A stretch of DNA of 43,576 nucleotides, taken from the NCBI GenBank assembly GCA_041547605.1, contig JBFEUB010000003.1, forward strand, positions 1 to 43,576, written 5' to 3'. Source of the stretch: Desulfobacteria bacterium. Lineage in GTDB: Bacteria > Desulfobacterota > Desulfobacteria > Desulfobacterales > C00003060. The notes below the pieces were generated by a model, which saw nothing but the letters and a program-made list of their open reading frames with translations, searched no databases and was not told where the DNA came from. The translations under genes were made by a program, and so were the position numbers. Numbering within the stretch: position 1 is the first letter of the stretch; the number at the start of each line of letters is the position of its first letter. Positions 1 through 43,576 of this stretch are shown here, in pieces.

Positions 1-2
1 AA

Positions 3-848
3 AAACCGCGCATTCTCCCTGTCCCAGGAAAAGAGAGAATGATCCCGGCCTTAAATTTCCTGAGGCAAAGCAGGGAAGATAAGGTCCAGGTAGGAAAGCA
101 TGTGGTGATTATCGGGGCAGGGAATGTGGGCTGTAACGTCGCTACCGAAGCTCACCGTCTTGGAGCCGAAGGTATTACACTGATTCATTATCGAAGACCG
201 CCAGCTTTTGGCGACGAGAAAGAAGCAGCCGAGGCCGTTGGGGCGAAATTTCGGTGGCCATGCCACACCAATAAAATCACGAAAGATGGTGTGGAACTCA
301 CCACAGGAGAGGTGATTCCGGCCGACACCGTCATATCAGCAACCGGACATGAGCCCGATCTCGATTTTCTCCCGGAAACGGTTGCCACAGAGCGGGGGTT
401 CATCACGGTGAACGACGTATACCAGACCACGGATCCCCAGATTTTTGCCATCGGAGACGCGGTGAAATTGGGCCTTCTTACCGATGCCATTGGTGCTGGT
501 CGAAAGGCTGCCCAGGCTATTGATGATATTCTGGTCGGCAAACACCCCAAGGGTGACACACGCCAGATGATGGATTACTCCCGTATAAAGCTCGAGTATT
601 TTGATCCCAGGCTGATGCGGTTTGAGGGGATTCAAGAATGTGCTGAGCAGTGTTCTTCATGCGGGGCCTGTCGGGACTGTGGGGTCTGCATCACCATCTG
701 TCCGCAGGGAGCTATTTCTAAACGTCAGAATGGCGATGAGGACTTTGAGATGGTGGTGGATCCTGACAAATGCATTGGATGTGGGTTCTGTGCAGGGGCC
801 TGCCCGTGCGGGATCTGGAGCCTTGTGGAGAACGAACCACTAGAGTAA
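3..848 (+). CDS. Partial (5' truncated) GltD-like FAD/NAD(P)H-dependent oxidoreductase with C-terminal 2x[4Fe-4S] ferredoxin domain
   Basis: Frame is open from base 3 (KPRILPVPGKERM...). VVIIGAGNVG dinucleotide motif, HYRR (NADPH-type), IFAIGD, CxxCxxCxxCxxCxxxCP and CIGCGFCAGACP. Confidence 0.8.
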   Translation, partial: KPRILPVPGKERMIPALNFLRQSREDKVQVGKHVVIIGAGNVGCNVATEAHRLGAEGITLIHYRRPPAFGDEKEAAEAVGAKFRWPCHTNKITKDGVELTTGEVIPADTVISATGHEPDLDFLPETVATERGFITVNDVYQTTDPQIFAIGDAVKLGLLTDAIGAGRKAAQAIDDILVGKHPKGDTRQMMDYSRIKLEYFDPRLMRFEGIQECAEQCSSCGACRDCGVCITICPQGAISKRQNGDEDFEMVVDPDKCIGCGFCAGACPCGIWSLVENEPLE

Positions 849-1004
849 ACATTCCGAGTAACATTCGTATAAAAAGCGTTTGTGCGGTTGTGGCCACGCT
901 ACTGCCGGAGGTTTTGCCATCCATTCCGTGATGCTGTTCTGTTAGAGGATTCCCCCTAACATTTTCATTGCAAGATATTTTTTCCGTGCTACAAGGACAA
1001 CCCG

Positions 1005-1643
1005 ATGATTGCGATTGTTGATTACAAGGCTGGGAACCTAAGGAGTGTCGAGCTGGCCGTTGGGAAGGTGGGCTTTGCTTGCACGGTGACACACAGCCGG
1101 GAAGAGATCTTGGGGAGTGAGAGAATCATTTTTCCAGGGGTGGGAGCGGCCGGAAAGGCCATGGCTGATTTGTCCCACTTGGGTTTGGATGAGGTGTTGA
1201 GGTATGCGTTCGAGGCCCGCAAGCCGATCCTGGGGATTTGCCTGGGGGCACAGATCATCCTGGAGGGGAGCGAAGAGAATGGTGCGCGGTGCTTGGGACT
1301 GATTAAAGGTGAGGTCAAGCTGTTTCCCCGTCCCCTTTTTTCTGAGGACAACGAACGTCTCAAGATACCACACATGGGGTGGAATGGCCTGCACTGGCGC
1401 AAAAAGCATCCAGTCTTGGAAGGGATTGTTCCGGCTGATGAGTTCTATTTTGTTCATGCTTATTATCCTCAACCTGCTTCAGATGACCGCGTTATCGGCA
1501 CCACGGGCTACGGCATCGAGTTTCCTTCCATCATTGGTTACAAGAACCTGATCGCCATGCAGTTCCATCCGGAAAAAAGCGGTTCAGCAGGCCTCAGGAT
1601 CCTGGAGAATTTTTGCACCTGGGATGGTCACTATGCTGAGTAA
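1005..1643 (+). CDS. hisH: Imidazole glycerol phosphate synthase, glutamine amidotransferase subunit
   Basis: MIAIVDY..GNL.SV, FPGVG, LGICLG (catalytic Cys), [15 protein letters not shown]. Confidence 0.96.
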
Positions 1644-2412
1644 AAGAATTATTCCATGTCTTGACGTGAGAGACGGAAAGACAACCAAGGGCATAAAATT
1701 CCAAGAAAATGTGGACATTGGCAATCCCGTGGAGATGGCCAGATTTTATTATGAGGAAGGAGCAGACGAGATTGTTTTCTACGATATCACGGCTTCAAGC
1801 GACCGGCGCGATATTATGATCGATGTGGTTCGCCGCGTGGCCGAGGAGATCTTTATACCGTTCTCTGTGGGTGGGGGGATTAGAACTATCGAGGATATGC
1901 GTCAGGTGCTTCTGGCCGGAGCGGAAAAGGTGAGTGTGAACACGGCAGCGGTTCAGGATCCCACGATCATCGCCAACGGGGCAAAGGCCTTTGGGAGCCA
2001 GTGTATTGTCCTCGGGATGGACGTGAAAAAGGTGGAAACATCAAAAAAGATTCCATCAGGATATGGGATAGTCATTCACGGCGGGAGGACCTATACGGGC
2101 ATTGATGCCCTTGCCTGGGCCAAGGAGGGAGAGAACCTGGGGGCGGGAGAGATATGCCTCAATTCTATTGACGCGGATGGAACGCAGCAGGGATACGAAA
2201 TGAACTTGACGCCACTCATCTCTGAAAACGTGAACATTCCGGTCATCGCTTCGGGGGGTGCCGGGGATGTCGATCATATCTATGATGTCTTGACGAATGG
2301 CAAGGCCGATGCAGCCCTGGTGGCCTCTATCGTCCACTACGGGACATACAAGATCAAGGAGATCAAAGAAAGCCTGCACAATCGGGGCGTGAAAGTCCGC
2401 ATGAGATGGTGA
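1633..2412 (+). CDS. hisF: Imidazole glycerol phosphate synthase, cyclase subunit
   Basis: [45 protein letters not shown]. The ATG at 1633 overlaps the end of hisH. Confidence 0.96.
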
Positions 2413-2570
2413 GGCGAAAGCCAGAAAGTGCCTTCTATCTTTGACTGAGGCGGCATGGGCCGGGGTATTGGACACCATCTGTGCGTGAGTCAGGCCTTCA
2501 CAGATCTTTGAGGGGTGGAGCGATTCCGCGAACGGGAGGAAAAAGGGGCGGGATCTCCGAATCAGTTATC

Positions 2571-3668
2571 ATGAAAGCGACATTGGCTTTAGAAGACGGG
2601 ACCGTGTTTTATGGCAACACCTTTGCCGGGGAGGGGGAGGTGTCGGGAGAGGTGGTCTTCAATACGAGCATGACAGGCTACCAGGAAGTCCTGACAGACC
2701 CTTCTTATAACGGACAGATTGTCACCATGACCTATCCCCTCATTGGTAATTACGGCATTAACTCTGAAGACGTGGAATCCAAAAGGATTCAAGTGGAAGG
2801 GTTTGTCGTGAGAGAGTACCAACCCGTCCCAAGCAATTGGCGAGCCGAACAGACCCTGGCGGATTACCTGGACCAGCAGGGGATCATTGGCATTGAAGGC
2901 GTCGATACCCGCGCGCTGACGCGACATATCAGGCTGGCAGGGGCGATGAAGGGGGTCATCTCAACGAAGGACCTGGACCCGAGTTCTCTGATCAAAAAGG
3001 CAAAGGCTTCCCAGGGGCTTGTTGGTCGGGATTTGGTCGAGGGGGTGACTTGTCAGGAGCCCTACGTGTGGCCGGAGAAGAATGGGGGGCGCTTTAAGGT
3101 GGTTGCATTCGATTGCGGCATGAAGTTCAACATAGCGCGAAGCTTGGCCCGAAGACGGTGTAGTGTGACAGTGGTGCCGGCCCACACCAGTGCGGACGAT
3201 ATCAGGAGCTTGAGCCCAGACGGCATCGTGCTTTCAAATGGTCCCGGCGACCCCGATCCGATCACCTATGTCGTTGACACAGTCAAGCGCTTAATTTCGG
3301 ACTATCCCATCTTTGGCATCTGCTTAGGTCATCAAATGTTGGGTTTGGCCTTTGGTGGTAAGACGTACAAACTGAAGTTCGGCCACCGGGGTGCAAACCA
3401 TCCAGTGAGGAATCTATTCACTGGCAAGGTGGAGATTACATCTCAAAACCACGGTTTTTGTGTTGATATTGAATCGATCAAAGATCCGGACATTGAAATA
3501 ACGCATATCAACCTGAACGACCATACCCTTGAGGGGATGAGGCATCGGAAGCTTCCCGTCCTGTCTGTGCAATATCATCCCGAGGCCTCCCCGGGGCCCC
3601 ACGATGCCAGCTACCTGTTTGATCAGTTTATAACCTTCCTGGAAAAGAAAAGGGACGCAAAACCGTGA
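2571..3668 (+). CDS. carA: Carbamoyl-phosphate synthase small subunit
   Basis: GEVVFNTSMTGYQE, LSNGPGDP, FGICLGHQ, QYHPEASPGPHD. Start placed at ATG 2571 (MKATLALEDG). Confidence 0.96.
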   Translation: MKATLALEDGTVFYGNTFAGEGEVSGEVVFNTSMTGYQEVLTDPSYNGQIVTMTYPLIGNYGINSEDVESKRIQVEGFVVREYQPVPSNWRAEQTLADYLDQQGIIGIEGVDTRALTRHIRLAGAMKGVISTKDLDPSSLIKKAKASQGLVGRDLVEGVTCQEPYVWPEKNGGRFKVVAFDCGMKFNIARSLARRRCSVTVVPAHTSADDIRSLSPDGIVLSNGPGDPDPITYVVDTVKRLISDYPIFGICLGHQMLGLAFGGKTYKLKFGHRGANHPVRNLFTGKVEITSQNHGFCVDIESIKDPDIEITHINLNDHTLEGMRHRKLPVLSVQYHPEASPGPHDASYLFDQFITFLEKKRDAKP

Positions 3669-5194
3669 TTCTGATCATTGATTTTGGTTCCCAGTACAAC
3701 CAACTCATTGCCAGACGGGTGCGCGAGGCCCACGTATTTTGCCAGATCGACGCTCCTTGGATCAGCCTGGGCCAAGTCAGGGCCTTATCCCCCGAAGGGA
3801 TCATCCTATCTGGAGGTCCGGCAAGCATCTATGAGAAGGGGAGTCCCAGTATAGACCCCGGCATCTTTGACCTCGGTATTCCCGTATTGGGTATCTGTTA
3901 CGGTATGCAGTACATGGTGGATGCTTTGGGAGGGGAGGTAATAAAGGCCGAGAAGAGAGAATATGGATTTGCTGAGCTTGATATAAAGGATGGGGCGGGC
4001 CTTTTTGAAGGCATTGAGGAGCAGGCCAGGTGTTGGATGAGCCATGGGGATACCATTCGACGCTTGCCCAAGGGTTTCAGGATCACGGCTTCTACACTCA
4101 ATACCAGGGTGGCGGCTACGGAGAATGCACCCAAAGGGTTCTACGGCGTGCAGTTTCATCCAGAAGTCGTCCACACGCCCAAGGGAAAGAAGATGCTCAG
4201 GAACTTCCTTTTCCGGATCTGTGGGTGCAAGAAGTCGTGGACGATGAAGTCTTTCATCAAAGAGTCCGTCCAGGAGATCAGGTCGGTCGTTGGAGACAAG
4301 AAGGTGATCCTTGGGTTAAGCGGGGGTGTGGATTCCTCAGTGACAGCGCTGCTCCTGCATCAGGCCGTTGGAAAGCAATTGACATGCATCTTCGTGGATA
4401 ACGGCCTGCTGAGGGAGGGTGAGGCTGAACAGGTCAAGGGGCTCTTCAGGAAACACTTTAAGGTGAATTTGAGATTTATCAGCGCTAGGCGACGGTTTCT
4501 GAACAGACTGAAGGGAATTGTAGACCCGGAAAAGAAGCGAAAGATTATCGGCCGCACGTTCATCGAGGCCTTTGAGAGAGAAGCTCGCAATCTTCCTGGA
4601 GTAAGATTTCTGGCGCAGGGGACCCTGTATCCAGATATTATCGAGTCCAGGTCGGCCTTTGGAGGCCCGAGTTCGGTGATCAAATCCCATCACAACGTGG
4701 GGGGCTTGCCAAGAAAGATGAAGCTCACGCTGATCGAACCCCTCAAGCACCTTTTCAAGGATGAAGTGCGCGTTCTTGGCAAGGAGCTTGGGCTGCCCGA
4801 GGATCTGATCTGGCGGCAACCGTTCCCCGGACCCGGGCTGGCCATTCGAATCATTGCTGATGTCACCCAGGCGAGACTTTGTATCTTACGGAATGTGGAT
4901 CGTATCCTCCTTGAGGAGATAACAAACAGGGGCCTATACAAGAGATTGTGGCAGTCGTTTGCGGTCCTTCTTCCTCTCAAAAGCGTGGGGATCATGGGGG
5001 ACCAGAGGACTTATGAGCACATTGTAGCCATTCGGGCGGTGACCAGTGTTGACGCTATGACGGCTGACTGGGCGAAGCTACCCCATGACTTGCTCGGGAG
5101 GATTTCCAACCGCATCATCAATGAAGTCAGAGGCGTCAACCGCGTGGTCTATGATATCAGCTCCAAACCACCGAGTACGATTGAGTGGGAATAA
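3665..5194 (+). CDS. guaA: GMP synthase (glutamine-hydrolysing)
   Basis: DFGSQY, LGICYGMQ, QFHPE, LSGGVDS, IKSHHNVGG, KPPSTIEWE. GTG start overlaps the carA stop (GTGA). Confidence 0.97.
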   Translation: MILIIDFGSQYNQLIARRVREAHVFCQIDAPWISLGQVRALSPEGIILSGGPASIYEKGSPSIDPGIFDLGIPVLGICYGMQYMVDALGGEVIKAEKREYGFAELDIKDGAGLFEGIEEQARCWMSHGDTIRRLPKGFRITASTLNTRVAATENAPKGFYGVQFHPEVVHTPKGKKMLRNFLFRICGCKKSWTMKSFIKESVQEIRSVVGDKKVILGLSGGVDSSVTALLLHQAVGKQLTCIFVDNGLLREGEAEQVKGLFRKHFKVNLRFISARRRFLNRLKGIVDPEKKRKIIGRTFIEAFEREARNLPGVRFLAQGTLYPDIIESRSAFGGPSSVIKSHHNVGGLPRKMKLTLIEPLKHLFKDEVRVLGKELGLPEDLIWRQPFPGPGLAIRIIADVTQARLCILRNVDRILLEEITNRGLYKRLWQSFAVLLPLKSVGIMGDQRTYEHIVAIRAVTSVDAMTADWAKLPHDLLGRISNRIINEVRGVNRVVYDISSKPPSTIEWE

Positions 5195-5226
5195 TCTCCA
5201 AAGCACTTCAACATGTGTATTGGGAC

Positions 5227-5504
5227 CTAGTGTTGTGTCCCAGGAGTTTGTTCCAAGAATATGGAATCGCCAAAAAGCCATTTTCCTTGCTCCGTGAGTG
5301 TTTTCGGGACATCAACTTCGCTCCGCTAAATCATGCACACAGTGAAGCGGAGCGCTAAAACTCGGGCCTAAGGCCCTCAAACAGTTTATGATTCTTAACG
5401 CTCCACTCAGTTGAAGTCCGGCTCCGAAAAAGCTCAATGTCGCTCGGAAAAGGCTTTCGGCTCCAGTATCAGTAATAGAACTTATTCCTGAGACGCGATA
5501 CTAG
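5227..5504. mobile_element. MITE-like non-coding palindromic element bounded by CTAG
   Basis: Left end CTAGTGTTGTGTCCCAGGAGT matches the reverse complement of the right end, CTAGTATCGCGTCTCAGGAAT, at 16/21. Nested inner inverted repeats (AAAGCC/GGCTTT, TTTTCGG/CCGAAAA, TCAACT/AGTTGA). No credible ORF. Confidence 0.6.
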
Positions 5505-5684
5505 CAGGTTCAGCCAAAAAGAGCCTTCGGGTTGGAGCGGAGGCCCAATGGCTGAAGGCTAAAGGCGCAGGGGAAGACCCATAGACCTCGTGCTCTTCGC
5601 CCTCAGCCTTGTCCGTGTCCTGCAGACATACTGAAAGAATAGAGATTTCCTGTATACGGAATGGTGGTTAGGTAGAAGTAATCT

Positions 5685-8600
5685 ATGCCAAAACGGACGG
5701 ACATATCCAGGATCATGATCATCGGTTCCGGCCCGATTATTATCAGCCAGGCCTGTGAGTTTGACTACTCCGGGACCCAGGCTTGCAAGGCCTTGAAGGA
5801 AGAGGGGTATGAGGTTGTGCTGGTGAACAGCAACCCAGCAACCATTATGACGGATCCTGAAGTAGCCGATCATACCTACGTCGAGCCGATAACCCCTGAG
5901 ATAGTAGCCATGATCATCGAGAAGGAGAGACCCCAGGCAATTCTACCCACGCTCGGAGGACAAACCGGGCTGAACACGGCTGTGCAGATGGCTGAGACAG
6001 GGATCTTAGAAAAGTTCAACGTAGAAATGATCGGAGCCTCTGCTGAGGTCATTAAGAAGGCCGAAGACAGGGACCTTTTTCGGGGTGCTATGGAGCGCAT
6101 TGGACTGCGCGTTCCCAAAAGCGGCATTGCCGGCGACATAAAGAGCGCCCGAAAAATTGCAGAGCAGATCGGTTATCCGATTATTGTCCGTCCCAGCTTT
6201 ACCCTTGGCGGTACAGGCGGTGGCGTCGCCTACAATCCCGTGGAGCTTGAAAAATGGGCTTCGTGGGGATTGGATGCCAGCCTGATTCATGAAATCATGC
6301 TAGAGGAGTCCGTGATTGGGTGGAAGGAATTTGAACTCGAGGTCATGCGGGATGGAAAAGACAATGTGGTGATCATCTGTTCTATTGAGAACCTGGACCC
6401 CATGGGCATCCACACGGGTGACAGCATTACCGTGGCACCGGCTCAGACCCTGACCGATAGGGAATATCAAGTGATGCGGGATGCCGCCATCGCCGTGATC
6501 CGTGAAATTGGAGTCGATACGGGCGGGTCGAACATCCAGTTCGCCGTCAATCCAGAAAATGGAGAGATGGTCATCATAGAGATGAATCCCAGAGTCTCAA
6601 GGAGTTCGGCCCTTGCCTCCAAGGCCACCGGCTTTCCGATTGCCAAGATCGCTGCCAAGTTGGCTGTGGGCTATGCTTTGGACGAGCTTCCGAACGACAT
6701 CACCGGAGAGACCGTGGCTTCGTTTGAACCGACGATTGACTACTGCGTGGTCAAAATTCCCCGATGGACCTTTGAGAAATTTCCGGATGCCGCCGACTAT
6801 CTGACCACCTCCATGAAATCGGTAGGTGAGACCATGGCCATTGGCCGAACGTTTAAGGAGGCCCTTCAAAAAGGCATACGCTCTTTGGAGATCGGACGAT
6901 TTGGTCTTGGGGCGGATGGCAAGGGTAGGTTGGAGCAGGACGGAAAACTCCCTTCCTTGGAGGAGATCAAGGAGAAGCTCATTAATCCCAATTCCCAGCG
7001 GCTCTTTTACGTCCGATACGGTATCAAGGCCGGAATGGATGTGGAAACAATCCATGGGTTGACCGGCATCGATCCTTGGTTCCTGCATCAGATGACCCGA
7101 ATCGTCGAAGTCGAAGGGGAGATCCTCAAGGCTGGTCATGGGTTGTCGGAAGACTTGACCCGCAAGAGCAAAGCATACGGGTTTTCAGATGTTCAGTTGG
7201 CCTCGCTTACGAACAAAGATGAGGATGGAATCCGAGCCCTGCGGAAGAGGCTTGGCATTGGCCCCGTCTACAAACTGGTAGACACGTGTGCAGCAGAATT
7301 TGAGGCCCGCACACCCTATTATTATTCTACCCATGAAAAGGAGAACGAGGCGCGAATATCCACGAGACCAAAGGTCATGATCTTGGGTGGAGGGCCCAAT
7401 CGAATCGGACAGGGCATCGAATTTGATTATTGCTGTGTCCAGGCATCCTTTGCGCTAAAGGAGGAGGGCATTGAGAGCATTATGGTCAACAGCAACCCAG
7501 AGACGGTGAGCACGGATTATGACACGTCGGACAAGCTCTACTTTGAGCCTCTTACCAAGGAAGATGTGCTCAATATCGTGGAAGCTGAAAAGCCTTCAGG
7601 GGTCATTGTGCAGTTTGGAGGCCAAACACCGCTCAATCTTTCGGCTGCTCTTTCCGAAGCCGGGGTCACCATCCTTGGCACGTCGCCCGAAAGCATTGCC
7701 TTGGCCGAAGACCGGGAGCTTTTCAAGAACGCGCTTCGAAAACTGGGGTTGAAGCAACCAGAGAATAGGACCGCCATGAGTGTGACAGAAGCAATTGCCG
7801 CAGCAGAGATGATTGGGTATCCCCTGATCGTGCGGCCGTCTTATGTCCTTGGGGGCCGGGCCATGCAGATTGTGTATGACAGACCGACTCTGGAGACTTT
7901 TACACGCAAGGCCCTGCTTGCCTCTCCGGAGCACCCTGTCCTTATTGATGCATTTCTTGCTGATGCCATTGAAATTGATGTGGATGCTATTTCCGACGGA
8001 CAGACGACCACTGTCGGCGGGATTATGGAACATATTGAAGAGGCTGGCATCCATTCTGGGGACAGCGCCTGTGTGCTCCCGCCCCAGGGATTGGCGCCGT
8101 TCCTTTTGGAACAGATTAAGGGGCATGTCCGTGCGCTGGCCCGTGAACTCCATGTCGTGGGTTTGATAAACATTCAATTTGCTATCAAGGACGAGGAGAT
8201 CTTTGTCCTAGAAGTCAATCCAAGGGCATCACGGACCATCCCCTTTGTGAGTAAGGCTACGGGCGTCCCTCTGGCCAAGCTGGCAACGAAGGTGATGATA
8301 GGGCACACGTTGGAGGAATTGGGATTTACCCGGGAGGTAGAAACAACGCACGTCTCAGTCAAGGAAGCAGTGATGCCTTTTGATCGATTTCCAGACGTGG
8401 ACATCCTCTTAGGGCCTGAGATGAAATCCACCGGTGAGGTCATGGGCATCGACAGCGACTTTGGCAGGGCATTTGCCAAGTCTCAACTGGCAGCCGGACA
8501 GCACCTGCCATCTGAAGGCGCTGTATTTGTTAGCGTCAAGGATGCGGACAAGGATGGGGTCTACCATGTGGCCCATCAGCTATATCACATGGGTTTCGAT

Positions 8601-8996
8601 ATTCTATCCACACGGGGCACGTCTCATTACCTTGAACGTGCCGGTATTCCAAACCGGACGGTAAAAAAGATTGCCGAGGGACGGCCCAATGTCATTGATC
8701 GCATCAAAAACAAAGAAATTCAGTTAGTGATCAACACACCGTCAGGCAAAGAGCATGCGGAGAGCACCCGTATCATCCGTCGCACCGTGCTCCGGTATGG
8801 TCTTCCCTATGCGACAACGCTTGCTGGCGCCTGTGCCATGGCCTCAGGGATTCAGGCCATGAAAAAGAAGAAGCTGACCGTCCGGTCACTTCAAGATTTT
8901 CACATAGCGTGTGGTCAAGTGGCAGCGAAAGGGCTTGCAGACGGGTCTCAGAGGAGAAAGGGTGCAGCCAAGGTGTTGTTTAAGAAGGTGGGGTGA
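5685..8996 (+). CDS. carB: Carbamoyl-phosphate synthase large subunit (copy 1)
   Basis: [23 protein letters not shown], two ATP-grasp halves ([11 protein letters not shown]; [10 protein letters not shown]), C-terminal MGS-like domain. Confidence 0.97.
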
Positions 8997-8999
8997 ACC

Positions 9000-10397
9000 A
9001 TGGAGCTTTTTCAGGGGCCCAGAGAAGCATGTGGTATCTTTGGTGTGTTTGGACATGATGATGCTGCGAAGTTGACCTACTTCGGGCTATATGCATTGCA
9101 GCACCGGGGGCAGGAGAGTGCCGGTATCGTGACCTCCACGGGGAAGTCGATCCACGAATACAAGGGGATGGGACTCGTTCCAGAGATTTTTAATGAATCC
9201 ATCTTGAGTGGACTCCATGGTCATATGGCCATCGGGCATGTGAGGTACTCCACAACCGGATCTTCTACTGCAAAGAACGCACAACCCTTTGTGGCCTCGT
9301 ATGCGCGCAAAACCCTGGCCATTGGCCACAATGGAAACCTGACTAATGCCAGACTGCTTAGGAAGAACTTGGAGAAAAAGGGCTCCATTTTTCAGACGAC
9401 CATGGATAGCGAGGTCATTGTCCACCTCTTGGCGCGGAACTTACACGAGGGGTTGGAAGAATCCTTGATAAAGGCGGTGTCGGATATCGAGGGGGCCTAT
9501 TGCTGTGTCTTAATGACCGAAGATAAGCTCATCGCCTTGCGGGATCCCAATGGTTTTCGGCCCCTCTGTCTGGGAAAGCTCAACGGAGGATACATTGTTG
9601 CTTCTGAGACGTGTGCTCTAGATCTAATAGATGCCCAGTATATTAGGGATATTGATCCCGGGGAGATACTGATCATTGGTGAAGAAGGTTTGAAGTCCAT
9701 AAAGCCCTTTGCCGAACGAAGGAATACTTTCTGTATCTTTGAATTCATCTATTTTGCCAGACCCGATAGCAATATTTTTGGCCAGAATGTATACGCTGTG
9801 CGGAAGAGGCTGGGCAGAAAGCTGGCAGAAGAATATCCTATTGAGGCCGACTTTGCCATGCCGTTCCCAGATTCCGGTAACTACGCTGCTATCGGTTTCT
9901 GTCATGGGTCGGGCATCCCCCTCGAAATGGGTGTCATACGGAACCATTACGTTGGACGAACTTTCATTGAGCCCGCCCAGTCCATGCGCGATTTTGGGGT
10001 AAAAGTGAAACTTAACCCAGTCCGAGAGATTCTGGATCAGAAACGTGTCGTGATTGTCGAGGACTCAATTATCAGGGGGACCACCAGCAAGATGCGCATC
10101 AAGACCTTACGGGCAGCAGGGGCCAAAGAAATCCACATGGTGGTCAGTTGTCCTCCCCATCGATATGCCTGTTACTATGGTATTGACTTTTCAACCAGGG
10201 GGGAATTGATTGCCTGCCACCACACCGTGGAAGAGGTGAAAAACTTTATTGGCCTTGACAGCCTATGCTATTTGAGCCTCTCCGGTATGGTTGAGGCTAC
10301 AAGACTTGAACAAAACGGCTTTTGTTTAGCCTGTTTTGATGGTAAATATCCAATCCAACCCGATGAAGGCTTCTCGAAATTATGTCTTGAACTTTAA
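9000..10397 (+). CDS. purF: Amidophosphoribosyltransferase (propeptide / 4Fe-4S type, intact glutaminase motifs)
   Basis: 10-aa propeptide then CGIFG, LQHRGQESAG, GHVRYST, HNGNL, MDSE, PRPP motif VEDSIIRGTT, C-terminal CLAC. Confidence 0.95.
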   Translation: MELFQGPREACGIFGVFGHDDAAKLTYFGLYALQHRGQESAGIVTSTGKSIHEYKGMGLVPEIFNESILSGLHGHMAIGHVRYSTTGSSTAKNAQPFVASYARKTLAIGHNGNLTNARLLRKNLEKKGSIFQTTMDSEVIVHLLARNLHEGLEESLIKAVSDIEGAYCCVLMTEDKLIALRDPNGFRPLCLGKLNGGYIVASETCALDLIDAQYIRDIDPGEILIIGEEGLKSIKPFAERRNTFCIFEFIYFARPDSNIFGQNVYAVRKRLGRKLAEEYPIEADFAMPFPDSGNYAAIGFCHGSGIPLEMGVIRNHYVGRTFIEPAQSMRDFGVKVKLNPVREILDQKRVVIVEDSIIRGTTSKMRIKTLRAAGAKEIHMVVSCPPHRYACYYGIDFSTRGELIACHHTVEEVKNFIGLDSLCYLSLSGMVEATRLEQNGFCLACFDGKYPIQPDEGFSKLCLEL

Positions 10398-10521
10398 CAG
10401 CGCGCGCATTCCCTGGCACGATTTATCGCGGCTGCAGGGAGCTTCAATAATTTCTTTTCCCGGAACGCAGGCTTCTGGCTACAAACGGCAGACGAAAAGC
10501 CGGCCACAACCTGTTTGACGC

Positions 10522-11265
10522 ATGAAAGTAATAGCCATTATACCGTGTAGGTATGCTTCCACAAGGTTTGAAGGAAAGCCTCTTGAGCTCATTCTGGGCA
10601 AACCCATGATTCAGTGGGTATATGAGAGGACAAAACAGGCTGCTGATTTGACCGACGTGGTGGTTGCCACCGATGACGACCGAATTTACGCATGTGTGAA
10701 AGGATTTGGTGGCCGGGTCCTGATGACTGCTTCGACGCACCGATCCGGTTCAGACCGAGCAGCAGAGGCCGCGCAGGCCCTTGGCCTGCAAGATGAAGAT
10801 ATAGTCATTAACATCCAAGGTGATCAGCCAGCATTTGATCCGAGGTGTCTTCCTCGGCTGGTTTCGCCACTGATTCAGGATCTCCAGCTTGTCATGGGTA
10901 CCTTGGTTCACAGAATGACTGATTCGGCTGAGATCAAAGACCCCAATCATGTGAAATGCGTGTTTGACGAGGAGCACTTTGCCCTATACTTTTCACGCTC
11001 TCCCATCCCCTTTGGCCGTGATGGCTCAGCTTCATTTGATACATTCAAACATCTTGGGATATACGCCTACCGAAAGCATTTCTTGGACCACTTTACTTCC
11101 TTACCACGGGGCAGGCTGGAGGCGATTGAGAAGCTTGAACAGCTTCGAGCTCTGGAATATGGTTACAGGATTAAGATTGTGGAGACACCTTACGACTCCC
11201 AGGAGGTCGACAGACCTGAGGATATCCAGAAGCTTGAAGCTGTTCTTGGGGGACAGAATCCATAG
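10522..11265 (+). CDS. kdsB: 3-deoxy-manno-octulosonate cytidylyltransferase (CMP-KDO synthetase)
   Basis: IIP.RYASTRF.GKPL, VVATDD, SGSDR, NIQGD.P, ALYFSRSPIP, HLGIYAY, EKLEQLRALE. Confidence 0.93.
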   Translation: MKVIAIIPCRYASTRFEGKPLELILGKPMIQWVYERTKQAADLTDVVVATDDDRIYACVKGFGGRVLMTASTHRSGSDRAAEAAQALGLQDEDIVINIQGDQPAFDPRCLPRLVSPLIQDLQLVMGTLVHRMTDSAEIKDPNHVKCVFDEEHFALYFSRSPIPFGRDGSASFDTFKHLGIYAYRKHFLDHFTSLPRGRLEAIEKLEQLRALEYGYRIKIVETPYDSQEVDRPEDIQKLEAVLGGQNP

Positions 11266-11329
11266 TTGTGGTTGGGGTGTTGATTCTTGCGATTGAGGTT
11301 TTTTCCTGTCGAACTTTAGATGGGATTTG

Positions 11330-14300
11330 ATGGTGATTTTAGAGAAAATCAAGAGACTTTTAGTCAAAAAAGGACTCACCGGCCTGTACTTTGGAAGGTG
11401 CCTGGCAACCGTTCCAGAGGGCTCGTTGGTCCTTTTTCCGTATGCTCCTGGTGTCTTTAACTGCGGGATAACGGGGATACTGGCCTTCAAGGGGGGAGGA
11501 TCTGCGAGAGGCGTCGATTCCCCTGTTCAGGAGCTTGCTGGCATGGTGGAGGGCCTTGCTGAATGCGCTTGGAATGCGGTTGAGGAAGAACGCATTGGGT
11601 TAGAAGATCATTACCTTGGCGGGGAGAAGGTCTTGGGAAAGATGAAGCCCCTGTGTGGAAGCCTTAAGACCGAAGATAGATTTTATGAAGTCTTTTCTAA
11701 CATTGGGGATCAGGATCGACTTTCGAGGCTCTGCAGCACGCTACAGGATGTGATCGAGACCGAAGAAAGAGCCCTCATTCAGAAGACAGGGCGTTTAGCA
11801 CCCAACGCGTACGAGCTCATAAGTCTCCGGATCGTTCATTTAAAGGACGTGTTGTGGTCTTTAAAACACGAGGTTCTGGAGAATGTTGAGAAGGTGAAGG
11901 ACCTCGGGAACTTTACAGAATACGAAAACACTCCGATTGCGGTCAAACTGCTGAAGCGGATTAACCTTGTTTTCAATAACCTGGATCGTCTCGAAGTTCG
12001 GGGAAGGGACTCCGCGGGGATTTCACTCTTTTTTGTGCTTGATGAAAGCGTCTTCTCGGAGCTGAAGCAGAGACTGCAGAAGGCATCTCTCCTTGAGGAA
12101 CTATCGACCAGACAGACGGACAAGGTTCTTGTGAATCGTAACATCAGGATTACTAACCGTGGTTCTTCGGTCTCGCTCGTATTTACTTATAAGATTGCGG
12201 CTGAGGTGGGAAGTCTTGGCGATAACGTCAAGTATCTGAGAAGGCAGGTTCGAGAGGATAAAGTATTTCAGCACCTCATTAGGTTTCCTCATCTCTATCA
12301 GACAATGGTAGGACACACCAGGTGGGCATCGGTTGGGGAGATCACTGAGGCCAACTGCCACCCTCTTGATAACTTTGGCATGGAGCTGGACGATCCGCAA
12401 GATAGAGATCACACAGGCGTTTCTAACTCAGATTCTGCAGCAGGGATTATTCATGTTTGTCTTAATGGGGATATCGACAATTATCAGAACCTGAGGCGGG
12501 ATTATGAGAGAGAAACGGGCAAATCGATTGCGAGCGTGATTACCACGGATACCAAAATCATTCCTCTTCAGGTCGAAAAGTATTTCAAGGCAGGCAATAC
12601 GCTTGAAGGATCCTTCCGTCTGGCAGTGAATGATTTCGATGGCTCTCATGCCATTGCTATGCATACTGATATTGCGCCGGGGAGGATTTTCCTTGCACAA
12701 AAGGGAAGCGGGCAGGCCATGTTTGTAGGACTGGCTGAAGACTGCTACATCCCGGCTTCCGAGATCTATGGATTCGTTGAGGAAACTTCCCGCTACATTA
12801 AGCTGGATGGTGATAAAGTGACGCAAGGGCAATCCGGTGAGACACAGGGTCAAATTTTCGTCTTGGATCAGGACAGTGACGGAGGCATAGAGGGCATAAC
12901 GGCCATGCACTATGATGGAACGCCGATAGAACTTACCGAAAAAGACGTCAAGGAGACAGAAATTGCCTCCAGAGACATCGACCGCCAGAACTATCCTCAC
13001 TATTTTCTGAAAGAGATCTTAGAATCGCCGGAATCCTTTGAGCAGACTGTCCAGAACCGGGTCGCCATTCTGGAACACGACGGTAAGAGGTATCCACAGG
13101 TGCTGATAGACGGTTCGGTTATCACGCCTCGCCTTGAAGAAGCCGTCAGGGAGAGGACCCTCCGTAACATCTTTTTCATTGGGCAGGGCACAGCGGGGGT
13201 TGCTGCAGCGGGGTGTGCTGAATTGTTGCGTTGCTATCTGAAAGGGACCAATTTGCGGGTGAGTTCACTTAAGGCTTCTGAATTCAGTGGGTTCATGGTC
13301 GATGACACCTTGGAAGACACCCTGGTTGTTGCCATCACCCAATCTGGAACGACTACCGACACAAACCGTGCAATTGACATGGCAAGAGAGCGAGGGGCGC
13401 ATACCTTGGCCATTGTCAACCGGCGAGATTCAGATATTACTTTTAAGGTGGATGGCGTACTCTATACGAGTACTGGCAGAGATATTGAAATGTCCGTCGC
13501 CTCGACCAAGGCTTACTATTCCCAGATCGCAGCCGGAAGCATCCTGGGCCTTAAGCTCGCCCATCTGACCTCGAGCAGAACAGACGATTTTGTCCTGGCT
13601 GAGATCGAACATCTTCTCAGCATCCCTGCTGCCATGAAAGCACTGTTGGTAAACCATAAAGAGATCGGGGGTTCAGCTGAGACGCTTGCCGTTACAAAGC
13701 ATTACTGGGCCGTTGTTGGAAGTGGACCGAACAAGGTATCTGCTGATGAGATCAGGATAAAATTGAGCGAACTTTGCTACAAGACCATTTCTTCAGATGT
13801 CGTGGAAGACAAAAAGCACATTGATCTTTCGTCGGAACCCCTCATCTTTGTTTGTGCAGCAGGCAACCGGGAAGATGTGGTAAGCGATATTGTGAAGGAC
13901 ACCGCTATATTTAAGGCCCATCAGGCCGTGCCCATTGTCGTTACTTCAGAAGGGGAGCACCGGTTTGATCCATACGCCGATGCAGTGATCCGGGTGCCTG
14001 AAGTGCAGGAGCGCTTTGCGCCGATAATCAATACCTTGGCAGGTCACATATGGGGGTACTATGCGGCCTTGGCCATCAATGCAGAATCTCGTTTCCTGTT
14101 TGATTTCCGGGAGCAGATCAACGAACATGTTGCCTCATCCATGGAGCGGGATATGGACGTGTACGAGACCGTGCTGGATGAGGCATTTCGAGAAAAGATT
14201 GCGCGCTTTTATGCAGCCTTCAAGGAGAGGATACGGCGAGGACGATATGCGACAGCCCTCGCACTGAACACGGCGTCAGACCTCACGCTTTTGCTGAAGT

Positions 14301-15085
14301 ACTTGTCGGGAAGGCTTCCCATGTCCGACTTTGAGTCTGATTTTGGTATGAAGGGGACTGCTCCCAACATGCTGAGCGCTTTTTTCGATTGCATTGGAAA
14401 AATGATCGATGCCATGGCGAGGCCGATTGACGCTATCAAACACCAAGCCAAAACAGTGACGGTAGGCACGAGCAGGATTGTGGAGAAGATACAGGGCCTT
14501 CTCTTTGAAGCCCTGCAACAATATGGGTTCAGCGAAAACCAGCTGACAAACTTGAATGTTCTCGTCCTGAGACGCTTACAGGAAGTTGTTGCCGAGATCA
14601 TGGGGACTACCGTTTACAGAATTGAAGGTCTGAACTTCTTGGGAGAACCGGTGGAGGATTCTACCATCCATCTCATCAAAAAAGAGGGGAGTGCCGCGGA
14701 TCTCGTCTCCCGCGTAGAGACGGATAACAGACTGGTGGGTACCAAGCGGATCATCGTAAAAAACGGAAATGTCTTCATCGGCACAGGAAGAAGGGACAAT
14801 CGAAGCATTCTAGCCGTACCAGTCTTGTCAACCGGTACTAAAATTGACTACCTCCTGCTGTTCAATGTTGGATTTCGAAAAGAGGTCGCACTTGAAAAGA
14901 AAGTAACCGCGTTGGGTGGGAAATATCATCACATCCGAAATATTGTTGAGGAGACAAGCATCGCCTGGAAGGATGCGTATCTCAACCTTCTTAAGATTGA
15001 AGAGCTTTTTGGAATGTCTGCTGAGAAGATTGCCGAGGCGATTGTTTCCAATGTTCAGGATGAAGTTGAGGTTTCAACCGACTAA
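11330..15085 (+). CDS. Giant GlmS-like glutamine-fructose-6-phosphate aminotransferase (Ntn glutaminase + 2 SIS domains, with large insertions and extensions)
   Basis: CGITG, LDRLEVRGRDSAG, GHTRWA, LNGDIDN, TDT, TQSGTTTDT, EMSVASTKAY, KLSELCY, AKTVTV parallel GlmS motifs in order. About twice the normal GlmS length. Confidence 0.8.
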   Translation: MVILEKIKRLLVKKGLTGLYFGRCLATVPEGSLVLFPYAPGVFNCGITGILAFKGGGSARGVDSPVQELAGMVEGLAECAWNAVEEERIGLEDHYLGGEKVLGKMKPLCGSLKTEDRFYEVFSNIGDQDRLSRLCSTLQDVIETEERALIQKTGRLAPNAYELISLRIVHLKDVLWSLKHEVLENVEKVKDLGNFTEYENTPIAVKLLKRINLVFNNLDRLEVRGRDSAGISLFFVLDESVFSELKQRLQKASLLEELSTRQTDKVLVNRNIRITNRGSSVSLVFTYKIAAEVGSLGDNVKYLRRQVREDKVFQHLIRFPHLYQTMVGHTRWASVGEITEANCHPLDNFGMELDDPQDRDHTGVSNSDSAAGIIHVCLNGDIDNYQNLRRDYERETGKSIASVITTDTKIIPLQVEKYFKAGNTLEGSFRLAVNDFDGSHAIAMHTDIAPGRIFLAQKGSGQAMFVGLAEDCYIPASEIYGFVEETSRYIKLDGDKVTQGQSGETQGQIFVLDQDSDGGIEGITAMHYDGTPIELTEKDVKETEIASRDIDRQNYPHYFLKEILESPESFEQTVQNRVAILEHDGKRYPQVLIDGSVITPRLEEAVRERTLRNIFFIGQGTAGVAAAGCAELLRCYLKGTNLRVSSLKASEFSGFMVDDTLEDTLVVAITQSGTTTDTNRAIDMARERGAHTLAIVNRRDSDITFKVDGVLYTSTGRDIEMSVASTKAYYSQIAAGSILGLKLAHLTSSRTDDFVLAEIEHLLSIPAAMKALLVNHKEIGGSAETLAVTKHYWAVVGSGPNKVSADEIRIKLSELCYKTISSDVVEDKKHIDLSSEPLIFVCAAGNREDVVSDIVKDTAIFKAHQAVPIVVTSEGEHRFDPYADAVIRVPEVQERFAPIINTLAGHIWGYYAALAINAESRFLFDFREQINEHVASSMERDMDVYETVLDEAFREKIARFYAAFKERIRRGRYATALALNTASDLTLLLKYLSGRLPMSDFESDFGMKGTAPNMLSAFFDCIGKMIDAMARPIDAIKHQAKTVTVGTSRIVEKIQGLLFEALQQYGFSENQLTNLNVLVLRRLQEVVAEIMGTTVYRIEGLNFLGEPVEDSTIHLIKKEGSAADLVSRVETDNRLVGTKRIIVKNGNVFIGTGRRDNRSILAVPVLSTGTKIDYLLLFNVGFRKEVALEKKVTALGGKYHHIRNIVEETSIAWKDAYLNLLKIEELFGMSAEKIAEAIVSNVQDEVEVSTD

Positions 15086-15134
15086 GCCAGGGGAGTTCTC
15101 GCACAATACTTTTATAACAAAATCTTATTACTGA

Positions 15135-16805
<1,671 letters not shown>

Positions 16806-17038
16806 AGCTGAAACTGGAACCAGTACTGGCCATTTGCCTGAAGGCCTGTTTGCTTCATCCTGTCAGAGAAGGGCACATGTGACAGAAAGCGTTACGAAGT
16901 TTGTGCAGTCCTTCCTGCCCGCTCCTTGGTATTCACACAACCCCTGTTTCCTTCTTGCTTTTTCTTCTGTTTCGTTTTAAGCCATTTATTCGGGAAAAGG
17001 TCTTATGATTGCGAAATATCAACCGGGTCGGCAGGTCC

Positions 17039-18562
17039 ATGAAAAAGATTGAAGAAAGCCCGCTCCTTTATGAAATCAGCGAGGCACTCAATGTGAGTCT
17101 GGATCTTAAGAGGTCTCTTTACCGGGTCCTTGACATCCTTTCCAAATCAATGGACATGGTACGGGGTACTATTACCATTCTTAATCCCCTGCGCAACGAG
17201 ATTAGCATCGAAGTGGCCCACGGCCTTTCAAAGGCAGCCATGGAAAGGGGGAAATACAAGTTAGGCGAGGGGATTACGGGCCGTGTCATTGAGACAGGGA
17301 AGGCCCTCGTTGTACCAAAGATCAGCGAGGAGCCAATGTTCTTGAATCGAACCGCCACGAGAAGGGCCATTCATGACGAGGAACTCTCTTTCATCTGCGT
17401 CCCCGTAAAAAAGGGGAACCAGGTCGTAGGAGCCCTCAGTGTTGATCGGCTATTCGATAAGTCCTATTCATTAAGAGATGGCGAAAGACTGCTTTCTATC
17501 ATTGCCACGATGATTGCCCAGCATGTCATCAACCTGGAAACCATCCAGCGCGAAAAGGAGCAGCTTAGAGAAGAAAACAGGCGTCTTCAGCAAGAGCTTT
17601 CCAACAAGTACCGCATTACCAACATTGTGGGAAATAGCAACAAGATGCGGGAGGTCTTTCAAATGATCTCCCAGGTGTGCAAGAGCAATGCCACAGTACT
17701 GATTCGCGGGGAGAGCGGCACCGGCAAAGAGCTGGCTGCCAATGCGATCCACTACAACAGCCTTAGGTCAAAAAACCCTTTTGTAAAGGTCAACTGTGCA
17801 GCCATGCCTACCAATCTCATTGAAAGTGAGCTCTTCGGACATGAGAAAGGAGCATTTACAGGGGCGATCCGTCAGAAGAGGGGAAAGTTCGAACTGGCCA
17901 ATAAAGGGACGATCTTTTTGGATGAAATCGGATCGGTTGGCACGGATGTCCAGGTCAAACTCCTGAGGGTTCTTCAGGAAAAGGAGTTCGAGCGAGTAGG
18001 AGGGTACGAAACGATCAAGGCAGACGTTCGCTTCATAGCGGCTACCAACAAGAACCTGGAACAGGCTGTAGAGGACGGAACTTTTCGAGGAGACCTGTAT
18101 TACAGGTTGAATGTGTTTCCTATTTATATGCCGCCCCTGAGAGAACGCAGAACCGACATTCTGTTGTTGGCAGACCACTTTCTAGAACAATATGCGAAGG
18201 AGAATCAGAAGGACATCCGCCGGTTTTCTACGCCTGCCATCGATATGCTCATGCAGTATCATTGGCCCGGAAATGTACGCGAGCTTGAAAACTGCATTGA
18301 GCGAGCCGTGTTGCTTTGCCAAGAGGGAGTCATTCATAGTTATCACTTACCTCCCACTCTTCAGACAGCAGAAGAGTCCGATACCTTGCCAGACAGGTCT
18401 TTGGAAGAAGCTGTGGCAAATCTGGAACGGGAGATTATTGTGGACGCTTTGAAAACGACGCGTGGCAATATGGCAAAGGCTGCCCAGTTGCTGCGGACAA
18501 CCGAGCGGAAGTTTGCCTACAAGGCGAAGAGACATGAAGTGGACTATCGCCAATATCGTTGA
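17039..18562 (+). CDS. NifA-like sigma54-dependent transcriptional activator (GAF-AAA+-Fis HTH)
   Basis: N-terminal GAF ([15 protein letters not shown]), [40 protein letters not shown]-terminal HTH. Confidence 0.92.
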
Positions 18563-18656
18563 GCTCCAATAGACGTTGCGTTGTAGCCCAGTGTTTAGGG
18601 ATGAAAGATTATAAGACTGACATGCTCTTGGAGGCGTGTTCAAGGAGGAGGAAGAT

Positions 18657-19985
18657 ATGAAATGTGAGACAGTTGAAGACGTCCTCAGGGTGGTTCAAGA
18701 AAAGAATGTTAGTTTCGTCCAGTTCTGGTTCACCGACGTGTTGGGCATCCTGAAAAGCTTCGCGATCACGCCTTCTGAGCTGGAGGAAGGTTTGACCGAA
18801 GGGATGGGTTTTGACGGCTCGTCAATAGAAGGCTTTGCGCGGATTGAAGAGAGCGACATGATTGCCAAGCCGGACCCAACCACTTTTCAATTCTTACCTT
18901 GGAGGGGTCAGGACAAACCAGTTGCCAGGATGTTCTGTGACATTCTGCAACCGGATGGAACTCCTTATGAGGGCGATCCTCGGTATGTCTTCAAACGTGT
19001 TTTGAGCCGGGCGAACAACAAGGGGTTCACGTTTTACCTTGGGCCTGAGTTGGAATACTTCTACTTTGAAAGTAATGAGGCCCCTATAATTCTTGACAAA
19101 GGGGGATATTTCGACACTCGGCCGTTGGACATGGGCAGCGATCTGAGGCGGGAGACGATCTTTGCCCTCCAGGATATTGGGATTCAGGTTGAATACAGCC
19201 ACCATGAAGTTGCTCCCAGCCAGCATGAAATTGATATGCGCTATGACGAAGGATTAAGGATGGCCGACAAGACCATGACCCTCAGGATCGTGGTTAAGGA
19301 AATGGCCAGGCGGAGCGGATTCTATGCCACCTTCATGCCCAAGCCCATCTTTGCTGAAAACGGAAGCGGCATGCATACACACCAGTCGCTCTTTCAGGGA
19401 GAGAAAAACGCTTTTTTCGATGTCAACGACATCTATCATCTATCTGACGTGGGCAAGTGCTATATAGCCGGGATCATGCGTCATGCCCGTGAGATGGGAG
19501 CGATTACCAACCAGTGGGTCAACTCTTACAAACGCCTTGTGCCGGGTTATGAGGCCCCAGTGTATGTTTCCTGGGCTCGGCGGAACCGCTCAGCTATGGT
19601 TCGGGTGCCCATGTACAAGCCGGGCAAAGAACAAGCGACACGCATCGAGTTTCGCTCACCGGATCCGGCGTGCAATCCGTATCTGGCCTTTGCCGTGATG
19701 CTGGCTGCCGGGTTGAAGGGGATTGAGGAGAACTACCCGCTTCCGGACCCAGTGGAGGAAGACATTTATGATATGGATGAAGCGGCACGGGAGAAGGCAG
19801 GCATAGAGTCTTTGCCAGGAAATCTTTTTGAAGCGATTAAGGAAGTTGAAAAGAGTGAGCTGGTTCGTGAGACCCTGGGTGATCACATTTTTAACAAATT
19901 TGTAGAAAACAAGAAGATAGAATGGGATTCGTATCGCACCCACGTGAGCCGTTTTGAGATAGAAAAATATCTTCCGATCATGTAA
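18657..19985 (+). CDS. glnA: Glutamine synthetase type I (short, about 442-aa alpha-like form)
   Basis: FDGSSIEGF, GPELEY, SHHEVAPSQHEI, ATFMPKP..NGSGMH, NSYKRLVPGYEAP, RIEFRSPD. SD AGGAGG precedes ATG 18657. Confidence 0.95.
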   Translation: MKCETVEDVLRVVQEKNVSFVQFWFTDVLGILKSFAITPSELEEGLTEGMGFDGSSIEGFARIEESDMIAKPDPTTFQFLPWRGQDKPVARMFCDILQPDGTPYEGDPRYVFKRVLSRANNKGFTFYLGPELEYFYFESNEAPIILDKGGYFDTRPLDMGSDLRRETIFALQDIGIQVEYSHHEVAPSQHEIDMRYDEGLRMADKTMTLRIVVKEMARRSGFYATFMPKPIFAENGSGMHTHQSLFQGEKNAFFDVNDIYHLSDVGKCYIAGIMRHAREMGAITNQWVNSYKRLVPGYEAPVYVSWARRNRSAMVRVPMYKPGKEQATRIEFRSPDPACNPYLAFAVMLAAGLKGIEENYPLPDPVEEDIYDMDEAAREKAGIESLPGNLFEAIKEVEKSELVRETLGDHIFNKFVENKKIEWDSYRTHVSRFEIEKYLPIM

Positions 19986-20009
19986 GCGCCTACAGTATTT
20001 AACCACGTC

Positions 20010-21647
20010 ATGAAGATTGCACTGGCACAAATCAATCCTACCATCGGAGATTTCAGACAGAACACGGAAAAGATGTTGAGGATGGTGGAAAAGGCAAAGG
20101 GCCTTTCCTGCGACCTCATCGTCTTCTCGGAACTGGTTATCTCCGGATATCCGCCACGAGATCTTCTGGAGAGGCGAGACTTTATGGCTGCGAACCTGGA
20201 TCATCTGCACAGACTCGTTGCGTCGGTGACGGGGATTGGTGTTGTTTGCGGCTTTGTGGACGAAAACCTCGATCAGGAGGGGAAGCCCCTATACAACGCG
20301 GCTGCACTCTTTGATCAAGGGGAGATCCTTCATCAAGCCCATAAGAGGTTACTTCCCGATTATGACGTTTTTGATGAAAGAAGGTACTTCAAACCAGGTA
20401 CGGAGTGCCCGTCTTTTTCCTATAAAGGCCTGAAGATAGGGCTGACCATCTGTGAGGACATTTGGAACGACAAGGATTTTTTTTCTAAGCAGCTATACCC
20501 GATTGACCCGGTGGCGCTTATGGTCAAGGACGGGGCCAACCTTATCATCAATATATCAGCCTCTCCCTACTATGCAGGGAAGAGAGAATTTAGATGGGCT
20601 ATGCTCGGCAATGTTGCCAAGAAATATCGGGTCCCTCTCCTTTATGTCAATCAGGTGGGAGGCAATGACAGTGTGCTTTTCGACGGGATTAGCACTGCCT
20701 TTGATGCAACAGGCCAGATCGGAGCCCATTGCAGTGACTTTGAGGAGGACATGGTTGTTTACGACACGGATACCCAAAAAGGCGATCTCCACACAATCAG
20801 TGAAACCGGGGCAGGGTCCATCCTGAAGGCTCTGATCATGGGTACCAGAGATTATGTGCATAAATGCGGATTTGCCAAGGCAGTAGTCGGATTAAGCGGG
20901 GGAATTGATTCGGCCGTGACCGCGTATATTGCAGTGCAGGCCTTGGGCATGGAAAATGTGATAGGTGTTTTCATGCCCTCGCAGTATACCTCCAAGGACA
21001 ACTTTGAAGATACCCGGCAGCTTACCCAGAATCTGGGCATCGAACTCGTTCATGTGCCGGTCGGCGGGATATTCGAGAAATTCCTGGCAGAGCTGGCTCC
21101 GGTTCTCAAAGATGTGACCACAGAGGTTACCGGCCAGAATATACAAGCCCGCATCCGGGGGACCCTCCTTATGGCCTTTTCCAATAAACTTGGTTCTCTC
21201 CTTCTTTCTACAGGAAACAAATCTGAACTCGGGGTTGGTTATTGCACTCTCTATGGTGATATGAGTGGGGGACTAGCCGTCATTTCGGATGTCCCCAAGA
21301 TGATGGTCTATGAACTGGCTCGACTGATCAACAAGGATAAAGACATCATCCCCGACAGAATCCTTCAAAAACTACCTTCCGCGGAACTCAAGCCGGATCA
21401 GGTGGACCAAGATGATCTGCCGCCTTATGACATTCTGGATGGCATATTGACGGCGTATATTGAAGAGAACAAAGGGCCGGACGAAATCATTGCTATGGGG
21501 TTCAACCCCACGATCGTTAAACAGACTATTTTCTGGATTGATCGGAATGAGTACAAGCGGCACCAGGCCCCCCCGGGCCTCAAGGTGACCACCAAATCCT
21601 TTGGCTATGGAAGAAGGTACCCCATAGCCTGGAAATTTTGGGCATAA
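20010..21647 (+). CDS. nadE: Glutamine-dependent NAD+ synthetase
   Basis: Nitrilase domain triad (FSEL, HKRLLP, TICEDIW) plus GLSGGIDS, NIQARIRG, TGNKSE, YCTLYGD, PSAEL. Confidence 0.95.
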   Translation: MKIALAQINPTIGDFRQNTEKMLRMVEKAKGLSCDLIVFSELVISGYPPRDLLERRDFMAANLDHLHRLVASVTGIGVVCGFVDENLDQEGKPLYNAAALFDQGEILHQAHKRLLPDYDVFDERRYFKPGTECPSFSYKGLKIGLTICEDIWNDKDFFSKQLYPIDPVALMVKDGANLIINISASPYYAGKREFRWAMLGNVAKKYRVPLLYVNQVGGNDSVLFDGISTAFDATGQIGAHCSDFEEDMVVYDTDTQKGDLHTISETGAGSILKALIMGTRDYVHKCGFAKAVVGLSGGIDSAVTAYIAVQALGMENVIGVFMPSQYTSKDNFEDTRQLTQNLGIELVHVPVGGIFEKFLAELAPVLKDVTTEVTGQNIQARIRGTLLMAFSNKLGSLLLSTGNKSELGVGYCTLYGDMSGGLAVISDVPKMMVYELARLINKDKDIIPDRILQKLPSAELKPDQVDQDDLPPYDILDGILTAYIEENKGPDEIIAMGFNPTIVKQTIFWIDRNEYKRHQAPPGLKVTTKSFGYGRRYPIAWKFWA

Positions 21648-21846
21648 CATTCTGCCTTCCTTTTTCCCCACACCTGATTCGAACCGTACCCTCGAAGCAG
21701 GTATACTCCAAACAACAGGGGGCTTCAGAAACGACATGAAGACTCCTTGTTCTTCCTGTTGACGAGCCCAACCCAATCTGCTACGAAAGGCCAGCCCAGA
21801 CCCTCCCGCCACAAGAGACTTTTTTTGTGGATTAAGGTGTCTTTCT

Positions 21847-24800
21847 ATGCCACGACGTGATGACATAAAGAAAGTGATGATTATCAGTTCCGGGCCCATC
21901 ATCATAGGGCAGGCCTGTGAGTTCGACTATTCCGGGACACAGGCGTGCAAGGCCCTCCGTAAACTCGGTTATGAGATTGTTCTGGTCAACTCGAATCCGG
22001 CGACGATCATGACAGATCCCGGCATGGCTGACGCGACGTATATTGAACCCCTCAATTTCCGGGCCATGCAGGAGATCATCGAAAAGGAACGGCCCGATGC
22101 CCTTTTGCCTAATCTGGGCGGGCAGTCCGGTCTCAACCTTTCCTCGGAGCTGTATCGTCGGGGGTTGCTGGACAAATTCGGAGTCCAGATCATCGGTGTT
22201 CAGGCTGATGCCATAGAGCGGGGTGAGGACCGAAGCGCCTTTAAAGACACCATGAAGAGGATCGGCCTGCAATTGCCGAAGAGCGCCCTGGCATACAATG
22301 TGGATGAGGCTGAAAAGATTGCTGCCGAACTTGGCTACCCGGTGGTTATTCGCCCTGCCTATTGTATGGGGGGAACCGGAGGGGGCTTGGTGTACAATGT
22401 GGAAGAATTGCGGGTCGTTGCCAGCCGAGGCATCTCAGCAAGCTTTGTGGGCCAGATACTGGTTGAGGAGTCGGTGTTGGGATGGGAGGAGTTAGAGCTT
22501 GAAGTGGTGCGCGACGCCAAAAACCAGATGATTACGGTCTGTTTTATTGAAAATGTGGATCCCATGGGCGTTCATACGGGCGACTCCTATTGCACAGCGC
22601 CCATGCTCACCATAGATCCTGAACTCCAAAACCGCCTTCAAAAATGGTCCTATGACATTGTGGAGGCCATCCAGGTCATTGGCGGCACAAATATCCAGTT
22701 CGCGCACGATCCAAAGACGGGTCGGGTCGTAGTGATCGAGATCAACCCGAGAACCTCGCGTTCTTCTGCTCTTGCGTCAAAGGCTACAGGTTTTCCCATT
22801 GCCTTTATCTCCGCGATGTTGGCAGGGGGGATGACCTTGGACGAAATCCCCTACTGGCGGGAAGGTACGCTGGAGAAATATACACCGTGGGGGGACTATG
22901 TTGTGGTCAAGTTTGCCCGGTGGGCCCTTGAAAAGTTTGAAGACGCCGAGGACAAGCTCGGCACCCAGATGCGGGCTGTTGGCGAAGTCATGAGCATCGG
23001 GAAGACTTATAAAGAGGCTTTCCAGAAGTCGATTCGATCCCTGGAAAACAGTCGCCATGGGCTTGGCTTTGCCAAAGATTTTTACGAGAGATCCCAGGAC
23101 GAACTCATGGATCTGCTAGCTGAACCCTCAAGCGAGCGGCAGTTTATCATGTACGAGGCTTTGCGAAAGGGTGTCAGCGTTGAAGCGCTTTATGAGAAGA
23201 CCTATATCAAGCCGTGGTTCATCGAGCAAATGAAGGAGCTTGTTGGGTTGGAGGAAGAGATCCTAAAATACAAGGGCAATATTGTGCCAGACGACCTGCT
23301 GGGGCGGGCCAAGAAGGACGGATTTTCAGACCGGTACCTTTCTGAGATCCTTGACATTCCGGAAAAGGATATTAGGGAACGGCGAACCTCTATAAGCGTA
23401 GTCGAGGGTTGGGAGCCTGTGCCGGTGAGCGGGGTGGAAAATGCGGCGTACTATTTTTCTACATATAATGCTCCTGACAAGGTGACCAGTAGCAAAAGGC
23501 GCAAGATCATGGTTCTGGGGGGTGGGCCCAACCGTATCGGCCAGGGGATCGAGTTCGATTACTGTTGTGTTCATGCGGCCTTCGCCATACGTGATGAGGG
23601 GTTCGAGTCGATCATGGTCAACTGTAACCCCGAGACTGTCTCAACCGATTATGACACCTCCGATAAGCTATATTTTGAGCCACTTACTGTAGAGGACGTG
23701 TTGAGCATCTACGGAAAGGAAAAGCCGGAAGGCGTGATTGTTCAGTTTGGAGGGCAGACTCCTTTGAATATAGCCAATGAGCTAGCCGGGACTGGTGTCC
23801 GAATCATCGGGACATCACCGGAGACCATAGATCTGGCTGAGGATCGCGACCGCTTCCGCCAAATGATGCGAAAGCTGGGGATTCCCCAGCCTGAATCCGG
23901 CATGGCGAGCACTCTGGAAGAAGCCCTTGATGTAGCCGAAAGGATTGGCTATCCCCTCATGGTAAGACCGTCGTATGTCCTTGGTGGACGTGCCATGGAG
24001 GTGGTCCATGACGAAGAGATGCTTAAGCACTATGTGGCTGCGGCCGTTGATGTGACGCCAGAGCGGCCTATATTGATCGACAAATTCCTGGAAAATGCGA
24101 TTGAGGCAGAGGCAGACGCCATCGCGGATGGCACAGATGCTTTCGTGCCCGCGGTCATGGAACATATAGAACTTGCCGGCGTGCATTCCGGCGACTCTGC
24201 TTGCGTGATTCCTCCCATCAGCATTCCCGTCAGACACCTCGATACCATTTACGAATATACCAAAAAAATTGCAGTGGAACTCAACGTCATCGGTCTGATG
24301 AATATCCAGTACGCTATAGCCAACGATATGGTTTACATCCTTGAGGCCAACCCTCGCGCATCTCGAACTGTGCCTCTCGTATCAAAGGTGTGCAACATTC
24401 AGATGGCTCGAATTGCTACGCAACTCATGCTCGGCAAAAGGCTCTCCGATCTTAATATTGAGCCTAAATCCATCCCATACTTTGGCGTGAAGGAGGCGGT
24501 CTTTCCATTTCACATGTTTCCAGAGGTCGATCCGCTCCTGGGGCCGGAGATGCGGTCCACGGGAGAAGTTTTGGGACTAGCCGATTCCTTTGGATTGGCC
24601 TTTTACAAGGCCCAGGAGGCCGCACAGCAGTATCTTCCTTCTAACGGGACCGTGCTCATCACAGTATCTCTGAGAGACAGGGAGGCTGTTCTGGACGCGG
24701 CGGGGCAGTTTCACAAACTCGGCTTTCACATCAAGGCCACTGAGGGGACGCAGAGGTTCCTGGCTGACCACGGCATTGAATCCGAGGCCATCCGGAAGTT

Positions 24801-25047
24801 ACACGAAGGTCGGCCCAATATTGTTGACGGGATAATGAACAAAGAAATTCACCTAATCATCAATACGCCCAGCGGCAAACTCAGTAAACACGATGATTCT
24901 TATATCCGCAAAGCAGCGATTAAGTATAAGGTACCCTATATTACCACGCCGGCTGCGGCCGTTGCAGCGGCCAAGGGGATTGCAGCTTACCGGCAGGGTC
25001 ACGGTCAAGTAAAGTCCCTTCAGAGCTACCATGCTGATATCAAGTAG
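21847..25047 (+). CDS. carB: Carbamoyl-phosphate synthase large subunit (copy 2, divergent, no adjacent carA)
   Basis: [58 protein letters not shown]. Confidence 0.95.
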   Translation: MPRRDDIKKVMIISSGPIIIGQACEFDYSGTQACKALRKLGYEIVLVNSNPATIMTDPGMADATYIEPLNFRAMQEIIEKERPDALLPNLGGQSGLNLSSELYRRGLLDKFGVQIIGVQADAIERGEDRSAFKDTMKRIGLQLPKSALAYNVDEAEKIAAELGYPVVIRPAYCMGGTGGGLVYNVEELRVVASRGISASFVGQILVEESVLGWEELELEVVRDAKNQMITVCFIENVDPMGVHTGDSYCTAPMLTIDPELQNRLQKWSYDIVEAIQVIGGTNIQFAHDPKTGRVVVIEINPRTSRSSALASKATGFPIAFISAMLAGGMTLDEIPYWREGTLEKYTPWGDYVVVKFARWALEKFEDAEDKLGTQMRAVGEVMSIGKTYKEAFQKSIRSLENSRHGLGFAKDFYERSQDELMDLLAEPSSERQFIMYEALRKGVSVEALYEKTYIKPWFIEQMKELVGLEEEILKYKGNIVPDDLLGRAKKDGFSDRYLSEILDIPEKDIRERRTSISVVEGWEPVPVSGVENAAYYFSTYNAPDKVTSSKRRKIMVLGGGPNRIGQGIEFDYCCVHAAFAIRDEGFESIMVNCNPETVSTDYDTSDKLYFEPLTVEDVLSIYGKEKPEGVIVQFGGQTPLNIANELAGTGVRIIGTSPETIDLAEDRDRFRQMMRKLGIPQPESGMASTLEEALDVAERIGYPLMVRPSYVLGGRAMEVVHDEEMLKHYVAAAVDVTPERPILIDKFLENAIEAEADAIADGTDAFVPAVMEHIELAGVHSGDSACVIPPISIPVRHLDTIYEYTKKIAVELNVIGLMNIQYAIANDMVYILEANPRASRTVPLVSKVCNIQMARIATQLMLGKRLSDLNIEPKSIPYFGVKEAVFPFHMFPEVDPLLGPEMRSTGEVLGLADSFGLAFYKAQEAAQQYLPSNGTVLITVSLRDREAVLDAAGQFHKLGFHIKATEGTQRFLADHGIESEAIRKLHEGRPNIVDGIMNKEIHLIINTPSGKLSKHDDSYIRKAAIKYKVPYITTPAAAVAAAKGIAAYRQGHGQVKSLQSYHADIK

Positions 25048-25077
25048 AAGGAATCGTAGTCAAAGGGGAATAGGCGT

Positions 25078-26457
25078 ATGAAGTCATTGCAAGACAACTG
25101 CGGTGTGTTCGGTTTGTATTCAGAAACCGAATGTGTGCAGGATATATTTCAGGGAATCGATTTTCTTCAGCACCGGGGGCAGGAGTACTGTGGGATTGCC
25201 ACCTTTGATAAGGGTATTCGCATAGTAACGCATTACGGAAAAGCAGCCAATACGTTCAGGGACCAAGAATTGGATTACTTAAAGGGGACTTGGGGCATAG
25301 GCCATGTGAGTCTGCGGGAACGGCAGCCAGTGAGGTGGCGGTCCCGATTGGGTGAGATTGCCGTGGCATTTGGCGGCAACATTGTCAATGCTCATGAGCT
25401 GATCGAAGAAATGAAGAATCGGGGTAGGGCCTTCTATGATGGTTACAATGTCGAAATAATTTCTAAGATTATTATGGAGGAAAGGGATGTTGTAGCGGGC
25501 ATCCGCGCCCTCTCTAAGATCATTAGAGGGGCCTATTCCCTCGTGGTTTTGACGAGGGACGGCATTTATGCTGCCAGAGATATCTTCGCATTTCGACCGC
25601 TCGTTTTGGGTCAGGGTCTCGGCAAGTATGTTATTGCATCCGAGTCTCGCGCTATTCAGAATTTGGAGATGGAATTCATTCGAGATGTTCGGCCGGGGGA
25701 AATCCTGCTGGTGAACGATAAGGGGTTTCAAACTCTTGCACAGCTTGATTCGCCCCGTAGGGCCCATTGCGCATTTGAATGGGCCTACACGGCAAGCCTC
25801 GATTCAATTATTAATGGAGTCTATGTTCAGGAAGCTCGGAACCGATTGGGTGGGAGCTTGGCACAACGGGATATAGATGAAGGAGACCTCGAGGTAGACA
25901 TTGTAGCGGCCGTGCCAATGTCTGGGATCGGGCATGCACTCGGATACCACAAGCGATCCAAGATTAGCTACCAGGAGGTGTTCCTTTACAACCGGTATGC
26001 AGACCGGAGCTATACGCAGTCAAACCAAGCTGCCCGGGAAAAGATGGCGAAACGAAAGCTCTCTGTATTGCAGCATGCTGTGAGAGGCCAGCGTGTTGTC
26101 CTTTGCGATGACTCGATCGTCCGAGGCACCCAGATCCTATACAAGGTGCGGGATCTCAAAGAGGCTGGTGCTCAAGAGGTGCATGTGCGAATTGCCTGTC
26201 CTCCCCTCATGTATCCCTGTGATTTCGGCATATCCACCCGCACTTATGAAGAGTTGGCAGCCAGGCGGCATTTCAAAACAGGCAATATCACTTCTATGAA
26301 AAAGCTGAGGAAGTTGGAAGCATTGATTTCCGAAAAGATCGGTGCAGACTCTGTCAAATACAACAGCCTCGATGCCTTTGTTTCAGCTTTAGGCATCCCG
26401 AAACAAGAACTCTGCCTGAAGTGCTTTGATGGTCTTGACCCCACAGAAACCCAATAA
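25078..26457 (+). CDS. PurF-like phosphoribosyltransferase with degenerate glutamine-binding site
   Basis: CGVFG, LQHRGQE, PRPP motif LCDDSIVRGT and Fe-S cysteines are kept. GHVRYST is replaced by GHVSLRE, HNGN by FGGN and DSE by NVE. Confidence 0.85.
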   Translation: MKSLQDNCGVFGLYSETECVQDIFQGIDFLQHRGQEYCGIATFDKGIRIVTHYGKAANTFRDQELDYLKGTWGIGHVSLRERQPVRWRSRLGEIAVAFGGNIVNAHELIEEMKNRGRAFYDGYNVEIISKIIMEERDVVAGIRALSKIIRGAYSLVVLTRDGIYAARDIFAFRPLVLGQGLGKYVIASESRAIQNLEMEFIRDVRPGEILLVNDKGFQTLAQLDSPRRAHCAFEWAYTASLDSIINGVYVQEARNRLGGSLAQRDIDEGDLEVDIVAAVPMSGIGHALGYHKRSKISYQEVFLYNRYADRSYTQSNQAAREKMAKRKLSVLQHAVRGQRVVLCDDSIVRGTQILYKVRDLKEAGAQEVHVRIACPPLMYPCDFGISTRTYEELAARRHFKTGNITSMKKLRKLEALISEKIGADSVKYNSLDAFVSALGIPKQELCLKCFDGLDPTETQ

Positions 26458-26661
26458 ATCTGGCCAGACATTCATGTCACATCACCCTCCTGGATAAAGG
26501 CTCTCGCCCGTCACTTGGCTCTATGTGTGGCATCTAAAAACAGATAAGGCCTTGCGCCAAAGCGATTGATACGCCATGGACAGACGACCGATCGAACCGC
26601 TGCCCCAGCGGGCTTCATCGACTTACTGATACATTGCCTATCAGGCCCAGTCGCTTAACCC

Positions 26662-26690
26662 TTGACAGTGCGGTCGGACACCAATATATT
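26662..26690 (+). promoter_or_regulatory. Putative sigma70 promoter of the GAF-ANTAR gene
   Basis: TTGACA-17 nt-TATATT, followed 7 nt later by ATG 26698. Confidence 0.65.
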
Positions 26691-26697
26691 TAATATT

Positions 26698-27393
26698 ATG
26701 CCAGATATCGAGGCTTCTGAAAGACATATCGAAGCCCTCACCCGAATCAGCAAGGCGATTACCTCAGAGCGTTACATAGAGGACGTTCTGCGACTTGTGG
26801 TTACGGTGACGGCTAAGACCATGCGTTCCAAGATTTGCTCTCTTTGGCTCTTGGATGAAAACGAAAATGCCTTACAGCTTCGGGCAACCCAGAGCATTAG
26901 CGAAGACTATCTGAAGGAACGGTCTCTGAAAATTGGGGAGGGCATTGCAGGGCAGGTGGCCCTGACCCAAGAGGCCAGGTCCGTGTTGAATGTTTTAGAT
27001 GAACCCGATTACAAGGAGAAGGAACTAGCCAGGAATGAGGGACTGGTTTCAATGCTGAGCGTTCCGATGGTGGTCAAAGACAGGGTCGTTGGCGTGATCA
27101 ACTGCTACACATCCGAACCTCATGAGTTTACAGAAACCGAGAAGAATGTGTTGACCACCGTGGCCAATGCAGCAGCCGTGGCCATTGAAAATACAGAGCT
27201 GATGGTAAAAACCAGAGTGATTCAAGAGGAGTTGGAGGCAAGAAAGCTTATCGAGAGGGCAAAAGATTTGTTGATGACGCGTCGGGGGTTGTCGGGGGCG
27301 GACGCATATCGGTGGATTCAACGACGAAGTATGGATGTGCGCAAGTCCATGAAGGAAATTTCAGAGGCAATAATATTGACCGACGATATGTAA
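26698..27393 (+). CDS. GAF-ANTAR RNA-binding antitermination regulator
   Basis: GAF (IGEGIAGQVA, SMLSVPM, VVGVINCY) plus ANTAR (LEARKLIERAKDLLM...AYRWIQRRSMD..KSMKEISEAII). Confidence 0.92.
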   Translation: MPDIEASERHIEALTRISKAITSERYIEDVLRLVVTVTAKTMRSKICSLWLLDENENALQLRATQSISEDYLKERSLKIGEGIAGQVALTQEARSVLNVLDEPDYKEKELARNEGLVSMLSVPMVVKDRVVGVINCYTSEPHEFTETEKNVLTTVANAAAVAIENTELMVKTRVIQEELEARKLIERAKDLLMTRRGLSGADAYRWIQRRSMDVRKSMKEISEAIILTDDM

Positions 27394-27444
27394 GCAACAC
27401 TTAAAATCTCGTGGGGTATCACAGGGCCCGAAGCACAAAAGCTG

Positions 27445-27473
27445 TTGACAGGTGTGAGCTTTATTAATAAAAT
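27445..27473 (+). promoter_or_regulatory. Sigma70 promoter for the glutamate-synthase-like/redox operon
   Basis: TTGACA (27445-27450), 17-nt spacer, TAAAAT (27468-27473). Confidence 0.8.
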
Positions 27474-27485
27474 ATGAGTGGTTTC

Positions 27486-27527
27486 AGGGTTACAATGGTG
27501 TGACTCTCAAACGACGACACTGAGGTC
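27486..27527 (+). promoter_or_regulatory. ANTAR-target RNA (dual hexaloop hairpins)
   Basis: P1 AGGGTTAC-AATGGT-GTGACTCT and P2 GAC-ACTGAG-GTC. Both loops are 6 nt with A1 and G4 and are closed by C-G. P2 overlaps the 5' arm of the terminator. Confidence 0.8.
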
Positions 27528-27561
27528 CAACTGACCCACATGGGTAGTTGGGCTTTTTTTT
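27525..27561 (+). terminator. Intrinsic leader terminator (attenuator)
   Basis: GTCCAACT(g)ACCC-acat-GGGTAGTTGGGC stem followed by T8, located between the promoter and ATG 27593. Confidence 0.85.
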
Positions 27562-27592
27562 GTCAAAAACAGGAATTAAGGAGGAATAGGCC

Positions 27593-29158
27593 ATGTCATT
27601 TAGTAAACCAAATCGCAGTGCAGCCACCTTAACGACTACTAGGGTAGCACCTGCGCCGATCTCCGGCATCTGTGTCACATGTTTGGATGGTTGTGAGGGG
27701 CCGTGTGAGATCGGGCGATCCGCCCTCAGGGGGAGAGAGGTCATCTATCCCATCCCATTTGGAAAGATTACAGCTGGCTCTGAAAAGGATTATCCTGTTG
27801 ACTTTTCCCATTTGAATATCCAGGGGACTGCCGTCGGGTCCGTGGGCGTTGAGGCCGATCCTGACAAAGCGACCTTTCCGGTTGTGGATACCACCACGGC
27901 ACTCGGTGCTGATGGAAGCATCAAACTTGATTTTCCGGTGTTCACGGGCGCCGTGGGATCAACCGACATTGCCCGGATCAACTGGACAGATGTGGCTGTC
28001 GGTGCTGCCATATCCGGGGTCATCGTAGTAGCCGGAGAAAATATCTGCGGCATGGACCCCCAGGCTGAGTTTAGTAATGGAAAAATTTTGCGGTCCCCCG
28101 AGATGGAGCGCAGGGTCCATGCGTTCAGGGAATGGTATAATGGCACGGGAGGGATCATCGTCCAGGCCAATGTTGAAGATACCAAGTTAGGCGTGCCGGA
28201 ATATGTGATTGAAAAGCTGGGCATAGAAATCTTTGAACTGAAGTGGGGACAGGGTGCAAAAGACATTGGAGGCGAGGTGAAGCTCCCGTCCATAGAGCGG
28301 GCCCTTCAGCTGAAGGAACGGGGCTACATTGTGCTTCCGGACCCTACCAATCCTGCTGCCCAGAAGGCTTTCAAGGCAGGGGGCATTACCGAGTTTGAGC
28401 GCCATTCCCGTCTCGGGATGGTTGATGAGGATGCCTTCCATAAGGAAGTGGAGCGCCTCCGCAGCGTTGGGGCAAAGTACGTTACTTTGAAGACCGGGGC
28501 ATATCGGCCTGCTGACCTGGCCCGCGCCATTAAGTATTCTTCTGATTCAAAGATTGATCTGTTGACCATAGATGGGGCTGGCGGAGGCACTGGGATGAGC
28601 CCCTGGCGGATGATGAACGAATGGGGCATTCCTACGGTGCAACTAGAGTCTCTGGCCTATCAGATGTGTGAGAAAATGAGGGCCAAAGGGGCCTATATTC
28701 CACCCATTGCCATTGCAGGGGGGCTCTCCCTGGAAGACCATATATTTAAGGCCATCGCGCTAGGCGCTCCTCACGTGAAAGCCATTTGTCTAGGAAGGGC
28801 CATGTTGACCGCCGCCATGGTGGGCAAGACCCATGGTAAATTGATGGCACAGAAGATGGAAGATGAAGGGGAAGACCCGAGCGATGGATACCTCAAGCTT
28901 TTTGCTGTGGCAGCCCAACTCAAAGAACGGTTCGGCGATGATTTTGCCAAGCTCCCGGCGGGAGCCATTGGTATGTATTCCTACATTGACAGACTGAAAC
29001 AAGGTTTGCAACAGCTCATGGCAGGAGCCCGAAAGTTTGCGCTTCAGTACATCGACCGTGATGACCTTGTTGCCCTTACCCGGGATGCAGCAGAGGTCTC
29101 TGGTATTGCCTACGTCATGGAGAGTGATGCTGAGGAGGTTGAAAAGATTTTGGGCTAG
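27593..29158 (+). CDS. Stand-alone FMN-binding glutamate synthase family protein (GltB FMN domain only)
   Basis: ELKWGQGAKDIGGE, VTLKTG, TIDGAGGGTGMSP, EWGIPT, IAGG, FKAIALGA. N-terminal CxxCxxxCxxxC. No Ntn amidotransferase or GXGXG domain. Confidence 0.85.
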   Translation: MSFSKPNRSAATLTTTRVAPAPISGICVTCLDGCEGPCEIGRSALRGREVIYPIPFGKITAGSEKDYPVDFSHLNIQGTAVGSVGVEADPDKATFPVVDTTTALGADGSIKLDFPVFTGAVGSTDIARINWTDVAVGAAISGVIVVAGENICGMDPQAEFSNGKILRSPEMERRVHAFREWYNGTGGIIVQANVEDTKLGVPEYVIEKLGIEIFELKWGQGAKDIGGEVKLPSIERALQLKERGYIVLPDPTNPAAQKAFKAGGITEFERHSRLGMVDEDAFHKEVERLRSVGAKYVTLKTGAYRPADLARAIKYSSDSKIDLLTIDGAGGGTGMSPWRMMNEWGIPTVQLESLAYQMCEKMRAKGAYIPPIAIAGGLSLEDHIFKAIALGAPHVKAICLGRAMLTAAMVGKTHGKLMAQKMEDEGEDPSDGYLKLFAVAAQLKERFGDDFAKLPAGAIGMYSYIDRLKQGLQQLMAGARKFALQYIDRDDLVALTRDAAEVSGIAYVMESDAEEVEKILG

Positions 29159-29249
29159 CGGGTTCTTGGCCAGTGTGGAGATTTGGAAGGTCCCAACCCA
29201 ATGAACGCTGCTCTCGAATGAACGCGATAAACCTAAGGAGGTAATAGTT

Positions 29250-29459
29250 ATGTTGAACATTATCTGTAAACACAACTGCAAGTCATGTTATGCTGAGCCT
29301 GTTTGCGCTGTGGATGCAATCATAGACCAGCAAGGTTCCATATATGTGGAGACCGAAAAATGTATTGGCTGCGGGTGTTGTCGCACGGCATGCGTGACCT
29401 TTGGGTATGATCAGGCTTTGAAAGACAAGACTGTAGAGTGGCTGAAGGGTGCTGCGTAG
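29250..29459 (+). CDS. Small 4Fe-4S ferredoxin-like protein
   Basis: SD AAGGAGGT. CKHNCKSC...CAVDAI and CIGCGCCRTAC motifs. Confidence 0.8.
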   Translation: MLNIICKHNCKSCYAEPVCAVDAIIDQQGSIYVETEKCIGCGCCRTACVTFGYDQALKDKTVEWLKGAA

Positions 29460-29467
29460 TATCTGAC

Positions 29468-29561
29468 TGGATTAATGGAGTGTTGGCGTGGTAGGCTTTA
29501 AGAACTACATGAATCATGCTGTCACTTTATGGATGCAATACTCTAGTGCTCCATCACTCCA
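29468..29561. repeat. Inverted octamer tandem-repeat array (TGGAGTNN / NNNACTCC type)
   Basis: tggattaa-tggagtgt-tggcgtgg ... aatactct-agtgctcc-atcactcc. Confidence 0.6.
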
Positions 29562-29649
29562 TCTGCGCAGTATAGGCAAGGTGGCAACAAGAAGCATCAT
29601 TTCAATTTGTTGTATAGTGTCCTAACCCTGAACGTCTTGGGGTTTTCTT

Positions 29650-31464
29650 ATGTACGGATATACCGGTCGTTGCCTTCGGGTCAACCTGTCCGATGAGAAG
29701 CACTCGGTTGAAGTAATTTCACCCGAGTTGCTGACCCGATTTGTAGGCGGACGGGGTCTTGGGGTCAAGATGTACTCAGATGAGGTCGGCCCTAAAACGG
29801 ACCCCTTGGGGCCAGAGAACAAATTGGTTTTTGTCTCGGGTCCCCTTGTCGGCACGGGTGCCGTCACTGGGGCCTCTTGCAATGTGATCACAAAGAGCGC
29901 CCTGTCCGGAACCATTGGTTGTGCAAAGATGCGGGGGCACTTTGGGGCAGAACTGAAGTTCGCCGGATTCGACATGATCATCGTTGAAGGGAGGGCGGCA
30001 TCACCGGTCGTCCTGTCTATCCTGGACGATAAGGTGAGTATCCAGCCGGGGCTTCAATATTGGGGCCGCACTACGTCAGAATCAGAGGAAATCTTTAAGA
30101 AAAATCTCACCGACGATTGGGCGGCCCGGGAGACATACCTGGTCTCTATCGGCCCAGCAGGCGAGAAATTAGTCCCTTTGGCGAACATCATTAATGACGG
30201 ATTCTTATCCGTTGGGGGTGCGGGCATTGGCGCTGTCATGGGATCCAAGAATCTCAAGGCCATCGCCGTCAGGGGGAGCCGTTCGTTGTCAGTTGCAGAC
30301 AGCGATCGGTTTGTACGGGTCGTTACGAACCTGATCAATAAATTGAACAGCGCCCCACTCACTTCTCATTCCATGTCCGCGTGGGGATCCGCCTTTTTTG
30401 TGGATCTCTGTTATCAGAAGGGGATACTGCCTCAGAAGAATTTTCTGGGTGCCCCTTTTACGGAATTAAGAGAAATTGGGACCGAGGCCCTGTCGAATGC
30501 CTTTGCTTTTAGGAGCAGCGGGTGTTTTGCTTGCCCTATTGCCTGTCTCAAGAAGACGGATGTGAATAATCCCCTCTTTAAAGGCAGGGGCATGGCGCCA
30601 ACTTACTGGGCTATTGGCGCTCTTGGGCTTAACTGTGGGATTAAAGACCTGAGCATCATTGGTATGGCGAATATTATCTGCGCCGAGATGGGACTCGATC
30701 CAATTGCCGCGGCTGGCACCGTGGCTACGGGTATGGAGTTGATGGAAAAGGGGATCGCTTCCCAGGACAACTTAAAGCTTGCACTGCGGTTTGGGCAGGG
30801 AGAGGACCTTCTTCAGGCCCTGACGCTCATGGCCACAAAAAAAGGTTACGCCGAGAGAATTGGAAAAGGGGCGCGGGCCTTGGCCGAGGAATACGGTCAA
30901 CCCGAGTGTTTTATGGGCGTTAAGGGGATGCCTATGGCTCCCTTTGATCCGAGAGCTATTCAGGGCATGGGTTTGCATTTTGCTACCTGTAATTACGGGC
31001 CCCATCATCTGTACGCCTACACCTTCATCGAAGAGGTGTTGAATGTCCACGAGGAACTGGATCCCTGGAGCACCGAGGGCAAACCTGAACTGGTTAAGCG
31101 ATACCAGGATATGGCGGCGATCATGGATTCGCTGGGGCTTTGCAACTGGCCGCTGCTGGGGCTCAAGTTCAATAATCTCGTTCCCATGATCAATAGTGGT
31201 CTGGGCACTGACCACCGTGCAGATGATCTCTTGGGGATCGGAGAACGAATCTGGAACCAGGAAAGACTGTTTAACATGGGAGCCGGATTTCACAATTCGC
31301 ACGACACATTGCCCAACAGATTTTTCAAAGAACCGATTTCAGATGGGCCGGCTCAGGGGCAGATTAGCAAGGTGGACGAGATGCTTCCCAAGTACTATGA
31401 GATTCGAGGCTGGAGCGAGAAAGGTGCGCCCAAGGCCGACAGATTGGAGGCCTTGGAGCTGTGA
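29650..31464 (+). CDS. Aldehyde:ferredoxin oxidoreductase (AOR)-family protein with degenerate tungstopterin/catalytic motifs
   Basis: End-to-end AOR architecture (GGRGLG, GAELKFAG, SIGPAGE, GAVMGSKNLKA, CFACPIAC, DPR, DSLGLC, ERLFN, YYEIRGW). Several cofactor residues are substituted. Confidence 0.9.
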   Translation: MYGYTGRCLRVNLSDEKHSVEVISPELLTRFVGGRGLGVKMYSDEVGPKTDPLGPENKLVFVSGPLVGTGAVTGASCNVITKSALSGTIGCAKMRGHFGAELKFAGFDMIIVEGRAASPVVLSILDDKVSIQPGLQYWGRTTSESEEIFKKNLTDDWAARETYLVSIGPAGEKLVPLANIINDGFLSVGGAGIGAVMGSKNLKAIAVRGSRSLSVADSDRFVRVVTNLINKLNSAPLTSHSMSAWGSAFFVDLCYQKGILPQKNFLGAPFTELREIGTEALSNAFAFRSSGCFACPIACLKKTDVNNPLFKGRGMAPTYWAIGALGLNCGIKDLSIIGMANIICAEMGLDPIAAAGTVATGMELMEKGIASQDNLKLALRFGQGEDLLQALTLMATKKGYAERIGKGARALAEEYGQPECFMGVKGMPMAPFDPRAIQGMGLHFATCNYGPHHLYAYTFIEEVLNVHEELDPWSTEGKPELVKRYQDMAAIMDSLGLCNWPLLGLKFNNLVPMINSGLGTDHRADDLLGIGERIWNQERLFNMGAGFHNSHDTLPNRFFKEPISDGPAQGQISKVDEMLPKYYEIRGWSEKGAPKADRLEALEL

Positions 31465-31476
31465 TCTTTAAGAAGG

Positions 31477-31540
31477 GGTTGAGTGGTTAAGTCGTTTTCA
31501 GCCCAACCACTTAACTAGTCGACTAATCAACTAATCGACT
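31477..31540. repeat. Inverted octamer tandem-repeat array (GGTTGAGT / ACTYAACY type)
   Basis: ggttgagt-ggttaagt ... gcccaacc-acttaact-agtcgact-aatcaact-aatcgact. Confidence 0.65.
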
Positions 31541-31561
31541 TCGAAACTGCGAGAGAGGCAT

Positions 31562-31936
31562 ATGCCGAAAATAGTAATTGATCACAACAAATGCACCGGC
31601 TGTAGGCATTGTGAGGTCGCTTGTTCTCTGAATCATGTAACGGGTATTGCCAATCCTCGAAGAGCCCGAATCAGGGTTTTTCGGGAGGGGAACACCTTCT
31701 TTCCCGTGATTGCCGGTCCCTTTGTGGACGCGGCTTGCACATCGAAGCTTACCATAAAGGCGGGTGATCAGACATACGATATGTGTGTGCTCTGCCGGGC
31801 TACGTGCCCACAGAAATCCTTTTTTTTAGAGGCTGAGACCGGCTTTCCCCTTAAGTGCGATTTCTGCGGTATTCCCCCTAACCCTTCCTGCGTTCGCTGG
31901 TGCAATTCCGGAGCCCTGGAGTTGGTGGAGGATTAG
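31562..31936 (+). CDS. BamC-like 3x[4Fe-4S] electron-transfer subunit
   Basis: KCTGCRHCEVACS..NPRRARIRV..PVIAG..C..YDMCVLCRATCP..F.E.ETGFPLKCDFC..PSCVRWC. The pattern matches the remembered BamC sequence but lacks its C-terminal tail. Confidence 0.75.
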   Translation: MPKIVIDHNKCTGCRHCEVACSLNHVTGIANPRRARIRVFREGNTFFPVIAGPFVDAACTSKLTIKAGDQTYDMCVLCRATCPQKSFFLEAETGFPLKCDFCGIPPNPSCVRWCNSGALELVED

Positions 31937-31938
31937 CT

Positions 31939-32005
31939 ATTTGGAAATTGGAAAATTTGGGAATTAGTCCCTCAATCCCTCAATTCCATAATCCCTCAAT
32001 TCTCA
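31939..32005. repeat. Inverted octamer tandem-repeat array (ATTKGGRA / AATCCCTC type)
   Basis: atttggaa-attggaaa-atttggga ... agtccctc-aatccctc-aattccat-aatccctc-aattctca. Confidence 0.65.
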
Positions 32006-32009
32006 TGAT

Positions 32010-35000
32010 ATGAAGCATAACAAGGATAGTCACAACATCATCGGTGCCCTCATGGTATTAGGCGGTGGCATTGCCGGCATCCAGGCGTCTATGGATCTGG
32101 CTGATGCTGGTTTCCGAGTGTATTTGGTCGAGGCATCTGCGGCCATAGGTGGCGTGATGGCAGCTCTCGACAAGACCTTTCCTACCAATGACTGTTCGAT
32201 CTGAATCTTAGCCCCCAGACTCGTTGAGTCTGCCAGGCATCCCAACATCGAAATTCTAACCAATGCGACTTTGAGGGAAGTTTCGGGGTCTGCCGGAAAC
32301 TTTAAGGTGACAGTGCTGAAACAACCCCGCTACGTGGATGAAACAAAATGCACGGCCTGCGGGATTTGCGCCACCTATTGCCCCGTTCTGGTTCCTGATC
32401 CCTATGACGAAAACATGGCTCATCGCAGAGCGATCTACATCCCTTACACACAGGCGGCTCCATCGGCCTATGTGGTCGACCCATACCATTGCCTTTTTCT
32501 GAATAGGCAAGAATGCAAGCAGTGTACCCGAACTTGTGAGGCCAAAGCCATCAATCTTGACCAGAAGCCCGAGATAATAACCTATGAAGTGGGGGGGCTG
32601 ATCCTGGCTCCCGGCTTCTCAAGGTTTGATCCTGGGCGGTTGCCTGCCTATGGGTATGCGGATTGTCTCAATGTAGTTACTGGTTTAGAGTTTGAGCGGA
32701 TCTGCTGTGCGTCTGGGCCGTCCATGGGAAAGATCCAGAGGCCCTCGGACCGAAATAAACCCGAGAAGATAGCGATTGTCTTATGTGTAGGCAGCCGGGA
32801 CAAGGCTTGCGGCAATCCTTACTGTTCCTCGGTTTGTTGTAAGTATGCGATCAAGGATGCAATCGTGGCGTTAGAACATGAGCCTGATTTAGACATCACG
32901 ATATTTTTCATGGACATTCGCACGTACGGCAAGGATTTTGAGAAGTTTTATCAGCGTGCGAAAGCAGCGGGTGTGAAGTTTGTGCGTAGCAGGGTCTCTG
33001 AGATTAGAGAGGACCCCCGAACCAATGATCTCACCTTAAAGTACGTGACAGAAGATGGGGGCCTGAGGAAAGACACCTTTAACTTGGTGGTGCTGGCCCA
33101 CGGGCTTGAGGCTCCTGCGGGCAGCAGTAACCTCGCCTTGGCAGCAGAGATCGGACTGAACCAGTACAATTTTTGCGAGACGGGCCTGTTTCGACCACTT
33201 GATAGCACCAGAGAAGGCATCTTTGTCGCCGGTGCGTTTCAAGGACCCAAATCGATTCCCGACAGCGTGATCCAGGCTGGTGGTGCTGCCGCCTCGGCAG
33301 CCGAGCTGTTGGCTGCGGTCCGTGGAACGCTGGTCAGAGAGAAGACGTACCCTGAGGAGCGCACAGACGCTGACGCACCATCGAAAATTGGGGTGTTTGT
33401 ATGCCACTGCGGCAAGAATATTGCCGGGGTGGTGGATGTAGAAGCAGTGATCAAATACGCAGAGAGCTTGCCTGATGTGGCGATGGTGGAACGTAACCTC
33501 TACTCTTGTTCTTCGGATACCCAGGCTTTGATTGCAAAAACCATAGCTGAGAAGGGTTTGAATCGTGTGGTGGTGGCCGCCTGCACGCCCAGAACGCATG
33601 AGGTGCTTTTTCAAGACACCCTGAGAGAAGCGGGCCTCAACAAATGTCTTGTTGAGATGGTTAATATTCGGGATCAATGCTCATGGGTGCATATGCATGA
33701 GCGGGAGGCAGCCACGGAAAAGGCCAAGGAACTTGTCCGGATGGCTGTTGCCAAGGCGAGACAGATTCAGCCGCTTCCAGAGACAACTATTGAGGTCATT
33801 CCGAAGTGTCTTGTCATCGGTGGCGGACTCTCGGGTATGACCGCGGCCCTCAGCTTAGCCCGGCAGGGCTTTGAATGTTACTTGGTGGAACGTAGCAGTG
33901 ATCTTGGAGGCAATCTCCGGCACACCTATTTTACGTTGGAGGGGCCGGATCCCCAAGAACACCTTAAGCGACTTATTGAGCAAGTGGAATCAAACGATAA
34001 GATTCATCTCTTCACGAAGACCGCCATTCAAGAGGTTGCAGGCTTTGTTGGCAACTTCAAGACCGTCCTGTCTTTCGGGAGCGGAACAGGAGTAAAGACA
34101 GAAGAAATCGAACACGGAGCCATCATTGTGGCCACAGGGGCCACGGCCTATGAACCCGACGCGTATCTGTATGGCCGGCATAAAAACGTGGTGCTTCAGC
34201 AAGTATTGGAAGAAGGGCTAGCCCTTGGGAAGGTCGATCCGAAAGACCTTAAACAGGTCGTCATGATCCAGTGTGTGAGCTCAAGGGACGAGACCCATAC
34301 CTATTGCAGTGCGATTTGTTGCAACCAGGCGATCAAGAATGCCTTGAAGATTAAAGAACTTAACCCTGAAGCCAATGTAAGCATCTTGTATCGCGATGTG
34401 ATGAGTTACGGCTTTAGTGAGGATTACTACAGTCTTGCCAGGGATCAAGGCATTGTTTTTATCCGCTACAGCCCGGATAAAAAGCCCAAGGCAGAGAATG
34501 TTGAGGGCAAGGTGCGCGTGACAGTTAAGGACCCGATAGTGAAGCAGAATGTGATCATTCATGCTGATCTCTTGGCTTTAAGCACGGCCATGGTTCCATA
34601 TGACAACAGGGACTTCGTTGAAAAGCTGAAGGTACCGCTATCCTCCGATCAGTTTTTCTTAGAATCTCATGCACAATTGAAACCCGTGGATTCTTATGTG
34701 GATGGTATCTATCTTTGCGGCAAAGCGCAGTTTCCCAAGCCCATCAATGAGTGCATCGCCCAGGCCAAGGCTGCTGCAGCCAAAGCTGCCATTTTGTTGG
34801 CCAAGGGCTATGTGATGGCAGAACCGATCATTGCCTCGTGCGACATGGACACCTGCATGGGATGCGGTATCTGTGCCTATTTGTGTCCATATAGTGCCAT
34901 CCAAATGACGAAGGTGGGCAAGCTGAAAAAAGCCGCAATTGTTGCAGCAGCCTGCAAGGGATGCGGTGTGTGTGCCTCTTATTGTCCAACCAGGTCCATT

Positions 35001-35066
35001 GCCATGGGCCGCTTCACGGATGAGCAGATTGAGGAGCAGATTAGGGCTTTTGGGGAAGGAAGTTAG
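32010..35066 (+). CDS. hdrA: Selenocysteine-containing tandem HdrA-like (BamE-like) flavo-iron-sulfur protein, about 1018 aa
   Basis: ORFs 32010-32204 and 32271-35066 are in one frame joined by TGA 32202 in [12 protein letters not shown][U]ILAP. Two GGGxxG FAD domains, YCS.VCC motifs, VFVCHCG, ferredoxin domains. Confidence 0.9.
32216..32232 (+). promoter_or_regulatory. Putative bacterial SECIS hairpin (hdrA)
   Basis: CAGACTC-GTT-GAGTCTG, 11 nt after the UGA; the apical loop starts with G. Confidence 0.7.
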
Positions 35067-35067
35067 G

Positions 35068-35179
35068 CATTGAGGAGGAAATTTTTTTCATAAGCCGTGA
35101 TAATATTCAAAAAGCTTGATTGAAGGACCTTGCCAAGTTTACGGTATCACGGCTTGTTCGAAAAACCCCCTCCTCAATG
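35068..35179. repeat. 112-nt intergenic inverted repeat
   Basis: Perfect 11-bp outer arms CATTGAGGAGG/CCTCCTCAATG and perfect 11-bp inner arms AAGCCGTGATA/TATCACGGCTT. Confidence 0.75.
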
Positions 35180-35211
35180 AAGGGAAGATTACGAGTAGAA
35201 GGAAAGGGATC

Positions 35212-35961
35212 GTGCCAAAATCATTTGAGCCCCGAATTCTCGGTTTCTTATGCCACTGGTGCTGCTATGCGGCAGCTGATGCAGCCGGGGTGTCGCGTTT
35301 TCAGTATCCGCCCCATGTCCGTGTCATCCGGGTGATGTGCACGGGAAGGATAGACGCTGTGTTTCTAGTGGATGGGTTTGTCAACGGGGCTGACGGCGTC
35401 TTTGTTGGTGGCTGACACCTGGGCGAGTGTCATTACCGGGACGGTAATTACGAAGCCATCAACAAGTTCCATCTGGTCAGGCGTATCCTTGATGATCTTA
35501 AGGTCAATCCGGATAGATTATCCCTGGAGTGGGTTTCTGCAGCCGAGGCGCCACGTTTTGTCAACGTCATCACAGAATTTACCGGGCGTATCAGAGATCT
35601 TGGCTCGCTCGGAACGAGTGAAGGGCTGGACGCGCATCATCTCAGGATTAAGTTAAAGGCCGCCAAGATGGCTCTTGAGGGTAAGCGGCTGCGAATGGTC
35701 TTTGCAAGGCAGGCCAAGTACAGGAAGCATGAGGGGGCCTACCGTGAAATTCCGTCTGATCATAAGCTGCATGCAGAAATGGATAGGGCCCTTTCAGATG
35801 AGCTGGCTACCAACGGATTGCTTCTCTATTTGCAGGACAGTCCCCGCAGGGTGGATGAATTGGCAGGGCTTTTGGAGGTCTCTCCGGACGATGTGGTCGC
35901 CTGCTTTAAGAAGCTTGAAAAGAAGGGGCTCGTGGAGTCGAACAGGCTTGTTGGTTATTAG
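35212..35961 (+). CDS. Selenocysteine-containing MvhD/FlpD-like (BamF-like) 2Fe-2S protein with C-terminal extension, 249 aa
   Basis: GTG start. FLCHWCCYAAAD.AG, IRVMCTGR, GADGVFVGG[U]HLGECHY, with TGA 35413 at the conserved Cys. The frame stays open to 35961. Confidence 0.88.
35432..35448 (+). promoter_or_regulatory. Putative bacterial SECIS hairpin (mvhD-like)
   Basis: ATTACCG-GGA-CGGTAAT, 16 nt after the UGA; G-rich apical loop. Confidence 0.7.
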
Positions 35962-35966
35962 CAATT

Positions 35967-36061
35967 GGTTGAGTGGTTGAGTACGAATGGTTAAGTGGTT
36001 GAGTCGTTGAGCGGTCGAACACAATGGAAGCATTTATTTACTCAACCATTCAATTAATGAC
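35967..36061. repeat. Inverted octamer tandem-repeat array (GGTTGAGT type, second copy)
   Basis: ggttgagt x2, ggttaagt, ggttgagt, cgttgagc, ggtcgaac ... actcaacc-attcaatt. Confidence 0.7.
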
Positions 36062-36094
36062 GCATGACAAAGGACAGGAAGCGGAGTAAGCAGA

Positions 36095-36577
36095 ATGACA
36101 AGTGACAAAGCAGAAGATATCATTTTTGACCAATTAGACCAGCACTTCAGGGATGAAGTTGCTGAGAAGATCGGTTTGGAAGAGATCAAGCCATGCTATA
36201 CCTGCGGGTCTTGTACGGCGGTGTGTCCTGTACATGAGGTGATTGAAGACTTTGATCCCAGACGCATGATTCACATGATTTTGCTGGGCATGCGTAGAGA
36301 GGTGCTCTCCTCTGATCTGATCTGGTTCTGTTGTTTGTGTAACGCATGCTTTTTTGTATGTCCCCAAAAGATAAGGTTTAGCCGGGTAGCTACTGAGCTG
36401 AGAGACCTGGCTTTAGAGGAAGGCCATGTGGACGAAGATTTTTTGAACAGACTGGAGGCATTGCATCCCTACTTGCAGGATTTGTGTCGCCGGACCCTGT
36501 TCGGAAAAGTAAAAGAAGGATTCTGTGGATCTCATACGATGCCGTGTTGGAGGAAACACACCAAGACGACTCCGTAA
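36095..36577 (+). CDS. HdrC-like 2x[4Fe-4S] protein
   Basis: CYTCGSCTAVCP, FDPRRMI..ILLG, IWFCCLCNACFFVCP. Confidence 0.85.
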   Translation: MTSDKAEDIIFDQLDQHFRDEVAEKIGLEEIKPCYTCGSCTAVCPVHEVIEDFDPRRMIHMILLGMRREVLSSDLIWFCCLCNACFFVCPQKIRFSRVATELRDLALEEGHVDEDFLNRLEALHPYLQDLCRRTLFGKVKEGFCGSHTMPCWRKHTKTTP

Positions 36578-36689
36578 AAAGTCCATCTACGGCGTTGTGC
36601 TTCATCTTTCGTCATTGCGACGTACTTATTAGTACGCCTCACTCCTCAAGGGTCGCACGCCTTGTATATGAACTTTTTACGAAGCCGTC
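36565..36689. repeat. REP-like 125-nt palindromic element overlapping the hdrC-like stop codon
   Basis: GACGACTCCGTAAAAAGTCCATCTAC matches the reverse complement of the right arm, GACGGCTTCGTAAAAAGTTCATATAC, at 22/26. Inner hairpin CGTAC..GTACG. Confidence 0.75.
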
Positions 36690-36771
36690 TGTCTATTGAG
36701 TTATTGAAAGACCATATAACCTGATCCTTGGACATTCGGGTCTAAATTTCAATCATTCGGAGATAACAGGA

Positions 36772-37257
36772 ATGGGTTTTGAACGGGTTGATGAGATATT
36801 AGACAGATATGGACACAGGCATGAAGCCCTGATAAGCATGTTGCAGGATGTCCAGCGTTTGGAGAATTACCTGCCCCAGGAGACGCTTCAATATATTGGC
36901 AAGAGGTTAGAGGTCCCACTTTCAAGGATTTATTACATCACTACCTTTTATAAGTCCTTTAGCTTGGAGCCTAGAGGTAAACACATTGTGAAGGTCTGTC
37001 TTGGAACAGCCTGCCATCTCAATGGTGCGTTGCAGAATCTGGAACAGATTCGACGGGCCCTTGATATTCGTGAGGGGGAGACAACTGGAGACAAAATGTT
37101 TTCGTTGGAAACCGTCAACTGTGTGGGTACCTGTGCCTTGGCTCCGGTCACTGTCGTGGGTGACAAGTATTACGATGCGGTGACACCAGCAAAGGTTGAA
37201 AAAATCATATCGAATTATTCGGGAAAAGCAGAGGATGCCGCGGGTGAAGAAGATTAA
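36772..37257 (+). CDS. NuoE/HydC-like 2Fe-2S subunit (BamG-like)
   Basis: LQDVQ..YLP, TFYKSFSLEPRGKH, VCLGTACH, TVNCVGTCALAP. Confidence 0.92.
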   Translation: MGFERVDEILDRYGHRHEALISMLQDVQRLENYLPQETLQYIGKRLEVPLSRIYYITTFYKSFSLEPRGKHIVKVCLGTACHLNGALQNLEQIRRALDIREGETTGDKMFSLETVNCVGTCALAPVTVVGDKYYDAVTPAKVEKIISNYSGKAEDAAGEED

Positions 37258-39097
37258 GACACCTTCAGACTTGGAGACCCATCGTCAAGCCCTCGTCAAT
37301 GAGCGGGATCCCAACAAGCGGGTTGTTCGGATTTGCTGCACCACAGGATGTCGCGCTGGTGGCGCTCTCAACATCGTTGAAGACGTTAAGAGCGAGCTTG
37401 CCAAGCAAGGCTTGGAAAACAAAATTGAGGTTAAGAAAACGGGCTGCCGAGGATTCTGTGAAAATGGTCCGGTCATGGCTATCGAACCGGAGGACATTTT
37501 TTATAACAAAGTGAAGCCTAAGAACGTACCAGAAATTATTTCTGAAACTCTCGTGCACGGAAAACCCTTAAAGCGTCTCCTATATACCGATCCTGAAACG
37601 AAGAAAAAGATCCAGAAGGAAAAAGAAATCCCCTTTTTCGGAAAACAGGTTCGACATGTGTTTTCCCATCTTGGCACAATTGATCCCACTCAGATTGACG
37701 ACTACATTGCAGAGGGCGGCTATGGGGCCTTAACCAAGGTACTGACTACTATGAAGCCAATGGACGTTATTGAAGCTATAGAGGCATCTGGGTTGCGTGG
37801 CCGCGGGGGTGGCGGTTTTCCTGCTGGTAGAAAATGGAGATCTTGCCGGGAGGCGCCGGGAATCATCAAGTATGTGATTGCCAATGGTGATGAAGGAGAC
37901 CCGGGGGCTTTTATGGACCGCAGCCTCATGGAGGGTGACCCTCACAGCATTCTTGAGGGGATGATCATCGGGGCCTATGCCATTGGTGCGCATGAGGGCT
38001 TTATTTATGTCCGGGATGAGTATCCCATCGCAGTGGAGCATTTAGGGATAGCTATTGAGCAGGCGGATTCGTATGGTCTGTTGGGCGAAAACATTTTGGG
38101 CACGGGTTTTAACTTTAGAATTCAGATCGTCAGAGGGGCCGGGGCGTTTGTGTGTGGGGAATCAACAGCCCTGATGAACTCCCTGGAAGGCAGAGTGGGG
38201 GAGCCCAGAGCCAAGTATGTGCATACTGTGGAAAGCGGCTTGTGGGACAGGCCGAGCACGTTGAATAATGTGGAGACTTGGGCCAACGTGCCTTTAATCA
38301 TTAACCGGGGTGCTGCATGGTATGCTGAAACGGGGACTGCTAATAGCACGGGAACCAAGATATTCTCCGTTGTGGGCAAGGTGAGAAATACAGGCCTGGT
38401 AGAAGTCCCCATGGGCATTACCCTTCGGGAGATCATCTTTGATATTGGCGGCGGGATTAGAAAGAATAAGTCTTTCAAGGCAGTTCAGACCGGTGGCCCA
38501 TCGGGCGGCTGCATACCTGCCAGTAGGATAGATATGCCGGTGGACTTCGACAGCCTTAAGAAAGTGGGAGCGATGATGGGATCCGGCGGCATGATTGTGA
38601 TGGACGAGAATACATGCATGGTGGATGTGGCCAAGTATTTCATACACTTCTTAATGTATGAATCATGCGGGAAGTGCGTCCCCTGCCGGGAGGGGCTGAA
38701 GCAGATGCACGAGATCCTGTCAAATATCTGTGAAGGTGACGGAGAAAAAGAAGACCTCGCGTTGCTGGAAAGCCTCTCTGCTTTTATGATCGATGCTTCG
38801 TTGTGCGCATTGGGCGGTACCGCACCTAACCCAGTGCTCAGCACGATTCGGTATTTTCGGAATGAATACGAGGCTCACATAGTTGACAAAAAATGCCGGG
38901 CTGGCGTGTGTCGCAATCTATTTGAATACTTCATTGACGAAGACCTGTGTAATGGTTGCACCTTATGCCGCATCAAGTGCCCCGAAGAGGCAGTCTTAGG
39001 GGAAAAGAAGAAGCCCCATACCATTGATGTGGATAAGTGCATCCGGTGCGGCATATGTTACACATTGTGCAAAAAGGAGGCCGTGGTCGTCATGTAG
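37235..39097 (+). CDS. NuoF/HydB-like NAD(H)/FMN-binding subunit (BamH-like)
   Basis: N-terminal thioredoxin-like 2Fe-2S (CxxxxC..TGCRGFCENGP), GLRGRGGGGFP, NGDEGDPGAFMDR, GAGAFVCGE, ESCGKCVPCREG, C-terminal 2x[4Fe-4S]. Confidence 0.93.
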   Translation: MPRVKKIKTPSDLETHRQALVNERDPNKRVVRICCTTGCRAGGALNIVEDVKSELAKQGLENKIEVKKTGCRGFCENGPVMAIEPEDIFYNKVKPKNVPEIISETLVHGKPLKRLLYTDPETKKKIQKEKEIPFFGKQVRHVFSHLGTIDPTQIDDYIAEGGYGALTKVLTTMKPMDVIEAIEASGLRGRGGGGFPAGRKWRSCREAPGIIKYVIANGDEGDPGAFMDRSLMEGDPHSILEGMIIGAYAIGAHEGFIYVRDEYPIAVEHLGIAIEQADSYGLLGENILGTGFNFRIQIVRGAGAFVCGESTALMNSLEGRVGEPRAKYVHTVESGLWDRPSTLNNVETWANVPLIINRGAAWYAETGTANSTGTKIFSVVGKVRNTGLVEVPMGITLREIIFDIGGGIRKNKSFKAVQTGGPSGGCIPASRIDMPVDFDSLKKVGAMMGSGGMIVMDENTCMVDVAKYFIHFLMYESCGKCVPCREGLKQMHEILSNICEGDGEKEDLALLESLSAFMIDASLCALGGTAPNPVLSTIRYFRNEYEAHIVDKKCRAGVCRNLFEYFIDEDLCNGCTLCRIKCPEEAVLGEKKKPHTIDVDKCIRCGICYTLCKKEAVVVM

Positions 39098-39228
39098 TTT
39101 CCATTCCGAAATTTCGCATGTTCGAATTGGAAAGTCGACTAACCGATATCCCTTGACCGGCATGCTCCCCGCAAGGCCCGTCCGGAAGGGTGGGGAGGCT
39201 TCAGTGTTGAGGGCTTGTTGAGATATAA

Positions 39229-39936
39229 ATGATGGTGACACTCACGATTGATGGACAGATTGTCCACGTACAGCGTCATACGCCGATACTTGATATAGCC
39301 AAAGAGTTGGGGATTCATATTCCAACGCTGTGTTATCATGAGGCCATCAGGGCCTACGGGTCGTGTCGTCTTTGCGTGGTTGAGTTATGCAGCAACGGTC
39401 GTTCCAAGCTAGTCACTTCATGTAACTACCCTGCAGAGGGGGGGCTGGTGGTCTTTACCGCTAGTGAGAGAGTCAAGAATACCCGCAAGATGGTTATGGA
39501 ACTCCTTCTATCGAGGTGTCCTGATGTGCCGGAGATTCAACAACTGGCTGAAAAGGTAGGGATCAAGACATCTCGACTGAGCAAAAGGGGAGATCAGCGT
39601 TGCATCCTGTGTGGGCTTTGTGTGCGGGCCTGTGAGGAGATAGTCGGGGTAAACGCCATTAGCTTTGCCAGCCGCGGTATCGACCGAGAGGTGGACACAC
39701 CCTTTGGCGCCGATTCAGATGTCTGTATCGGGTGCGGCTCATGCACCTACCTCTGTCCGACGGGGTGTATTGAGATGGTGGGCGACCCGGGGTCTCCTGG
39801 CATTCGAACCATGAATATGGGAAATCTCCAGCTAGAACCTTGTTTCAACAACTACCAGTGCGATAATTGCGAGATAGACCACGAGTTTGTTGATGAGATG
39901 AAGCGGGTGATGGAACAAGTGCGGTCTCAAACGTAG
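39229..39936 (+). CDS. NuoG/HydA N-terminal-like Fe-S subunit without catalytic domain (BamI-like)
   Basis: IPTLCYH..YGSCRLCVVE..TSC, CILCGLCVRAC, CIGCGSCTYLCP. Ends at 235 aa. Confidence 0.88.
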   Translation: MMVTLTIDGQIVHVQRHTPILDIAKELGIHIPTLCYHEAIRAYGSCRLCVVELCSNGRSKLVTSCNYPAEGGLVVFTASERVKNTRKMVMELLLSRCPDVPEIQQLAEKVGIKTSRLSKRGDQRCILCGLCVRACEEIVGVNAISFASRGIDREVDTPFGADSDVCIGCGSCTYLCPTGCIEMVGDPGSPGIRTMNMGNLQLEPCFNNYQCDNCEIDHEFVDEMKRVMEQVRSQT

Positions 39937-40027
39937 AACAAGGGAGGCAGAAAAAAGCTTCTGACTCCCTTGTTGAACAAAACACACCAGAAAGCCTGAG
40001 AGTAAATACGCAACAAGCTTGTATGGC

Positions 40028-40447
40028 TCAGGGCACGGACACTTTTTGGGAGGGCCTTGGCACTCTCCTGGCCACTTTGTGCAGTCGCCGCACCCGAGGA
40101 AGCTCAGTGGCCTCCTTGTGGGAATAATCCAGAGTCTTCTTGCCATTCAATAAGGCCAGCAAGAGTCCTTCTTCCCGGCAGCGGCCAGCATGGCCGCATT
40201 TCTTGCGGCTGCGTTCAAAGTAGTATAACGGGGCCAGACAGTTGAAGGCGCTGACAGGAATGGTGTCTTTACCCCGTTGATATCTATATTCGATCCTCTT
40301 TCTACCAGATAGAACTTCTTTACCCAGTGTCAGATCTGGACAATCGTCTCCGAACCGTGGGCATCGGGCACAATGCTCGAAAAATCTAAGGGGAGCCTGA
40401 CATACAAACTCCAAGACGCTGATATCTTTTGGAATTTTTCTAGCCAT
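40028..40447 (-). CDS. Hypothetical Cys-rich protein with two internal repeats (139 aa)
   Basis: SD GGAGGT before ATG 40447. Repeated F.C.APL..FE..C..C..L.G.K..Y unit. Confidence 0.75.
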   Translation of the reverse strand: MARKIPKDISVLEFVCQAPLRFFEHCARCPRFGDDCPDLTLGKEVLSGRKRIEYRYQRGKDTIPVSAFNCLAPLYYFERSRKKCGHAGRCREEGLLLALLNGKKTLDYSHKEATELPRVRRLHKVARRVPRPSQKVSVP

Positions 40448-40588
40448 ACCGTCCACCTCCCGCAAAAGCGTTGGCAAAAACCTATAACGTTTACAGTGAC
40501 TAATACTAATATCATGGCGACGAAGTTTAGTCAAACTAAATATATCACACACAAAAAAACCGCGCATACCCGGCACGGTCTATTCATC

Positions 40589-41890
40589 CTATTTTGACTT
40601 AATCCACAGTAATCTCGCCACGTTGGGACCTGGATTTCTCCATTCACTCGGCATCTCAGAGGTCAGGTAGATCACATCCCCTGACCGCACGGTATAGGTG
40701 GCTTTACGAAGAGACATCTTGAGTTTCCCGGAAAGGAGGTAGCCCATCTCCTCCCCCTTATGGACGAAGAAGTGGGCTGGAAGGTCGCGATTGGGTTCTA
40801 TTTCAATGATGTAGGGTTCCATCTTTGCCTGAAAATCTGGCGGGGTTAAAAGGCTTCCGTCCACCGAACCTTTGGGTAAATCAGGGAACCCGACACTTAC
40901 GGCTTCAGCCGCGGGGAAAATGATCCGTTTTTCCAGCTCAACGGACTGTTCAAACAAAGAACTGATGTCAACGGAAAGGACTTCGGCCATCTTTAGTAAT
41001 GCTGGCAAAGACGGGTAGATAATGTTTGCTTCGACCTGGGAGACGGTGCTGGGTGTTACCCCCACCAGTTTTGCCAGTTCAGACTGCGATAAGCCGCGCT
41101 TAATCCGCAGTTCTTTGATACGAAGGCCCAGGTTCACGTGACCATGGCCATGCTTTTCCATATCAAAAGTGATCGTGAGGTCCTTGGTCCAGTACCGATG
41201 AGGTTCATCAATGTCCTCTGTGCCGCGATCTTCGGCCTTGAGGATCGTCAGTGCGGTGGTGCCCCTCTTTATGGAAAGGTCGATGGCCACCTGGGCAATC
41301 TGATTGATCTGGGCCCTGAGTGCCTCCGAATGCGCCAACTTTTCCATGATCCAATATGCAATCGTATCCAGCTCATAGAGCCGGGGGCAGGAGTGTGAAT
41401 AGAACTTGAGAATGGCCTGTTCGCCTCCCCAGATTTTCTGCATGCCAGTCAGGCTTTCGAATATTAGGCGGACATCGCTGTGCATGGTTTCCAGGAGACC
41501 GTAGAGGACACCCATGAAATGGTCTATGTCCCGGGGCCTCTCGACCAGCTGGACTTGGCAGACCTCTGGTTCCAGGTCAGGCTCTTCATAGAATTTCATA
41601 AAAACGGGGCTGCAGGCCCCCTTGCCACAGCTAAAACCGTCAAGGATGGTGAAGTCAGGGCTTTCAGCCAGGGGTCCTAATTTGTCAAGAAGATTTTTAG
41701 GGGAGCGGTCAAAGCTGATATAGATGACCGGCTTTTGTAGGGCCAAAGAAGTCTCCAAAAAGTTCAGACAAAATGCTGAAGCCAGATTGCCAGAATCATC
41801 GTGCCAGACCACATTGTCCCCAATGAAAAGACCTCCCAAAAGGCGATCCAAAAAGCTGACTCCAGAGCTAACGCGCGTTTTTTCTGACAC
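40589..41890 (-). CDS. Transcriptional regulator: KaiC/RecA-like domain + XRE HTH + cupin
   Basis: SSGVSFLDRLLGGL..GD (KaiC-like start), LGLRIKELR..GLSQSELA..VGVT.STVSQVE..PSL (XRE), HKGEEMGYLLSG..GDVIY (cupin). Confidence 0.85.
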   Translation of the reverse strand: MSEKTRVSSGVSFLDRLLGGLFIGDNVVWHDDSGNLASAFCLNFLETSLALQKPVIYISFDRSPKNLLDKLGPLAESPDFTILDGFSCGKGACSPVFMKFYEEPDLEPEVCQVQLVERPRDIDHFMGVLYGLLETMHSDVRLIFESLTGMQKIWGGEQAILKFYSHSCPRLYELDTIAYWIMEKLAHSEALRAQINQIAQVAIDLSIKRGTTALTILKAEDRGTEDIDEPHRYWTKDLTITFDMEKHGHGHVNLGLRIKELRIKRGLSQSELAKLVGVTPSTVSQVEANIIYPSLPALLKMAEVLSVDISSLFEQSVELEKRIIFPAAEAVSVGFPDLPKGSVDGSLLTPPDFQAKMEPYIIEIEPNRDLPAHFFVHKGEEMGYLLSGKLKMSLRKATYTVRSGDVIYLTSEMPSEWRNPGPNVARLLWIKSK

Positions 41891-41963
41891 TGGAATATAC
41901 CTTTATTGAGACGATGCCATCATTTCACGTCCCTTATTCCCCGTCCTGCAGAGTCCCTTTGTA

Positions 41964-41992
41964 AAGCTACTGGACTGGCCCGTAAGTGTCAA
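41964..41992 (-). promoter_or_regulatory. Possible sigma70 promoter of the XRE regulator
   Basis: Minus strand TTGACA-17 nt-TAGCTT. Confidence 0.4.
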
Positions 41993-42195
41993 GCCCAAAG
42001 GCCTTCAAAAACGCGTCCTGCGCTGCTCAAACCGTTCTAATGTTTACGCTTCGCTTCGCTAAGAACGCTATGCAATAATGGTGAAAAAGAGACTCCGTCG
42101 GAAGCCATAAGAGCTATATTCGCAATGAGACAACGGGACATTATTCTGAATACTCAGAATCACTATACAACCAATATTCAGCAACATGCCTCCGG

Positions 42196-42876
42196 CTATT
42201 GCTTACTGATGCTTATCTTTTTGTAGTCAGCCTGAGCAACGGACTCGGTATTGTCTGAGTCAGACATGAGCCCAATGGCCTGCACATGCTCGGGCTCATT
42301 GCCAAAGAGTCTCTTGTAATCTTCATAGACATTGACCTTTTCGGATACCCAAGTCCCTATGGGTGAACACTGGTTTTGCAAAACCACGATCTTGGTCTTG
42401 CTGTTGTATGGGCTCTCGGTGGTTGTTCCTATTGGGAGAGAAGCGCTCCACACATACTTTATGTTGTCTGGTCTGAAACGGCCCGGGAAGATCACATATA
42501 TGCCGGCTGCACTGTCACCCGTTTTCTTGTATCTCTCATCCCCACCCCTGGGGAGTTCAGAGACCCGCCACTGCCAGGAAAGGAAAGGATACGCCCCAAG
42601 GTCGTATTCAAGCTTCTTGGCTATGCTGATGCCTGAATTGACGGCCTTTGCTTCAAGATAGGTTTCCGTATCTGCTTTGACGCAGTAAACTTTTGAGGCG
42701 TCCCCACCCCGCGATTTCCATGCTTCCGGAAAGGTGCCGACCTTGAAACTGGAAAAGTCCTCAACGTTTATCACGTCACCAGGCTCATCACCCGCACGGA
42801 TCCCAAGGACCACAATCCACGTTACCAGAAAGAAAAATAAAAGGACCAGAGATTGTGAAAACCTCTTGTTTTGCAT
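42196..42876 (-). CDS. DUF3047-like exported protein
   Basis: N-terminal hydrophobic segment. PFLSWQWRV..LP.GGDE..K..D.AA.IYV.F, KYVWS, DYKRLFG, MSDSDNT. Confidence 0.75.
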   Translation of the reverse strand: MQNKRFSQSLVLLFFFLVTWIVVLGIRAGDEPGDVINVEDFSSFKVGTFPEAWKSRGGDASKVYCVKADTETYLEAKAVNSGISIAKKLEYDLGAYPFLSWQWRVSELPRGGDERYKKTGDSAAGIYVIFPGRFRPDNIKYVWSASLPIGTTTESPYNSKTKIVVLQNQCSPIGTWVSEKVNVYEDYKRLFGNEPEHVQAIGLMSDSDNTESVAQADYKKISISKQ

Positions 42877-42903
42877 ACTCACCTCTGCATCCTGCTAAAC
42901 CCG

Positions 42904-43575
42904 TTATTCTATATAGCCCTTTTGCACGAGTTCTTTAAGCGTGGGGATGCCGGCTCGTCCCCCCAGCTTTCGGCTAACCATAGCGGCCGACCAGGCGCCA
43001 AGGTCGAGGCTCTTTTCAACGTTCCACCCCTGAACAACCCCATACATGAAACCGGCATGAAAGACATCGCCACAACCCGTGGTATCGACGGCCTTCACTT
43101 TGTATGCAGGCCGTTCGATAGTCCGACCGTCTATTAGAGCCACATAACCTCTGTCACCCAGCGTAACCCCGACAACTCGCGGGCCGAATTCTGCCAGCTT
43201 ATAACAGGCTTCTACAGCCTTGTCATTTCCCACAAGCGCTTTTGCAAAGGCTTCAGAAGTCAGATAATAATCGCTCAAGCGAGCAAGTTCAAGCATGCCC
43301 TCTCGTAGCGAGCCCGCGTCTACAACGACCTGGACTCCAGCGACCCTTGCAGCCTTGCATGCAGCTATGGAGGCTTCAGGAAAGAGTCCATCCGTCAGCA
43401 ACACTCTGGCTTGGCGGATAATCGAGTAGTCGATCTCATCCGGGCTTGGTGGGGGTCCCGTGGGCCTTCGCCAAAAGATCGTTCGTCTCCCCAACTCCGG
43501 TTCAGCTACAATAAATGCAAACTGGGACTCATAACCTTTCCTGACAAGCGCACCGCTGGTGTCGATGCCTTCCCC
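42904..43575 (-). CDS. Partial (5' truncated) PfkB/ribokinase-family sugar kinase
   Basis: VVVDAG, VTLGDRG, AVDTTGCGDVFHAGF. The frame is open to the window end (GEGIDTSG...). Confidence 0.9.
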   Translation of the reverse strand, partial: GEGIDTSGALVRKGYESQFAFIVAEPELGRRTIFWRRPTGPPPSPDEIDYSIIRQARVLLTDGLFPEASIAACKAARVAGVQVVVDAGSLREGMLELARLSDYYLTSEAFAKALVGNDKAVEACYKLAEFGPRVVGVTLGDRGYVALIDGRTIERPAYKVKAVDTTGCGDVFHAGFMYGVVQGWNVEKSLDLGAWSAAMVSRKLGGRAGIPTLKELVQKGYIE

Positions 43576-43576
43576 G

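What the first reader, a model, noticed from the sequence alone, without database searches (positions are those of the whole stretch)
1005..21647. Genes clustered by shared substrate (glutamine) rather than by pathway
Seen: HisHF, CarAB, GuaA, PurF, GlmS-like, PyrG and NadE sit on one strand with glnA, a NifA-like activator and a GltD-like gene. These are Gln amidotransferases from His, pyrimidine/Arg, purine, amino-sugar and NAD synthesis. None has its usual pathway neighbours (no other his, pur, guaB or nad genes); kdsB is the only unrelated passenger. Inference: a glutamine island, either a regulon or a transferred second set of enzymes.
Basis: partly seen in the sequence, partly recalled or inferred. 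Interest (0 to 1): 0.72.

Follow-up and report, generated by a model that had tools for sequence, protein, structure and literature searches.

The report
Gene cluster built around glutamine use
In this sulfate-reducer-like bacterium most enzymes that make glutamine or spend its nitrogen, taken from many unrelated pathways, are the cell's only copies and lie side by side on one strand, a grouping by shared substrate that relatives keep while reshuffling it.

Summary
With the overlapping contig C124, one strand carries about 28 genes over 40 kb. They include two glnA, a split glutamate synthase, hisHF, carA, guaA, carB, purF, kdsB, a long-form GlmS, pyrG, a NifA-like activator, nadE, a second carB/purF-like pair, a GAF-ANTAR regulator and a glutamate-synthase-like gene.

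Nine of the 14 glutamine-amidotransferase genes I found in the genome lie here. Their pathway partners (hisA, guaB) are on other contigs.

It is not a transferred second set. Apart from the in-cluster carB, purF and glnA pairs and a 44% HisF paralogue on C97, the genes are single-copy, base composition is typical of the genome, and orthologues occur across the order.

Two sub-blocks (carA-carB-purF and kdsB-GlmS-pyrG) are ordinary for the order. Their fusion and the added genes are specific to this genus. A second lineage has a differently ordered cluster of the same kind.

Evidence for regulation is local only. One ANTAR RNA target precedes the glutamate-synthase-like gene. Two sigma-54 promoters with a shared unique upstream box precede glnA and gltB on C124. 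A conserved promoter-like block precedes hisH.

This scan noted similar clusters before on other DNA. Four literature searches found no published description.

The parts
3..848 (+). 3' part of a 778-aa GXGXG + GltD-like (Pyr_redox_2, 4Fe-4S) fusion. It is the last subunit of a split glutamate synthase that begins on contig C124.
955..995 (+). Promoter-like block conserved upstream of hisH: TTGCAA at 968-973, a 16-nt spacer, then TACAAG at 990-995.
   Evidence: It is conserved in 5 of 5 aligned species even though the upstream gene differs. Function is inferred.
1005..1643 (+). hisH, the glutaminase subunit of imidazole glycerol phosphate synthase.
   Evidence: TIGR01855 203 bits against a cut-off of 105. 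Single copy.
1624..2412 (+). hisF, the cyclase subunit. It overlaps hisH by 20 nt, and no hisA lies between them.
   Evidence: TIGR00735 360 bits. hisA is on C169.
2481..3668 (+). carA, the small (glutaminase) subunit of carbamoyl-phosphate synthase. It is the only carA found.
   Evidence: TIGR01368 527 bits..
3665..5194 (+). guaA, glutamine-hydrolysing GMP synthase. It is inserted between carA and carB, and its start overlaps the carA stop by 4 nt.
   Evidence: NF000848 810 bits. The order carA-guaA-carB is seen in 8 genomes.
5227..5504 (.). About 280-bp dispersed repeat (MITE-like) inserted between guaA and carB.
   Evidence: More than 100 matches across the genome at 70-98% identity, many at contig ends. 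It is not part of the cluster's function.
5685..8996 (+). carB (CarB1), the large subunit of carbamoyl-phosphate synthase.
   Evidence: NF003671 1690 bits.
9000..10397 (+). purF (PurF1), amidophosphoribosyltransferase.
   Evidence: TIGR01134 528 bits.
10522..11265 (+). kdsB, CMP-Kdo synthetase. It is not an amidotransferase. It uses CTP, the product of PyrG.
   Evidence: NF003952 310 bits. A KdsB-GlmS-like junction is seen in 16 genomes or loci.
11327..15085 (+). Long-form GlmS (1252 aa). It has a leader before an NCGI motif at residues 45-48, a split class-II amidotransferase domain, SIS domains and a C-terminal extension.
   Evidence: It is the only GlmS-like gene in this genome and in 35 of the 36 related genomes that gave a match.
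15159..16805 (+). pyrG, CTP synthase.
   Evidence: NF003792 860 bits.
17009..18562 (+). GAF + sigma-54 AAA+ + HTH_8 enhancer-binding protein (NifA-like).
   Evidence: TIGR01817 536.7 bits against a cut-off of 528.85. Pfam domains. No nifH found in the genome.
18636..19985 (+). glnA, type I glutamine synthetase. It is 85% identical to a second copy on C124.
   Evidence: TIGR00653 528 bits..
20010..21647 (+). nadE, glutamine-dependent NAD+ synthase (nitrilase-type glutaminase domain plus synthetase domain).
   Evidence: NF010588 663 bits over residues 1-543.
21847..25047 (+). carB2, a second full-length CarB, 52% identical to CarB1.
   Evidence: NF003671 1496 bits. Both types occur across the order.
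25078..26457 (+). purF2, a PurF-like paralogue, 33% identical to PurF1. It keeps an NCGVFG nucleophile motif and a DDSIVRGT motif.
   Evidence: TIGR01134 316 bits, below the 350 cut-off. Sequence. Motif names are recalled, not from a call.
26662..27393 (+). GAF-ANTAR RNA-binding regulator. An in-frame ATG at 26698 is the likelier start.
   Evidence: PF13185 76.5 bits and PF03861 62.7 bits..
27445..27473 (+). Sigma-70-like promoter, TTGACA-17-TAAAAT.
   Evidence: 11 of 12 consensus positions. A TTGACA is present at this place in 7 of the 8 leaders.
27484..27530 (+). ANTAR RNA target. P1 is 27487-27506 with loop AAUGGU. P2 is 27516-27527 with loop ACUGAG. Both loops have A at position 1 and G at position 4.
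   Evidence: Covariance model score 44.4 bits, the only strong match in the genome.
27522..27561 (+). Intrinsic terminator. Its 5' arm contains the 3' arm of P2, and it ends in eight T.
   Evidence: Fold of -41.3 kcal/mol, z = -3.8. The same layout is present in 8 of 8 leaders.
27593..29158 (+). 521-aa protein with a glutamate-synthase FMN-domain match, a Cys-rich N-terminus and no amidotransferase domain.
   Evidence: PF01645 52.5 bits. No NCBIfam match.

Best explanation
This is a native, vertically inherited super-cluster of the cell's housekeeping genes for making glutamine (glnA twice), recycling it (a split glutamate synthase) and spending its amide nitrogen. The spenders are hisHF, carA/carB, guaA, purF, a long-form GlmS, pyrG, nadE and a second carB/purF-like pair.

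It arose by accretion. Two blocks found in other families of the order (carA-carB-purF and kdsB-GlmS-pyrG) were fused in this genus. Then guaA was placed between carA and carB, and hisHF, glutamate synthase, glnA, nadE and carB2-purF2 were added. Species differ in which members are attached and where.

Inferred: the grouping is kept because it lets a few long same-strand transcripts set the amounts of glutamine producers and consumers together, under nitrogen-status control.

Shown parts of that control:
- A GAF-ANTAR protein has a canonical antitermination RNA target in front of the glutamate-synthase-like gene.
- Sigma-54 promoters with a shared upstream box that is unique in the genome stand in front of glnA and gltB.
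- A GAF-type sigma-54 activator is encoded inside the cluster.
- A conserved promoter-like block stands at hisH.

Not shown: co-transcription, and control of the amidotransferase genes themselves.
For: Sole copies: HisH, KdsB, GlmS-like, PyrG and NadE gave no second tblastn hit at E <= 1e-8, and CarA and GuaA gave only 30-36% partial matches on C19 and C66. Four of the 5 PF00117 genes and 3 of the 4 PF13537 genes are in the window. No canonical GlmS was found.

Only the amidotransferase step of each pathway is present. hisA is on C169 and guaB on C37.

Composition is typical. Window GC is 0.49-0.53 against a genome value of 0.498 +/- 0.022, and the tetranucleotide correlation ranks 13th of 42 contigs.

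Other assemblies support the assembly. G009 carries NadE-GltBx3-HisHF-CarA-GuaA-CarB-PurF-..-KdsB-GlmS-PyrG-NifA-like on a 73-kb contig, and G008, G010, G024, G016, G017 and G019 carry the core. A G001 contig is collinear over the end of GlnA, NadE, CarB2 and PurF2 at 94.6% nucleotide identity.

The members stay together while being reshuffled. There are 40 junction types in all, a few of which involve non-glutamine genes (KdsB, AOR, Fd, HdrA). NadE lies next to GlnA, CarB2, PyrG, PurF2 or GltB in different genomes, and GuaA has at least five contexts.

Among loci with at least 8 kb of flank, 21 of 24 (GlmS-like >= 60% identical) and 10 of 13 (50-59%) hold at least one further amidotransferase gene. 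For more distant loci the figure is 1 of 5.

Other species add AsnB, another class-I amidotransferase, GdhA and GlmM.

ANTAR: 8 of 8 leaders share the layout and 3 P1 pairs covary. Four further matches outside the training set stand upstream of gdhA (two), the GluS gene and glmM.

Sigma-54: TGGCACAAGTCTTGCC lies 66 nt upstream of the first glutamate-synthase gene and is conserved in G009. The 12-mer CTACAAAAACGT occurs exactly twice in 3.46 Mb, upstream of these two promoters.
Against: I found no signal that ties the amidotransferase genes to any of the regulators.

- No sigma-54 consensus lies in an intergenic region of the window: 28 matches against 23.5 expected, none well placed.
- The genome has only one ANTAR target.
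- Rfam gave nothing.
- Which of the 14 or more sigma-54 activators in the genome uses the shared box is unknown.
- RNA-library contigs cover 26 of 30 bins at low depth, but none of the 24 pieces shown (58 more not shown) bridges two genes, and DNA carry-over cannot be excluded.
- The cluster was not seen in the five other-family genomes examined, so it is not required.
- Two variant arrangements (L053, L054) keep a remnant of the activator gene and a repeat at the junction. They may be deletions or repeat-mediated assembly chimeras, so the junction count is somewhat inflated.
- The genomes are related, so the counts are not independent.
- Part of the grouping has ordinary pathway logic: carA with carB, and kdsB with pyrG and GlmS for envelope precursors.
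Confidence: 0.6

Rival explanations
1. The accretion is neutral. Highly conserved, essential biosynthetic genes drifted together through rearrangements, perhaps helped by the abundant repeats, and the shared substrate is a coincidence without functional consequence.
For: No cluster-wide regulatory signal was found. A dispersed repeat with more than 100 copies sits inside the cluster, and another repeat lies at variant junctions. Five other-family genomes of the order manage with the blocks dispersed (by my reading of the positions).
Against: The cluster holds almost only glutamine and glutamate enzymes. It holds no ribosomal, tRNA-synthetase or other conserved genes. Only the amidotransferase step of each pathway is present. 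A second lineage has a differently ordered cluster of the same membership. Members re-associate in many different orders. The chance expectation is about 1e-16.
Confidence: 0.22
2. The logic is by pathway, not substrate. This is a cluster for nucleotide, PRPP and envelope-precursor supply: carAB and pyrG for pyrimidines, purF and guaA for purines, nadE for NAD, hisHF linked to purines, and GlmS with kdsB for lipid A and murein.
For: carA-carB-purF occurs outside this genus. CarB1 and PurF1 are adjacent in 12 of 16 other-family genomes by my reading, and CarA-CarB-PurF is seen in G028. KdsB-GlmS-like-PyrG is also seen in G028. In the second lineage GlmM and a NagB-like gene sit beside the long GlmS.
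Against: No non-amidotransferase step of purine, pyrimidine, histidine or NAD synthesis is in the cluster. Glutamine synthetase (twice), glutamate synthase, GdhA (in relatives) and AsnB (in G009) do belong to it.
Confidence: 0.12
3. It is a horizontally transferred second set of amidotransferases.
For: carB, purF and glnA are present twice.
Against: Both copies of each pair lie inside the cluster. The other genes have no second copy in a 95%-complete assembly. Composition is typical. Both CarB types and both PurF types occur across the order. No integrase or other mobility gene was annotated in the window.
Confidence: 0.03
4. It is an assembly or binning artefact that joins unrelated pieces.
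For: The genome is a 315-contig metagenome bin with 4.5% estimated contamination. Repeats break many contigs.
Against: Nearly every junction recurs in other assemblies. The NifA-like-to-GlnA junction is supported by remnants of the activator gene upstream of GlnA in L053 and L054.
Confidence: 0.03

Closest known systems
carAB operon and pyrimidine/arginine operons of bacteria (recalled textbook knowledge)
   Same: carA and carB lie on one strand. In one other-family genome of the order (G028) they are directly adjacent and followed by purF.
   Different: Here guaA sits between carA and carB with a 4-nt overlap. The unit is extended on both sides by amidotransferases of other pathways. A second carB has no carA of its own.
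Sigma-54 / enhancer-binding-protein nitrogen-assimilation operons (glnA-ntrBC, gltBD; recalled)
   Same: There are -24/-12 promoters in front of glnA and the glutamate synthase genes, with a shared upstream box and a GAF-AAA+-HTH activator encoded nearby.
   Different: The activator scores as NifA, but the genome has no nifH. The locus also holds about nine amidotransferase genes, and I found no sigma-54 site for them.
ANTAR antitermination regulons of nitrogen metabolism (Ramesh et al. 2012, PMC3369931; passages read)
   Same: The target is a dual hairpin with hexanucleotide loops, A at position 1 and G at position 4, and the second hairpin overlaps an intrinsic terminator. That paper also reports such targets linked to glutamate synthase genes in Desulfotomaculum reducens.
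   Different: The sensor here is a GAF domain. The paper says no GAF-ANTAR had been characterised. This genome has one target. The second lineage has several, including one before glmM and the long GlmS.
Cross-pathway 'supraoperons' such as the Bacillus subtilis aromatic supraoperon (recalled, not checked in a paper)
   Same: Genes of different pathways are kept together on one strand.
   Different: There the link is a shared metabolic branch. Here the only common denominator is the nitrogen donor, glutamine.
Bacterial GlmS (TIGR01135)
   Same: The 1252-aa protein has a class-II amidotransferase domain and SIS domains. It is the only GlmS-like gene in 35 of the 36 related genomes that gave a match.
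   Different: It is twice the length, has a leader before the nucleophile Cys, and scores below the family cut-off: 229 against 418 bits.

Membership tests
ANTAR antitermination system | A protein with an ANTAR output domain | tested here: met
   PF03861 62.7 bits (cut-off 27.3), together with GAF domains.
ANTAR antitermination system | An RNA target of two hairpins with hexanucleotide loops, A at loop position 1 and G at position 4 | tested here: met
   Present in 8 of 8 leaders. 98.8% of cells pair and 3 pairs have compensatory changes. The criterion is taken from PMC3369931.
ANTAR antitermination system | The second hairpin is mutually exclusive with an intrinsic terminator | tested here: met
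   The 3' arm of P2 (27525-27527) lies in the terminator's 5' arm, and a T8 run follows.
ANTAR antitermination system | Ligand-dependent RNA binding and read-through | not testable with these tools
   This needs a binding or reporter assay.
NifA (nif-specific sigma-54 activator, TIGR01817) | Score over the curated cut-off, with GAF + AAA+ + HTH architecture | tested here: met
   536.7 against 528.85 bits, a marginal pass. Domains.
NifA (nif-specific sigma-54 activator, TIGR01817) | Nitrogenase genes available to regulate | tested here: not met
   No nifH match over the cut-off (best 51 bits against 394) in the 95%-complete assembly.
Sigma-54 nitrogen regulon | -24/-12 promoters with a common upstream activator site in front of the member genes | tested here: inconclusive
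   Met for glnA and gltB on C124. Not found for the amidotransferase genes in the window.
Operon / supraoperon (one or a few transcripts) | Same strand with short or overlapping gaps | tested here: met
   Overlaps are hisH/hisF 20 nt and carA/guaA 4 nt. Gaps are carB/purF 3 nt, glnA/nadE 24 nt and carB2/purF2 30 nt.
Operon / supraoperon (one or a few transcripts) | Transcripts that span gene junctions | tested here: inconclusive
   Short RNA-library contigs cover the genes, but none of the 24 pieces shown (58 more not shown) bridges two genes.
Horizontally acquired genomic island | Atypical composition, mobility genes, and housekeeping copies elsewhere | tested here: not met
Glutamine amidotransferases (class I, class II, nitrilase-type) | Each named gene reaches its curated family score | tested here: met
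   HisH, CarA, GuaA, PurF1, PyrG and NadE are over the cut-off. Exceptions: PurF2 scores 316 against 350; the GlmS-like protein 257 against 381; the 376-aa first glutamate-synthase subunit has only a weak GATase_6 match (E 0.012) and a weak hhalign match to PurF motifs (probability 21%).
Canonical GlmS (TIGR01135) | Score over the 418-bit cut-off, with Cys directly after the initiator Met | tested here: not met
   229 bits on the whole protein, 218 bits in the genome search. The Cys is at residue 47 of the printed ORF. The protein probably works like GlmS, because no other GlmS is found.

The most novel reading that the evidence does not exclude
Gene order here is organised by the nitrogen donor. 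The cluster is a 'glutamine economy' unit in which the cell's glutamine makers and nearly all its glutamine-spending amidotransferases are expressed in fixed proportion, tuned by GAF-domain sensors of nitrogen status (the sigma-54 activator and the ANTAR protein). Selection for this repeatedly pulls further amidotransferases (nadE, asnB, guaA, hisH) into the cluster in different lineages. That would make co-substrate sharing, not pathway membership, a driver of operon evolution.
Probability: 0.3. Interest if true: 0.75.

Novelty: new variant of a known kind. Interest (0 to 1): 0.58.

Why it matters
Operon theory explains clustering by shared pathway, shared complex or joint transfer. A cluster whose only common denominator is a co-substrate would be a different organising principle, especially when it is reshuffled yet kept in two lineages.

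It would suggest that these slow-growing anaerobes budget amide nitrogen as a single expression unit.

It also offers concrete, testable parts:
- an uncharacterised GAF-ANTAR regulator with a clean RNA target;
- a NifA-like activator in a genome without nitrogenase;
- a second CarB/PurF-like pair with no CarA of its own;
- a long-form GlmS that replaces the canonical enzyme.

All the enzymes themselves are ordinary, and functional coupling is not yet shown. That limits the claim.

Tried and rejected
- Rfam scan of the window and C124 at E <= 1: no match.
- Sigma-54 consensus scan of the window: 28 matches against 23.5 expected, none in a useful intergenic place.
- Sigma-70 and terminator scans: no more sites than in shuffles. 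Only the sites at 26662 and 27445 and the leader terminator were useful.
- The covariance model of the ANTAR target found no second convincing site in the own genome. The next best was 17.5 bits, E 0.6, near the end of contig C100, and I did not follow it.
- Public RNA runs: three runs of one study hold 8-27% of the sampled words. Their short contigs lie over 26, 22 and 10 of 30 bins. None of the 24 pieces shown (58 more were not shown) bridges two genes, and these are contigs, so neither transcription nor co-transcription is shown.
- Structure prediction of the 376-aa first glutamate-synthase subunit from a shallow alignment (13 sequences, all at least 78% identical) gave a mean pLDDT of 42.9. 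The model is unusable, so I ran no fold search.
- PDB sequence and profile searches for that protein gave nothing meaningful. For the 521-aa protein only designed TIM barrels matched.
- G001, the closest relative, is deposited as one 'chromosome' but is a chain of contigs joined by 100 N. Its long-range order is therefore not evidence. The same probably holds for the other CP0706xx records, whose loci show empty flanks.
- Literature: four full-text searches found no paper describing a cluster of amidotransferase genes grouped by glutamine use. Subscription journals are not covered.
- I did not build gene trees for joint transfer. Single-copy status, presence across the order and native composition already argue against transfer.

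Full report
**What is there**

The window is the whole of contig C3 of a 315-contig metagenome-assembled genome (3.46 Mb, 95% complete, 4.5% contamination).

In order they are HisH, HisF, CarA, GuaA, CarB, PurF, KdsB, a 1252-aa GlmS-like protein, PyrG, a GAF/sigma-54/HTH activator that just passes the NifA model, GlnA and a glutamine-dependent NadE.

The same strand goes on with four more genes:
- a second full-length CarB, 52% identical to the first;
- a PurF-like protein, 33% identical to PurF, which keeps the Cys nucleophile and PRPP motifs;
- a GAF-ANTAR regulator;
- a 521-aa protein with a glutamate-synthase FMN-domain match.

The window's first ORF is the tail of a gene that starts on contig C124. 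The reverse complement of C124 overlaps the window start by exactly 141 bp. C124 adds, in the same orientation, a second GlnA (85% identical), GlyA, a 76-aa Lrp/AsnC ligand-domain ORF, and a split glutamate synthase. The synthase has three parts: a 376-aa putative amidotransferase subunit, a 4Fe-4S plus FMN subunit, and a GXGXG-GltD fusion.

Downstream of 29158 the theme changes to aldehyde:ferredoxin oxidoreductase and Hdr/Nuo-like redox genes.

**Is it more than chance, and are these the housekeeping copies?**

Family searches of the whole assembly give these counts:
- 5 class-I GATase genes, 4 of them in the window; the fifth is TrpG/PabA-like on C19;
- 4 GATase_7 genes, 3 of them in the window; the fourth is AsnB-like on C83;
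- one PurQ-type, one CobQ-type and one GatA-type gene elsewhere.

Adding NadE and the putative glutamate-synthase amidotransferase subunit, 9 of the 14 amidotransferase genes I found lie in one run of about 28 genes. The hypergeometric P is about 1e-16. The gene number is estimated, and PdxT and a few other families were not searched.

tblastn of each protein against the assembly finds no second copy of HisH, KdsB, GlmS-like, PyrG or NadE. CarA and GuaA give only 30-36% partial matches on C19 and C66, and HisF has a 44% paralogue on C97. The duplicates of carB, purF and glnA all lie inside the cluster.

No canonical GlmS exists in the assembly. The pathway partners are elsewhere: hisA on C169 and guaB on C37. 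So only the amidotransferase step of each pathway was recruited. GC content and tetranucleotide usage are typical of the genome.

A transferred second set is therefore not supported.

**Relatives**

The long GlmS-like gene is found in 38 of 41 related genomes. Both CarB types and several PurF types are found across the order.

I examined five well-assembled genomes of other families:
- GlmS-like lies next to PyrG, on the opposite strand, in three of them (G038, G025, G028).
- G028 alone also has KdsB beside GlmS-like, and CarA-CarB-PurF 22 kb away.
- In G039 and G036 GlmS-like had none of the query genes beside it.

By my reading of the position tables, CarB1 and PurF1 are adjacent in 12 of 16 other-family genomes. 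So carA-carB-purF and kdsB-GlmS-pyrG are arrangements that occur outside this genus, and kdsB is not a random passenger.

Within the genus the two blocks are fused, with guaA between carA and carB. This is seen in G019, G009, G008, G010, G024, G016 and G017. Further members come and go:
- G009 has NadE-GltBx3-HisHF-CarA-GuaA-CarB-PurF-(Fe-ADH, sugar aminotransferase)-KdsB-GlmS-PyrG-activator-AsnB on a 73-kb contig.
- One locus has GlmS-PyrG-NadE (L068).
- One has GlmS next to HisFH and glutamate synthase (L063).
- One has GlyA-HisHF-GuaA-KdsB-GlmS-GlnA-NadE (L054).

A second lineage (GlmS-like 54-59% identical; records titled Desulfobacteraceae, Desulfatiglandales or Deltaproteobacteria MAGs) has a different order with similar membership. 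The order is GuaA-HisH-...-GlmM-NagB-like-GlmS-(576 aa)-PyrG-GAF/ANTAR-GluS-DUF1846-(CarB2)-PurF2-NadE, with GdhA in some.

In all I counted 40 same-strand junction types among the query genes, a few of them involving non-glutamine genes. Among loci with at least 8 kb of flank, these hold at least one further amidotransferase gene:
- 21 of 24 where GlmS-like is 60% identical or more;
- 10 of 13 at 50-59%;
- 1 of 5 among more distant loci.

Four caveats apply:
- The genomes are related and not independent.
- Some loci duplicate G-handle contigs. One search removed 11 of them; one search did not remove any, so some contigs are counted twice there.
- The 'chromosome' records are contigs chained with N spacers.
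- Two variants (L053, L054) keep a remnant of the activator gene, and L054 a repeat, at the junction. They may be deletions or chimeras.

The window's own junctions are supported by other assemblies, including a G001 contig collinear from the end of GlnA through NadE, CarB2 and PurF2.

**Regulation: what is shown**

(a) The leader between the GAF-ANTAR gene and the 521-aa gene has four parts in order:
- a sigma-70-like promoter;
- a 7-bp hairpin with loop AAUGGU;
- a 3-bp hairpin with loop ACUGAG;
- a strong terminator whose 5' arm contains the second hairpin's 3' arm.

The same layout follows the GAF-ANTAR gene in 8 of 8 loci. Three P1 pairs change on both sides and 98.8% of cells pair. This matches the ANTAR target defined by Ramesh et al. 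2012 (PMC3369931; passages read).

A covariance model finds only this site in the own genome (44.4 bits). In relatives it finds four further sites outside the training set: upstream of gdhA (two), the GluS gene and glmM, which heads the glmM-nagB-like-GlmS unit.

(b) On C124, TGGCACAAGTCTTGCC lies 66 nt upstream of the first glutamate-synthase gene and is conserved in G009. TGGCCTGTTACTTGCT lies 78 nt upstream of the upstream glnA. The 12-mer CTACAAAAACGT occurs exactly twice in the genome, once upstream of each of these promoters. So these two units very probably share an activator. The in-cluster NifA-like protein is a candidate, and the genome has no nifH.

(c) A block TTGCAA-16-TACAAG just upstream of hisH is conserved in 5 of 5 species although the upstream gene differs. 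The region before pyrG conserves only a ribosome-binding site. This fits a long hisH-to-pyrG unit but does not prove it.

**What is not shown**

Nothing links the amidotransferase genes themselves to nitrogen control:
- no sigma-54 site in the window's intergenic regions;
- no Rfam element;
- no second ANTAR site.

RNA-library contigs from three runs of one study lie over most of the region at low depth. None of the 24 pieces shown (58 more not shown) bridges two genes, and DNA carry-over cannot be excluded.

**Reading**

The physical finding is solid. This is a native, single-copy, substrate-themed super-cluster, assembled stepwise from two blocks that also occur in other families, and kept while being reshuffled.

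The functional reading is inference supported by gene order, tight spacing and local regulators. It holds that the cluster allows coordinated expression of glutamine makers and spenders under nitrogen control.

The rivals are neutral accretion and a nucleotide/envelope-precursor logic. Both are weakened by the absence of any non-amidotransferase pathway gene and by the presence of GS, GOGAT, GdhA and AsnB. Transfer and misassembly are contradicted.

**Prior knowledge**

Earlier notes of this scan describe the same kind of cluster on other DNA (e1-2286736, e1-2221313, e1-1175460) and the long-form GlmS (for example e1-3631038). I re-derived the points I use here.

Four full-text searches found no paper describing such a cluster. 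For the Geobacter nitrogen cascades paper (PMC2995071) I saw only the search listing and the start of the abstract.

Noticed in passing
window 5227-5504: A dispersed repeat of about 280 bp (MITE-like) sits between guaA and carB. It has more than 100 matches across the genome at 70-98% identity, many at contig ends, so it probably causes much of the assembly's fragmentation. The closest relative, G001, breaks its contigs at the same place.
   Followed up: partly
window 11327-15085: The 1252-aa long-form GlmS is the only GlmS-like gene in this genome. Of 41 related genomes, 36 gave a match, and in 35 of those it is the only GlmS-like gene. The one genome with a canonical GlmS (G031, 845 bits) lacks the long form. 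In a second lineage it follows glmM and a nagB-like gene, which supports a role in hexosamine synthesis.
   Followed up: partly
window 21847-26457: The CarB2/PurF-like pair is old and occurs across the order. Only one carA was found. In three genomes of the second lineage (G041-G043) the CarB2 type was the only CarB found. So it is probably a working carbamoyl-phosphate synthase large subunit, and its source of ammonia is unclear.
   Followed up: partly
L001 (contig C124) 5031-5261, minus strand: A 76-aa stand-alone Lrp/AsnC ligand-binding-domain ORF (PF01037, 37.9 bits) lies between glyA and the sigma-54 promoter of the glutamate synthase genes. It may be a small amino-acid sensor.
   Followed up: no
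window about 29250-29460: The 491-bp 'gap' before the aldehyde:ferredoxin oxidoreductase gene seems to hold a small Cys-rich ORF that looks like a ferredoxin. I read this by eye from the sequence printed. It is shorter than my ORF cut-off and was not checked with a family search.
   Followed up: no
window 29650-39936: Downstream lies a same-strand redox block: aldehyde:ferredoxin oxidoreductase, a small ferredoxin, a 931-aa HdrA-like protein, an HdrC-like protein, and NuoE-, NuoF- and HoxU-like subunits. This looks like an electron-bifurcating module. It is unrelated to the glutamine theme.
   Followed up: no
L066 17409-19328 (G009): In a related species a 639-aa glutamine-hydrolysing asparagine-synthase-type gene directly follows the NifA-like activator, so a further amidotransferase has joined the cluster there. 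In this genome the AsnB-like gene lies at the start of contig C83.
   Followed up: partly
L089 13812-15542, L091 13979-15709, L117 2434-4164: In the second lineage a conserved 576-aa protein with no Pfam or NCBIfam match always follows the long GlmS.
   Followed up: no

Follow-up and report, generated by a model that had tools for sequence, protein, structure and literature searches.

Orphan CarB and PurF paralogs recurring beside an ANTAR-linked, FMN-only glutamate synthase-like gene in Thermodesulfobacteriota: a possible ammonia-using module

Introduction

[quoted passage not shown] As set out in the latter, E. coli CPS with a blocked or perforated tunnel retains ammonia activity, and human CPS1, a CPS I, draws its ammonia from solution while retaining an inactive amidotransferase module. 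The ANTAR target RNA motif was defined by Ramesh et al. (2012; PMC3369931) as two hexaloop hairpins with A at loop position 1 and G at position 4.

Here we describe a gene block from a sulfate-reducer-type Desulfobacteria bacterium that encodes a second CPS large subunit (CarB2), a second PurF-like PRPP amidotransferase (PurF2), a GAF-ANTAR regulator and an FMN-only protein resembling the FMN domain of glutamate synthase (GltS). The glutamine-splitting parts of these enzymes are missing or remodeled, so that the enzymes may take nitrogen another way, most simply as free ammonia. At a probability of roughly 0.4, we propose that the block is a module supplying carbamoyl phosphate, phosphoribosylamine and glutamate by a path that bypasses the usual glutamine-to-tunnel route, with free ammonia as the simplest nitrogen source. 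The module would work alongside the housekeeping glutamine-dependent set. The genes present, the orphan state of CarB2, conservation, co-occurrence, residue patterns and the ANTAR leader are observed directly; the nitrogen donor of the module, its signal, the direction of its regulation and any energy saving are what we infer.

Results and discussion

Two units that recur together

The window, namely the whole 43,576-nucleotide stretch of DNA analyzed, contains the following features:

2481-3668, plus strand: carA, the sole carA of the genome, followed by guaA
5685-8996, plus strand: carB1, the canonical carB
9000-10397, plus strand: purF1, the canonical purF
18636-19985, plus strand: glnA, in the directly upstream context of the block
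20010-21647, plus strand: glutamine-dependent nadE with a CN_hydrolase (glutaminase) domain, directly upstream of the block
21847-25047, plus strand: carB2, full-length CPS large subunit paralog of 1066 aa, no carA adjoining
25078-26457, plus strand: purF2, PurF-like PRPP amidotransferase paralog of 459 aa
26662-27393, plus strand: GAF-ANTAR regulator, TTG start at 26662, alternative in-frame ATG at 26698
27445-27473, plus strand: sigma-70-like promoter of the GltS-like gene (TTGACA, 17 nt, TAAAAT; 11/12 consensus match)
27486-27527, plus strand: predicted ANTAR target of two hairpins, hexaloops AATGGT and ACTGAG with 8 nt between them, found by script scan
27522-27561, plus strand: predicted intrinsic terminator of the GltS-like leader, with eight T behind it
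27593-29158, plus strand: FMN-only GltS-like gene, 521 aa, with an N-terminal C-x2-C-x3-C-x3-C motif
29250-29459, plus strand: translated ORF of 69 aa, cysteine-rich and ferredoxin-like, with a Shine-Dalgarno sequence in front

This layout agrees with the first-pass annotation, which had placed three enzyme genes around a GAF-ANTAR regulator at 21847-29158 and an intact carA-carB-purF set about 16 kb upstream. Profile searches of the whole assembly (95% complete, 315 contigs) find one carA, two carB, one purF above the cut-off and one further PurF paralog. Contigs from an RNA library match carB2, purF2, the regulator and the stretch 27390-27990, which runs from the leader into the ORF, with full identity, possibly through DNA carry-over. 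The position of the block directly behind glnA and the glutaminase-bearing nadE counts against an ammonia-based reading.

Across 151 genomes of the phylum (Thermodesulfobacteriota), the block is best read as two units that recur together, not a single operon. The first, carB2-purF2, would be a second, accessory carB-purF pair in genomes that also have the canonical one behind carA; the second would consist of the GAF-ANTAR regulator and its putative target, an FMN/Fe-S enzyme that belongs to the superfamily of the glutamate-synthase FMN domain. Co-occurrence analysis, which had been suggested for these families, bears out the association: the regulator/GltS-like pair again lies beside carB2-purF2 in other genomes, in differing order, and carB2 is directly upstream of purF2 in 65 of 71 loci. 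PurF-like paralogs are present in 33 of the 151 genomes, as PurF2 in eight and as a sister clade, PurF3, in 25, never both in one genome. They travel with CarB2, which occurs in 30 of these 33 genomes and in 25 of the 118 others, counts in which kin genomes are not independent. The gene for PurF3 adjoins carB2, upstream or downstream, in G036, G072, G099 and G130; it lies on a different contig or about 60 kb away in 18 of the 25 PurF3 genomes, and in three of the 25 we found no CarB2-type gene.

CarB2 is an orphan CPS large subunit

CarB2 scores 1496 bits against NF003671 (cut-off 599) and 1346 bits against TIGR01369 (cut-off 1027), with residues 1-1062 covered, and is 52% identical to the carB1 product. 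Its Pfam domains (CPSase_L_D1 and D2 in two stretches each, D3 and MGS) correspond to two ATP-grasp halves, an oligomerization domain and an MGS-like allosteric domain. E. coli CarAB (CPS II) has the same four-domain architecture in its large subunit. CarB2 also retains all ATP-site residues, every catalytic motif in either half, and C232, A251 and A314 of the gate. Unlike the E. coli protein, CarB2 is a natural, conserved orphan paralog without a carA of its own. CarB2-type genes occur in 55 of the 151 genomes, namely that of the window and 54 others (orthologs at 72-85% identity), and all but two of them (53 of 55) give exactly one match to carA; of the two exceptions, G009 has no carA that we could find and in G069 a single carA gene is split over two contigs. 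The earlier observation that CarB2 lacks a partner carA therefore stands, with one carA here for two carB genes, and CarB2 is a genuine orphan CPS large subunit.

No genome among the 151 sampled clearly holds CarB2 without CarA-CarB1; in the two with a single carB, G009 and G062, the canonical cluster is cut at contig ends. CarB2 always occurs together with CarA-CarB1 in the sample and may simply borrow CarA. This opens an alternative on which the block consists of ordinary isozymes: CarB2 shares CarA with CarB1, PurF2 uses glutamine through Cys1, and the FMN protein works with a separate amidotransferase, the block adding capacity, or another kinetic or regulatory set-point, for nitrogen-regulated biosynthesis near glnA. 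The intact ATP-site and gate residues of CarB2 are consistent with it, as are the adjoining glnA and glutamine-dependent nadE. Since the canonical pair also has carB before purF, the second pair may have arisen by simple duplication of the two genes in tandem.

The pattern of substitution in CarB2 argues against isozymes. Comparison of 72 CarB2 with 19 CarB1 sequences yields 55 type II sites, that is, sites fixed differently in each clade, of which 37 fall in the N-terminal half and 12 in the homologous C-terminal half (binomial p 0.0008); residues 214-349 alone hold 24, against 7 expected. The allosteric domain, in which a regulatory isozyme would be expected to diverge, contains none of the 55. 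As judged from these alignments, the clade-specific CarB2 substitutions gather about the gate of the ammonia tunnel. Twelve CarB2-specific positions (214, 226, 227, 230, 233, 249, 250, 254, 256, 260, 261 and 265), at all of which E. coli CarB has the CarB1 residue, flank the retained C232 and A251. Residues 261 and 265 presumably line the tunnel wall at the CarA interface. In our proposal, CarB2 would be catalytically intact but rebuilt, in a clade-specific manner, along the part of its surface and tunnel where ammonia arrives from CarA. Human CPS1, aligned by eye, has the E. coli-type residue at eight of the 12 sites (214, 226, 227, 250, 254, 256, 260 and 265). It shares Thr230 with CarB2, and its residues at 233, 249 and 261 match neither protein.

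PurF2 has a remodeled glutamine pocket

PurF2 is 33% identical to the purF1 product and reaches 316 bits against TIGR01134 (315 in the genome search), under the cut-off of 350; it matches B. subtilis PurF (1AO0) over its full length (E 3e-78). Common to both are a propeptide before Cys1, which in PurF2 spans seven residues and makes the nucleophile Cys8 (C-G-V-F-G), a conserved PRPP loop (D-D-S-I-V-R-G-T) and four Fe-S cysteines. PurF2 also retains HRGQ and, from the oxyanion motif, G-N. It differs from the B. subtilis enzyme by an eight-residue deletion of the R-Y-x-T loop, by a change at the Asp127 position and by about 25 residues inserted close to the C-terminus. In the glutamine pocket, the R-Y-S-T-x-G loop is deleted, H-N-G-N has become F-G-G-N and D-S-E has become N-V-E. 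We take the Arg73 loop and Asp127 of PurF to be glutamine-binding residues; in the alignment the former is absent from PurF2 and the latter is Asn.

These pocket changes are conserved across 81 family members, which indicates a site that was remodeled and did not decay. The family (64-95% identity) keeps its whole Ntn domain under purifying selection, and the Cys is present in every one of the 35 sequences aligned. The 'degenerate' glutamine site of the first-pass annotation is thus partly right: the loop is gone and motifs are altered, but Cys8, HRGQ and G-N remain and the changes are conserved. Retention of Cys8, the oxyanion G-N and the Ntn domain speaks against a purely ammonia-using enzyme, which would not need them, and the invariant Cys8 is what the isozyme alternative expects.

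PurF3, which replaces PurF2 elsewhere, points the other way. It shares the loop deletion, the Asp127 change and the C-terminal insertion of PurF2, but all 22 readable sequences begin M-G/S-G-x-F and have thus lost the nucleophile Cys; the oxyanion Asn is also absent, and the PRPP loop is kept. On our proposal, PurF2 would combine an intact PRPP site with a rebuilt glutamine pocket and would be replaced elsewhere by a PurF3 without the glutaminase nucleophile. An orphan CarB2 with a Cys-less PurF3 would be a solution analogous to CPS I, with the difference that CPS1 still has CarA-derived domains fused to it whereas CarB2 has no CarA-like domain whatever.

The tight adjacency of carB2 and PurF-like genes in variable order, together with their co-occurrence, also fits a physical complex in which a PurF-derived Ntn/PRTase protein sits in the seat of CarA on CarB2. 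PurF2 would then feed ammonia to CarB2, and PurF3 would serve as an inactive structural or regulatory subunit, much as CPS I has a glutaminase domain that no longer works. Such a complex would constitute a new CPS class, fed by a class II amidotransferase with PurF2 and CPS-I-like and ammonia-dependent with PurF3, and would tie pyrimidine/arginine and purine synthesis together physically at their committed steps. The changed stretch of CarB2 probably lies where a partner subunit should dock. Complex prediction for CarB2 residues 1-540 with PurF2 returned 'weak support' at a score of 0.52 (runs 0.00, 0.57 and 0.52; best of three controls 0.00), with partner pLDDT of at least 82 from purpose-built alignments and runs sharing at least 0% of contacts. 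Among 80 solved complexes 58 pass the mark used, as do 2 of 110 mismatched pairs; at scores of 0.60 or less, only 7 of the 80 solved complexes, plus both mismatches, pass it. By this calibration the pass is weak, with one run at 0.00 and no interface given, and we know of no solved CarB-PurF complex. Moreover, a PurF-like paralog is missing from 25 of the 55 genomes with CarB2, so CarB2 does not need one; the complete PRPP site and Fe-S ligands of PurF2 indicate that it has a job of its own; and the mostly distant or unpartnered PurF3 genes described above fit poorly. We consider the complex improbable.

The FMN-only protein is a family of its own

The sole Pfam match of the 521-residue GltS-like protein is PF01645 (Glu_synthase) at 52.5 bits (cut-off 20.4), covering profile positions 186-309 of 369, and it has no NCBIfam match. 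Its AF2 model (pLDDT 84) is an FMN TIM barrel whose fold ties equally, at Z 26-27, with alpha-hydroxy-acid oxidases, type 2 IDI and GltS; none of the solved GltS proteins gave a sequence match. Against the genome's own glutamate synthase (GOGAT) FMN subunit, the hhalign probability is 92.9%, with the Q-G-A-K...G-G and D-G...G-G-T-G motifs common to both. The GltS-like protein shares an FMN TIM barrel, motifs and a nitrogen-gene neighborhood with the GOGAT FMN domain of GltB and of the archaeal-type split subunit. In contrast to GOGAT, it lacks the class II amidotransferase, central and GXGXG domains (Pfam), and no gene for them lies within 1.5 kb at the 30 loci examined; its N-terminal four-Cys motif is also unlike the 2x[4Fe-4S] domain found in the split-GOGAT subunit.

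A complete split GOGAT is encoded on contig C124, with an Ntn-type subunit (Met-Cys start), a Fer4+Glu_synthase subunit (197 bits) and a GXGXG/GltD-like fusion; this contig accounts for the GXGXG genes of the genome and for its other Glu_synthase genes. We considered whether the GltS-like protein is a GOGAT fragment and rejected this, since it is a separate, highly conserved family present in 85 of the 151 genomes. The first-pass description as a glutamate synthase with only the FMN domain is right as to the domain, but the protein is no piece of GOGAT. The wider label of a 'glutaminase-less' block is true only in part for the window, whose PurF2 keeps Cys1. For the isozyme alternative, the C124 Ntn subunit is a candidate partner of the FMN protein; the lack of any nearby amidotransferase gene at the 30 loci, the PurF3 sequences without a nucleophile and the gate-region changes of CarB2 weigh against it, and overall we regard isozymes as rather unlikely.

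In other lineages the gene stands beside glnA, NifA-like activators or HTH-cupin regulators. The family co-occurs with glutamate dehydrogenase (GDH), frequently adjoining it, and is not a simple GDH substitute, which weighs against our proposal. GDH genes adjoin the genes of this block in several genomes, for example G099, G107 and G047 (NADP-GDH). NADP-GDH is the classic ammonium-replete enzyme.

Both the fold tie and the coverage of only a third of the Glu_synthase profile would also suit a new chemistry, in which PurF2 takes an amide donor other than glutamine, CarB2 a nucleophile other than ammonia, or the FMN enzyme a 2-oxo acid other than 2-oxoglutarate, feeding an unrecognized pathway; the conserved, non-random pocket changes of PurF2 point the same way. 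CarB2, however, lies far above the equivalog cut-offs with complete catalytic motifs in both halves, and the FMN protein carries the motifs of the genome's own GOGAT FMN subunit and has its gene, in many genomes, in the company of nitrogen regulators, glnA and GDH. We judge such chemistry very improbable.

A single ANTAR target, upstream of the GltS-like gene

The regulator contains GAF_2 (76.5 bits) and ANTAR (PF03861, 62.7 bits) domains, its GAF domain being most like those of PtsP and NifA (NCBIfam). The window has one convincing ANTAR site, upstream of the GltS-like gene. The leader (27474-27565) folds at -41.3 kcal/mol (z = -5.46), with 0 of 200 shuffles equally stable, and the second ANTAR hairpin contributes its 3' arm to the 5' arm of the terminator. 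A dual hairpin followed by a T-run is found in 12 of 38 orthologous GltS-like leaders, in 0 of 38 reverse complements and in 0 of 190 shuffles. As in antitermination by EutV, NasR and AmiR, two hexaloop hairpins (A1, G4), the second overlapping a terminator, precede a nitrogen-metabolism gene. Unlike in the known ANTAR systems, the sensor is a GAF domain, a class termed uncharacterized in PMC3369931, and the putative target is an FMN-only GltS-like gene. This leader class may already be among the supplementary hits of that study. We propose that the GAF domain would sense a nitrogen or carbon signal, upon which the regulator would release the GltS-like gene from its leader terminator.

The motif is absent from all 68 carB2 leaders, and the window shows no conspicuous sigma-54 promoter. 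With a target at the GltS-like gene alone, the three enzyme genes are not one ANTAR-switched unit, and the earlier view of a set switched together is not supported; nor do these results favor claiming nitrogen control of the carB2-purF2 pair. The direct-ammonium module as first conceived is supported in part. The orphan status and gate-region changes of CarB2, its co-occurrence with PurF-like paralogs, the Cys loss in PurF3, the GDH neighbors and the recurring regulator/GltS-like pair speak for the idea; the Cys1 kept in PurF2, the lack of joint ANTAR control, the adjoining glnA and nadE and the constant presence of CarA-CarB1 speak against it.

Downstream of the GltS-like gene, the 69-residue ORF gives a weak Fer4_2 match of 22.9 bits, under the cut-off. 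This ferredoxin-like ORF is a possible electron donor.

Gene content of the window

Re-annotation of the window returned the coordinates and gene calls of the first-pass annotation unchanged, with every gene of interest on the + strand. The window constitutes contig C3 of a 3.46 Mb assembly (315 contigs, 95% complete), and its closest named records are Desulfobacterales/Thermodesulfobacteriota MAGs.

Genes of interest in the window (coordinates, strand, product).
1005-1643, +, hisH
1624-2412, +, hisF
2481-3668, +, carA
3665-5194, +, guaA
5685-8996, +, carB1
9000-10397, +, purF1
10522-11265, +, cytidylyltransferase
11327-15085, +, GATase/SIS protein, 1252 aa
15159-16805, +, pyrG
17009-18562, +, GAF/sigma-54 activator
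18636-19985, +, glnA
20010-21647, +, nadE with CN_hydrolase glutaminase domain
21847-25047, +, carB2
25078-26457, +, purF2
26662-27393, +, GAF-ANTAR regulator
27593-29158, +, Glu_synthase-like protein, 521 aa
29250-29459, +, ferredoxin-like ORF, 69 aa
29650-39936, aldehyde:ferredoxin oxidoreductase (AOR), then more iron-sulfur/flavin genes

The whole assembly contains one carA above cut-off, two full-length carB genes, both inside the window, and one purF above the TIGR01134 cut-off, the paralogue PurF2 scoring 315 bits. Given these genome-wide copy numbers, carA-carB1-purF1 is the housekeeping set and carB2-purF2 an extra pair. Contig C124 (locus L095, 2-7989) encodes a complete split glutamate synthase (GOGAT), comprising a 376-aa first subunit that begins Met-Cys like Ntn amidotransferases and has no Pfam match, a Fer4 plus Glu_synthase second subunit (197 bits), and a GXGXG/GltD-like fusion (GXGXG/Fer4_20/Pyr_redox). 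A second glnA and an SHMT gene lie nearby, and the genome thus holds two GS-centred nitrogen modules.

Nearly all glutamine amidotransferases of central biosynthesis sit in one same-strand array at 1005-21647 (hisH/hisF, carA, guaA, carB, purF, a GlmS-like giant, pyrG and nadE, plus glnA and the NifA-like GAF/sigma-54 activator). This array holds the genome's sole carA and sole canonical purF, and partly recurs in the related loci L018, L084 and L089. The 1252-aa giant (11327-15085) carries its GATase_6/7 and SIS core mid-protein, flanked by long N- and C-terminal parts without assignment; at locus L143 a 1127-aa relative, whose core scores 219 bits against GlmS, below the cut-off, adjoins carB2. 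Rfam searches at gathering thresholds returned no match anywhere in the window.

CarB2, an orphan large subunit

CarB2 qualifies as a genuine CPS large subunit, scoring 1496 and 1346 bits with all four domains present, and is 52% identical to CarB1. Across the 151 genomes of the phylum sample, identities to CarB2 are bimodal, with one group at 72-85% and a CarB1-like group at 51-56%; copies of the former type occur in 54 genomes besides the present one, hence in 55 of 151. Exactly one carA match is found in 53 of these 55 (none was found in genome G009, and in G069 one gene is split across two contigs), and carA adjoins the CarB1-type gene wherever coordinates are readable. The absence of a partner carA remarked upon in the first pass is therefore real, and the orphan state belongs to the CarB2 clade as a whole. 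We rejected two genomes as proof that the paralogues suffice, namely G009, with CarB2 only, and G033, without a canonical purF, because in each a contig end cuts through the canonical carA-carB-purF cluster.

To locate what distinguishes the two clades, 72 CarB2 sequences were compared with 19 CarB1 sequences (20 CarB1 regions fetched, 18 parsed, plus the window copy), a type II site being a position at least 90% conserved in each clade with a residue that differs between them. Of 55 such sites, the N-terminal carboxyphosphate half holds 37 and its C-terminal homologue 12 (binomial p 0.0008), even though overall conservation is alike in the two halves (42% and 41% of positions are identical between CarB1 and CarB2). 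Residues 214-349 contain 24 sites against 7 expected, and the allosteric domain contains none of the 55.

The numbering of CarB2 and E. coli CarB coincides through residue 277, and at positions 214, 226, 227, 230, 233, 249, 250, 254, 256, 260, 261 and 265 E. coli CarB has the CarB1 residue whereas CarB2 differs. R265 and Y261 of CarB we take to line the ammonia tunnel where CarB meets CarA; tunnel papers searched for R265 gave no match. Human CPS1, which is ammonia-dependent, carries the CarB1/E. coli-type residue at 8 of these 12 CarB2-specific sites (alignment read by eye), has Thr230 as in CarB2, and is unlike both at 233, 249 and 261. Convergence of CarB2 on CPS1 residues was accordingly rejected, Thr230 being the only one in common. 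Two residues of the ammonia-tunnel gate (PMC8674909, PMC4655335), C232 and A251, are flanked by CarB2-specific changes, and all three gate residues are retained (C232, A251 and A314).

This pattern fits an enzyme in which the ammonia-receiving side has changed and catalysis and allostery have not, as would be expected if CarA were no longer the partner of CarB2, or not its sole partner. The paralogues could instead be plain isozymes that share CarA and glutamine with the housekeeping set. CarA-CarB1 is always present alongside CarB2, which favors such sharing and counts against free ammonia as the donor; the clade-wide orphan state and the remodeled tunnel side point the other way, and we regard plain isozymes as rather unlikely.

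PurF-like proteins that accompany CarB2

PurF2 aligns with B. subtilis PurF over its full length (E 3e-78) and retains the short propeptide ahead of Cys8, the H-R-G-Q motif, the PRPP loop and the four Fe-S cysteines. An 8-residue deletion removes the R-Y-S-T-x-G loop, F-G-G-N replaces H-N-G-N, N-V-E replaces D-S-E, and roughly 25 residues are inserted close to the C-terminus; these altered features are conserved among 81 family members. The glutamine site, first described as degenerate, is so only in part, since the loop and two motifs are altered but H-R-G-Q is kept and Cys8 is invariant (35/35 aligned sequences). The window's own PurF2 may have retained glutamine hydrolysis.

Orthologues of purF2 at 64-95% identity occupy 80 loci in Desulfobacterales, Syntrophales and Desulfobaccales MAGs. 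Upstream sequence of 600 nt or more is available at 71 loci (9 shorter ones were left out); carB2 immediately precedes purF2 in 65 of them (64 by script, L082 by eye) and is absent in 6. Within the phylum sample PurF2 is rare (8/151) and always accompanied by CarB2, and canonical purF exceeds the cut-off in 143 of the 151 genomes.

Inspection of carB2 neighbors in 40 further loci uncovered PurF3, a sister clade 33-35% identical to PurF2 that has the loop deletion and the C-terminal insertion in common with it. PurF3 is encoded in 25 of 151 genomes, never together with PurF2; CarB2 is present in 22 of these 25, and in four genomes PurF3 adjoins carB2, twice upstream and twice downstream. The PurF3 N-terminus reads M-G-G in 13 and M-S-G in 9 of 22 sequences (23 examined, one in the wrong frame dropped), as against M...C-G in PurF, and all 22 lack the oxyanion Asn and retain the PRPP loop. 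A still more distant Cys-less relative comes after carB2 in genome G030.

Taken together, CarB2 is found in 30 of 33 genomes with a PurF-like paralogue and in 25 of 118 without one (naive odds ratio 37, kin not being independent); each of the three exceptions is either fragmented or limited to partial matches for carB. These counts and the Cys-less PurF3 argue that the job of the PurF-like family goes with CarB2 and that in most lineages this job does not need glutamine hydrolysis. No publication on orphan CarB paralogues, on PurF paralogues lacking the Cys or on the FMN-only family discussed below came up in the literature search.

Because adjacency and co-occurrence left physical contact undecided, we folded CarB2 residues 1-540 with PurF2 using custom alignments of 35 rows each. 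The pair scored 0.52 (runs 0.00, 0.57 and 0.52; best of three controls 0.00), classed as 'weak support' with no interface given; contact agreement between runs is at least 0%, and partner pLDDT is at least 82. In calibration, solved complexes attained this mark in 58 of 80 cases and mismatched pairs in 2 of 110; 7 of the 80 and both mismatches did so at 0.60 or under. No solved CarB-PurF complex is known to us from which the model could have drawn its answer. The prediction is a lead that keeps alive, as a long shot, a CarB2 in complex with a PurF-like protein.

The FMN-only GltS-like protein

Hundreds of database proteins titled 'FMN-binding glutamate synthase family protein' share 84-93% identity with the 521-aa product of 27593-29158. 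Its full-length relatives extend to about 32% identity, and it is encoded in 85 of 151 phylum genomes. As initially proposed, the protein possesses no domain besides the FMN barrel, together with an N-terminal C-x2-C-x3-C-x3-C motif. Its AlphaFold model (pLDDT 84) is an FMN-type TIM barrel for which alpha-hydroxy-acid oxidases, type 2 IDI and GltS tie at Z 26-27 in structure searches (Foldseek, VIA-align), so that no substrate follows from the fold. A profile match to the GOGAT FMN subunit of the same genome (92.9% probability, 256 columns) and the common motifs Q-G-A-K...G-G and D-G...G-G-T-G place the protein, as judged from sequence, in the GltS FMN superfamily. Some other chemistry, to which the structural tie leaves room and from which this placement leads away, appears quite improbable. 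Designed TIM barrels, its only PDB sequence/profile matches, were dismissed as spurious.

Within 1.5 kb of the GltS-like gene at 30 loci we found a GAF-ANTAR gene at 10 (9 upstream, 1 downstream), a divergent HTH-cupin regulator at 8, glnA at 4, AOR at 4, a NifA-like activator at 2 and an amidotransferase at none. In several genomes GDH is encoded a few kb from it. A role as GDH substitute was rejected, GDH being present in 94 of 151 genomes, often the same ones and adjoining; the present genome has only a 44-bit GDH fragment, at a contig end.

In the window the GltS-like gene is followed (29650-39936) by genes for AOR, small Fer4 proteins, a 931-aa Fer4/FAD protein, NuoE-like and NuoF-like proteins and a Fer2/Fer4 protein, which may supply the FMN enzyme with reduced ferredoxin; AOR follows at loci L025, L098, L100 and L107 too. 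Relatives of the HTH-cupin regulator stand divergently upstream at L098, L100, L112-L115, L117 and L121, mostly without an adjacent ANTAR gene, and may provide alternative regulation of the FMN enzyme. The window's own copy (40589-41890, -) is 11 kb from the GltS-like gene.

The ANTAR leader and its regulator

The GAF domain of the regulator is closest to those of PtsP and NifA, which sense glutamine and 2-oxoglutarate. The region ahead of the GltS-like gene contains the following elements.

Leader elements of the GltS-like gene (coordinates, strand, element).
27445-27473, +, near-consensus promoter
27486-27527, +, two hairpins with hexaloops AATGGT and ACTGAG
27522-27561, +, intrinsic terminator; the second hairpin's 3' arm is part of its 5' arm

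With a folding energy of -41.3 kcal/mol (z -5.46), the leader corresponds to the ANTAR target of Ramesh et al. 2012 (PMC3369931), a paper that also describes ANTAR sites before glutamate synthase genes in Desulfotomaculum and terms the GAF-ANTAR class uncharacterised. Of 38 orthologous leaders, 12 contain the strict motif together with a T-run, versus 0 of 38 reverse complements and 0 of 190 shuffles; by eye, several further leaders contain looser versions or sigma-54-type promoters. Some orthologue leaders (L113, L114, L116) bear two tandem hairpin/terminator units.

Because the sole convincing ANTAR site in the window precedes the GltS-like gene and none of 68 carB2 leaders has the motif, the regulator is predicted to control the FMN enzyme and probably nothing else in the block. 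The common nitrogen-status switch envisaged for all three genes thus finds no footing at carB2. The other four dual-hairpin matches in the window, with 3-4 bp stems inside ORFs, were discarded as chance level, and sigma-54 promoter patterns number 28 against 23.5 expected, none in a useful leader. The GltS-like gene would be the first concrete target, complete with conserved leader, for a GAF-ANTAR regulator; the supplementary tables of PMC3369931 may include leaders of this class.

The best promoter-like site in the regulator region (TTGACA, 17 nt, TATATT; 26662-26690) shares sequence with the TTG start codon of the GAF-ANTAR ORF, and use of an in-frame ATG at 26698 would make the mRNA leaderless or nearly so.

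Nitrogen donor of the module

The lineage would keep, alongside its glutamine-dependent set, another way of making carbamoyl phosphate and phosphoribosylamine, with altered nitrogen entry, adjoined by a glutaminase-free, ferredoxin-type FMN enzyme of the GltS kind under ANTAR control. Free ammonia, as the first-pass annotation proposed, would be the simplest donor for CarB2, PurF2 and the FMN enzyme, and we assign this tentative reading a probability of roughly 40%. It has real support because of the orphan state, the tunnel-side remodeling, the Cys-less PurF3 and GDH as a neighbor. Against it stand, in addition to the constant company of CarA-CarB1, the Cys1 kept in the window's PurF2, the glnA and glutaminase-bearing nadE that adjoin carB2-purF2, and the lack of support for nitrogen control of that pair from either ANTAR or sigma-54 elements.

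To our knowledge, bacteria are assumed to draw universally on glutamine as nitrogen donor for carbamoyl phosphate and the first purine step, and CarB and PurF are known to use free ammonia as a side activity in vitro or in mutant form. If the ammonia reading is true, energy-limited anaerobes would have a natural glutamine-independent synthesis of nucleotide and arginine precursors, a case that would rest on a conserved natural orphan CarB, a rebuilt ammonia entry and PurF relatives with altered or lost glutaminase. If the enzymes share CarA and use glutamine, the finding shrinks to ordinary isozymes.

Linkage and expression

At the genome level, the GltS-like gene is present in 41 of 55 CarB2 genomes versus 44 of 96 others; at the locus level, 9 of 80 purF2 loci, many of them short, include a GltS-like gene. 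The carB2-purF2 pair lies together with the ANTAR and GltS-like genes in the window and at L012, L018, L023-L025, L084 and L089; at L053 and L086 the GltS-like gene is near the pair and an ANTAR gene was not detected. Gene orders and orientations vary among the linked loci, with glnA or nadE nearby in some. The link is real but loose, a nitrogen-gene neighborhood in common rather than an operon.

RNA-library contigs from two studies match without differences parts of carB2, purF2, the regulator and 27390-27990, the last spanning the leader and terminator and entering the GltS-like ORF; such contigs indicate presence only, DNA being possible in the libraries, and say nothing of strand, transcript ends or regulation, and uncovered stretches carry no meaning.

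At L011, a near-identical MAG chromosome from the closest relative (95-97% identity), the order is nadE-carB2-purF2, with a GAF gene and carA about 8 kb beyond purF2 and no ANTAR/GltS-like pair between. The neighborhood has therefore been rearranged even among close relatives.

Follow-up and report, generated by a model that had tools for sequence, protein, structure and literature searches.

A conserved tandem-hexaloop leader between a GAF-ANTAR gene and a glutamate-synthase-like gene: a probable ANTAR-type attenuator

How is a gene expressed when an intrinsic terminator stands between it and its promoter? In a 95%-complete MAG of a Desulfobacteria bacterium, a gene coding for a GAF-ANTAR protein is followed by a promoter-like site, two hairpins with hexanucleotide loops and a terminator, all ahead of a glutamate-synthase-like gene. 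We asked whether this leader is a transcriptional switch, whether the adjacent protein operates it, and what that protein might sense. The window, i.e., the whole stretch of DNA that was analyzed, comprises 43,576 nucleotides of contig JBFEUB010000003.1.

The leader and its neighboring genes

The initial annotation had described a promoter, a hairpin P1, an 8-nt linker, a hairpin P2 and a terminator, and a base-level check of the sequence found each of them exactly at the positions given. The features of the locus are as follows.

26662..26690, + strand: promoter-like site of the regulator gene, TTGACA-17-TATATT, 11 of 12 consensus positions
26698..27393, + strand: GAF-ANTAR one-component regulator, 231 aa (PF13185 76.5 bits, PF01590 72.5, PF13492 61.0, PF03861 62.7)
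27445..27473, + strand: sigma-70-type promoter of the leader, TTGACA (27445-27450)-17-TAAAAT (27468-27473), 11 of 12 consensus positions
27481..27512, + strand: P1 hairpin, 12 pairs with one C.C mismatch, loop AAUGGU at 27494-27499 (A1, G4)
27516..27527, + strand: P2 hairpin, GAC 27516-27518, loop ACUGAG 27519-27524 (A1, G4), GUC 27525-27527; -1.7 kcal/mol alone
27525..27561, + strand: intrinsic terminator, stem 27525-27553 and U8 27554-27561; -17.8 kcal/mol
27580..29158, + strand: Shine-Dalgarno sequence GGAGG (27580-27584) and regulated gene (27593-29158, ATG at 27593), 521 aa, PF01645
29250..29459, + strand: 4Fe-4S ferredoxin-like ORF, 69 aa, weak NCBIfam ferredoxin matches
29650-31464, after the ferredoxin-like ORF: aldehyde:ferredoxin oxidoreductase (AOR) gene

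The predicted transcription start of the leader is at the foot of P1, around 27480. Both loops are hexanucleotides that begin with A and have G in fourth place, closed by C-G and A-U pairs. The core stem of P1 consists of 8 bp (27486-27493 / 27500-27507), and the hairpin alone has a folding energy of -12.2 kcal/mol; RNAfold adds one A-U pair within its loop. The linker between P1 and P2 measures 8 nt (27508-27515) when only the core of P1 is counted; with formation of the conserved P1 extension it would shrink to 3 nt.

The GUC at 27525-27527 is both the 3′ arm of P2 and the first bases of the 5′ strand of the terminator, whose stem has 12 pairs, one bulged G and an ACAU loop. It was absent from a simple gapless consensus terminator scan, probably because of the bulge. 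As P2 is worth only -1.7 kcal/mol against the -17.8 kcal/mol of the terminator, termination should be the default state, and read-through should require the binding of a protein. The 88-nt leader as a whole folds at -41.6 kcal/mol, with a z-score of -5.35, and none of 200 shuffled sequences equaled it.

The neighbor was identified as a one-component GAF-ANTAR protein in the initial annotation, and its matches to PF13185 and to PF03861, the latter with a cut-off of 27.3 bits, bear this out. We found no Shine-Dalgarno sequence for its gene, and the ATG lies 7 nt past the -10 hexamer, so that its mRNA is probably leaderless; a promoter similarly close to the ATG was found in nine loci of the genus among 28 upstream regions compared. 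In an AF2 model of the regulator (pLDDT 85.7), a 51-residue helix (residues 146-196) links the GAF to the ANTAR domain. A Foldseek search with this model returned at least 499 matches at E values up to 0.001, and the top matches listed were GAF-domain structures. By sequence, the best structural relatives of the ANTAR domain are the Rv1626-type protein 1s8n (E 5.7e-14), EutV (6wsh), NasR (4akk) and AmiR (1qo0). A homodimer prediction (two copies, alignment A3) scored 0.00 and 0.05 relative to a mark of 0.42, values that speak neither for nor against dimerization.

The regulated protein is a glutamate-synthase-like FMN TIM barrel with an N-terminal Cys cluster. It appears only distantly glutamate-synthase-like: it matched PF01645 at 52.5 bits (cut-off 20.4) over profile positions 186-309 of 369 only, matched no NCBIfam family, and in a PDB sequence search had designed TIM barrels as its only relatives, with no natural one. 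Foldseek retrieved generic FMN barrels, with alpha-hydroxy-acid oxidases ranking above glutamate synthase (1ofd, rank 47) and TM scores of 0.31-0.43. PF00310, the amidotransferase partner of a glutamate synthase, had no match in the 95%-complete genome. The idea that this is the only glutamate-synthase-type gene of the organism was ruled out by a 198-bit PF01645 gene on another contig, for which no comparable leader was found.

The ferredoxin-like ORF is possibly co-transcribed with the regulated gene; the order gltB-like gene, ferredoxin gene, AOR gene recurs in two other loci (L056 and L058). A contig assembled from an RNA library covers 27390-27990 with zero mismatches, running across the terminator into the regulated gene and starting upstream of the predicted promoter. 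Such contigs cannot show transcript starts, ends, expression levels or regulation, DNA can occur in an RNA library, and coverage had gaps, 16 of the 30 bins having depth.

Conservation of the leader and its pairing with the regulator

The bare motif is not beyond chance: a relaxed scan for tandem A1/G4 hexaloops followed by a T-run found one site in the window, against a mean of 1.1 over 100 Markov shuffles. When a terminator overlapping P2 was added to the pattern, 11 sites in the genome passed. The case that this site is more than a chance match is made by its conservation and covariation among relatives.

A strict scan found the same architecture 3′ of the orthologous regulator gene in 21 of 29 loci of the genus; among loci of other families in the order, 9 of 18 had it. 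The 21 genus leaders were aligned as alignment A1, and 30 leaders as alignment A2. In alignment A1, 92.0% of the cells were paired, compared with 32.6-44.0% when the partners were slid, and the covariation score was 0.260 versus 0.176 after shuffling, with none of 500 shuffles as high. Both sides had changed at 6 of the 13 pairs of P1 (90.1% of cells paired) and at 2 of the 11 pairs of the terminator (95.2% paired). The GAC, A1, G4 and GUC of P2 showed no variation in the 21 genus leaders, nor in the 30 sequences of alignment A2, and since its stem is invariant in the genus P2 yields no covariation signal. Every genus leader has a strong terminator with U8 whose stem takes in the 3′ arm of P2.

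The upstream promoter element is conserved as well. All 30 leader loci have an upstream TTGAC, and in the genus its distance to the P1 loop is 49-53 nt for 20 of the 21 leaders. A strict -10 test (TTGACN, 16-19 nt, TANNNT) was passed by only 10 of the 30, and promoter conservation was scored by the position of TTGAC alone in place of that test.

Covariance models extended the search. Model R1, whose training set includes the site of the window, found one strong site in its own genome (54.4 bits), all remaining matches having E values above 2. Across 37 genomes of the genus it found exactly one site in 26 and never two. These 26 are among the 30 genomes that encode the ANTAR protein, whereas none of the 7 genomes without it has a site. 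Applied to another 80 loci, drawn from several phyla, R1 matched 33 of them, with 36 matches in total and every one on the strand of the regulator.

Model R2 was built from 28 leaders outside the genus only. A search with an ANTAR RNA model was one of the checks proposed in the initial annotation, and with R2 it failed for the site itself, which obtained a nonsignificant 8.6 bits (E 1.4) and ranked second of three matches in the window. In the R2 search of its own genome, in which 150 of 1182 candidates were scored, the site was not listed and one unrelated weak match appeared (E 4.84). R2 did find the orthologous leaders in 11 of 29 genus loci at E < 0.01. Four leaders (L023, L021, L019 and L017) scored 29.5-44.5 bits, and seven leaders of the window's type 20.8-25.1 bits. 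The leader of the window is the most divergent of its group, with the P2 loop ACUGAG compared to AAAGGC in the wider consensus.

These data bear on a plainer explanation, in which the stem-loop and U8 merely terminate or insulate the regulator gene, P1 is a 5′ stabilizing hairpin, the next gene has a separate promoter, and the hexaloops have no protein partner. The frequency of the bare pattern and the 8.6 bits of the independent model are in keeping with it, as is the fact that no other terminator lies between the regulator stop codon (27393) and 27525. However, the terminator sits downstream of the conserved promoter and would stop transcripts from that promoter too. All 30 leaders agree at A1 and G4 and in the pairs that close each loop, while the other loop positions vary, the RNA is present only where the ANTAR gene is, and R2 recognizes the leaders of relatives. 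We therefore regard a simple terminator as very unlikely.

The initial annotation took the adjoining gene for the cognate regulator, and several observations support that assignment. No second PF03861 match and no strong RNA site besides the leader were found in the 95%-complete genome, the two co-occur among genomes, and the type of leader changes together with that of the ANTAR C-terminus, as described below. The RNA-contact residues of EutV, Lys143, Tyr164 and Met172 (PMC8934654), align to K183, Y204 and M212 of the regulator; among 35 sequences K183 and M212 never change, and position 204 is mostly Y. The sequence-level features that define an ANTAR antiterminator, as which the leader was first described, are present and conserved, apart from the linker, whose length depends on the form that P1 takes.

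A genuine attenuator could still be run by another agent: the RNA might itself bind a metabolite, a different RNA-binding protein might act on it, or the kinetics might depend on Rho/NusA. That the GAF-ANTAR protein binds this leader is a prediction, and with 95% completeness the MAG may lack a second regulator in its assembly. Against this, Rfam gave no match at the gathering score in the whole window and none at E values up to 10 in 27380-27620, so that known riboswitches are unsupported. Between P1 and the terminator there is too little RNA, and of too simple a kind, to make up a known aptamer; ANTAR domains recognize this very motif; and protein type and RNA type shift together. We consider control by another agent quite unlikely.

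A proposed mechanism and the signal it may sense

We conclude that the locus is in all likelihood an ANTAR-type transcription attenuator serving one gene. The sequence itself provides its anatomy, energetics, conservation, covariation and one-protein/one-site relation; binding, dimerization, the identity of the ligand, the direction of its effect and the transcription start are predictions. The promoter, which looks constitutive, would produce a transcript from about 27480, in which the stable P1 would fold first and the P2 segment would be reached next. Without protein, the GUC at 27525-27527 would be pulled into the stronger terminator stem and the polymerase would halt at U8, making OFF the default. 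With its GAF domain in the active ligand state, the regulator would bind the A1/G4 hexaloops, P1 and then P2, presumably as a dimer formed through the long coiled-coil helix, by analogy with EutV. Bound protein would keep the 3-bp P2 closed, and because of this the terminator could not nucleate, allowing read-through into 27593-29158 and perhaps as far as the ferredoxin and AOR genes.

The same protein might bind the hexaloops and yet control mRNA stability or translation rather than termination, as is reported of ANTAR targets in mycobacteria. Actinobacterial ANTAR RNAs have been reported to act in translational repression (bioRxiv 10.1101/660928), and the transcript is predicted to have P1 at its 5′ end. 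The hairpins nevertheless stop 53 nt before the Shine-Dalgarno sequence, with no overlap, and the sharing of the P2 3′ arm with a terminator throughout the genus argues for an effect on termination. Control at the level of stability or translation seems to us most improbable.

Two recognition types can be distinguished among the relatives. Proteins with the signature 'LMT[RQ]RGLSG' pair with variable P2 loops, and those with 'LMRRR[ND]M' pair with AA[AC]GGC loops. In a tree built from the GAF domain only, the four 'LMRRR[ND]M' members of the genus do not form one clade and three changes are needed; 0% of the bootstrap trees need only one change, and a single origin of the second leader type stays compatible with the strongly supported branches. 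The regulator family occurs at 57-88% identity in MAGs of Thermodesulfobacteriota, Anaerolineales, Aerophobetes, Omnitrophota, Clostridia and Planctomycetia, and the GAF domain is 57-65% identical across at least five phyla. We offer, as a tentative and rather doubtful extension of the attenuator reading, that two mutually matched recognition types sit on an otherwise vertically inherited GAF sensor that directly senses glutamine or 2-oxoglutarate: one with 'LMTRRGLSG' proteins, relaxed P2 loops in which only A1 and G4 are fixed, and a long P1, and the other with 'LMRRRNMK' proteins and canonical AAAGGC loops. If true, this would be a natural set of orthogonal one-protein/one-RNA switches.

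As for the signal, the best named relatives of the GAF domain are those of PtsP (EI-Ntr) and NifA. In a PDB sequence search it matched 3ci6 at E 9.4e-14, Foldseek ranked 3ci6 and 3trc at positions 4-7 with 24-25% identity, and the NCBIfam models NF008283 (PtsP) and TIGR01817 (NifA) gave 65.6 and 54.3 bits, in both cases well short of the cut-offs set for the whole proteins. In EI-Ntr, the GAF domain binds glutamine (PMC4848567). Of 80 further loci, 29 have a GltB-like homologue downstream of the orthologous regulator and on its strand, and a scan of 24 other downstream ORFs yielded three GlnA, four GDH and one NadE. The kinship with PtsP and NifA and the GlnA, GDH and NadE neighbors give some basis to the initial suggestion of glutamine or 2-oxoglutarate, and a measure of nitrogen status such as these is the most likely signal.

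Comparison with known ANTAR systems

The closest mechanistic counterpart is EutV with the eutP leader of Enterococcus faecalis, which likewise has two A1/G4 hexaloop hairpins with fixed closing pairs and P2 inside an intrinsic terminator (PMC3369931, PMC8934654). The linkers of eut leaders measure 5-12 nt, a range that includes the 8 nt counted here with core P1 but lies above the 3 nt left by the extended P1; in the eutP leader, a linker of 3 nt abolished induction (PMC3369931). The three RNA-contact residues of EutV are kept. The systems differ in that EutV carries a REC domain phosphorylated by a kinase, whereas here a fused GAF domain makes a one-component protein; P1 here is a long 12-pair stem, conserved and covarying; and the eut locus has several sites, in contrast to the single genomic site here, whose target is a glutamate-synthase-like gene.

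That target has precedents in Firmicutes. ANTAR substrates were predicted upstream of glutamate synthase or glutamate-synthase-like genes in Desulfotomaculum reducens and Carboxydothermus hydrogenoformans (PMC3369931), and the GOGAT cluster of Clostridium thermocellum includes a REC-ANTAR gene (PMC4676874). These cases share with ours the RNA mechanism, the kind of gene and the theme of nitrogen assimilation, but their ANTAR proteins are annotated response regulators, and here the protein is a GAF-ANTAR in Desulfobacterales / Thermodesulfobacteriota. The terms 'GAF', 'Desulfobacter', 'Desulfococcus' and 'Desulfatibacillum' are absent from seven supplementary files of PMC3369931, of which Table S2 may be incomplete.

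NasR, which acts on the nasF leader of Klebsiella, resembles the regulator in joining a ligand-binding domain to ANTAR in one component and in having as its target the terminator in the leader of a nitrogen-assimilation operon (PMC7496416, PDB 4akk); its sensor is a nitrate-binding NIT domain rather than GAF. The same source, dated 2020, gives NasR and the LOV protein PAL as the only characterized one-component ANTARs, with no GAF-ANTAR among them (PMC7496416), and we found no characterized GAF-ANTAR protein in the literature searched. A deltaproteobacterial ANTAR system for nitrogen genes is GnfK/GnfR of Geobacter sulfurreducens, which antiterminates at the nif, glnK and amtB leaders; the conserved CA..G..G-type element there lies upstream of the terminators and overlaps them. 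GnfR belongs to the response regulators and serves several operons in a sigma-54 cascade (PMC2995071), whereas here a stand-alone GAF protein serves one site. The GAF domains of EI-Ntr (PtsP) and NifA resemble this sensor in sequence and feed a phosphotransferase or an AAA+ activator, compared to ANTAR here; that all of them share a ligand is something we only infer.

Neither ANTAR antitermination nor its connection with nitrogen genes is new, both having been known since 2012, and the leader is probably a well-conserved further example of this known bacterial nitrogen switch, with a sensor type that the literature searched has left unstudied. The locus approaches the simplest form of the system, with one regulator, one RNA site, one promoter and one terminator, which makes it a convenient model for the ligand of a GAF domain and for the way in which that domain controls ANTAR. 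The gating of a glutamate-synthase-like enzyme in uncultured marine relatives of sulfate reducers would be annotated as well.

Leader anatomy and predicted default state

The initial annotation had claimed a complete ANTAR antitermination switch at 27445-27592, beside its cognate GAF-ANTAR regulator. Inspection of the sequence located the promoter, hairpin P1, linker, hairpin P2 and terminator, all at the coordinates that it had assigned.

Features of the regulator gene, the leader and the downstream gene
26698-27393 (+), GAF + ANTAR regulator, 231 aa (PF13185, 76.5 bits; PF03861, 62.7 against a cut-off of 27.3)
27445-27450 and 27468-27473 (+), leader promoter: -35 TTGACA, 17-nt spacer, -10 TAAAAT; 11/12 consensus positions
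27486-27493 / 27500-27507 (+), P1 core stem, 8 bp; loop AAUGGU, 27494-27499
27508-27515 (+), P1-P2 linker, 8 nt
27516-27518 / 27525-27527 (+), P2 arms GAC and GUC; loop ACUGAG, 27519-27524
27525-27553 (+), terminator stem with one bulged G and loop ACAU, then U8, 27554-27561
27580-27584 and 27593 (+), GGAGG and ATG of the downstream gene
27593-29158 (+), glutamate-synthase-like protein, 521 aa, with an N-terminal Cys cluster and a partial PF01645 match

The bare motif pattern alone is not beyond chance. A relaxed scan for two hairpins with A1/G4 hexaloops (A at position 1, G at position 4), a linker of at most 20 nt and a T-run afterwards returned one site in the window, against a mean of 1.1 in 100 Markov shuffles, and 97 raw sites in the whole genome, 11 of them with a P2-overlapping terminator. 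As the motif is as frequent in shuffled sequences, the case for the leader depends on comparison with relatives.

The 88-nt leader has a minimum free energy of -41.6 kcal/mol (z-score -5.35), and none of 200 shuffles folded equally well. Taken separately, P1 with its extension (27481-27512) contributes -12.2, P2 -1.7 and the terminator -17.8 kcal/mol, so that the free leader RNA should terminate by default. The bulged terminator was missed by a gapless terminator scan.

Conservation of the leader and its association with the regulator

Comparison with relatives bore out the proposed attenuator beside its regulator: the leader is a real, conserved element and probably an ANTAR attenuator, with the regulator adjoining. 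The regulator is present in 47 of 61 related genomes (the window's own counted); within the genus, 29 of the other 36 genomes carry it. A strict scan downstream of its gene recovered the leader architecture at 21/29 genus loci and at 9/18 loci of other families in the order. When the 21 genus leaders were aligned, no variation was seen at A1 or G4 of either loop, in the loop-closing C-G and A-U, in GAC/GUC or in the T tract, and 92.0% of the P1 and P2 cells were paired, versus 32.6-44.0% with slid partners. The covariation score was 0.260 versus 0.176 after shuffling, a value reached by none of 500 shuffles. Both-sided changes occurred in 6 of 13 P1 pairs, a count that is weak taken alone because 49 of the 500 shuffles reach it; the three P2 pairs do not vary and are thus uninformative on structure. 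The terminator was 95.2% paired, with both-sided changes in 2 pairs. TTGAC lies upstream of the leader at 30/30 loci, and in 20 of the 21 genus leaders it is found 49-53 nt 5' of the P1 loop. Hence a conserved promoter belongs to the leader itself, and its transcript should start at the foot of P1.

Two variants of the locus were observed. At L008, L012 and L029, three loci of the orthologous regulator gene, two or three tandem copies of a 9-nt unit (approximately cccaagagg) expand the terminator loop from 4 nt to 13-31 nt, leaving the stem undisturbed. At L026 and L027 (genomes G019 and G022), a TPP-dependent oxidoreductase-like gene, named via the near-identical L061, sits between regulator and leader, which is then ~2.7 kb downstream of the regulator on the same contig.

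R1, a covariance model of P1 and P2 built from 30 leaders including the window's own, found one strong site in the window's genome (27485-27530, 54.4 bits), all five others having E > 2 (150 of 1411 candidates scored); this genome holds one PF03861 gene. Exactly one R1 site (E <= 0.001) was found in 26/37 genus genomes, and two sites in none. Sites occurred in 26 of the 30 genomes with the regulator versus 0 of the 7 without it, counts that are descriptive only, related genomes being non-independent samples. The four regulator-bearing exceptions (G023, G026, G032 and G035) had low R1 scores, and their leaders were seen by eye or by R2, a second covariance model.

A search for relatives of the regulator in one genome per species confirmed at least 495, the best 80 of which were analyzed. 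These come from metagenome-assembled genomes, are 57-88% identical to the regulator, and are labelled as Desulfobacterales/Desulfobacteria, Syntrophales-type Thermodesulfobacteriota, Anaerolineales, Aerophobetes, Omnitrophota, Clostridia and Planctomycetia. Their composition also puts the source organism of the window with the Desulfobacterales-like Thermodesulfobacteriota. Scanned on both strands, the 80 loci gave 36 R1 matches in 33 loci, all 36 on the regulator's strand. At 29 of the 80, the regulator is followed on its own strand by a homologue of the 521-aa protein, several further loci ending early. Forty other downstream ORFs were noted, and the 24 larger or nearer ones that were scanned comprised 3 glutamine synthetases, 4 glutamate dehydrogenases and 1 glutamine-dependent NAD synthase, the remainder being unrelated or nameless. 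The gene theme downstream of the orthologous regulators is ammonium assimilation. Among the leaders of other families (L030, L036, L119, L110 and L104), some carry three hairpins with hexaloops, or match the model at two separate places in the locus. At L134, L104 and L124 a model match lies 5' of the regulator gene itself, where autoregulation is conceivable.

Two leader types

R2, built from 28 leaders all outside the genus, did poorly on the window's site but found the orthologous leaders of relatives. In the window the site scored 8.6 bits (E 1.4), ranking second among three matches, and it was not among the R2 matches in the window's own genome, where 150 of 1182 candidates were scored. 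With filters off, R2 scored L023, L021, L019 and L017 at 29.5-44.5 bits among 29 genus loci, and seven genus leaders of the window's type at 20.8-25.1 bits (E 0.0003-0.004); the remaining leaders of that type scored lower, the window's own copy among the lowest. The wider family is therefore recognizable at the orthologous position, and the window's leader aligns with these relatives. This copy is far diverged from the AAAGGC-loop consensus.

Regulators with LMT[RQ]R[GSA]LSG at residues 200-208 pair with variable P2 loops (A, any two bases, G, any two), and those with LMRRR[ND]M pair with AA[AC]GGC loops, at L017, L019, L021 and L023 in the genus and in similar forms in other families. A GAF-only tree scattered the four LMRRR[ND]M genus members, requiring 3 changes, and a single change sufficed in 0% of 200 bootstrap trees; on strongly supported branches alone, a single origin is still compatible. 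This suggests, as an indication rather than proof, that a switch in the ANTAR C-terminus goes with a switch in leader type, as expected for a cognate pair.

Sensor domain, downstream gene and neighborhood

In the AlphaFold model of the regulator (pLDDT 85.7), a helix of 51 residues (146-196) joins the GAF fold to a three-helix ANTAR bundle. EutV residues Lys143, Tyr164 and Met172 are described in contact with RNA (PMC8934654). They align (6wsh) with K183, Y204 and M212 of the regulator, and K183 and M212 are invariant among 35 orthologues. The regulator gene has TTGACA-17-TATATT with the ATG 7 nt on, within 26662-26700, and lacks a Shine-Dalgarno sequence, which suggests a leaderless mRNA; L002-L004, L008, L011, L013, L021 and L028 share this arrangement. 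A TTG start codon at 26662 was rejected, as it belongs to the -35 box of this promoter.

Among named relatives, the GAF domain comes closest to a functionally uncharacterized Geobacter GAF (3e0y) and to the PtsP/EI-Ntr GAFs 3ci6 (E 9.4e-14) and 3trc, the latter two within Foldseek ranks 4-7; a full-length GAF-ANTAR structure was absent from the Foldseek matches listed. NCBIfam models gave PtsP at 65.6 bits and NifA at 54.3 bits, each far under its whole-protein cut-off. The NifA GAF domain binds 2-oxoglutarate. Glutamine is reported as a ligand for EI-Ntr's GAF domain (PMC4848567). A nitrogen-status signal is a reasoned, if tentative, guess for the ligand of the sensor.

PF01645 matched the 521-aa protein at 52.5 bits, over profile positions 186-309 of 369 only; the protein received no NCBIfam name, and a sequence search found no natural PDB relative. 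Structurally the protein is a generic FMN TIM barrel (TM scores all 0.31-0.43), alpha-hydroxy-acid oxidases ranking above glutamate synthase 1ofd (rank 47). Given the partial match and generic fold, the name is limited to glutamate-synthase-like. A stronger PF01645 gene (198 bits) lies on contig C124, and the genome (95% complete) yielded no PF00310 amidotransferase domain. One RNA-Seq run, labelled seawater metagenome and searched at contig level, contained 73% of sampled words. One contig matches 27390-27990 with zero mismatches, spanning the terminator into the 521-aa gene. As such contigs are blind to starts, ends and levels, and an RNA library may carry contaminating DNA, it can indicate at most the existence of read-through molecules; since it begins 5' of the predicted promoter, it may also reflect transcription entering from the regulator gene.

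After an AOR gene, 32271-39936 (+) encodes an HdrA2-like protein (863 bits, cut-off 1100) and NuoE/NuoF-like and ferredoxin-type proteins. These may form an electron-bifurcating module, which could feed the glutamate-synthase-like enzyme.

Upstream, nearly every gene in 1005-26457 (+) makes or consumes glutamine, forming a dense amidotransferase island that ends at the GAF-ANTAR switch: hisH/hisF, carA, guaA, carB, purF, a GlmS-like giant, pyrG, a NifA-like sigma-54 activator, glnA, nadE, a second carB and a purF-like gene. Such density is unusual; conservation among genus relatives was looked at for carB2/purF2. Within 17009-19985 (+), the NifA-type GAF/sigma-54 activator (TIGR01817, 536.7 bits, cut-off 528.85), the window's other GAF-based nitrogen regulator, lies directly 5' of the type I glutamine synthetase gene glnA, and its GAF domain is 24% identical to that of the GAF-ANTAR regulator. 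The carB and purF-type genes form two tandem pairs (5685-10397 and 21847-26457). The CarB proteins are 52% identical, both passing CarB cut-offs; the two purF-type proteins share 33% identity, and the second, which falls under the purF cut-off (316 versus 350 bits), may differ in function. The giant (11327-15085, +; 1252 aa) is GlmS-like in its middle (residues ~302-917; glmS models 229-257 bits, cut-offs 381-418), with ~300 residues unmatched at either end.

The dual-hexaloop ANTAR model and its defining features are set out in PMC3369931, which already predicts ANTAR substrates upstream of glutamate synthase(-like) genes in Firmicutes and describes GAF-ANTAR proteins as then uncharacterized. 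PMC7496416 (2020) names NasR and PAL as the sole one-component ANTARs characterized, and where the 2025 review PMC12591593 mentions GAF, it is merely as a domain architecture; our literature search found no later study of any GAF-ANTAR protein. Against this background, the system is distinctive in its unstudied GAF sensor, its one-protein/one-site simplicity, its long P1, its relaxed P2 loop, and a hint that protein type and RNA type switch together.

Follow-up and report, generated by a model that had tools for sequence, protein, structure and literature searches.

The locus examined here raises the question of which reaction is served by ten co-oriented redox genes that resemble the gene set of class II benzoyl-CoA reductase (BCRII, Bam), lack BamB, and are headed by a gene for an FMN protein of the glutamate synthase (GltS) family. 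The genes lie in a window of 43,576 nt, the whole stretch of DNA that was analysed, from a Desulfobacteria bacterium (contig JBFEUB010000003.1). A preliminary description, made from the letters of the window alone, had taken them for a repurposed bifurcating complex under nitrogen control, and all ten genes that it listed were recovered on the same strand (Table 1).

Table 1. Positions of the operon, its subunit genes and the flanking regulatory features in the window.
Feature	Position	Strand	Remarks
GAF-ANTAR regulator gene, 243 aa	26662..27393	+	Pfam GAF_2 3e-21, ANTAR 2.7e-17; adjoins the leader upstream
ANTAR-type leader	27486..27561	+	Hairpins P1 and P2, terminator hairpin with U8
Ten-gene redox operon	27593-39936	+	Directly after the GAF-ANTAR regulator gene; one promoter-like site and ANTAR attenuator
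GltS-family FMN protein, 521 aa	27593..29158	+	PF01645, 52.5 bits
Ferredoxin, 69 aa	29250..29459	+	8 invariant Cys, 2x[4Fe-4S] pattern
AOR-family protein	29650..31464	+	PF02730 1.8e-65, PF01314 9e-107
BamC-type subunit	31562..31936	+	12 invariant Cys, 3x[4Fe-4S]
Fused double HdrA, 1018 aa	32010..35066	+	5odc_A 2.7e-192 in three stretches
MvhD/BamF-type adaptor with Sec	35116..35961	+	FlpD 2.5e-51; start codon uncertain
HdrC-like di-cluster protein, 160 aa	36095..36577	+	TIGR03290 3.8e-18, qmoC 7.7e-14
NuoE/HydC/BamG-like [2Fe-2S] subunit	36772..37257	+	PF01257 1.5e-49; HoxE, NuoE models
NuoF/HydB/BamH-like subunit	37235..39097	+	Likely start ATG at 37235
Short NuoG/HydA N-terminal/BamI-like subunit, 235 aa	39229..39936	+	Fer2_4, Fer4_7
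Convergent regulator gene (KaiC-like N-terminus, XRE HTH, cupin)	40589..41890	-	Pfam HTH_3, Cupin_2

A sigma-70-like promoter (TTGACA-17-TAAAAT, 27445-27473, plus strand) precedes the leader and agrees with the consensus at 11 of 12 positions, being a consensus match only. Over the whole region, neither promoter-like sites (12 versus 13.9 in shuffles) nor terminator-like sites (13 versus 13.9) were in excess. A single promoter-attenuator with no obvious U-tract terminator between the genes had been proposed. The attenuator was confirmed, but a weak terminator-like site lies at 29624-29644, 5' of the AOR-like gene, and together with the intergenic gaps of 49-194 nt in the window it leaves room for separate transcripts. 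The RNA evidence consists of low-depth contigs from a single study and cannot show co-transcription.

The leader carries the loop AAUGGU in hairpin P1, and the 3' side of P2 (GAC-ACUGAG-GUC) overlaps the terminator hairpin that runs into the U8 tract. Its predicted fold has a free energy of -41.3 kcal/mol (z -3.81), which was equalled by 0 of 200 shuffles. When ten leaders were aligned, compensatory changes were found in 7 of the 15 predicted pairs, and the three P2 pairs were kept in all ten. The ANTAR target motif is described, in the part of the source available, as dual hexaloop hairpins with A1 and G4, the second overlapping an intrinsic terminator (PMC3369931). The leader has two A1/G4 hexaloop hairpins with the terminator overlap, and an ANTAR protein is encoded in the genome; the element ahead of the operon is thus a real ANTAR target beside a GAF-ANTAR gene.

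The adjacent regulator has a GAF part similar to those at the N-termini of NifA and PtsP, and the window as a whole is a series of glutamine- and ammonia-using genes. To these can be added 80 related loci fetched through the FMN gene, many on contigs that end early. ANTAR leaders precede the FMN gene in 22 loci, and by clustering an ANTAR gene adjoins it in 9 of the 80, with NrpR in 12, NifA/NtrC-type activators in 13, glnA in 10 and GDH in 5. The family of the convergent regulator, which is PuuR-like (9.1e-16), adjoins the FMN gene in 17 of the 80 loci and travels with it. All neighbours in the window and the related loci were nitrogen-assimilation or regulator genes, and no benzoyl-CoA pathway context was seen there. 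ANTAR targets have already been predicted ahead of glutamate synthase genes in Desulfotomaculum reducens (PMC3369931, as far as that text was available). The ANTAR leaders, these neighbours and the ammonia and glutamine genes of the window are the grounds for reading the operon as nitrogen-controlled.

The FMN protein passes the PF01645 cut-off of 20.4 bits, with a match that spans only profile positions 186-309 of 369. Its invariant features are Cys residues and the motifs WGQGAK and DGAGGGTGMSPW; an N-terminal four-cysteine motif, CX2CX3CX3C, is formed by C27, C30, C34 and C38. The protein retains the GltS signatures QGAK and DGxxGGTG, a point in favour of a GltS-type enzyme, and its motifs align with those of the archaeal-type GltB of the same genome (hhalign, 28% identity over 254 columns, E 8e-4). 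Solved GltS structures were not reached at E <= 1 by the protein or by a 30-sequence profile. The FMN glutamate-synthase domain proposed to head the operon is thus present over part of the model, and by sequence the protein is only a remote GltS relative. In its AlphaFold2 model (pTM 0.79) strands and helices alternate across residues 100-420, a barrel region mostly at pLDDT >80, and values are low over residues 1-100. With a third of the Pfam model matched and solved GltS out of reach, any substrate assignment is tentative.

No glutaminase or GXGXG domain was detected in the FMN protein or elsewhere in the operon, and PF00310 (glutamine amidotransferase) was not found in the whole genome, which is 95% complete. 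The genome's sole GXGXG match falls within the archaeal-type set on contig C124, a separate glutamate synthase located just upstream. Each of five other carrier genomes checked has 2-3 further, better-scoring GltS-family genes, so the FMN enzyme would be an extra and not the house glutamate synthase. A ferredoxin homologue follows the FMN gene in 34 of the 80 loci (tblastn E <= 1e-8). At 8 loci it is a NuoE/F/G set that comes after the FMN gene and its ferredoxin, and in both such loci checked NuoF is without the C-terminal ferredoxin domain, suggesting that NADH alone may suffice for the FMN-enzyme reaction.

The AOR-family protein had been called degenerate and placed nearer to classical AOR than to BamB, and both points held. 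Its best solved match is PfAOR (1aor, 3.9e-149), whereas BamB (4z3w_A) gave only 4.8e-40 over residues 2-417. The AFOR_N and AFOR_C domains and the four [4Fe-4S] cysteines are present, and C292, C295, C299, C498, D493 and H453 are kept. The protein carries S76, K93, R95, H97, L186, G190, T318, W/L320 and A/G345, where PfAOR and two same-genome paralogues have R76, N/Y93, R182, R186, E311, E313 and D/N338; aligned with PfAOR, the replacements are R76S, N93K, R182L, R186G, E311T, E313W/L and D338A/G. We take the replaced residues, from PfAOR structure work, to be those of pterin binding and the active site, and the protein has probably lost the usual pterin site. The four cysteines and the same replacements recur in all 120 best database clusters (>=73% identity), so that the protein is, as its sequence indicates, conserved and not decaying. 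On the other hand, phosphates could be bound differently, by the newly invariant K93, R95 and H97.

The remaining subunits were matched to Bam one by one, and the comparison drawn in the preliminary description proved accurate for BamC, BamE, BamF, BamG, BamH and BamI, with BamB and BamD unmatched. The 12 cysteines of the BamC-like protein are invariant in 14 aligned sequences, and BamC (4z3w_E, 1.5e-28) is the best of its 8 solved matches, ahead of a WorS-type chain (8c0z_C, 1.7e-10). The double HdrA has two dinucleotide (FAD)-binding sites, at residues 14-54 and 599-640, and a C62-x-x-U65 motif in which Sec65 corresponds to an in-frame TGA (32202-32204); this TGA occurs at the same place in all 12 loci matched by motif search, and a hairpin lies 9-37 nt 3' of it (z -3.1). 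The FlpD match in the MvhD-like adaptor spans residues 41-163 of 281; beyond it the protein is extended C-terminally by about 115 aa, and a TGA at 35413-35415 is kept in 8 of 8 motif-matched loci. A tRNA-Sec gene is located on contig C36 of the same genome, and both in-frame TGA codons are read here as selenocysteine codons. In the HdrC-like protein Fer4_8 and Fer4_17 were matched, and domain searches found no CCG/HdrB/HdrD-like domain in any of the ten products, in keeping with the claimed absence of an HdrD-like BamD; without a CCG part, the HdrC-like protein needs a partner.

The NuoF-like subunit has the domain order N-terminal [2Fe-2S] and C-terminal 2x[4Fe-4S], Bfu type (Pfam), and its best solved matches, 9mqx_B (2.9e-241) and HydB 8a6t_B (1.9e-231), are bifurcating HydB-type chains. 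The NuoG-like subunit, which matches HoxU and the N-terminus of group A6 hydrogenase, has [2Fe-2S] and [4Fe-4S] clusters and no catalytic domain. In the available part of its description, the Bfu (HydABC-type) family comprises BfuB with FMN, N-terminal [2Fe-2S] and C-terminal 2x[4Fe-4S], together with BfuC and a short BfuA (PMC9304861); by domain order and best matches, the NuoE/F/G-like set belongs to this family. Domain searches of all ten genes found neither an H-cluster nor a Mo-pterin domain, so that the operon is, as had been noted, without a hydrogenase or formate dehydrogenase catalytic subunit.

The linkage of these genes was assessed in both directions. An AOR-like gene lies downstream of the FMN gene in 19 of the 80 loci and a BamC-like gene also in 18; 14 loci go on to HdrA, 9 reach NuoE and 6 have all ten genes. 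By record title they span two or three phyla (Thermodesulfobacteriota, Nitrospirota and one 'Deferribacteres'). The reverse search sampled 400 other genomes of the phylum and found AOR-like relatives of at least 54% identity in 8; the FMN gene adjoined the AOR-like gene in all five of those checked. By its own account the preliminary description would have been refuted by independent transcription of the redox genes together with a linkage missing elsewhere; this refutation fails, as the linkage was found in other genomes and also in other phyla. Mapped onto a tree of 79 FMN proteins, the state 'AOR-like downstream' is explained with 4 changes, compared with 17.3 in shuffles. The projected gap from the AOR-like to the BamC-like gene is <=2 nt, and that from the BamC-like gene to HdrA 0-26 nt, each in 6 of 8 loci measured. 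Of the 18 loci with a BamC-like gene, 14 retain its junction with HdrA. Three of the other four are minimal operons (L035, L036 and L060), in which the FMN protein, ferredoxin, AOR-like and BamC-like genes form the complete operon and HdrA, HdrC-like and Nuo genes are absent. In two loci (L018 and L020), the genes after HdrA encode different partners, among them a NarI-like/Fer4 protein and a CCG protein. The same genome also has a paralogous HdrA/MvhD/HdrC-like set on contig C57 and a NuoEFG set on contig C53, neither with FMN or AOR-like genes.

Given the resemblance of four subunits to BCRII (the best match of the BamC-like protein, the fused HdrA with CxxU, the long Sec adaptor and the HydB-type NuoF) the recurrence of the linkage in both search directions, the nitrogen context, the conservation of the AOR-like protein and the retained GltS motifs, we tentatively favour, at somewhat less than an even chance, a nitrogen-controlled supercomplex of Bam architecture whose electrons go to an ammonia-dependent 2-oxoglutarate reductive aminase. 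Here one ANTAR-gated operon would encode a machine built like BCRII with a different catalytic end, the ten products forming one complex. NADH, probably with reduced ferredoxin, would enter at the HydBC/Bfu-type NuoE/NuoF pair, and electrons would travel by way of the short NuoG-like subunit and the long Sec MvhD/BamF-like adaptor to the double HdrA, at whose N-terminal flavin (C-x-x-Sec motif) electron pairs would be split. One branch would run through the three clusters of the BamC-like protein, the AOR-like protein, retained as a one-cluster scaffold or wire without the usual pterin site, and the two clusters of the 69-aa ferredoxin to the N-terminal four-cysteine site and FMN of the GltS-family enzyme. 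The other would run through the HdrC-like protein to an acceptor that the operon does not encode. Lacking a glutaminase domain, the FMN enzyme would most likely reduce the imine of 2-oxoglutarate and ammonia to glutamate, and the adjacent GAF-ANTAR protein would permit read-through of the leader terminator according to nitrogen status. The order and direction of this electron path, the substrate and the regulatory signal are all proposed by us from homology and gene context. Such a machine would give energy-poor anaerobes a so far undescribed means of paying for nitrogen assimilation. Several points run against the favoured reading. The standard potential for reductively aminating 2-oxoglutarate lies well above that of NADH, and pairing a low-potential BamC branch, as BCRII homology has it, with amination looks wasteful at ordinary ammonium levels. 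The remoteness of the FMN protein from solved GltS, the stronger GltS-family genes of carrier genomes, the loci with a NuoE/F/G set after the ferredoxin, and the gaps and weak terminator-like site of the window also count against it.

The same complex might instead be wired in reverse, with the FMN enzyme as the high-potential acceptor in the place of BamD/HdrB, such that exergonic formation of glutamate with NADH drives reduction of a ferredoxin docked at the AOR-like/BamC-like arm. This would make it an energy-conserving, ferredoxin-producing glutamate synthase. Ferredoxin is the partner of classical AOR, and the standard potential of the 2-oxoglutarate + NH4+/glutamate couple is close to the heterodisulfide's, both of which suit this wiring. 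The heterodisulfide reduced by HdrB has an Em of about -140 mV (PMC9304861, in the part available). The HdrC-like protein without the acceptor-binding CCG part, and the loci in which a non-Bfu NuoEFG set suggests that NADH is enough for the FMN enzyme, point the same way. However, gene order groups the FMN, ferredoxin, AOR-like and BamC-like genes, and the four-gene operons without HdrA or an HdrC-like gene tie the FMN enzyme to the AOR-like/BamC-like arm, not to HdrC. In addition, BamC is on the low-potential branch in BCRII, where the branch runs from the inserted ferredoxin domain of BamE through BamC to the AOR-family subunit (preprint 10.64898/2026.04.10.717634, in its available part). 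We therefore consider reversed wiring unlikely.

The four-gene operons also speak for two enzymes that share only their location and regulation, one a ferredoxin-dependent GltS-type enzyme of four subunits and the other a separate HdrA/MvhD/HdrC-like/NuoEFG NADH-ferredoxin module. The paralogous sets without FMN or AOR-like genes, the loci where HdrA has other partners and the gaps of up to 194 nt in the window agree with such a division. It appears quite improbable given the kept BamC-like/HdrA junction and its short gaps, the contact of BamC with BamE in BCRII (same preprint, available part), and the lack of an obvious reaction for an HdrA/Bfu module that has no third substrate. A low probability is likewise assigned to the AOR-like protein being a working pterin enzyme with a rebuilt pocket, in which case the operon would encode a WOR/BCR-type reductase of a nitrogen-related substrate and the FMN protein would act on something other than 2-oxoglutarate. 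The newly fixed basic residues K93, R95 and H97 in the AOR cofactor loop, the retention of H453 and D493, the strong constraint on the AOR-like clade and the distance of the FMN protein from solved GltS structures are consistent with this, as is the supply of very low-potential electrons by a Bam-type machine (same preprint, available part). Against it, both Arg and both Glu of PfAOR, 9mqx_D and the two same-genome paralogues are replaced by S, L, T and L/W, the FMN protein retains the GltS motifs, and the context is entirely ammonia, glutamine and glutamate metabolism.

Set beside known systems, the leader shares with the ANTAR regulons of EutV, NasR and AmiR the dual A1/G4 hexaloop hairpins overlapping a terminator, and differs in that the sensor is a GAF domain of the NifA/PtsP kind. 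Common to the operon and HdrABC-MvhAGD of methanogens are the flavin and cluster domains of HdrA, the MvhD adaptor and a di-cluster protein of HdrC type; here HdrB and a hydrogenase are missing, HdrA is duplicated and fused, and the input is an NADH module. With glutamate synthases the operon shares the PF01645 FMN barrel, the QGAK and GGTG motifs, iron-sulfur entry to FMN, nitrogen regulation, and an electron donor that varies by lineage (ferredoxin, NAD(P)H/GltD, F420, and the split archaeal type). F420-dependent forms are mentioned in the available parts of PMC9012536/10.1101/2021.09.25.461819 and PMC3087415. It departs from them in having no glutaminase or GXGXG partner, an FMN protein too remote for its profile to reach solved GltS, and CX2CX3CX3C instead of a fused ferredoxin domain; in the literature searched, no description was found of an HdrA/Bfu machine as electron input to a glutamate synthase.

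WorLSABC (Wor-Bfu, class IV WOR; 9mqx) is similar in its AOR-like (2.5e-143 to 9mqx_D) and NuoF chains and in joining a WorL/WorS pair to a BfuABC module, and its WorSL units serve as cluster wires (PMC13328260, available part). Unlike the present operon, it lacks the HdrA, MvhD, HdrC part and FMN enzyme, and in WorL it has an active tungsten enzyme; for the small subunit here, three-cluster BamC is a better match than WorS. In Geobacter metallireducens Bam[(BC)2DEFGHI]2, by the available part of the preprint 10.64898/2026.04.10.717634, two HdrA units are fused in BamE, whose Cys59-Cys62 pair lies next to the bifurcating FAD, and BamF is an extended MvhD-type adaptor with Sec. The likeness extends to a BamC-type three-cluster subunit beside an AOR-family subunit, a fused double HdrA whose redox-active pair is close to residue 60 (orthology is not implied, BamE being known by description), a long Sec-containing MvhD-type adaptor, a HydCBA/Bfu-type BamGHI set, two bifurcation modules in series and a nearly equal gene order. 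By contrast, the AOR subunit here is of the classical AOR clade without the usual pterin and active-site residues, the HdrBC-like fusion BamD is replaced by the 160-aa HdrC-like protein, two extra genes at the head of the operon encode a GltS-family FMN enzyme and a ferredoxin, and the context is nitrogen assimilation instead of aromatic degradation.

The genome that carries the operon comprises 3.46 Mb in 315 contigs and is 95% complete; the window is the entire contig C3. The features discussed here are collected in the table.

Coordinates, strand and domain content of the operon and its surroundings in the window
Feature	Coordinates	Strand	Length	Remarks
Amidotransferase-gene supercluster	1005-26457			with duplicates; nearly every gene glutamine- or ammonia-using
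GlmS-like protein	11327-15085		1252 aa	GlmS model spans residues 302-917 only
GAF-ANTAR gene	3' end at 27393			upstream of operon
Promoter-like TTGACA-17-TAAAAT	27445-27473
Operon (ten genes)	27593-39936	+
FMN protein	27593-29158	+	521 aa	PF01645, 52.5 bits (cut-off 20.4); matched model positions 186-309 of 369 only
Ferredoxin		+	69 aa	operon gene
AOR-family protein	29650-31464	+	604 aa	PF02730, 1.8e-65; PF01314, 9e-107
BamC-like poly-cluster protein		+	124 aa	12 invariant cysteines
HdrA		+	1018 aa	one in-frame TGA
MvhD/FlpD protein		+	281 aa	one in-frame TGA
HdrC-like protein		+	160 aa
NuoE-, NuoF- and short NuoG-like proteins		+		NuoF start most likely ATG at 37235
ORF between operon and regulator	40028-40576	-	182 aa	no Pfam match
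Regulator: KaiC-like N-terminus, XRE HTH, cupin (PuuR-like)	40589-41890	-		convergent to operon

The first gene product, the FMN protein, lacks both a glutaminase and a GXGXG partner and is therefore taken as a reductase of the glutamate synthase (GltS) family; with moderate confidence, its substrates are most likely 2-oxoglutarate and free ammonia. Residues C27, C30, C34 and C38 and the motifs WGQGAK...GGE and DGAGGGTGMSPW are invariant; in the archaeal-type GltB encoded in the same genome, the aligned counterparts of these motifs are EIKYGQGAKPGDGG and DGEDGGTGA. The protein is highly conserved, with identities of 56-93% across phyla, and no fewer than 7999 proteins in the database match it at E <= 1e-10, all under generic names. 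The clusters obtained with one homologue are named only as 'FMN-binding glutamate synthase family'. Neither the FMN protein nor a 30-sequence profile reached the solved glutamate synthases at E <= 1, and sequence and profile searches of the solved structures matched designed TIM barrels only. In the AlphaFold2 model (mean pLDDT 72, pTM 0.79), residues 100-420 form a confidently predicted core of alternating strands and helices, the first 100 residues being of low confidence. The operon ferredoxin was compared with the fused Fer4 domain of the archaeal-type GltB and showed generic cluster-motif likeness only (E 0.002).

The preliminary description had placed the AOR-family gene of the operon nearer to classical AOR than to BamB, and the scores bear this out. 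Over its whole length the AOR-like protein aligns with P. furiosus AOR (PfAOR; 3.9e-149) and with WorL of 9mqx, a bifurcating tungsten enzyme (2.5e-143); since both scores far exceed that for BamB (4.8e-40 only), it is regarded as a follower of classical AOR. In the alignments, R76, N93, R182, R186, E311 and E313 are common to PfAOR and 9mqx_D, and two AOR paralogues of the same genome have the arginines and glutamates in common with them. The AOR-like protein carries S76, K93, L182, G186, T311 and W313 instead (PfAOR numbering), as well as A for D338. Its cluster ligands (CxxCxxxC...C), D493 and H453 are retained. This replacement pattern was found in 16 of 16 syntenic relatives and in all 120 best database clusters (at least 73% identity), in which K93, R95 and H97 are invariant too. 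The protein is altered yet conserved, not decaying. The 1995 PfAOR structure paper reportedly assigns the replaced positions to binding of the pterin phosphates and to catalysis; because the residue roles are taken from that account, the loss of the cofactor is what we infer. If this reading is true, a tungsten-enzyme subunit has been retained as an iron-sulfur scaffold after loss of its cofactor site. The 119 other best-matching clusters with the same replacements are labelled, where named, aldehyde:ferredoxin oxidoreductase or hypothetical protein, and the former label is probably wrong. In L014, one of the related loci fetched via the FMN gene, the AOR-like frame (2739-4553) stops after 198 codons, and a relative in the sampled genome G253 (contig C102, 5509-7314) contains one internal TGA; these interrupted genes are either broken genes or assembly errors.

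The best match of the BamC-like protein is BamC (1.5e-28), the next subunit type following at 1.7e-10. HdrA matches methanogen HdrA over three stretches and has two flavin sites. NuoF has two additional domains, one N-terminal ([2Fe-2S]) and one C-terminal (2x[4Fe-4S]), and its best matches are bifurcating HydB-type chains (9mqx_B, 2.9e-241; 8a6t_B, 1.9e-231). The in-frame TGA codons of HdrA and MvhD both read as selenocysteine: a tRNA-Sec gene is present in the genome, and a motif search permitting any residue found TGA at the equivalent position in 12 of 12 HdrA and 8 of 8 MvhD relatives. A hairpin lies 3' of the HdrA TGA (z -3.1 for the fold against shuffles); the hairpin 3' of the MvhD TGA was not better than shuffles. 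Paralogous sets occur elsewhere in the genome, namely HdrA (54%), MvhD (50%) and HdrC-like (44%) genes with a GltD-like gene on contig C57, and a second NuoE/F/G set on contig C53 (46-57% for NuoE/F, 32% for NuoG). FMN and AOR-like genes are absent from both sets.

The preliminary description had tied the redox genes to the FMN gene, and this linkage recurs in other genomes. A scan with the FMN protein, one genome per species, yielded at least 572 relatives, of which the best 80 loci were kept. An AOR-like gene lies downstream of the FMN gene in 19 of these 80 loci, and the BamC-like gene is also present in 18 of the 19, the remaining contig ending before that point. HdrA comes next in 14 of the best 80, NuoE is reached in nine, NuoF in seven and all ten genes in six; several of the contigs end within the gene set. 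The reverse search, in which 400 other genomes of the phylum were queried with the AOR-like protein, gave eight that have relatives at 54-74% identity (next best, 46%), and the FMN gene adjoins the AOR-like gene in all five of those checked. The carriers among the best 80 loci, as labelled, are Thermodesulfobacteriota (many 'Deltaproteobacteria'), three Nitrospirota and one 'Deferribacteres'. None of the genomes sampled from the order to which the window belongs had an AOR-like relative, and the distribution is therefore patchy. The projected gap between the AOR-like and BamC-like genes is at most 2 nt in six of eight loci, and that between the BamC-like gene and HdrA is 0-26 nt in six of eight, the junctions in those loci being tighter than the window's. 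In a phylogeny of 79 FMN proteins, 4 changes sufficed for the label 'AOR-like downstream', against 17.3 with shuffled labels, which indicates clustering and not co-evolution because kin share labels. The window is placed in a well-supported clade of 20 rows, 15 of which bear this label.

The FMN gene also occurs with other partners. Three loci (L035, L036 and L060) hold a four-gene core only, consisting of the FMN protein, ferredoxin, AOR-like and BamC-like genes, and are flanked by opposite-strand genes. Eight of the best 80 loci have the order FMN protein-(ferredoxin)-NuoE-NuoF-NuoG, in which the 880-aa NuoG includes a molybdopterin domain; in both loci checked (L045 and L049), NuoF is without the C-terminal ferredoxin domain, so the Nuo module there is not of the bifurcating type. 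In one Dethiobacter locus, a set of the HydABC-type bifurcating (Bfu) family is flanked by two FMN gene copies. At L020 (15554-18109), the genes after HdrA encode a NarI-like/4Fe-4S protein of 560 aa and a protein with a CCG domain (Qmo/DsrMK-like), an arrangement that suggests a membrane, quinone-linked form of the system. The other best-80 loci contain the FMN gene by itself or with a ferredoxin. Clustering of the neighbours in the best 80 loci gave glnA (10), NifA/NtrC-type activators (13), NrpR (12), ANTAR (9) and GDH (5), with nadE, carB and purF as further neighbours. The homologues of NrpR, an archaeal nitrogen repressor, include those of L008, L016, L035, L036, L043 and L045, and 11 of the 12 are labelled bacterial. 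The KaiC-like/HTH/cupin regulator family adjoins the FMN gene in 17 of the best 80 loci, regardless of the redox partners.

The leader of the operon has a first hairpin with the loop AAUGGU and a second with GAC-ACUGAG-GUC, whose 3' side is shared with a strong terminator hairpin ending in U8. The fold reaches -41.3 kcal/mol, and none of 200 shuffles was as good. The leader conforms to the ANTAR target definition of Ramesh et al. (PMC3369931), who had already predicted targets of this kind in a Desulfotomaculum, ahead of its glutamate synthase genes. In 22 related loci the FMN homologue is preceded by leaders of the same build, some in tandem; a tandem pair of ANTAR attenuators stands ahead of the FMN gene in L041, L044, L046, L069 and L079. 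Across ten aligned leaders, compensatory changes occur in stem one, and all three base pairs of stem two are invariant. A crude whole-genome scan for ANTAR-like leaders gave 53 loose matches, among which only the window's own was convincing by eye, and the Rfam search of the window returned nothing at gathering scores. In the Desulfomonile-type loci L024, L026-L030 and L032, a different conserved leader replaces the ANTAR motif 170 nt 5' of the FMN gene; it consists of TTGACA, then a GCTAATATT-like element and then a common CCAATTAGTG...GCTAAC stretch.

Upstream of the operon, the window carries hisH, hisF, carA, guaA, carB, purF, kdsB, the GlmS-like gene and pyrG, together with a sigma-54 activator above NCBI's NifA cut-off, glnA, nadE, a second carB (without a carA) and a PurF-like gene that falls below NCBI's cut-off (316 versus 350 bits). 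The GlmS-like protein has an extension of ~300 aa of no known family at either end. Contig C124 (locus L085) overlaps the window's first gene. It carries a second glnA and a split glutamate synthase of archaeal type, which occupies L085 2-4465 and continues into window 3-848. The set consists of a 376-aa protein of no family that faintly resembles the glutaminase domain of GlmS (E 0.021), an archaeal-type GltB (Fer4 plus PF01645, 197 bits) and a GXGXG/Fer4_20/Pyr_redox_2 (GltD-like) fusion whose terminal ferredoxin domain is in the window. Because C124 carries this split archaeal-type set, the organism has a more ordinary glutamate synthase, and the idea that the operon's FMN protein is its sole glutamate synthase was rejected. 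PF00310 had no match anywhere in the 95% complete genome. Five other carriers that were checked have two to three stronger PF01645 genes each, and GDH was found in one of the five. Operon sequence occurs in three metatranscriptome runs of one study, as scattered contigs (at least 99% identity, depth 2-6) from all operon parts, one of which (27390-27990) extends across leader and terminator as far as the FMN gene. These contigs show presence in RNA libraries only; a single transcript cannot be inferred from them, DNA carry-over is possible, and gaps in their coverage carry no meaning.

The reading that we tentatively favour, at a little short of an even chance, is that the operon encodes a Bam-architecture supercomplex feeding electrons to an ammonia-dependent 2-oxoglutarate reductive aminase under nitrogen control. 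By homology to class II benzoyl-CoA reductase (BCRII) and by gene order, NADH and ferredoxin would enter at NuoE/F, and the NuoG-like and MvhD-like subunits would pass electrons to the first flavin of the double HdrA. One branch would lead from the BamC-like protein through the AOR-like protein and ferredoxin to the FMN enzyme, and the other would exit via the HdrC-like protein. Given the four-gene core operons, the FMN enzyme is argued to belong to the AOR-like/BamC-like arm. This raises an energetic difficulty by analogy: the BCRII counterpart of that arm is low-potential, yet the standard potential of 2-oxoglutarate amination is well above that of NADH. The wiring might be reversed, with exergonic amination at the FMN enzyme paying for the reduction of ferredoxin; the loci in which the FMN gene has a plain NADH module speak for this. 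Alternatively, the low potential might itself be the purpose, as in the high-affinity reading below, which is favoured by the four-gene core operons and by homology with Bam. The evidence is divided between the two, and we consider each unlikely to about the same degree.

The high-affinity reading holds that the complex carries out ATP-free ammonia assimilation, the AOR look-alike without cofactor acting as a wire or as a K93/R95/H97 ligand-binding gate; in this specific form it is a conjecture that we would give perhaps one chance in five. Cells at micromolar ammonium normally spend ATP via glutamine synthetase. The effective potential of the 2-oxoglutarate + NH4+/glutamate couple goes down by ~30 mV per tenfold less ammonium (Nernst, standard value), and NADH therefore cannot drive a GDH-type reaction at micromolar ammonium. 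A Bam-type double bifurcation would give the ammonia-dependent GltS-type enzyme electrons far below NADH, and ammonium would be pulled in by redox energy with no ATP cost of glutamine synthetase. The potentials for NAD, ferredoxin and heterodisulfide were those of the Bfu family paper (PMC9304861). Supply of reduced ferredoxin to nitrogenase by the complex was rejected here, PF00148 being unmatched in the 95% complete genome.

Full-text literature searches, covering main texts, retrieved no paper in which AOR-like and HdrA/Bfu genes are linked to a gene of the GltS family. Glutamate synthase is unmentioned in the main text of the Bfu family paper, and the gene set is not among the classes in the passages covered of the 2026 WOR classification. 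A figure legend of the D. autotrophicum genome paper lists an hdrA locus with ferredoxin, an Fe/S protein and 'Aor5', which may be a relative of the operon. The preprint of April 2026 on the cryo-EM structure of the Geobacter BCRII (10.64898/2026.04.10.717634) presents tandem bifurcation modules in one complex as previously unreported; the operon would put this design to use a second time and independently, with another output enzyme and in another metabolic area. For energy-limited sulfate reducers and Nitrospirota, it points towards a redox-driven alternative within nitrogen assimilation.

As that preprint describes BCRII, NADH and reduced ferredoxin are confurcated by BamGH, a unit of HydBC type, and BamI and a long, Sec-containing MvhD-type BamF serve as relays. 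BamE, a fused HdrA dimer, bifurcates at its N-terminal flavin, next to a Cys59-Cys62 pair. The low-potential branch of BCRII passes through BamC to the AOR-family BamB, and the high-potential branch through the HdrBC-like BamD to ETF. The operon has counterparts of Bam C, E, F, G, H and I, the solved Bam references being the B and C chains only, and its HdrA resembles BamE with C62-x-x-U65. It differs in that the place of BamB is taken by an AOR-clade protein without the usual cofactor residues, and that of BamD by a bare HdrC-like protein. The operon would be a variant that combines Bam/Bfu/HdrA complexes with glutamate synthases of exchangeable donors, both of which were already known.

Follow-up and report, generated by a model that had tools for sequence, protein, structure and literature searches.

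In the window, a 43,576-nt stretch of DNA from a Desulfobacteria bacterium, one gene encodes an AOR-family protein (pAOR). Its sequence indicates that the canonical tungstopterin/Mg site has been lost and that the ligands of the [4Fe-4S] cluster have been retained. We propose that pAOR acts without a pterin, as an Fe-S adaptor or scaffold through which an FMN enzyme is connected to a module for flavin-based bifurcation, and we give this reading a probability of about 0.55. The first-pass annotation had offered two options, an Fe-S adaptor or scaffold devoid of cofactor and an enzyme whose site has been remodelled. This pair of options gained support from the loss of residues, the kept ligands, purifying selection, and the partnership with neighbouring genes. 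We favour the adaptor reading on the grounds that the canonical residues lost in pAOR are lost in sister lineages too, where different residues have taken their place. The features of the cluster are listed in Table 1.

Table 1. Features of the gene cluster around pAOR (positions within the window).
Feature	Position	Strand	Evidence or size
GAF-ANTAR regulator, putative RNA-binding antiterminator, upstream of cluster	26662..27393	+	GAF_2 3e-21, ANTAR 2.7e-17
GltBfmn, GltB-like FMN/Fe-S protein, 521 aa, putative catalytic partner	27593..29158	+	Pfam Glu_synthase 5.6e-14
Intergenic spacer, FMN gene to AOR-like gene	29159..29649	.	491 nt
pAOR, AOR-family protein with degenerate tungstopterin/Mg/catalytic motifs and intact [4Fe-4S] site	29650..31464	+	604 aa
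BamC/WorS-like polyferredoxin, 124 aa, 12 Cys	31562..31936	+	BamC 4z3w_E, E 1.5e-28
Double HdrA-like flavoprotein, 1018 aa, predicted Sec at in-frame TGA 32202-32204	32010..35066	+	read-through ORF
MvhD/VhuD-like protein, 281 aa, in-frame TGA 35413-35415, C-terminal extension	35116..35961	+	VhuD 9.6e-39
HdrC-like di-cluster protein, 160 aa	36095..36577	+	Pfam Fer4_8, Fer4_17; NCBIfam HdrC 3.8e-18
NuoE/HoxE-like [2Fe-2S] protein	36772..37257	+	2Fe-2S_thioredx 1.5e-49; NCBIfam HoxE, NuoE
NuoF-like NADH/FMN subunit, 633 aa	37196..39097	+	Complex1_51K 2.5e-44, NADH_4Fe-4S 5.5e-34, nuoF_fam 6.1e-142
NuoG N-terminal/HoxU-like Fe-S protein, 235 aa	39229..39936	+	Fer2_4, Fer4_7; NCBIfam HoxU 3.1e-36
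HTH_3 + Cupin_2 regulator, PuuR-like	40592..41890	-	Pfam; NCBIfam PuuR 9.1e-16

The pAOR frame is open over its full length and contains no frameshift, as the first-pass annotation had stated. The Pfam domains AFOR_N (residues 6-209, 1.8e-65) and AFOR_C (residues 224-604, 9e-107) span the protein. The phmmer alignment placed residues 1-602 on residues 1-599 of P. furiosus AOR (1aor_A, E = 3.9e-149), and the colinearity claimed earlier was thereby upheld. The match to BamB (4z3w_A) was far weaker (E = 4.8e-40). The AF2 model of pAOR (pTM 0.75) showed the three-domain AOR fold, and its structural matches were AOR-family chains only. The TM values against 9mqx_D, 9g7j_A, and 1aor_A were 0.80-0.81, and the structure-based identity to AORs sensu stricto was approximately 37-40%. 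The cofactor-wrapping segments of the model had low pLDDT, and nothing was inferred from them. Homologues of pAOR formed more than 120 clusters at at least 73% identity. The genome encodes two further AOR paralogues, both with the canonical residues.

Contigs from RNA libraries matched three parts of the pAOR gene at at least 99% identity. Such contigs, from four runs of one study with DNA carry-over possible, also cover parts of most cluster genes and agree weakly with transcription of the cluster; gaps in this coverage carry no meaning.

In the alignment to 1aor_A, TGGRY reads TGASC (R76S, Y77C; P. furiosus numbering), ANSGG reads AKMRG (N93K, S94M, G95R), and HRAAGRGG reads FLSVGGAG (H181F, R182L, A183S, A184V, R186G). 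GPEYES reads APTYWA, with E311T and E313W and thus without the catalytic Glu, and NRGGCHIK reads NYGPHHLY (R444Y, G446P, C447H, K450Y), in which H448 is kept. These replacements had been named from the sequence alone and were all recovered. The change of DELGLDTIS to AEMGLDPIA (D338A, T344P) is also real, but D338A is less diagnostic than had been claimed, because DxxGLD begins with N in 80 of 150 family representatives (the best 150 of approximately 2300 at E ≤ 1e-30) and with D in 49 of them. The CxxCxxxC and DSLGLC motifs were found unbroken, as had been said. The four cysteine ligands of the [4Fe-4S] cluster are C292, C295, C299, and C498 (C288, C291, C295, and C494 in P. furiosus). The CxxCxxxC motif and the cysteine of DSxGLC were each present in 120/120 pAOR homologues.

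The residues R76, G95, R182, R186, E311, and R444 are 100% conserved in 61 canonical AORs. The same six columns read S, R, L, G, T, and Y in the pAOR clade (18/18 members; 16/18 for Y). Among the best 150 family representatives they hold R/K (129), G (118), R (104), R (135), E (126), and R (114). The Mg/pterin-phosphate site residues are 85-100% conserved in the 61 canonical AORs and replaced in pAOR. A total of 38 columns were conserved at at least 85% in both groups but with different residues, and 138 conserved columns were common to both, so the substitution pattern is not chance drift. We take Arg76, Arg182, and Lys450 to be pterin-phosphate contacts of P. furiosus AOR. The 1995 AOR structure paper reportedly describes such contacts for these three residues, and our literature search located no source for their roles.

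The available text of PMC12096430 gives Asn93 and Ala183 as Mg ligands of AOR (Ala183 through its main chain) and Thr243, Glu313, Tyr427, and His448 as a conserved second shell, with Glu313 and Tyr427 universally conserved among known AORs. At the Mg-ligand positions, pAOR has K93 and S187. In the second shell, S247 is a conservative replacement and H453 is kept, and the other two of the four residues are lost (W320 and F432). The W320 column holds L in 81, W in 29, and M in 4 of 120 homologues. In the tabulation of cofactor residues against solved AOR/WOR relatives, which had been suggested as a check, the solved AORs, FOR, WOR5, and BamB were all more canonical than pAOR at these positions.

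The replacement motifs are near-invariant among the homologues, namely TGASC in 111/120, AK.RG in 120/120, and N[YF]GPHHLY in 113/120; all clade members found are MAGs, and these kin counts are not independent. Residues that are new and invariant in the clade are Cys77, Cys329, His452, K128, R140, K376, D526, and W157. The median dN/dS of the clade was 0.090 (50/153 pairs with unsaturated dS). The pN of the motif codons was 0.058, compared with 0.167 in the rest of the gene, at equal pS. The homologues thus share the substitutions under purifying selection, and the motifs are held tighter than the remainder.

The phylogenetic analysis showed that the degenerate AOR-like proteins form one clade, with a support of 0.935 for 19/19 tips and 0.974 for 23 tips, and that the pAOR clade falls inside it. 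The replacement residues vary among the degenerate lineages: position 77 is C, A, L, Y, or W, and the equivalent of NYGPHHLY is different in every lineage. The nearest canonical AORs (44-45% identical) sit in clusters with AOR, ferredoxin, HdrC, HdrA, and MvhD genes. An Hdr-linked tungsten AOR was likely the ancestor of the degenerate group. Synteny of the pAOR clade is conserved across two phyla.

The putative partner GltBfmn has an N-terminal CxxCxxxCxxxC motif (C27, C30, C34, C38). Its Glu_synthase match scored 52.5 bits (cut-off 20.4) and was partial, covering profile positions 186-309 of 369. The Atlas neighbours of GltBfmn all carry PF01645. When a profile of 16 GltBfmn orthologues was searched against solved structures, no GltS matched at E ≤ 0.01. 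Sequence and profile searches of solved structures returned de novo TIM-barrel designs only; therefore, no residue-level comparison with glutamate synthase could be made. The AF2 model (pTM 0.75) matched generic FMN TIM barrels in Foldseek (TM 0.33-0.40). These comparisons indicate that GltBfmn is only remotely GltB-like. No glutaminase or GXGXG domain adjoining GltBfmn was found in the window. The class-II amidotransferase upstream (25078..26457) was ruled out as a GOGAT glutaminase because it scored as PurF-like (316 bits, cut-off 350). GltBfmn was also ruled out as the sole GOGAT of the genome, since a Glu_synthase and GXGXG pair is present on contig C124. The FMN gene of the Nitrospirota locus L022 contains an in-frame TGA, for which we rejected a Sec assignment. 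The reading diverges after approximately residue 57, indicating a frameshift in that MAG.

The nitrogen genes of the window are GlnA, NadE, CarAB, the GAF-ANTAR regulator, and a sigma54-GAF activator. NrpR, GDH, GlnA, GlmS, and sigma54-GAF genes were found beside the FMN-gene orthologues elsewhere, and many clade loci have a GAF-ANTAR orthologue upstream of the FMN gene. The HTH_3 + Cupin_2 architecture stands beside GltBfmn in loci L013, L014, L016, L022, L119, L123, L124, L125, L129, and L132, and locus L118 has an HTH-only version. An Rfam search at E ≤ 1 over positions 26000-32400 gave no match, and the spacer that separates pAOR from the FMN gene accordingly showed no riboswitch or leader of a known type.

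The genes downstream of pAOR follow a BamB-I-type layout. After BamC, the next-best solved relatives of the polyferredoxin were AorA (8c0z_C), the WOR5 small subunit, and WorS (9mqx_E). Read-through of the TGA in the double HdrA-like gene raised its NCBIfam HdrA2 score from 863 to 995 bits, and HdrA (5odc_A) matched the protein in 3 stretches (E = 2.7e-192). The VhuD match of the MvhD-like protein spans residues 38-164. SelA was found in the genome that carries these TGA-containing genes. The full HdrA/MvhD/HdrC/NuoEFG-like set is also present in loci L013, L018, L019, L020, and L022.

Of the 16 clade loci that have room for the FMN gene, 15 carry it directly upstream of pAOR, at 78-95% identity, and the 16th (L020) holds a 138-aa remnant of it. 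The BamC-like ferredoxin gene directly follows the AOR-like gene in 18/19 clade loci. In a sample of 401 genomes, all seven pAOR matches at at least 69% from other genomes adjoined the FMN gene, as did one match at 54% and three at 41-43%. The AOR-like partners of the FMN gene in this sample were also degenerate. A degenerate AOR with a remote GltB-like FMN protein under nitrogen regulators was found here and in three lineages. In two other lineages, a degenerate AOR and a BamC/WorS-like ferredoxin lie inside operons of 2-oxoacid:ferredoxin oxidoreductase (OFOR). The electron-input module differs around a constant core. It is NuoEFG-like in most loci, an Mvh hydrogenase in L014, and GltD-like in L016; in L131 NuoEFG is joined directly to the FMN gene. 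Minimal units of FMN gene, AOR relic, and ferredoxin without Hdr/Nuo genes were found in L133 and, after NrpR, in L134 and L136. FMN-gene orthologues of 70-86% identity also occur in genomes without a degenerate AOR, and in five such genomes 19/19 AOR homologues looked canonical. The FMN enzyme can therefore do without the relic, and perhaps only co-regulation links the two. Docking of trimmed pAOR (1-602) with trimmed GltBfmn (27-424) scored 0.00/0.01, which counts neither way.

pAOR shares the two Pfam domains, length, fold, and the same four [4Fe-4S] cysteine ligands with AORs sensu stricto (1AOR, C. autoethanogenum 9G7J, A. mobile WOR1 WorL 9MQX, and A. aromaticum AorB 8C0Z). As WorL and AorB do, it has a small poly-ferredoxin subunit as its partner. 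Unlike them, it lacks the Arg/Lys/Asn/Gly residues of the Mg/pterin-phosphate site as well as Glu311, Glu313, and Tyr427. It is also encoded beside a separate FMN enzyme and would not itself be the catalytic head. In complex I, NuoG/Nqo3 has the fold of a Mo-bisPGD enzyme and has lost the cofactor. By analogy only, pAOR resembles this subunit in keeping a pterin-enzyme fold as an Fe-S structural or electron-transfer subunit; the NuoG/Nqo3 fold (DMSO reductase/formate dehydrogenase) belongs to another superfamily.

Glutamate synthases take interchangeable electron-input subunits, including NADPH-GltD, ferredoxin-dependent, and F420-dependent forms. GltBfmn resembles them in its partial Glu_synthase FMN-barrel match, Fe-S motif, nitrogen-regulated context, and varying redox modules. 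It differs in that its similarity to solved GltS is below profile detection and no amidotransferase or GXGXG domain adjoins it. The available text of PMC2725144 describes the GSU1235-1239 operon of G. sulfurreducens as sigma54-controlled. The class II benzoyl-CoA reductase BamBCDEFGHI of Geobacter metallireducens is placed as a "Class IV WOR" in the available text of PMC13328260. In its gene layout, the cluster resembles BamBCDEFGHI in the AOR-like large subunit, the BamC-like three-cluster ferredoxin, and the HdrA/MvhD/HdrC-like and NuoEFG-like proteins. Selenocysteine codons in the Hdr/Mvh-like genes are a further likeness. However, pAOR is nearer to AOR sensu stricto than to BamB and lacks the W-cofactor residues of BamB catalysis. 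An FMN/Fe-S protein precedes it, and the context is nitrogen assimilation with no aromatic-degradation genes nearby.

The former pterin pocket may have been remodelled for another cofactor, metal, or substrate, so that pAOR would remain an enzyme, acting for instance on an intermediate of the FMN enzyme. The tight constraint on the replacement motifs would fit such a site, which could be marked by the new invariant Cys77, Cys329, and His452-His453 pair; the equivalents of His448, Tyr312, and Tyr452 are also kept. However, a pocket filled by side chains would turn into buried core and stay conserved for packing alone, and a separate catalytic subunit, either the FMN protein or OFOR, is always present. 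Sister degenerate lineages with the same partners have other residues, which argues against a shared new cofactor site. We consider this possibility unlikely, although it deserves attention. Slightly less probable is that pAOR, the ferredoxin, HdrA/MvhD/HdrC, and the NuoEFG-like proteins form a self-contained NADH:ferredoxin-type oxidoreductase, which would feed the FMN enzyme through soluble ferredoxin without binding it. The FMN gene does stand alone in many genomes, its identity is nearly equal with the relic (85-88%) and without it (75-86%), and a spacer of 491 nt separates the two genes in the window. Against this, the relic of the minimal three-gene units has no other obvious partner, and the adjacency is kept across lineages that are only 40-54% identical.

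A functional W/Mo AOR that binds its cofactor in a non-canonical way would explain the intact fold and length and the kept second DxxGLC motif, D343, and His448 equivalents. The canonical AORs encoded in the genome make it probable that the cofactor can be synthesised. Nevertheless, the site has lost every conserved basic residue, G95 is replaced by Arg, Glu313 by W or L, and Tyr427 by F, and the solved AORs, FOR, WOR5, and BamB are more canonical. This makes a functional AOR highly improbable. Nothing beyond the loss of catalytic motifs speaks for a decaying pseudogene or an annotation artefact. We rejected this reading, to which we give almost no credence, on the selection result (dN/dS 0.09); the full-length open frame, the numerous homologous clusters, and the synteny in two phyla also oppose it, and the RNA-library contigs count weakly against it.

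In the adaptor reading, pAOR would be an AOR-fold relic that holds no tungsten-bis-pyranopterin/Mg cofactor and still holds its [4Fe-4S] cluster. Together with the three-cluster ferredoxin, it may form an electron-transfer and docking module. This module would derive from an Hdr-linked tungsten AOR and would now serve the upstream GltB-like FMN/Fe-S protein, with which pAOR may associate physically. The genomic context suggests that GltBfmn may perform a glutamate-synthase-like reductive amination of 2-oxoglutarate. The module appears to be joined here to the double HdrA-like, MvhD-like, and HdrC-like proteins and the NuoEFG-like NADH module, so electrons could travel between NADH and the FMN enzyme. 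Their path would include the HdrA flavin, the ferredoxin clusters, and the cluster of the AOR relic.

We speculate further that the cluster is an electron-bifurcating, energy-conserving glutamate synthase, with pAOR and the ferredoxin as its wire and docking platform, and that the pterin-less AOR-ferredoxin pair is a reusable adaptor; we think this extension is probably too bold. NADH would enter at the NuoEF-like module, and the HdrA flavin would split the electron pair. One branch would go to the GltB-like FMN subunit for the exergonic reductive amination of 2-oxoglutarate, and the other to the endergonic reduction of ferredoxin. In the general form, a pterin-less AOR with its ferredoxin may plug ferredoxin-dependent 2-oxoacid enzymes (GltB-like or OFOR) into Hdr modules.

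At present, all members of the AOR/WOR family are assumed to contain a pyranopterin. Our search of openly accessible papers turned up neither a pterin-less AOR nor such a gene arrangement. A 2026 classification divides the WORs into 92 clades and five classes, and the terms "glutamate synthase", "pseudo", and "non-catalytic" do not occur in its available text (PMC13328260). If our reading is true, a strongly selected, monophyletic group that has shed the cofactor and kept the cluster and the small subunit would be the AOR-family counterpart of NuoG. The "AOR" annotations in MAGs of Desulfobacterota, Nitrospirota, and Chloroflexota would need to be re-read, and degenerate AORs should be left out of tallies of aldehyde-oxidising or tungsten-requiring proteins. 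The cluster would also be an example of how Hdr-type bifurcating complexes may exchange catalytic heads. For marine-sediment sulfate reducers, it would represent an unstudied, nitrogen-regulated, glutamate-synthase-like system.

The AOR-like gene (AOR relic) is open along its entire length, and its product belongs to the AOR family from end to end. The Pfam domains AFOR_N (1.8e-65) and AFOR_C (9e-107) span the whole protein. Its top solved relative in HMMER is Pyrococcus furiosus AOR (1aor_A; E 3.9e-149, residues 1–602 against 1–599), followed by the large subunits of A. mobile WOR1, C. autoethanogenum AOR and A. aromaticum AorB, with BamB much remoter (E 4.8e-40). The AF2 model (26 sequences) had a pTM of 0.75, and its structural matches were AOR-family chains only (TM 0.80–0.81). 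The low-confidence parts of the model are the loops that wrap the cofactor in real AORs, and nothing is concluded from them because the alignment is shallow and ligands are absent.

Alignment to 1AOR reproduced every motif substitution listed by the first-pass annotation, and it bore out the claims that the frame is full length and that the cluster motif CxxCxxxC and DSLGLC (DSxGLC with its cysteine ligand) are kept. The break in the first DxxGLD motif is a real loss but less diagnostic than implied, the first residue being N in 80 and D in 49 of the best 150 family representatives. Among the replaced residues, Arg76, Arg182 and Lys450 are presumably the pterin-phosphate contacts of the 1995 P. 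furiosus structure paper; the conservation of these three is a measured result of the present comparison. According to a 2025 review (PMC12096430), the Mg2+ bridging both pterin phosphates is bound through the main chain of Asn93 and Ala183; these positions are K93 and S187 in the AOR relic. The same text gives Thr243, Glu313, Tyr427 and His448 as the conserved second shell of AORs (here S247, W320, F432 and H453) and Glu311, Tyr312 and Tyr452 as likewise highly conserved (here T318, Y319 and Y457). The net result is that Glu311, Glu313 and Tyr427 are gone, and His448 and both tyrosines are retained. Two further AOR paralogues in the same genome (contigs C60 and C82) both have canonical motifs.

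Motifs of P. furiosus AOR and of the AOR relic (HMMER alignment to 1AOR, P. furiosus numbering), with forms among the 120 best homologues
P. furiosus	AOR relic	Replacements	Among 120 homologues
TGGRY	TGASC	R76S, Y77C	TGASC 111, SGASC 9
ANSGG	AKMRG	N93K, S94M, G95R	AK[MLIVT]RG 120
HRAAGRGG	FLSVGGAG	H181F, R182L, A183S, A184V, R186G	FLSVGGxG 117
GPEYES	APTYWA	E311T, E313W	APTY[L/W/M]A 114
DELGLDTIS	AEMGLDPIA	D338A, T344P	
NRGGCHIK	NYGPHHLY	R444Y, G446P, C447H, K450Y; H448 retained	N[YF]GPHHLY 113
DSxGLC	DSLGLC		DSLGLC 118
CxxCxxxC	CxxCxxxC		CxxCxxxC 120

The replacement motifs are common to the 120 best homologues (73–100% identity), which come chiefly from Desulfobacterales MAGs. Between 18 members of the clade (its close orthologues) and 61 canonical AORs, many of them close kin from few genera and hence non-independent, 38 columns were at least 85% conserved in both groups with different residues, and 138 conserved columns were common to both. 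Codon analysis of the 18 orthologues gave a median dN/dS of 0.090 (range 0.053–0.143; 50 of 153 pairs with unsaturated dS). The 41 substituted-motif codons had a pN of 0.058 against 0.167 in the remaining gene, at equal pS (0.74 vs 0.73). Purifying selection on the gene is strong, and it constrains the replacement residues most. This answers the question, raised by the first-pass annotation, of whether homologues share the substitutions under such selection: the motifs are near-invariant.

Contigs taken at one genome per species contain 19 loci of the clade (63–89% identity), from Desulfobacteria, Desulfobulbaceae/Desulfocapsaceae and two Nitrospirota; below it, the next-best AORs fall to 43% or less. 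HMMER, run exhaustively over 1.84 billion cluster representatives, found 2297 matches at E ≤ 1e-30, of which the best 150 were inspected for motifs. The nearest among these are P0121 (53%) and P0122–P0126, P0130, P0131, P0137 and P0160 (39–46%). All of them lack the canonical Arg/Asn/Gly/Glu and retain all four cysteines, and each has a different set of replacement residues. Degenerate representatives came from Chloroflexota, Syntrophobacter-like and other 'Deltaproteobacteria' MAGs, and canonical sequences appear from P0127 on. The degenerate proteins were monophyletic in a FastTree LG+gamma tree of 159 sequences: a clade of 19 tips is wholly degenerate (support 0.935), 23 tips include three intermediates (0.974), and the MRCA of all 21 degenerate sequences covers 28 tips.

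The gene before the FMN gene encodes a GAF-ANTAR regulator of the antiterminator type, which makes a leader or terminator target conceivable in front of the FMN gene or in the spacer behind it; the spacer had no Rfam match. The FMN protein matches Pfam Glu_synthase (FMN barrel) in part and carries CxxCxxxCxxxC near its N terminus. The ferredoxin directly downstream of the AOR relic has BamC of class II benzoyl-CoA reductase as its top solved relative (E 1.5e-28), with AorA, the WOR5 small subunit and WorS as lesser ones. Then follow a double HdrA-like protein (HdrA 5odc_A match 2.7e-192) and MvhD/VhuD-like, HdrC-like, and NuoE-, NuoF- and NuoG-N-terminal/HoxU-like proteins. TGA read-through lifts the NCBIfam HdrA2 score of the HdrA-like protein from 863 to 995 bits. 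The in-frame TGAs of the HdrA-like and MvhD-like genes align with family Cys positions, SelA is encoded in the genome, and both are likely selenocysteine codons. About 110 residues at the C terminus of the MvhD-like protein (~170–281) extend beyond its NCBIfam matches, which end at residue 166. The gene logic is the same as in BamBCDEFGHI ('Class IV WOR' in PMC13328260), whereas the large subunit here lacks the cofactor residues. In four RNA-seq libraries, all from one study, short contigs of at least 99% identity covered parts of the regulator, FMN, AOR-like (three pieces), ferredoxin, HdrA-like, MvhD-like, NuoF-like and NuoG-like genes. They are consistent with transcription of the cluster; DNA carry-over is possible, and levels or transcript ends are not readable from contigs.

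Coordinates of features in the window and in other contigs
Feature	Contig or locus	Positions	Strand	Size
Upstream nitrogen-related run	window	1–26457		
GATase+SIS protein	window	11327–15085		1252 aa
FMN gene	window	27593–29158	+	521 aa
Spacer	window	29159–29649		491 nt
AOR relic	window	29650–31464	+	604 aa
Ferredoxin	window	31562–31936	+	124 aa, 12 Cys
HdrA-like gene	window			1018 aa with TGA read-through
In-frame TGA, HdrA-like	window	32202–32204		
MvhD-like gene	window	35116–35961		281 aa with TGA read-through
In-frame TGA, MvhD-like	window	35413–35415		
Glu_synthase and GXGXG-domain genes	C124, own genome (G000)	1025–2810		
Truncated AOR-like gene	L164	14444–15787		~430–450 aa
Truncated AOR-like gene	L167	9454–10755		~430–450 aa
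Truncated AOR-like gene	L168	14660–15943		~430–450 aa

At 15 of the 16 clade loci with room for it (19 loci in all), the gene immediately before the AOR-like gene is the FMN gene; the 16th, L020, has a 138-residue C-terminal FMN-protein remnant (80% identity). The ferredoxin is downstream at 18 of 19 loci, with the HdrA-like gene next at 15 of 19. A complete Mvh/HdrC/NuoEFG-like set also occurs at L013, L018, L019, L020 and L022. The minimal unit is the FMN gene, AOR relic and ferredoxin, preceded by the nitrogen repressor NrpR at L134 and L136 and by a sigma54-GAF activator at L135. Redox input around this core is a NuoEFG-like set in most loci, a nearby Mvh-type NiFe hydrogenase at L014 and a GltD-like protein at L016. 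The FMN, AOR-like and HdrA-like genes of L022 (a Nitrospirota MAG) are each frameshift-split, and the AOR-like match of L021 ends at residue 443 inside an 858-aa frame; these disruptions are probably MAG assembly errors and not biology.

Of 401 genomes sampled evenly across the phylum, 216 had an FMN-protein match (E ≤ 1e-40). AOR-like matches of at least 69% identity occurred in seven genomes other than that of the window, and all seven adjoin the FMN gene. The same holds for more divergent matches, one at 54% (G349) and three at 41–43% (G205, G235, G039), and these four have degenerate motifs too. FMN-gene orthologues at 70–86% identity are often solitary, without the AOR relic, and adjoin the same HTH-cupin regulator, GAF-ANTAR, GDH, GlnA or GlmS. 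All 19 AOR homologues in five genomes with a solitary FMN gene are canonical-like, so the FMN enzyme can operate without the relic, and the relic–ferredoxin pair is an add-on. At L131 (G187:C5), NuoE-, NuoF- and NuoG-like genes stand directly upstream of an FMN gene 56% identical to the window's, with NrpR adjacent and the AOR-like gene absent; the locus may encode an NADH-linked version of the FMN enzyme.

The relic has the BamC-like ferredoxin as an obligate partner, is recurrently attached to separate catalytic enzymes and is often Hdr-linked. Two other degenerate lineages with the same ferredoxin type lie inside 2-oxoacid:ferredoxin oxidoreductase operons. In the P0137 type, L165 has the order ferredoxin, POR alpha, relic, ferredoxin, POR gamma, delta, beta; L164, L167 and L168 have the relic with HdrA-like, POR alpha, a second truncated AOR-like gene and HdrC/HdrB-like genes. 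L169 has the order PLP enzyme, relic (46% identical to the window's), ferredoxin, POR gamma, delta, alpha, beta. The truncated genes, between POR alpha and a BamC-like ferredoxin followed by the HdrC/HdrB-like genes, encode AFOR_N and only part of AFOR_C, and are a second, still more reduced AOR derivative. Ten further AOR-like matches at 41–46% comprise eight canonical, one degenerate (L169) and one intermediate (L172). The canonical AORs of L170, L171, L173 and L178 (44–45% identical), which have every cofactor residue, cluster with BamC-like ferredoxin, HdrC, HdrA and MvhD. This layout is a plausible ancestral arrangement, a genuine tungsten AOR feeding an Hdr module, and may represent an undescribed Hdr-linked tungsten AOR class in the phylum.

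The FMN protein has a generic FMN TIM-barrel fold, and its profile search against solved structures did not reach the solved glutamate synthases. No glutaminase or GXGXG domain was found adjacent to the FMN gene in the window. The genome probably encodes a conventional, split glutamate synthase on contig C124, where a Glu_synthase FMN-domain gene (198 bits) adjoins a GXGXG-domain gene. The context of the FMN enzyme (NrpR, GAF-ANTAR, sigma54-GAF, GlnA, GDH) points to 2-oxoglutarate/glutamate chemistry as a putative activity. A possible lead in the same direction is a G. sulfurreducens sigma54 operon described in PMC2725144, with a 'glutamate synthase-related protein', a pyridine-nucleotide-disulphide oxidoreductase and an Fe-S protein. 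Over the upstream 26 kb of the window, genes for glutamine-dependent enzymes and nitrogen assimilation follow one another on the same strand at unusual density: hisH/hisF-like, carA, guaA, two carB copies, two class-II amidotransferases (one PurF-like), a GATase+SIS protein, pyrG, a sigma54-GAF activator, glnA and nadE. The run looks like a 'glutamine-use' supercluster. The GATase+SIS protein is about twice the size of GlmS, and its Pfam matches are only a weak GATase_6 and one SIS, so that most of its length has no assignment.

The first-pass annotation had proposed a cofactor-free Fe-S adaptor or scaffold, or an enzyme with a remodelled site. Our results support this interpretation and favour the adaptor or scaffold, at a probability of about 0.55. 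A remodelled catalytic site is doubtful: the degenerate lineages put different residues at the same positions, which disfavours a shared new ligand site. Slightly less probable again is that the Hdr-type redox complex is independent and shares only its regulation with the FMN enzyme. We consider a non-canonical yet active W/Mo enzyme very improbable, and a product of decay can practically be dismissed given the dN/dS of the gene and motif codons more constrained than the rest of it.

As an adaptor or scaffold, the AOR relic would carry no tungstopterin and would dock the FMN protein, and electrons would be relayed by its [4Fe-4S] cluster and the three clusters of the ferredoxin. NADH (NuoEF-like), the HdrA flavin and the FMN enzyme would be coupled in the window. 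NuoG of complex I offers a parallel, conceptual only and by analogy. Searches of the open literature, with subscription-only papers and supplements outside their scope, turned up no account of an AOR-family protein lacking the pterin or of the present gene arrangement; an earlier mention may exist. In the 2026 WOR classification (PMC13328260), the terms 'glutamate synthase', 'pseudo' and 'non-catalytic' each occurred 0 times. Judged by sequence, the AOR relic is a member of the AOR-fold family without the cofactor features that define the functional enzyme, and the monophyly of the degenerate proteins fits a cofactor site that was lost once, in an ancient ancestor, before the group diversified.
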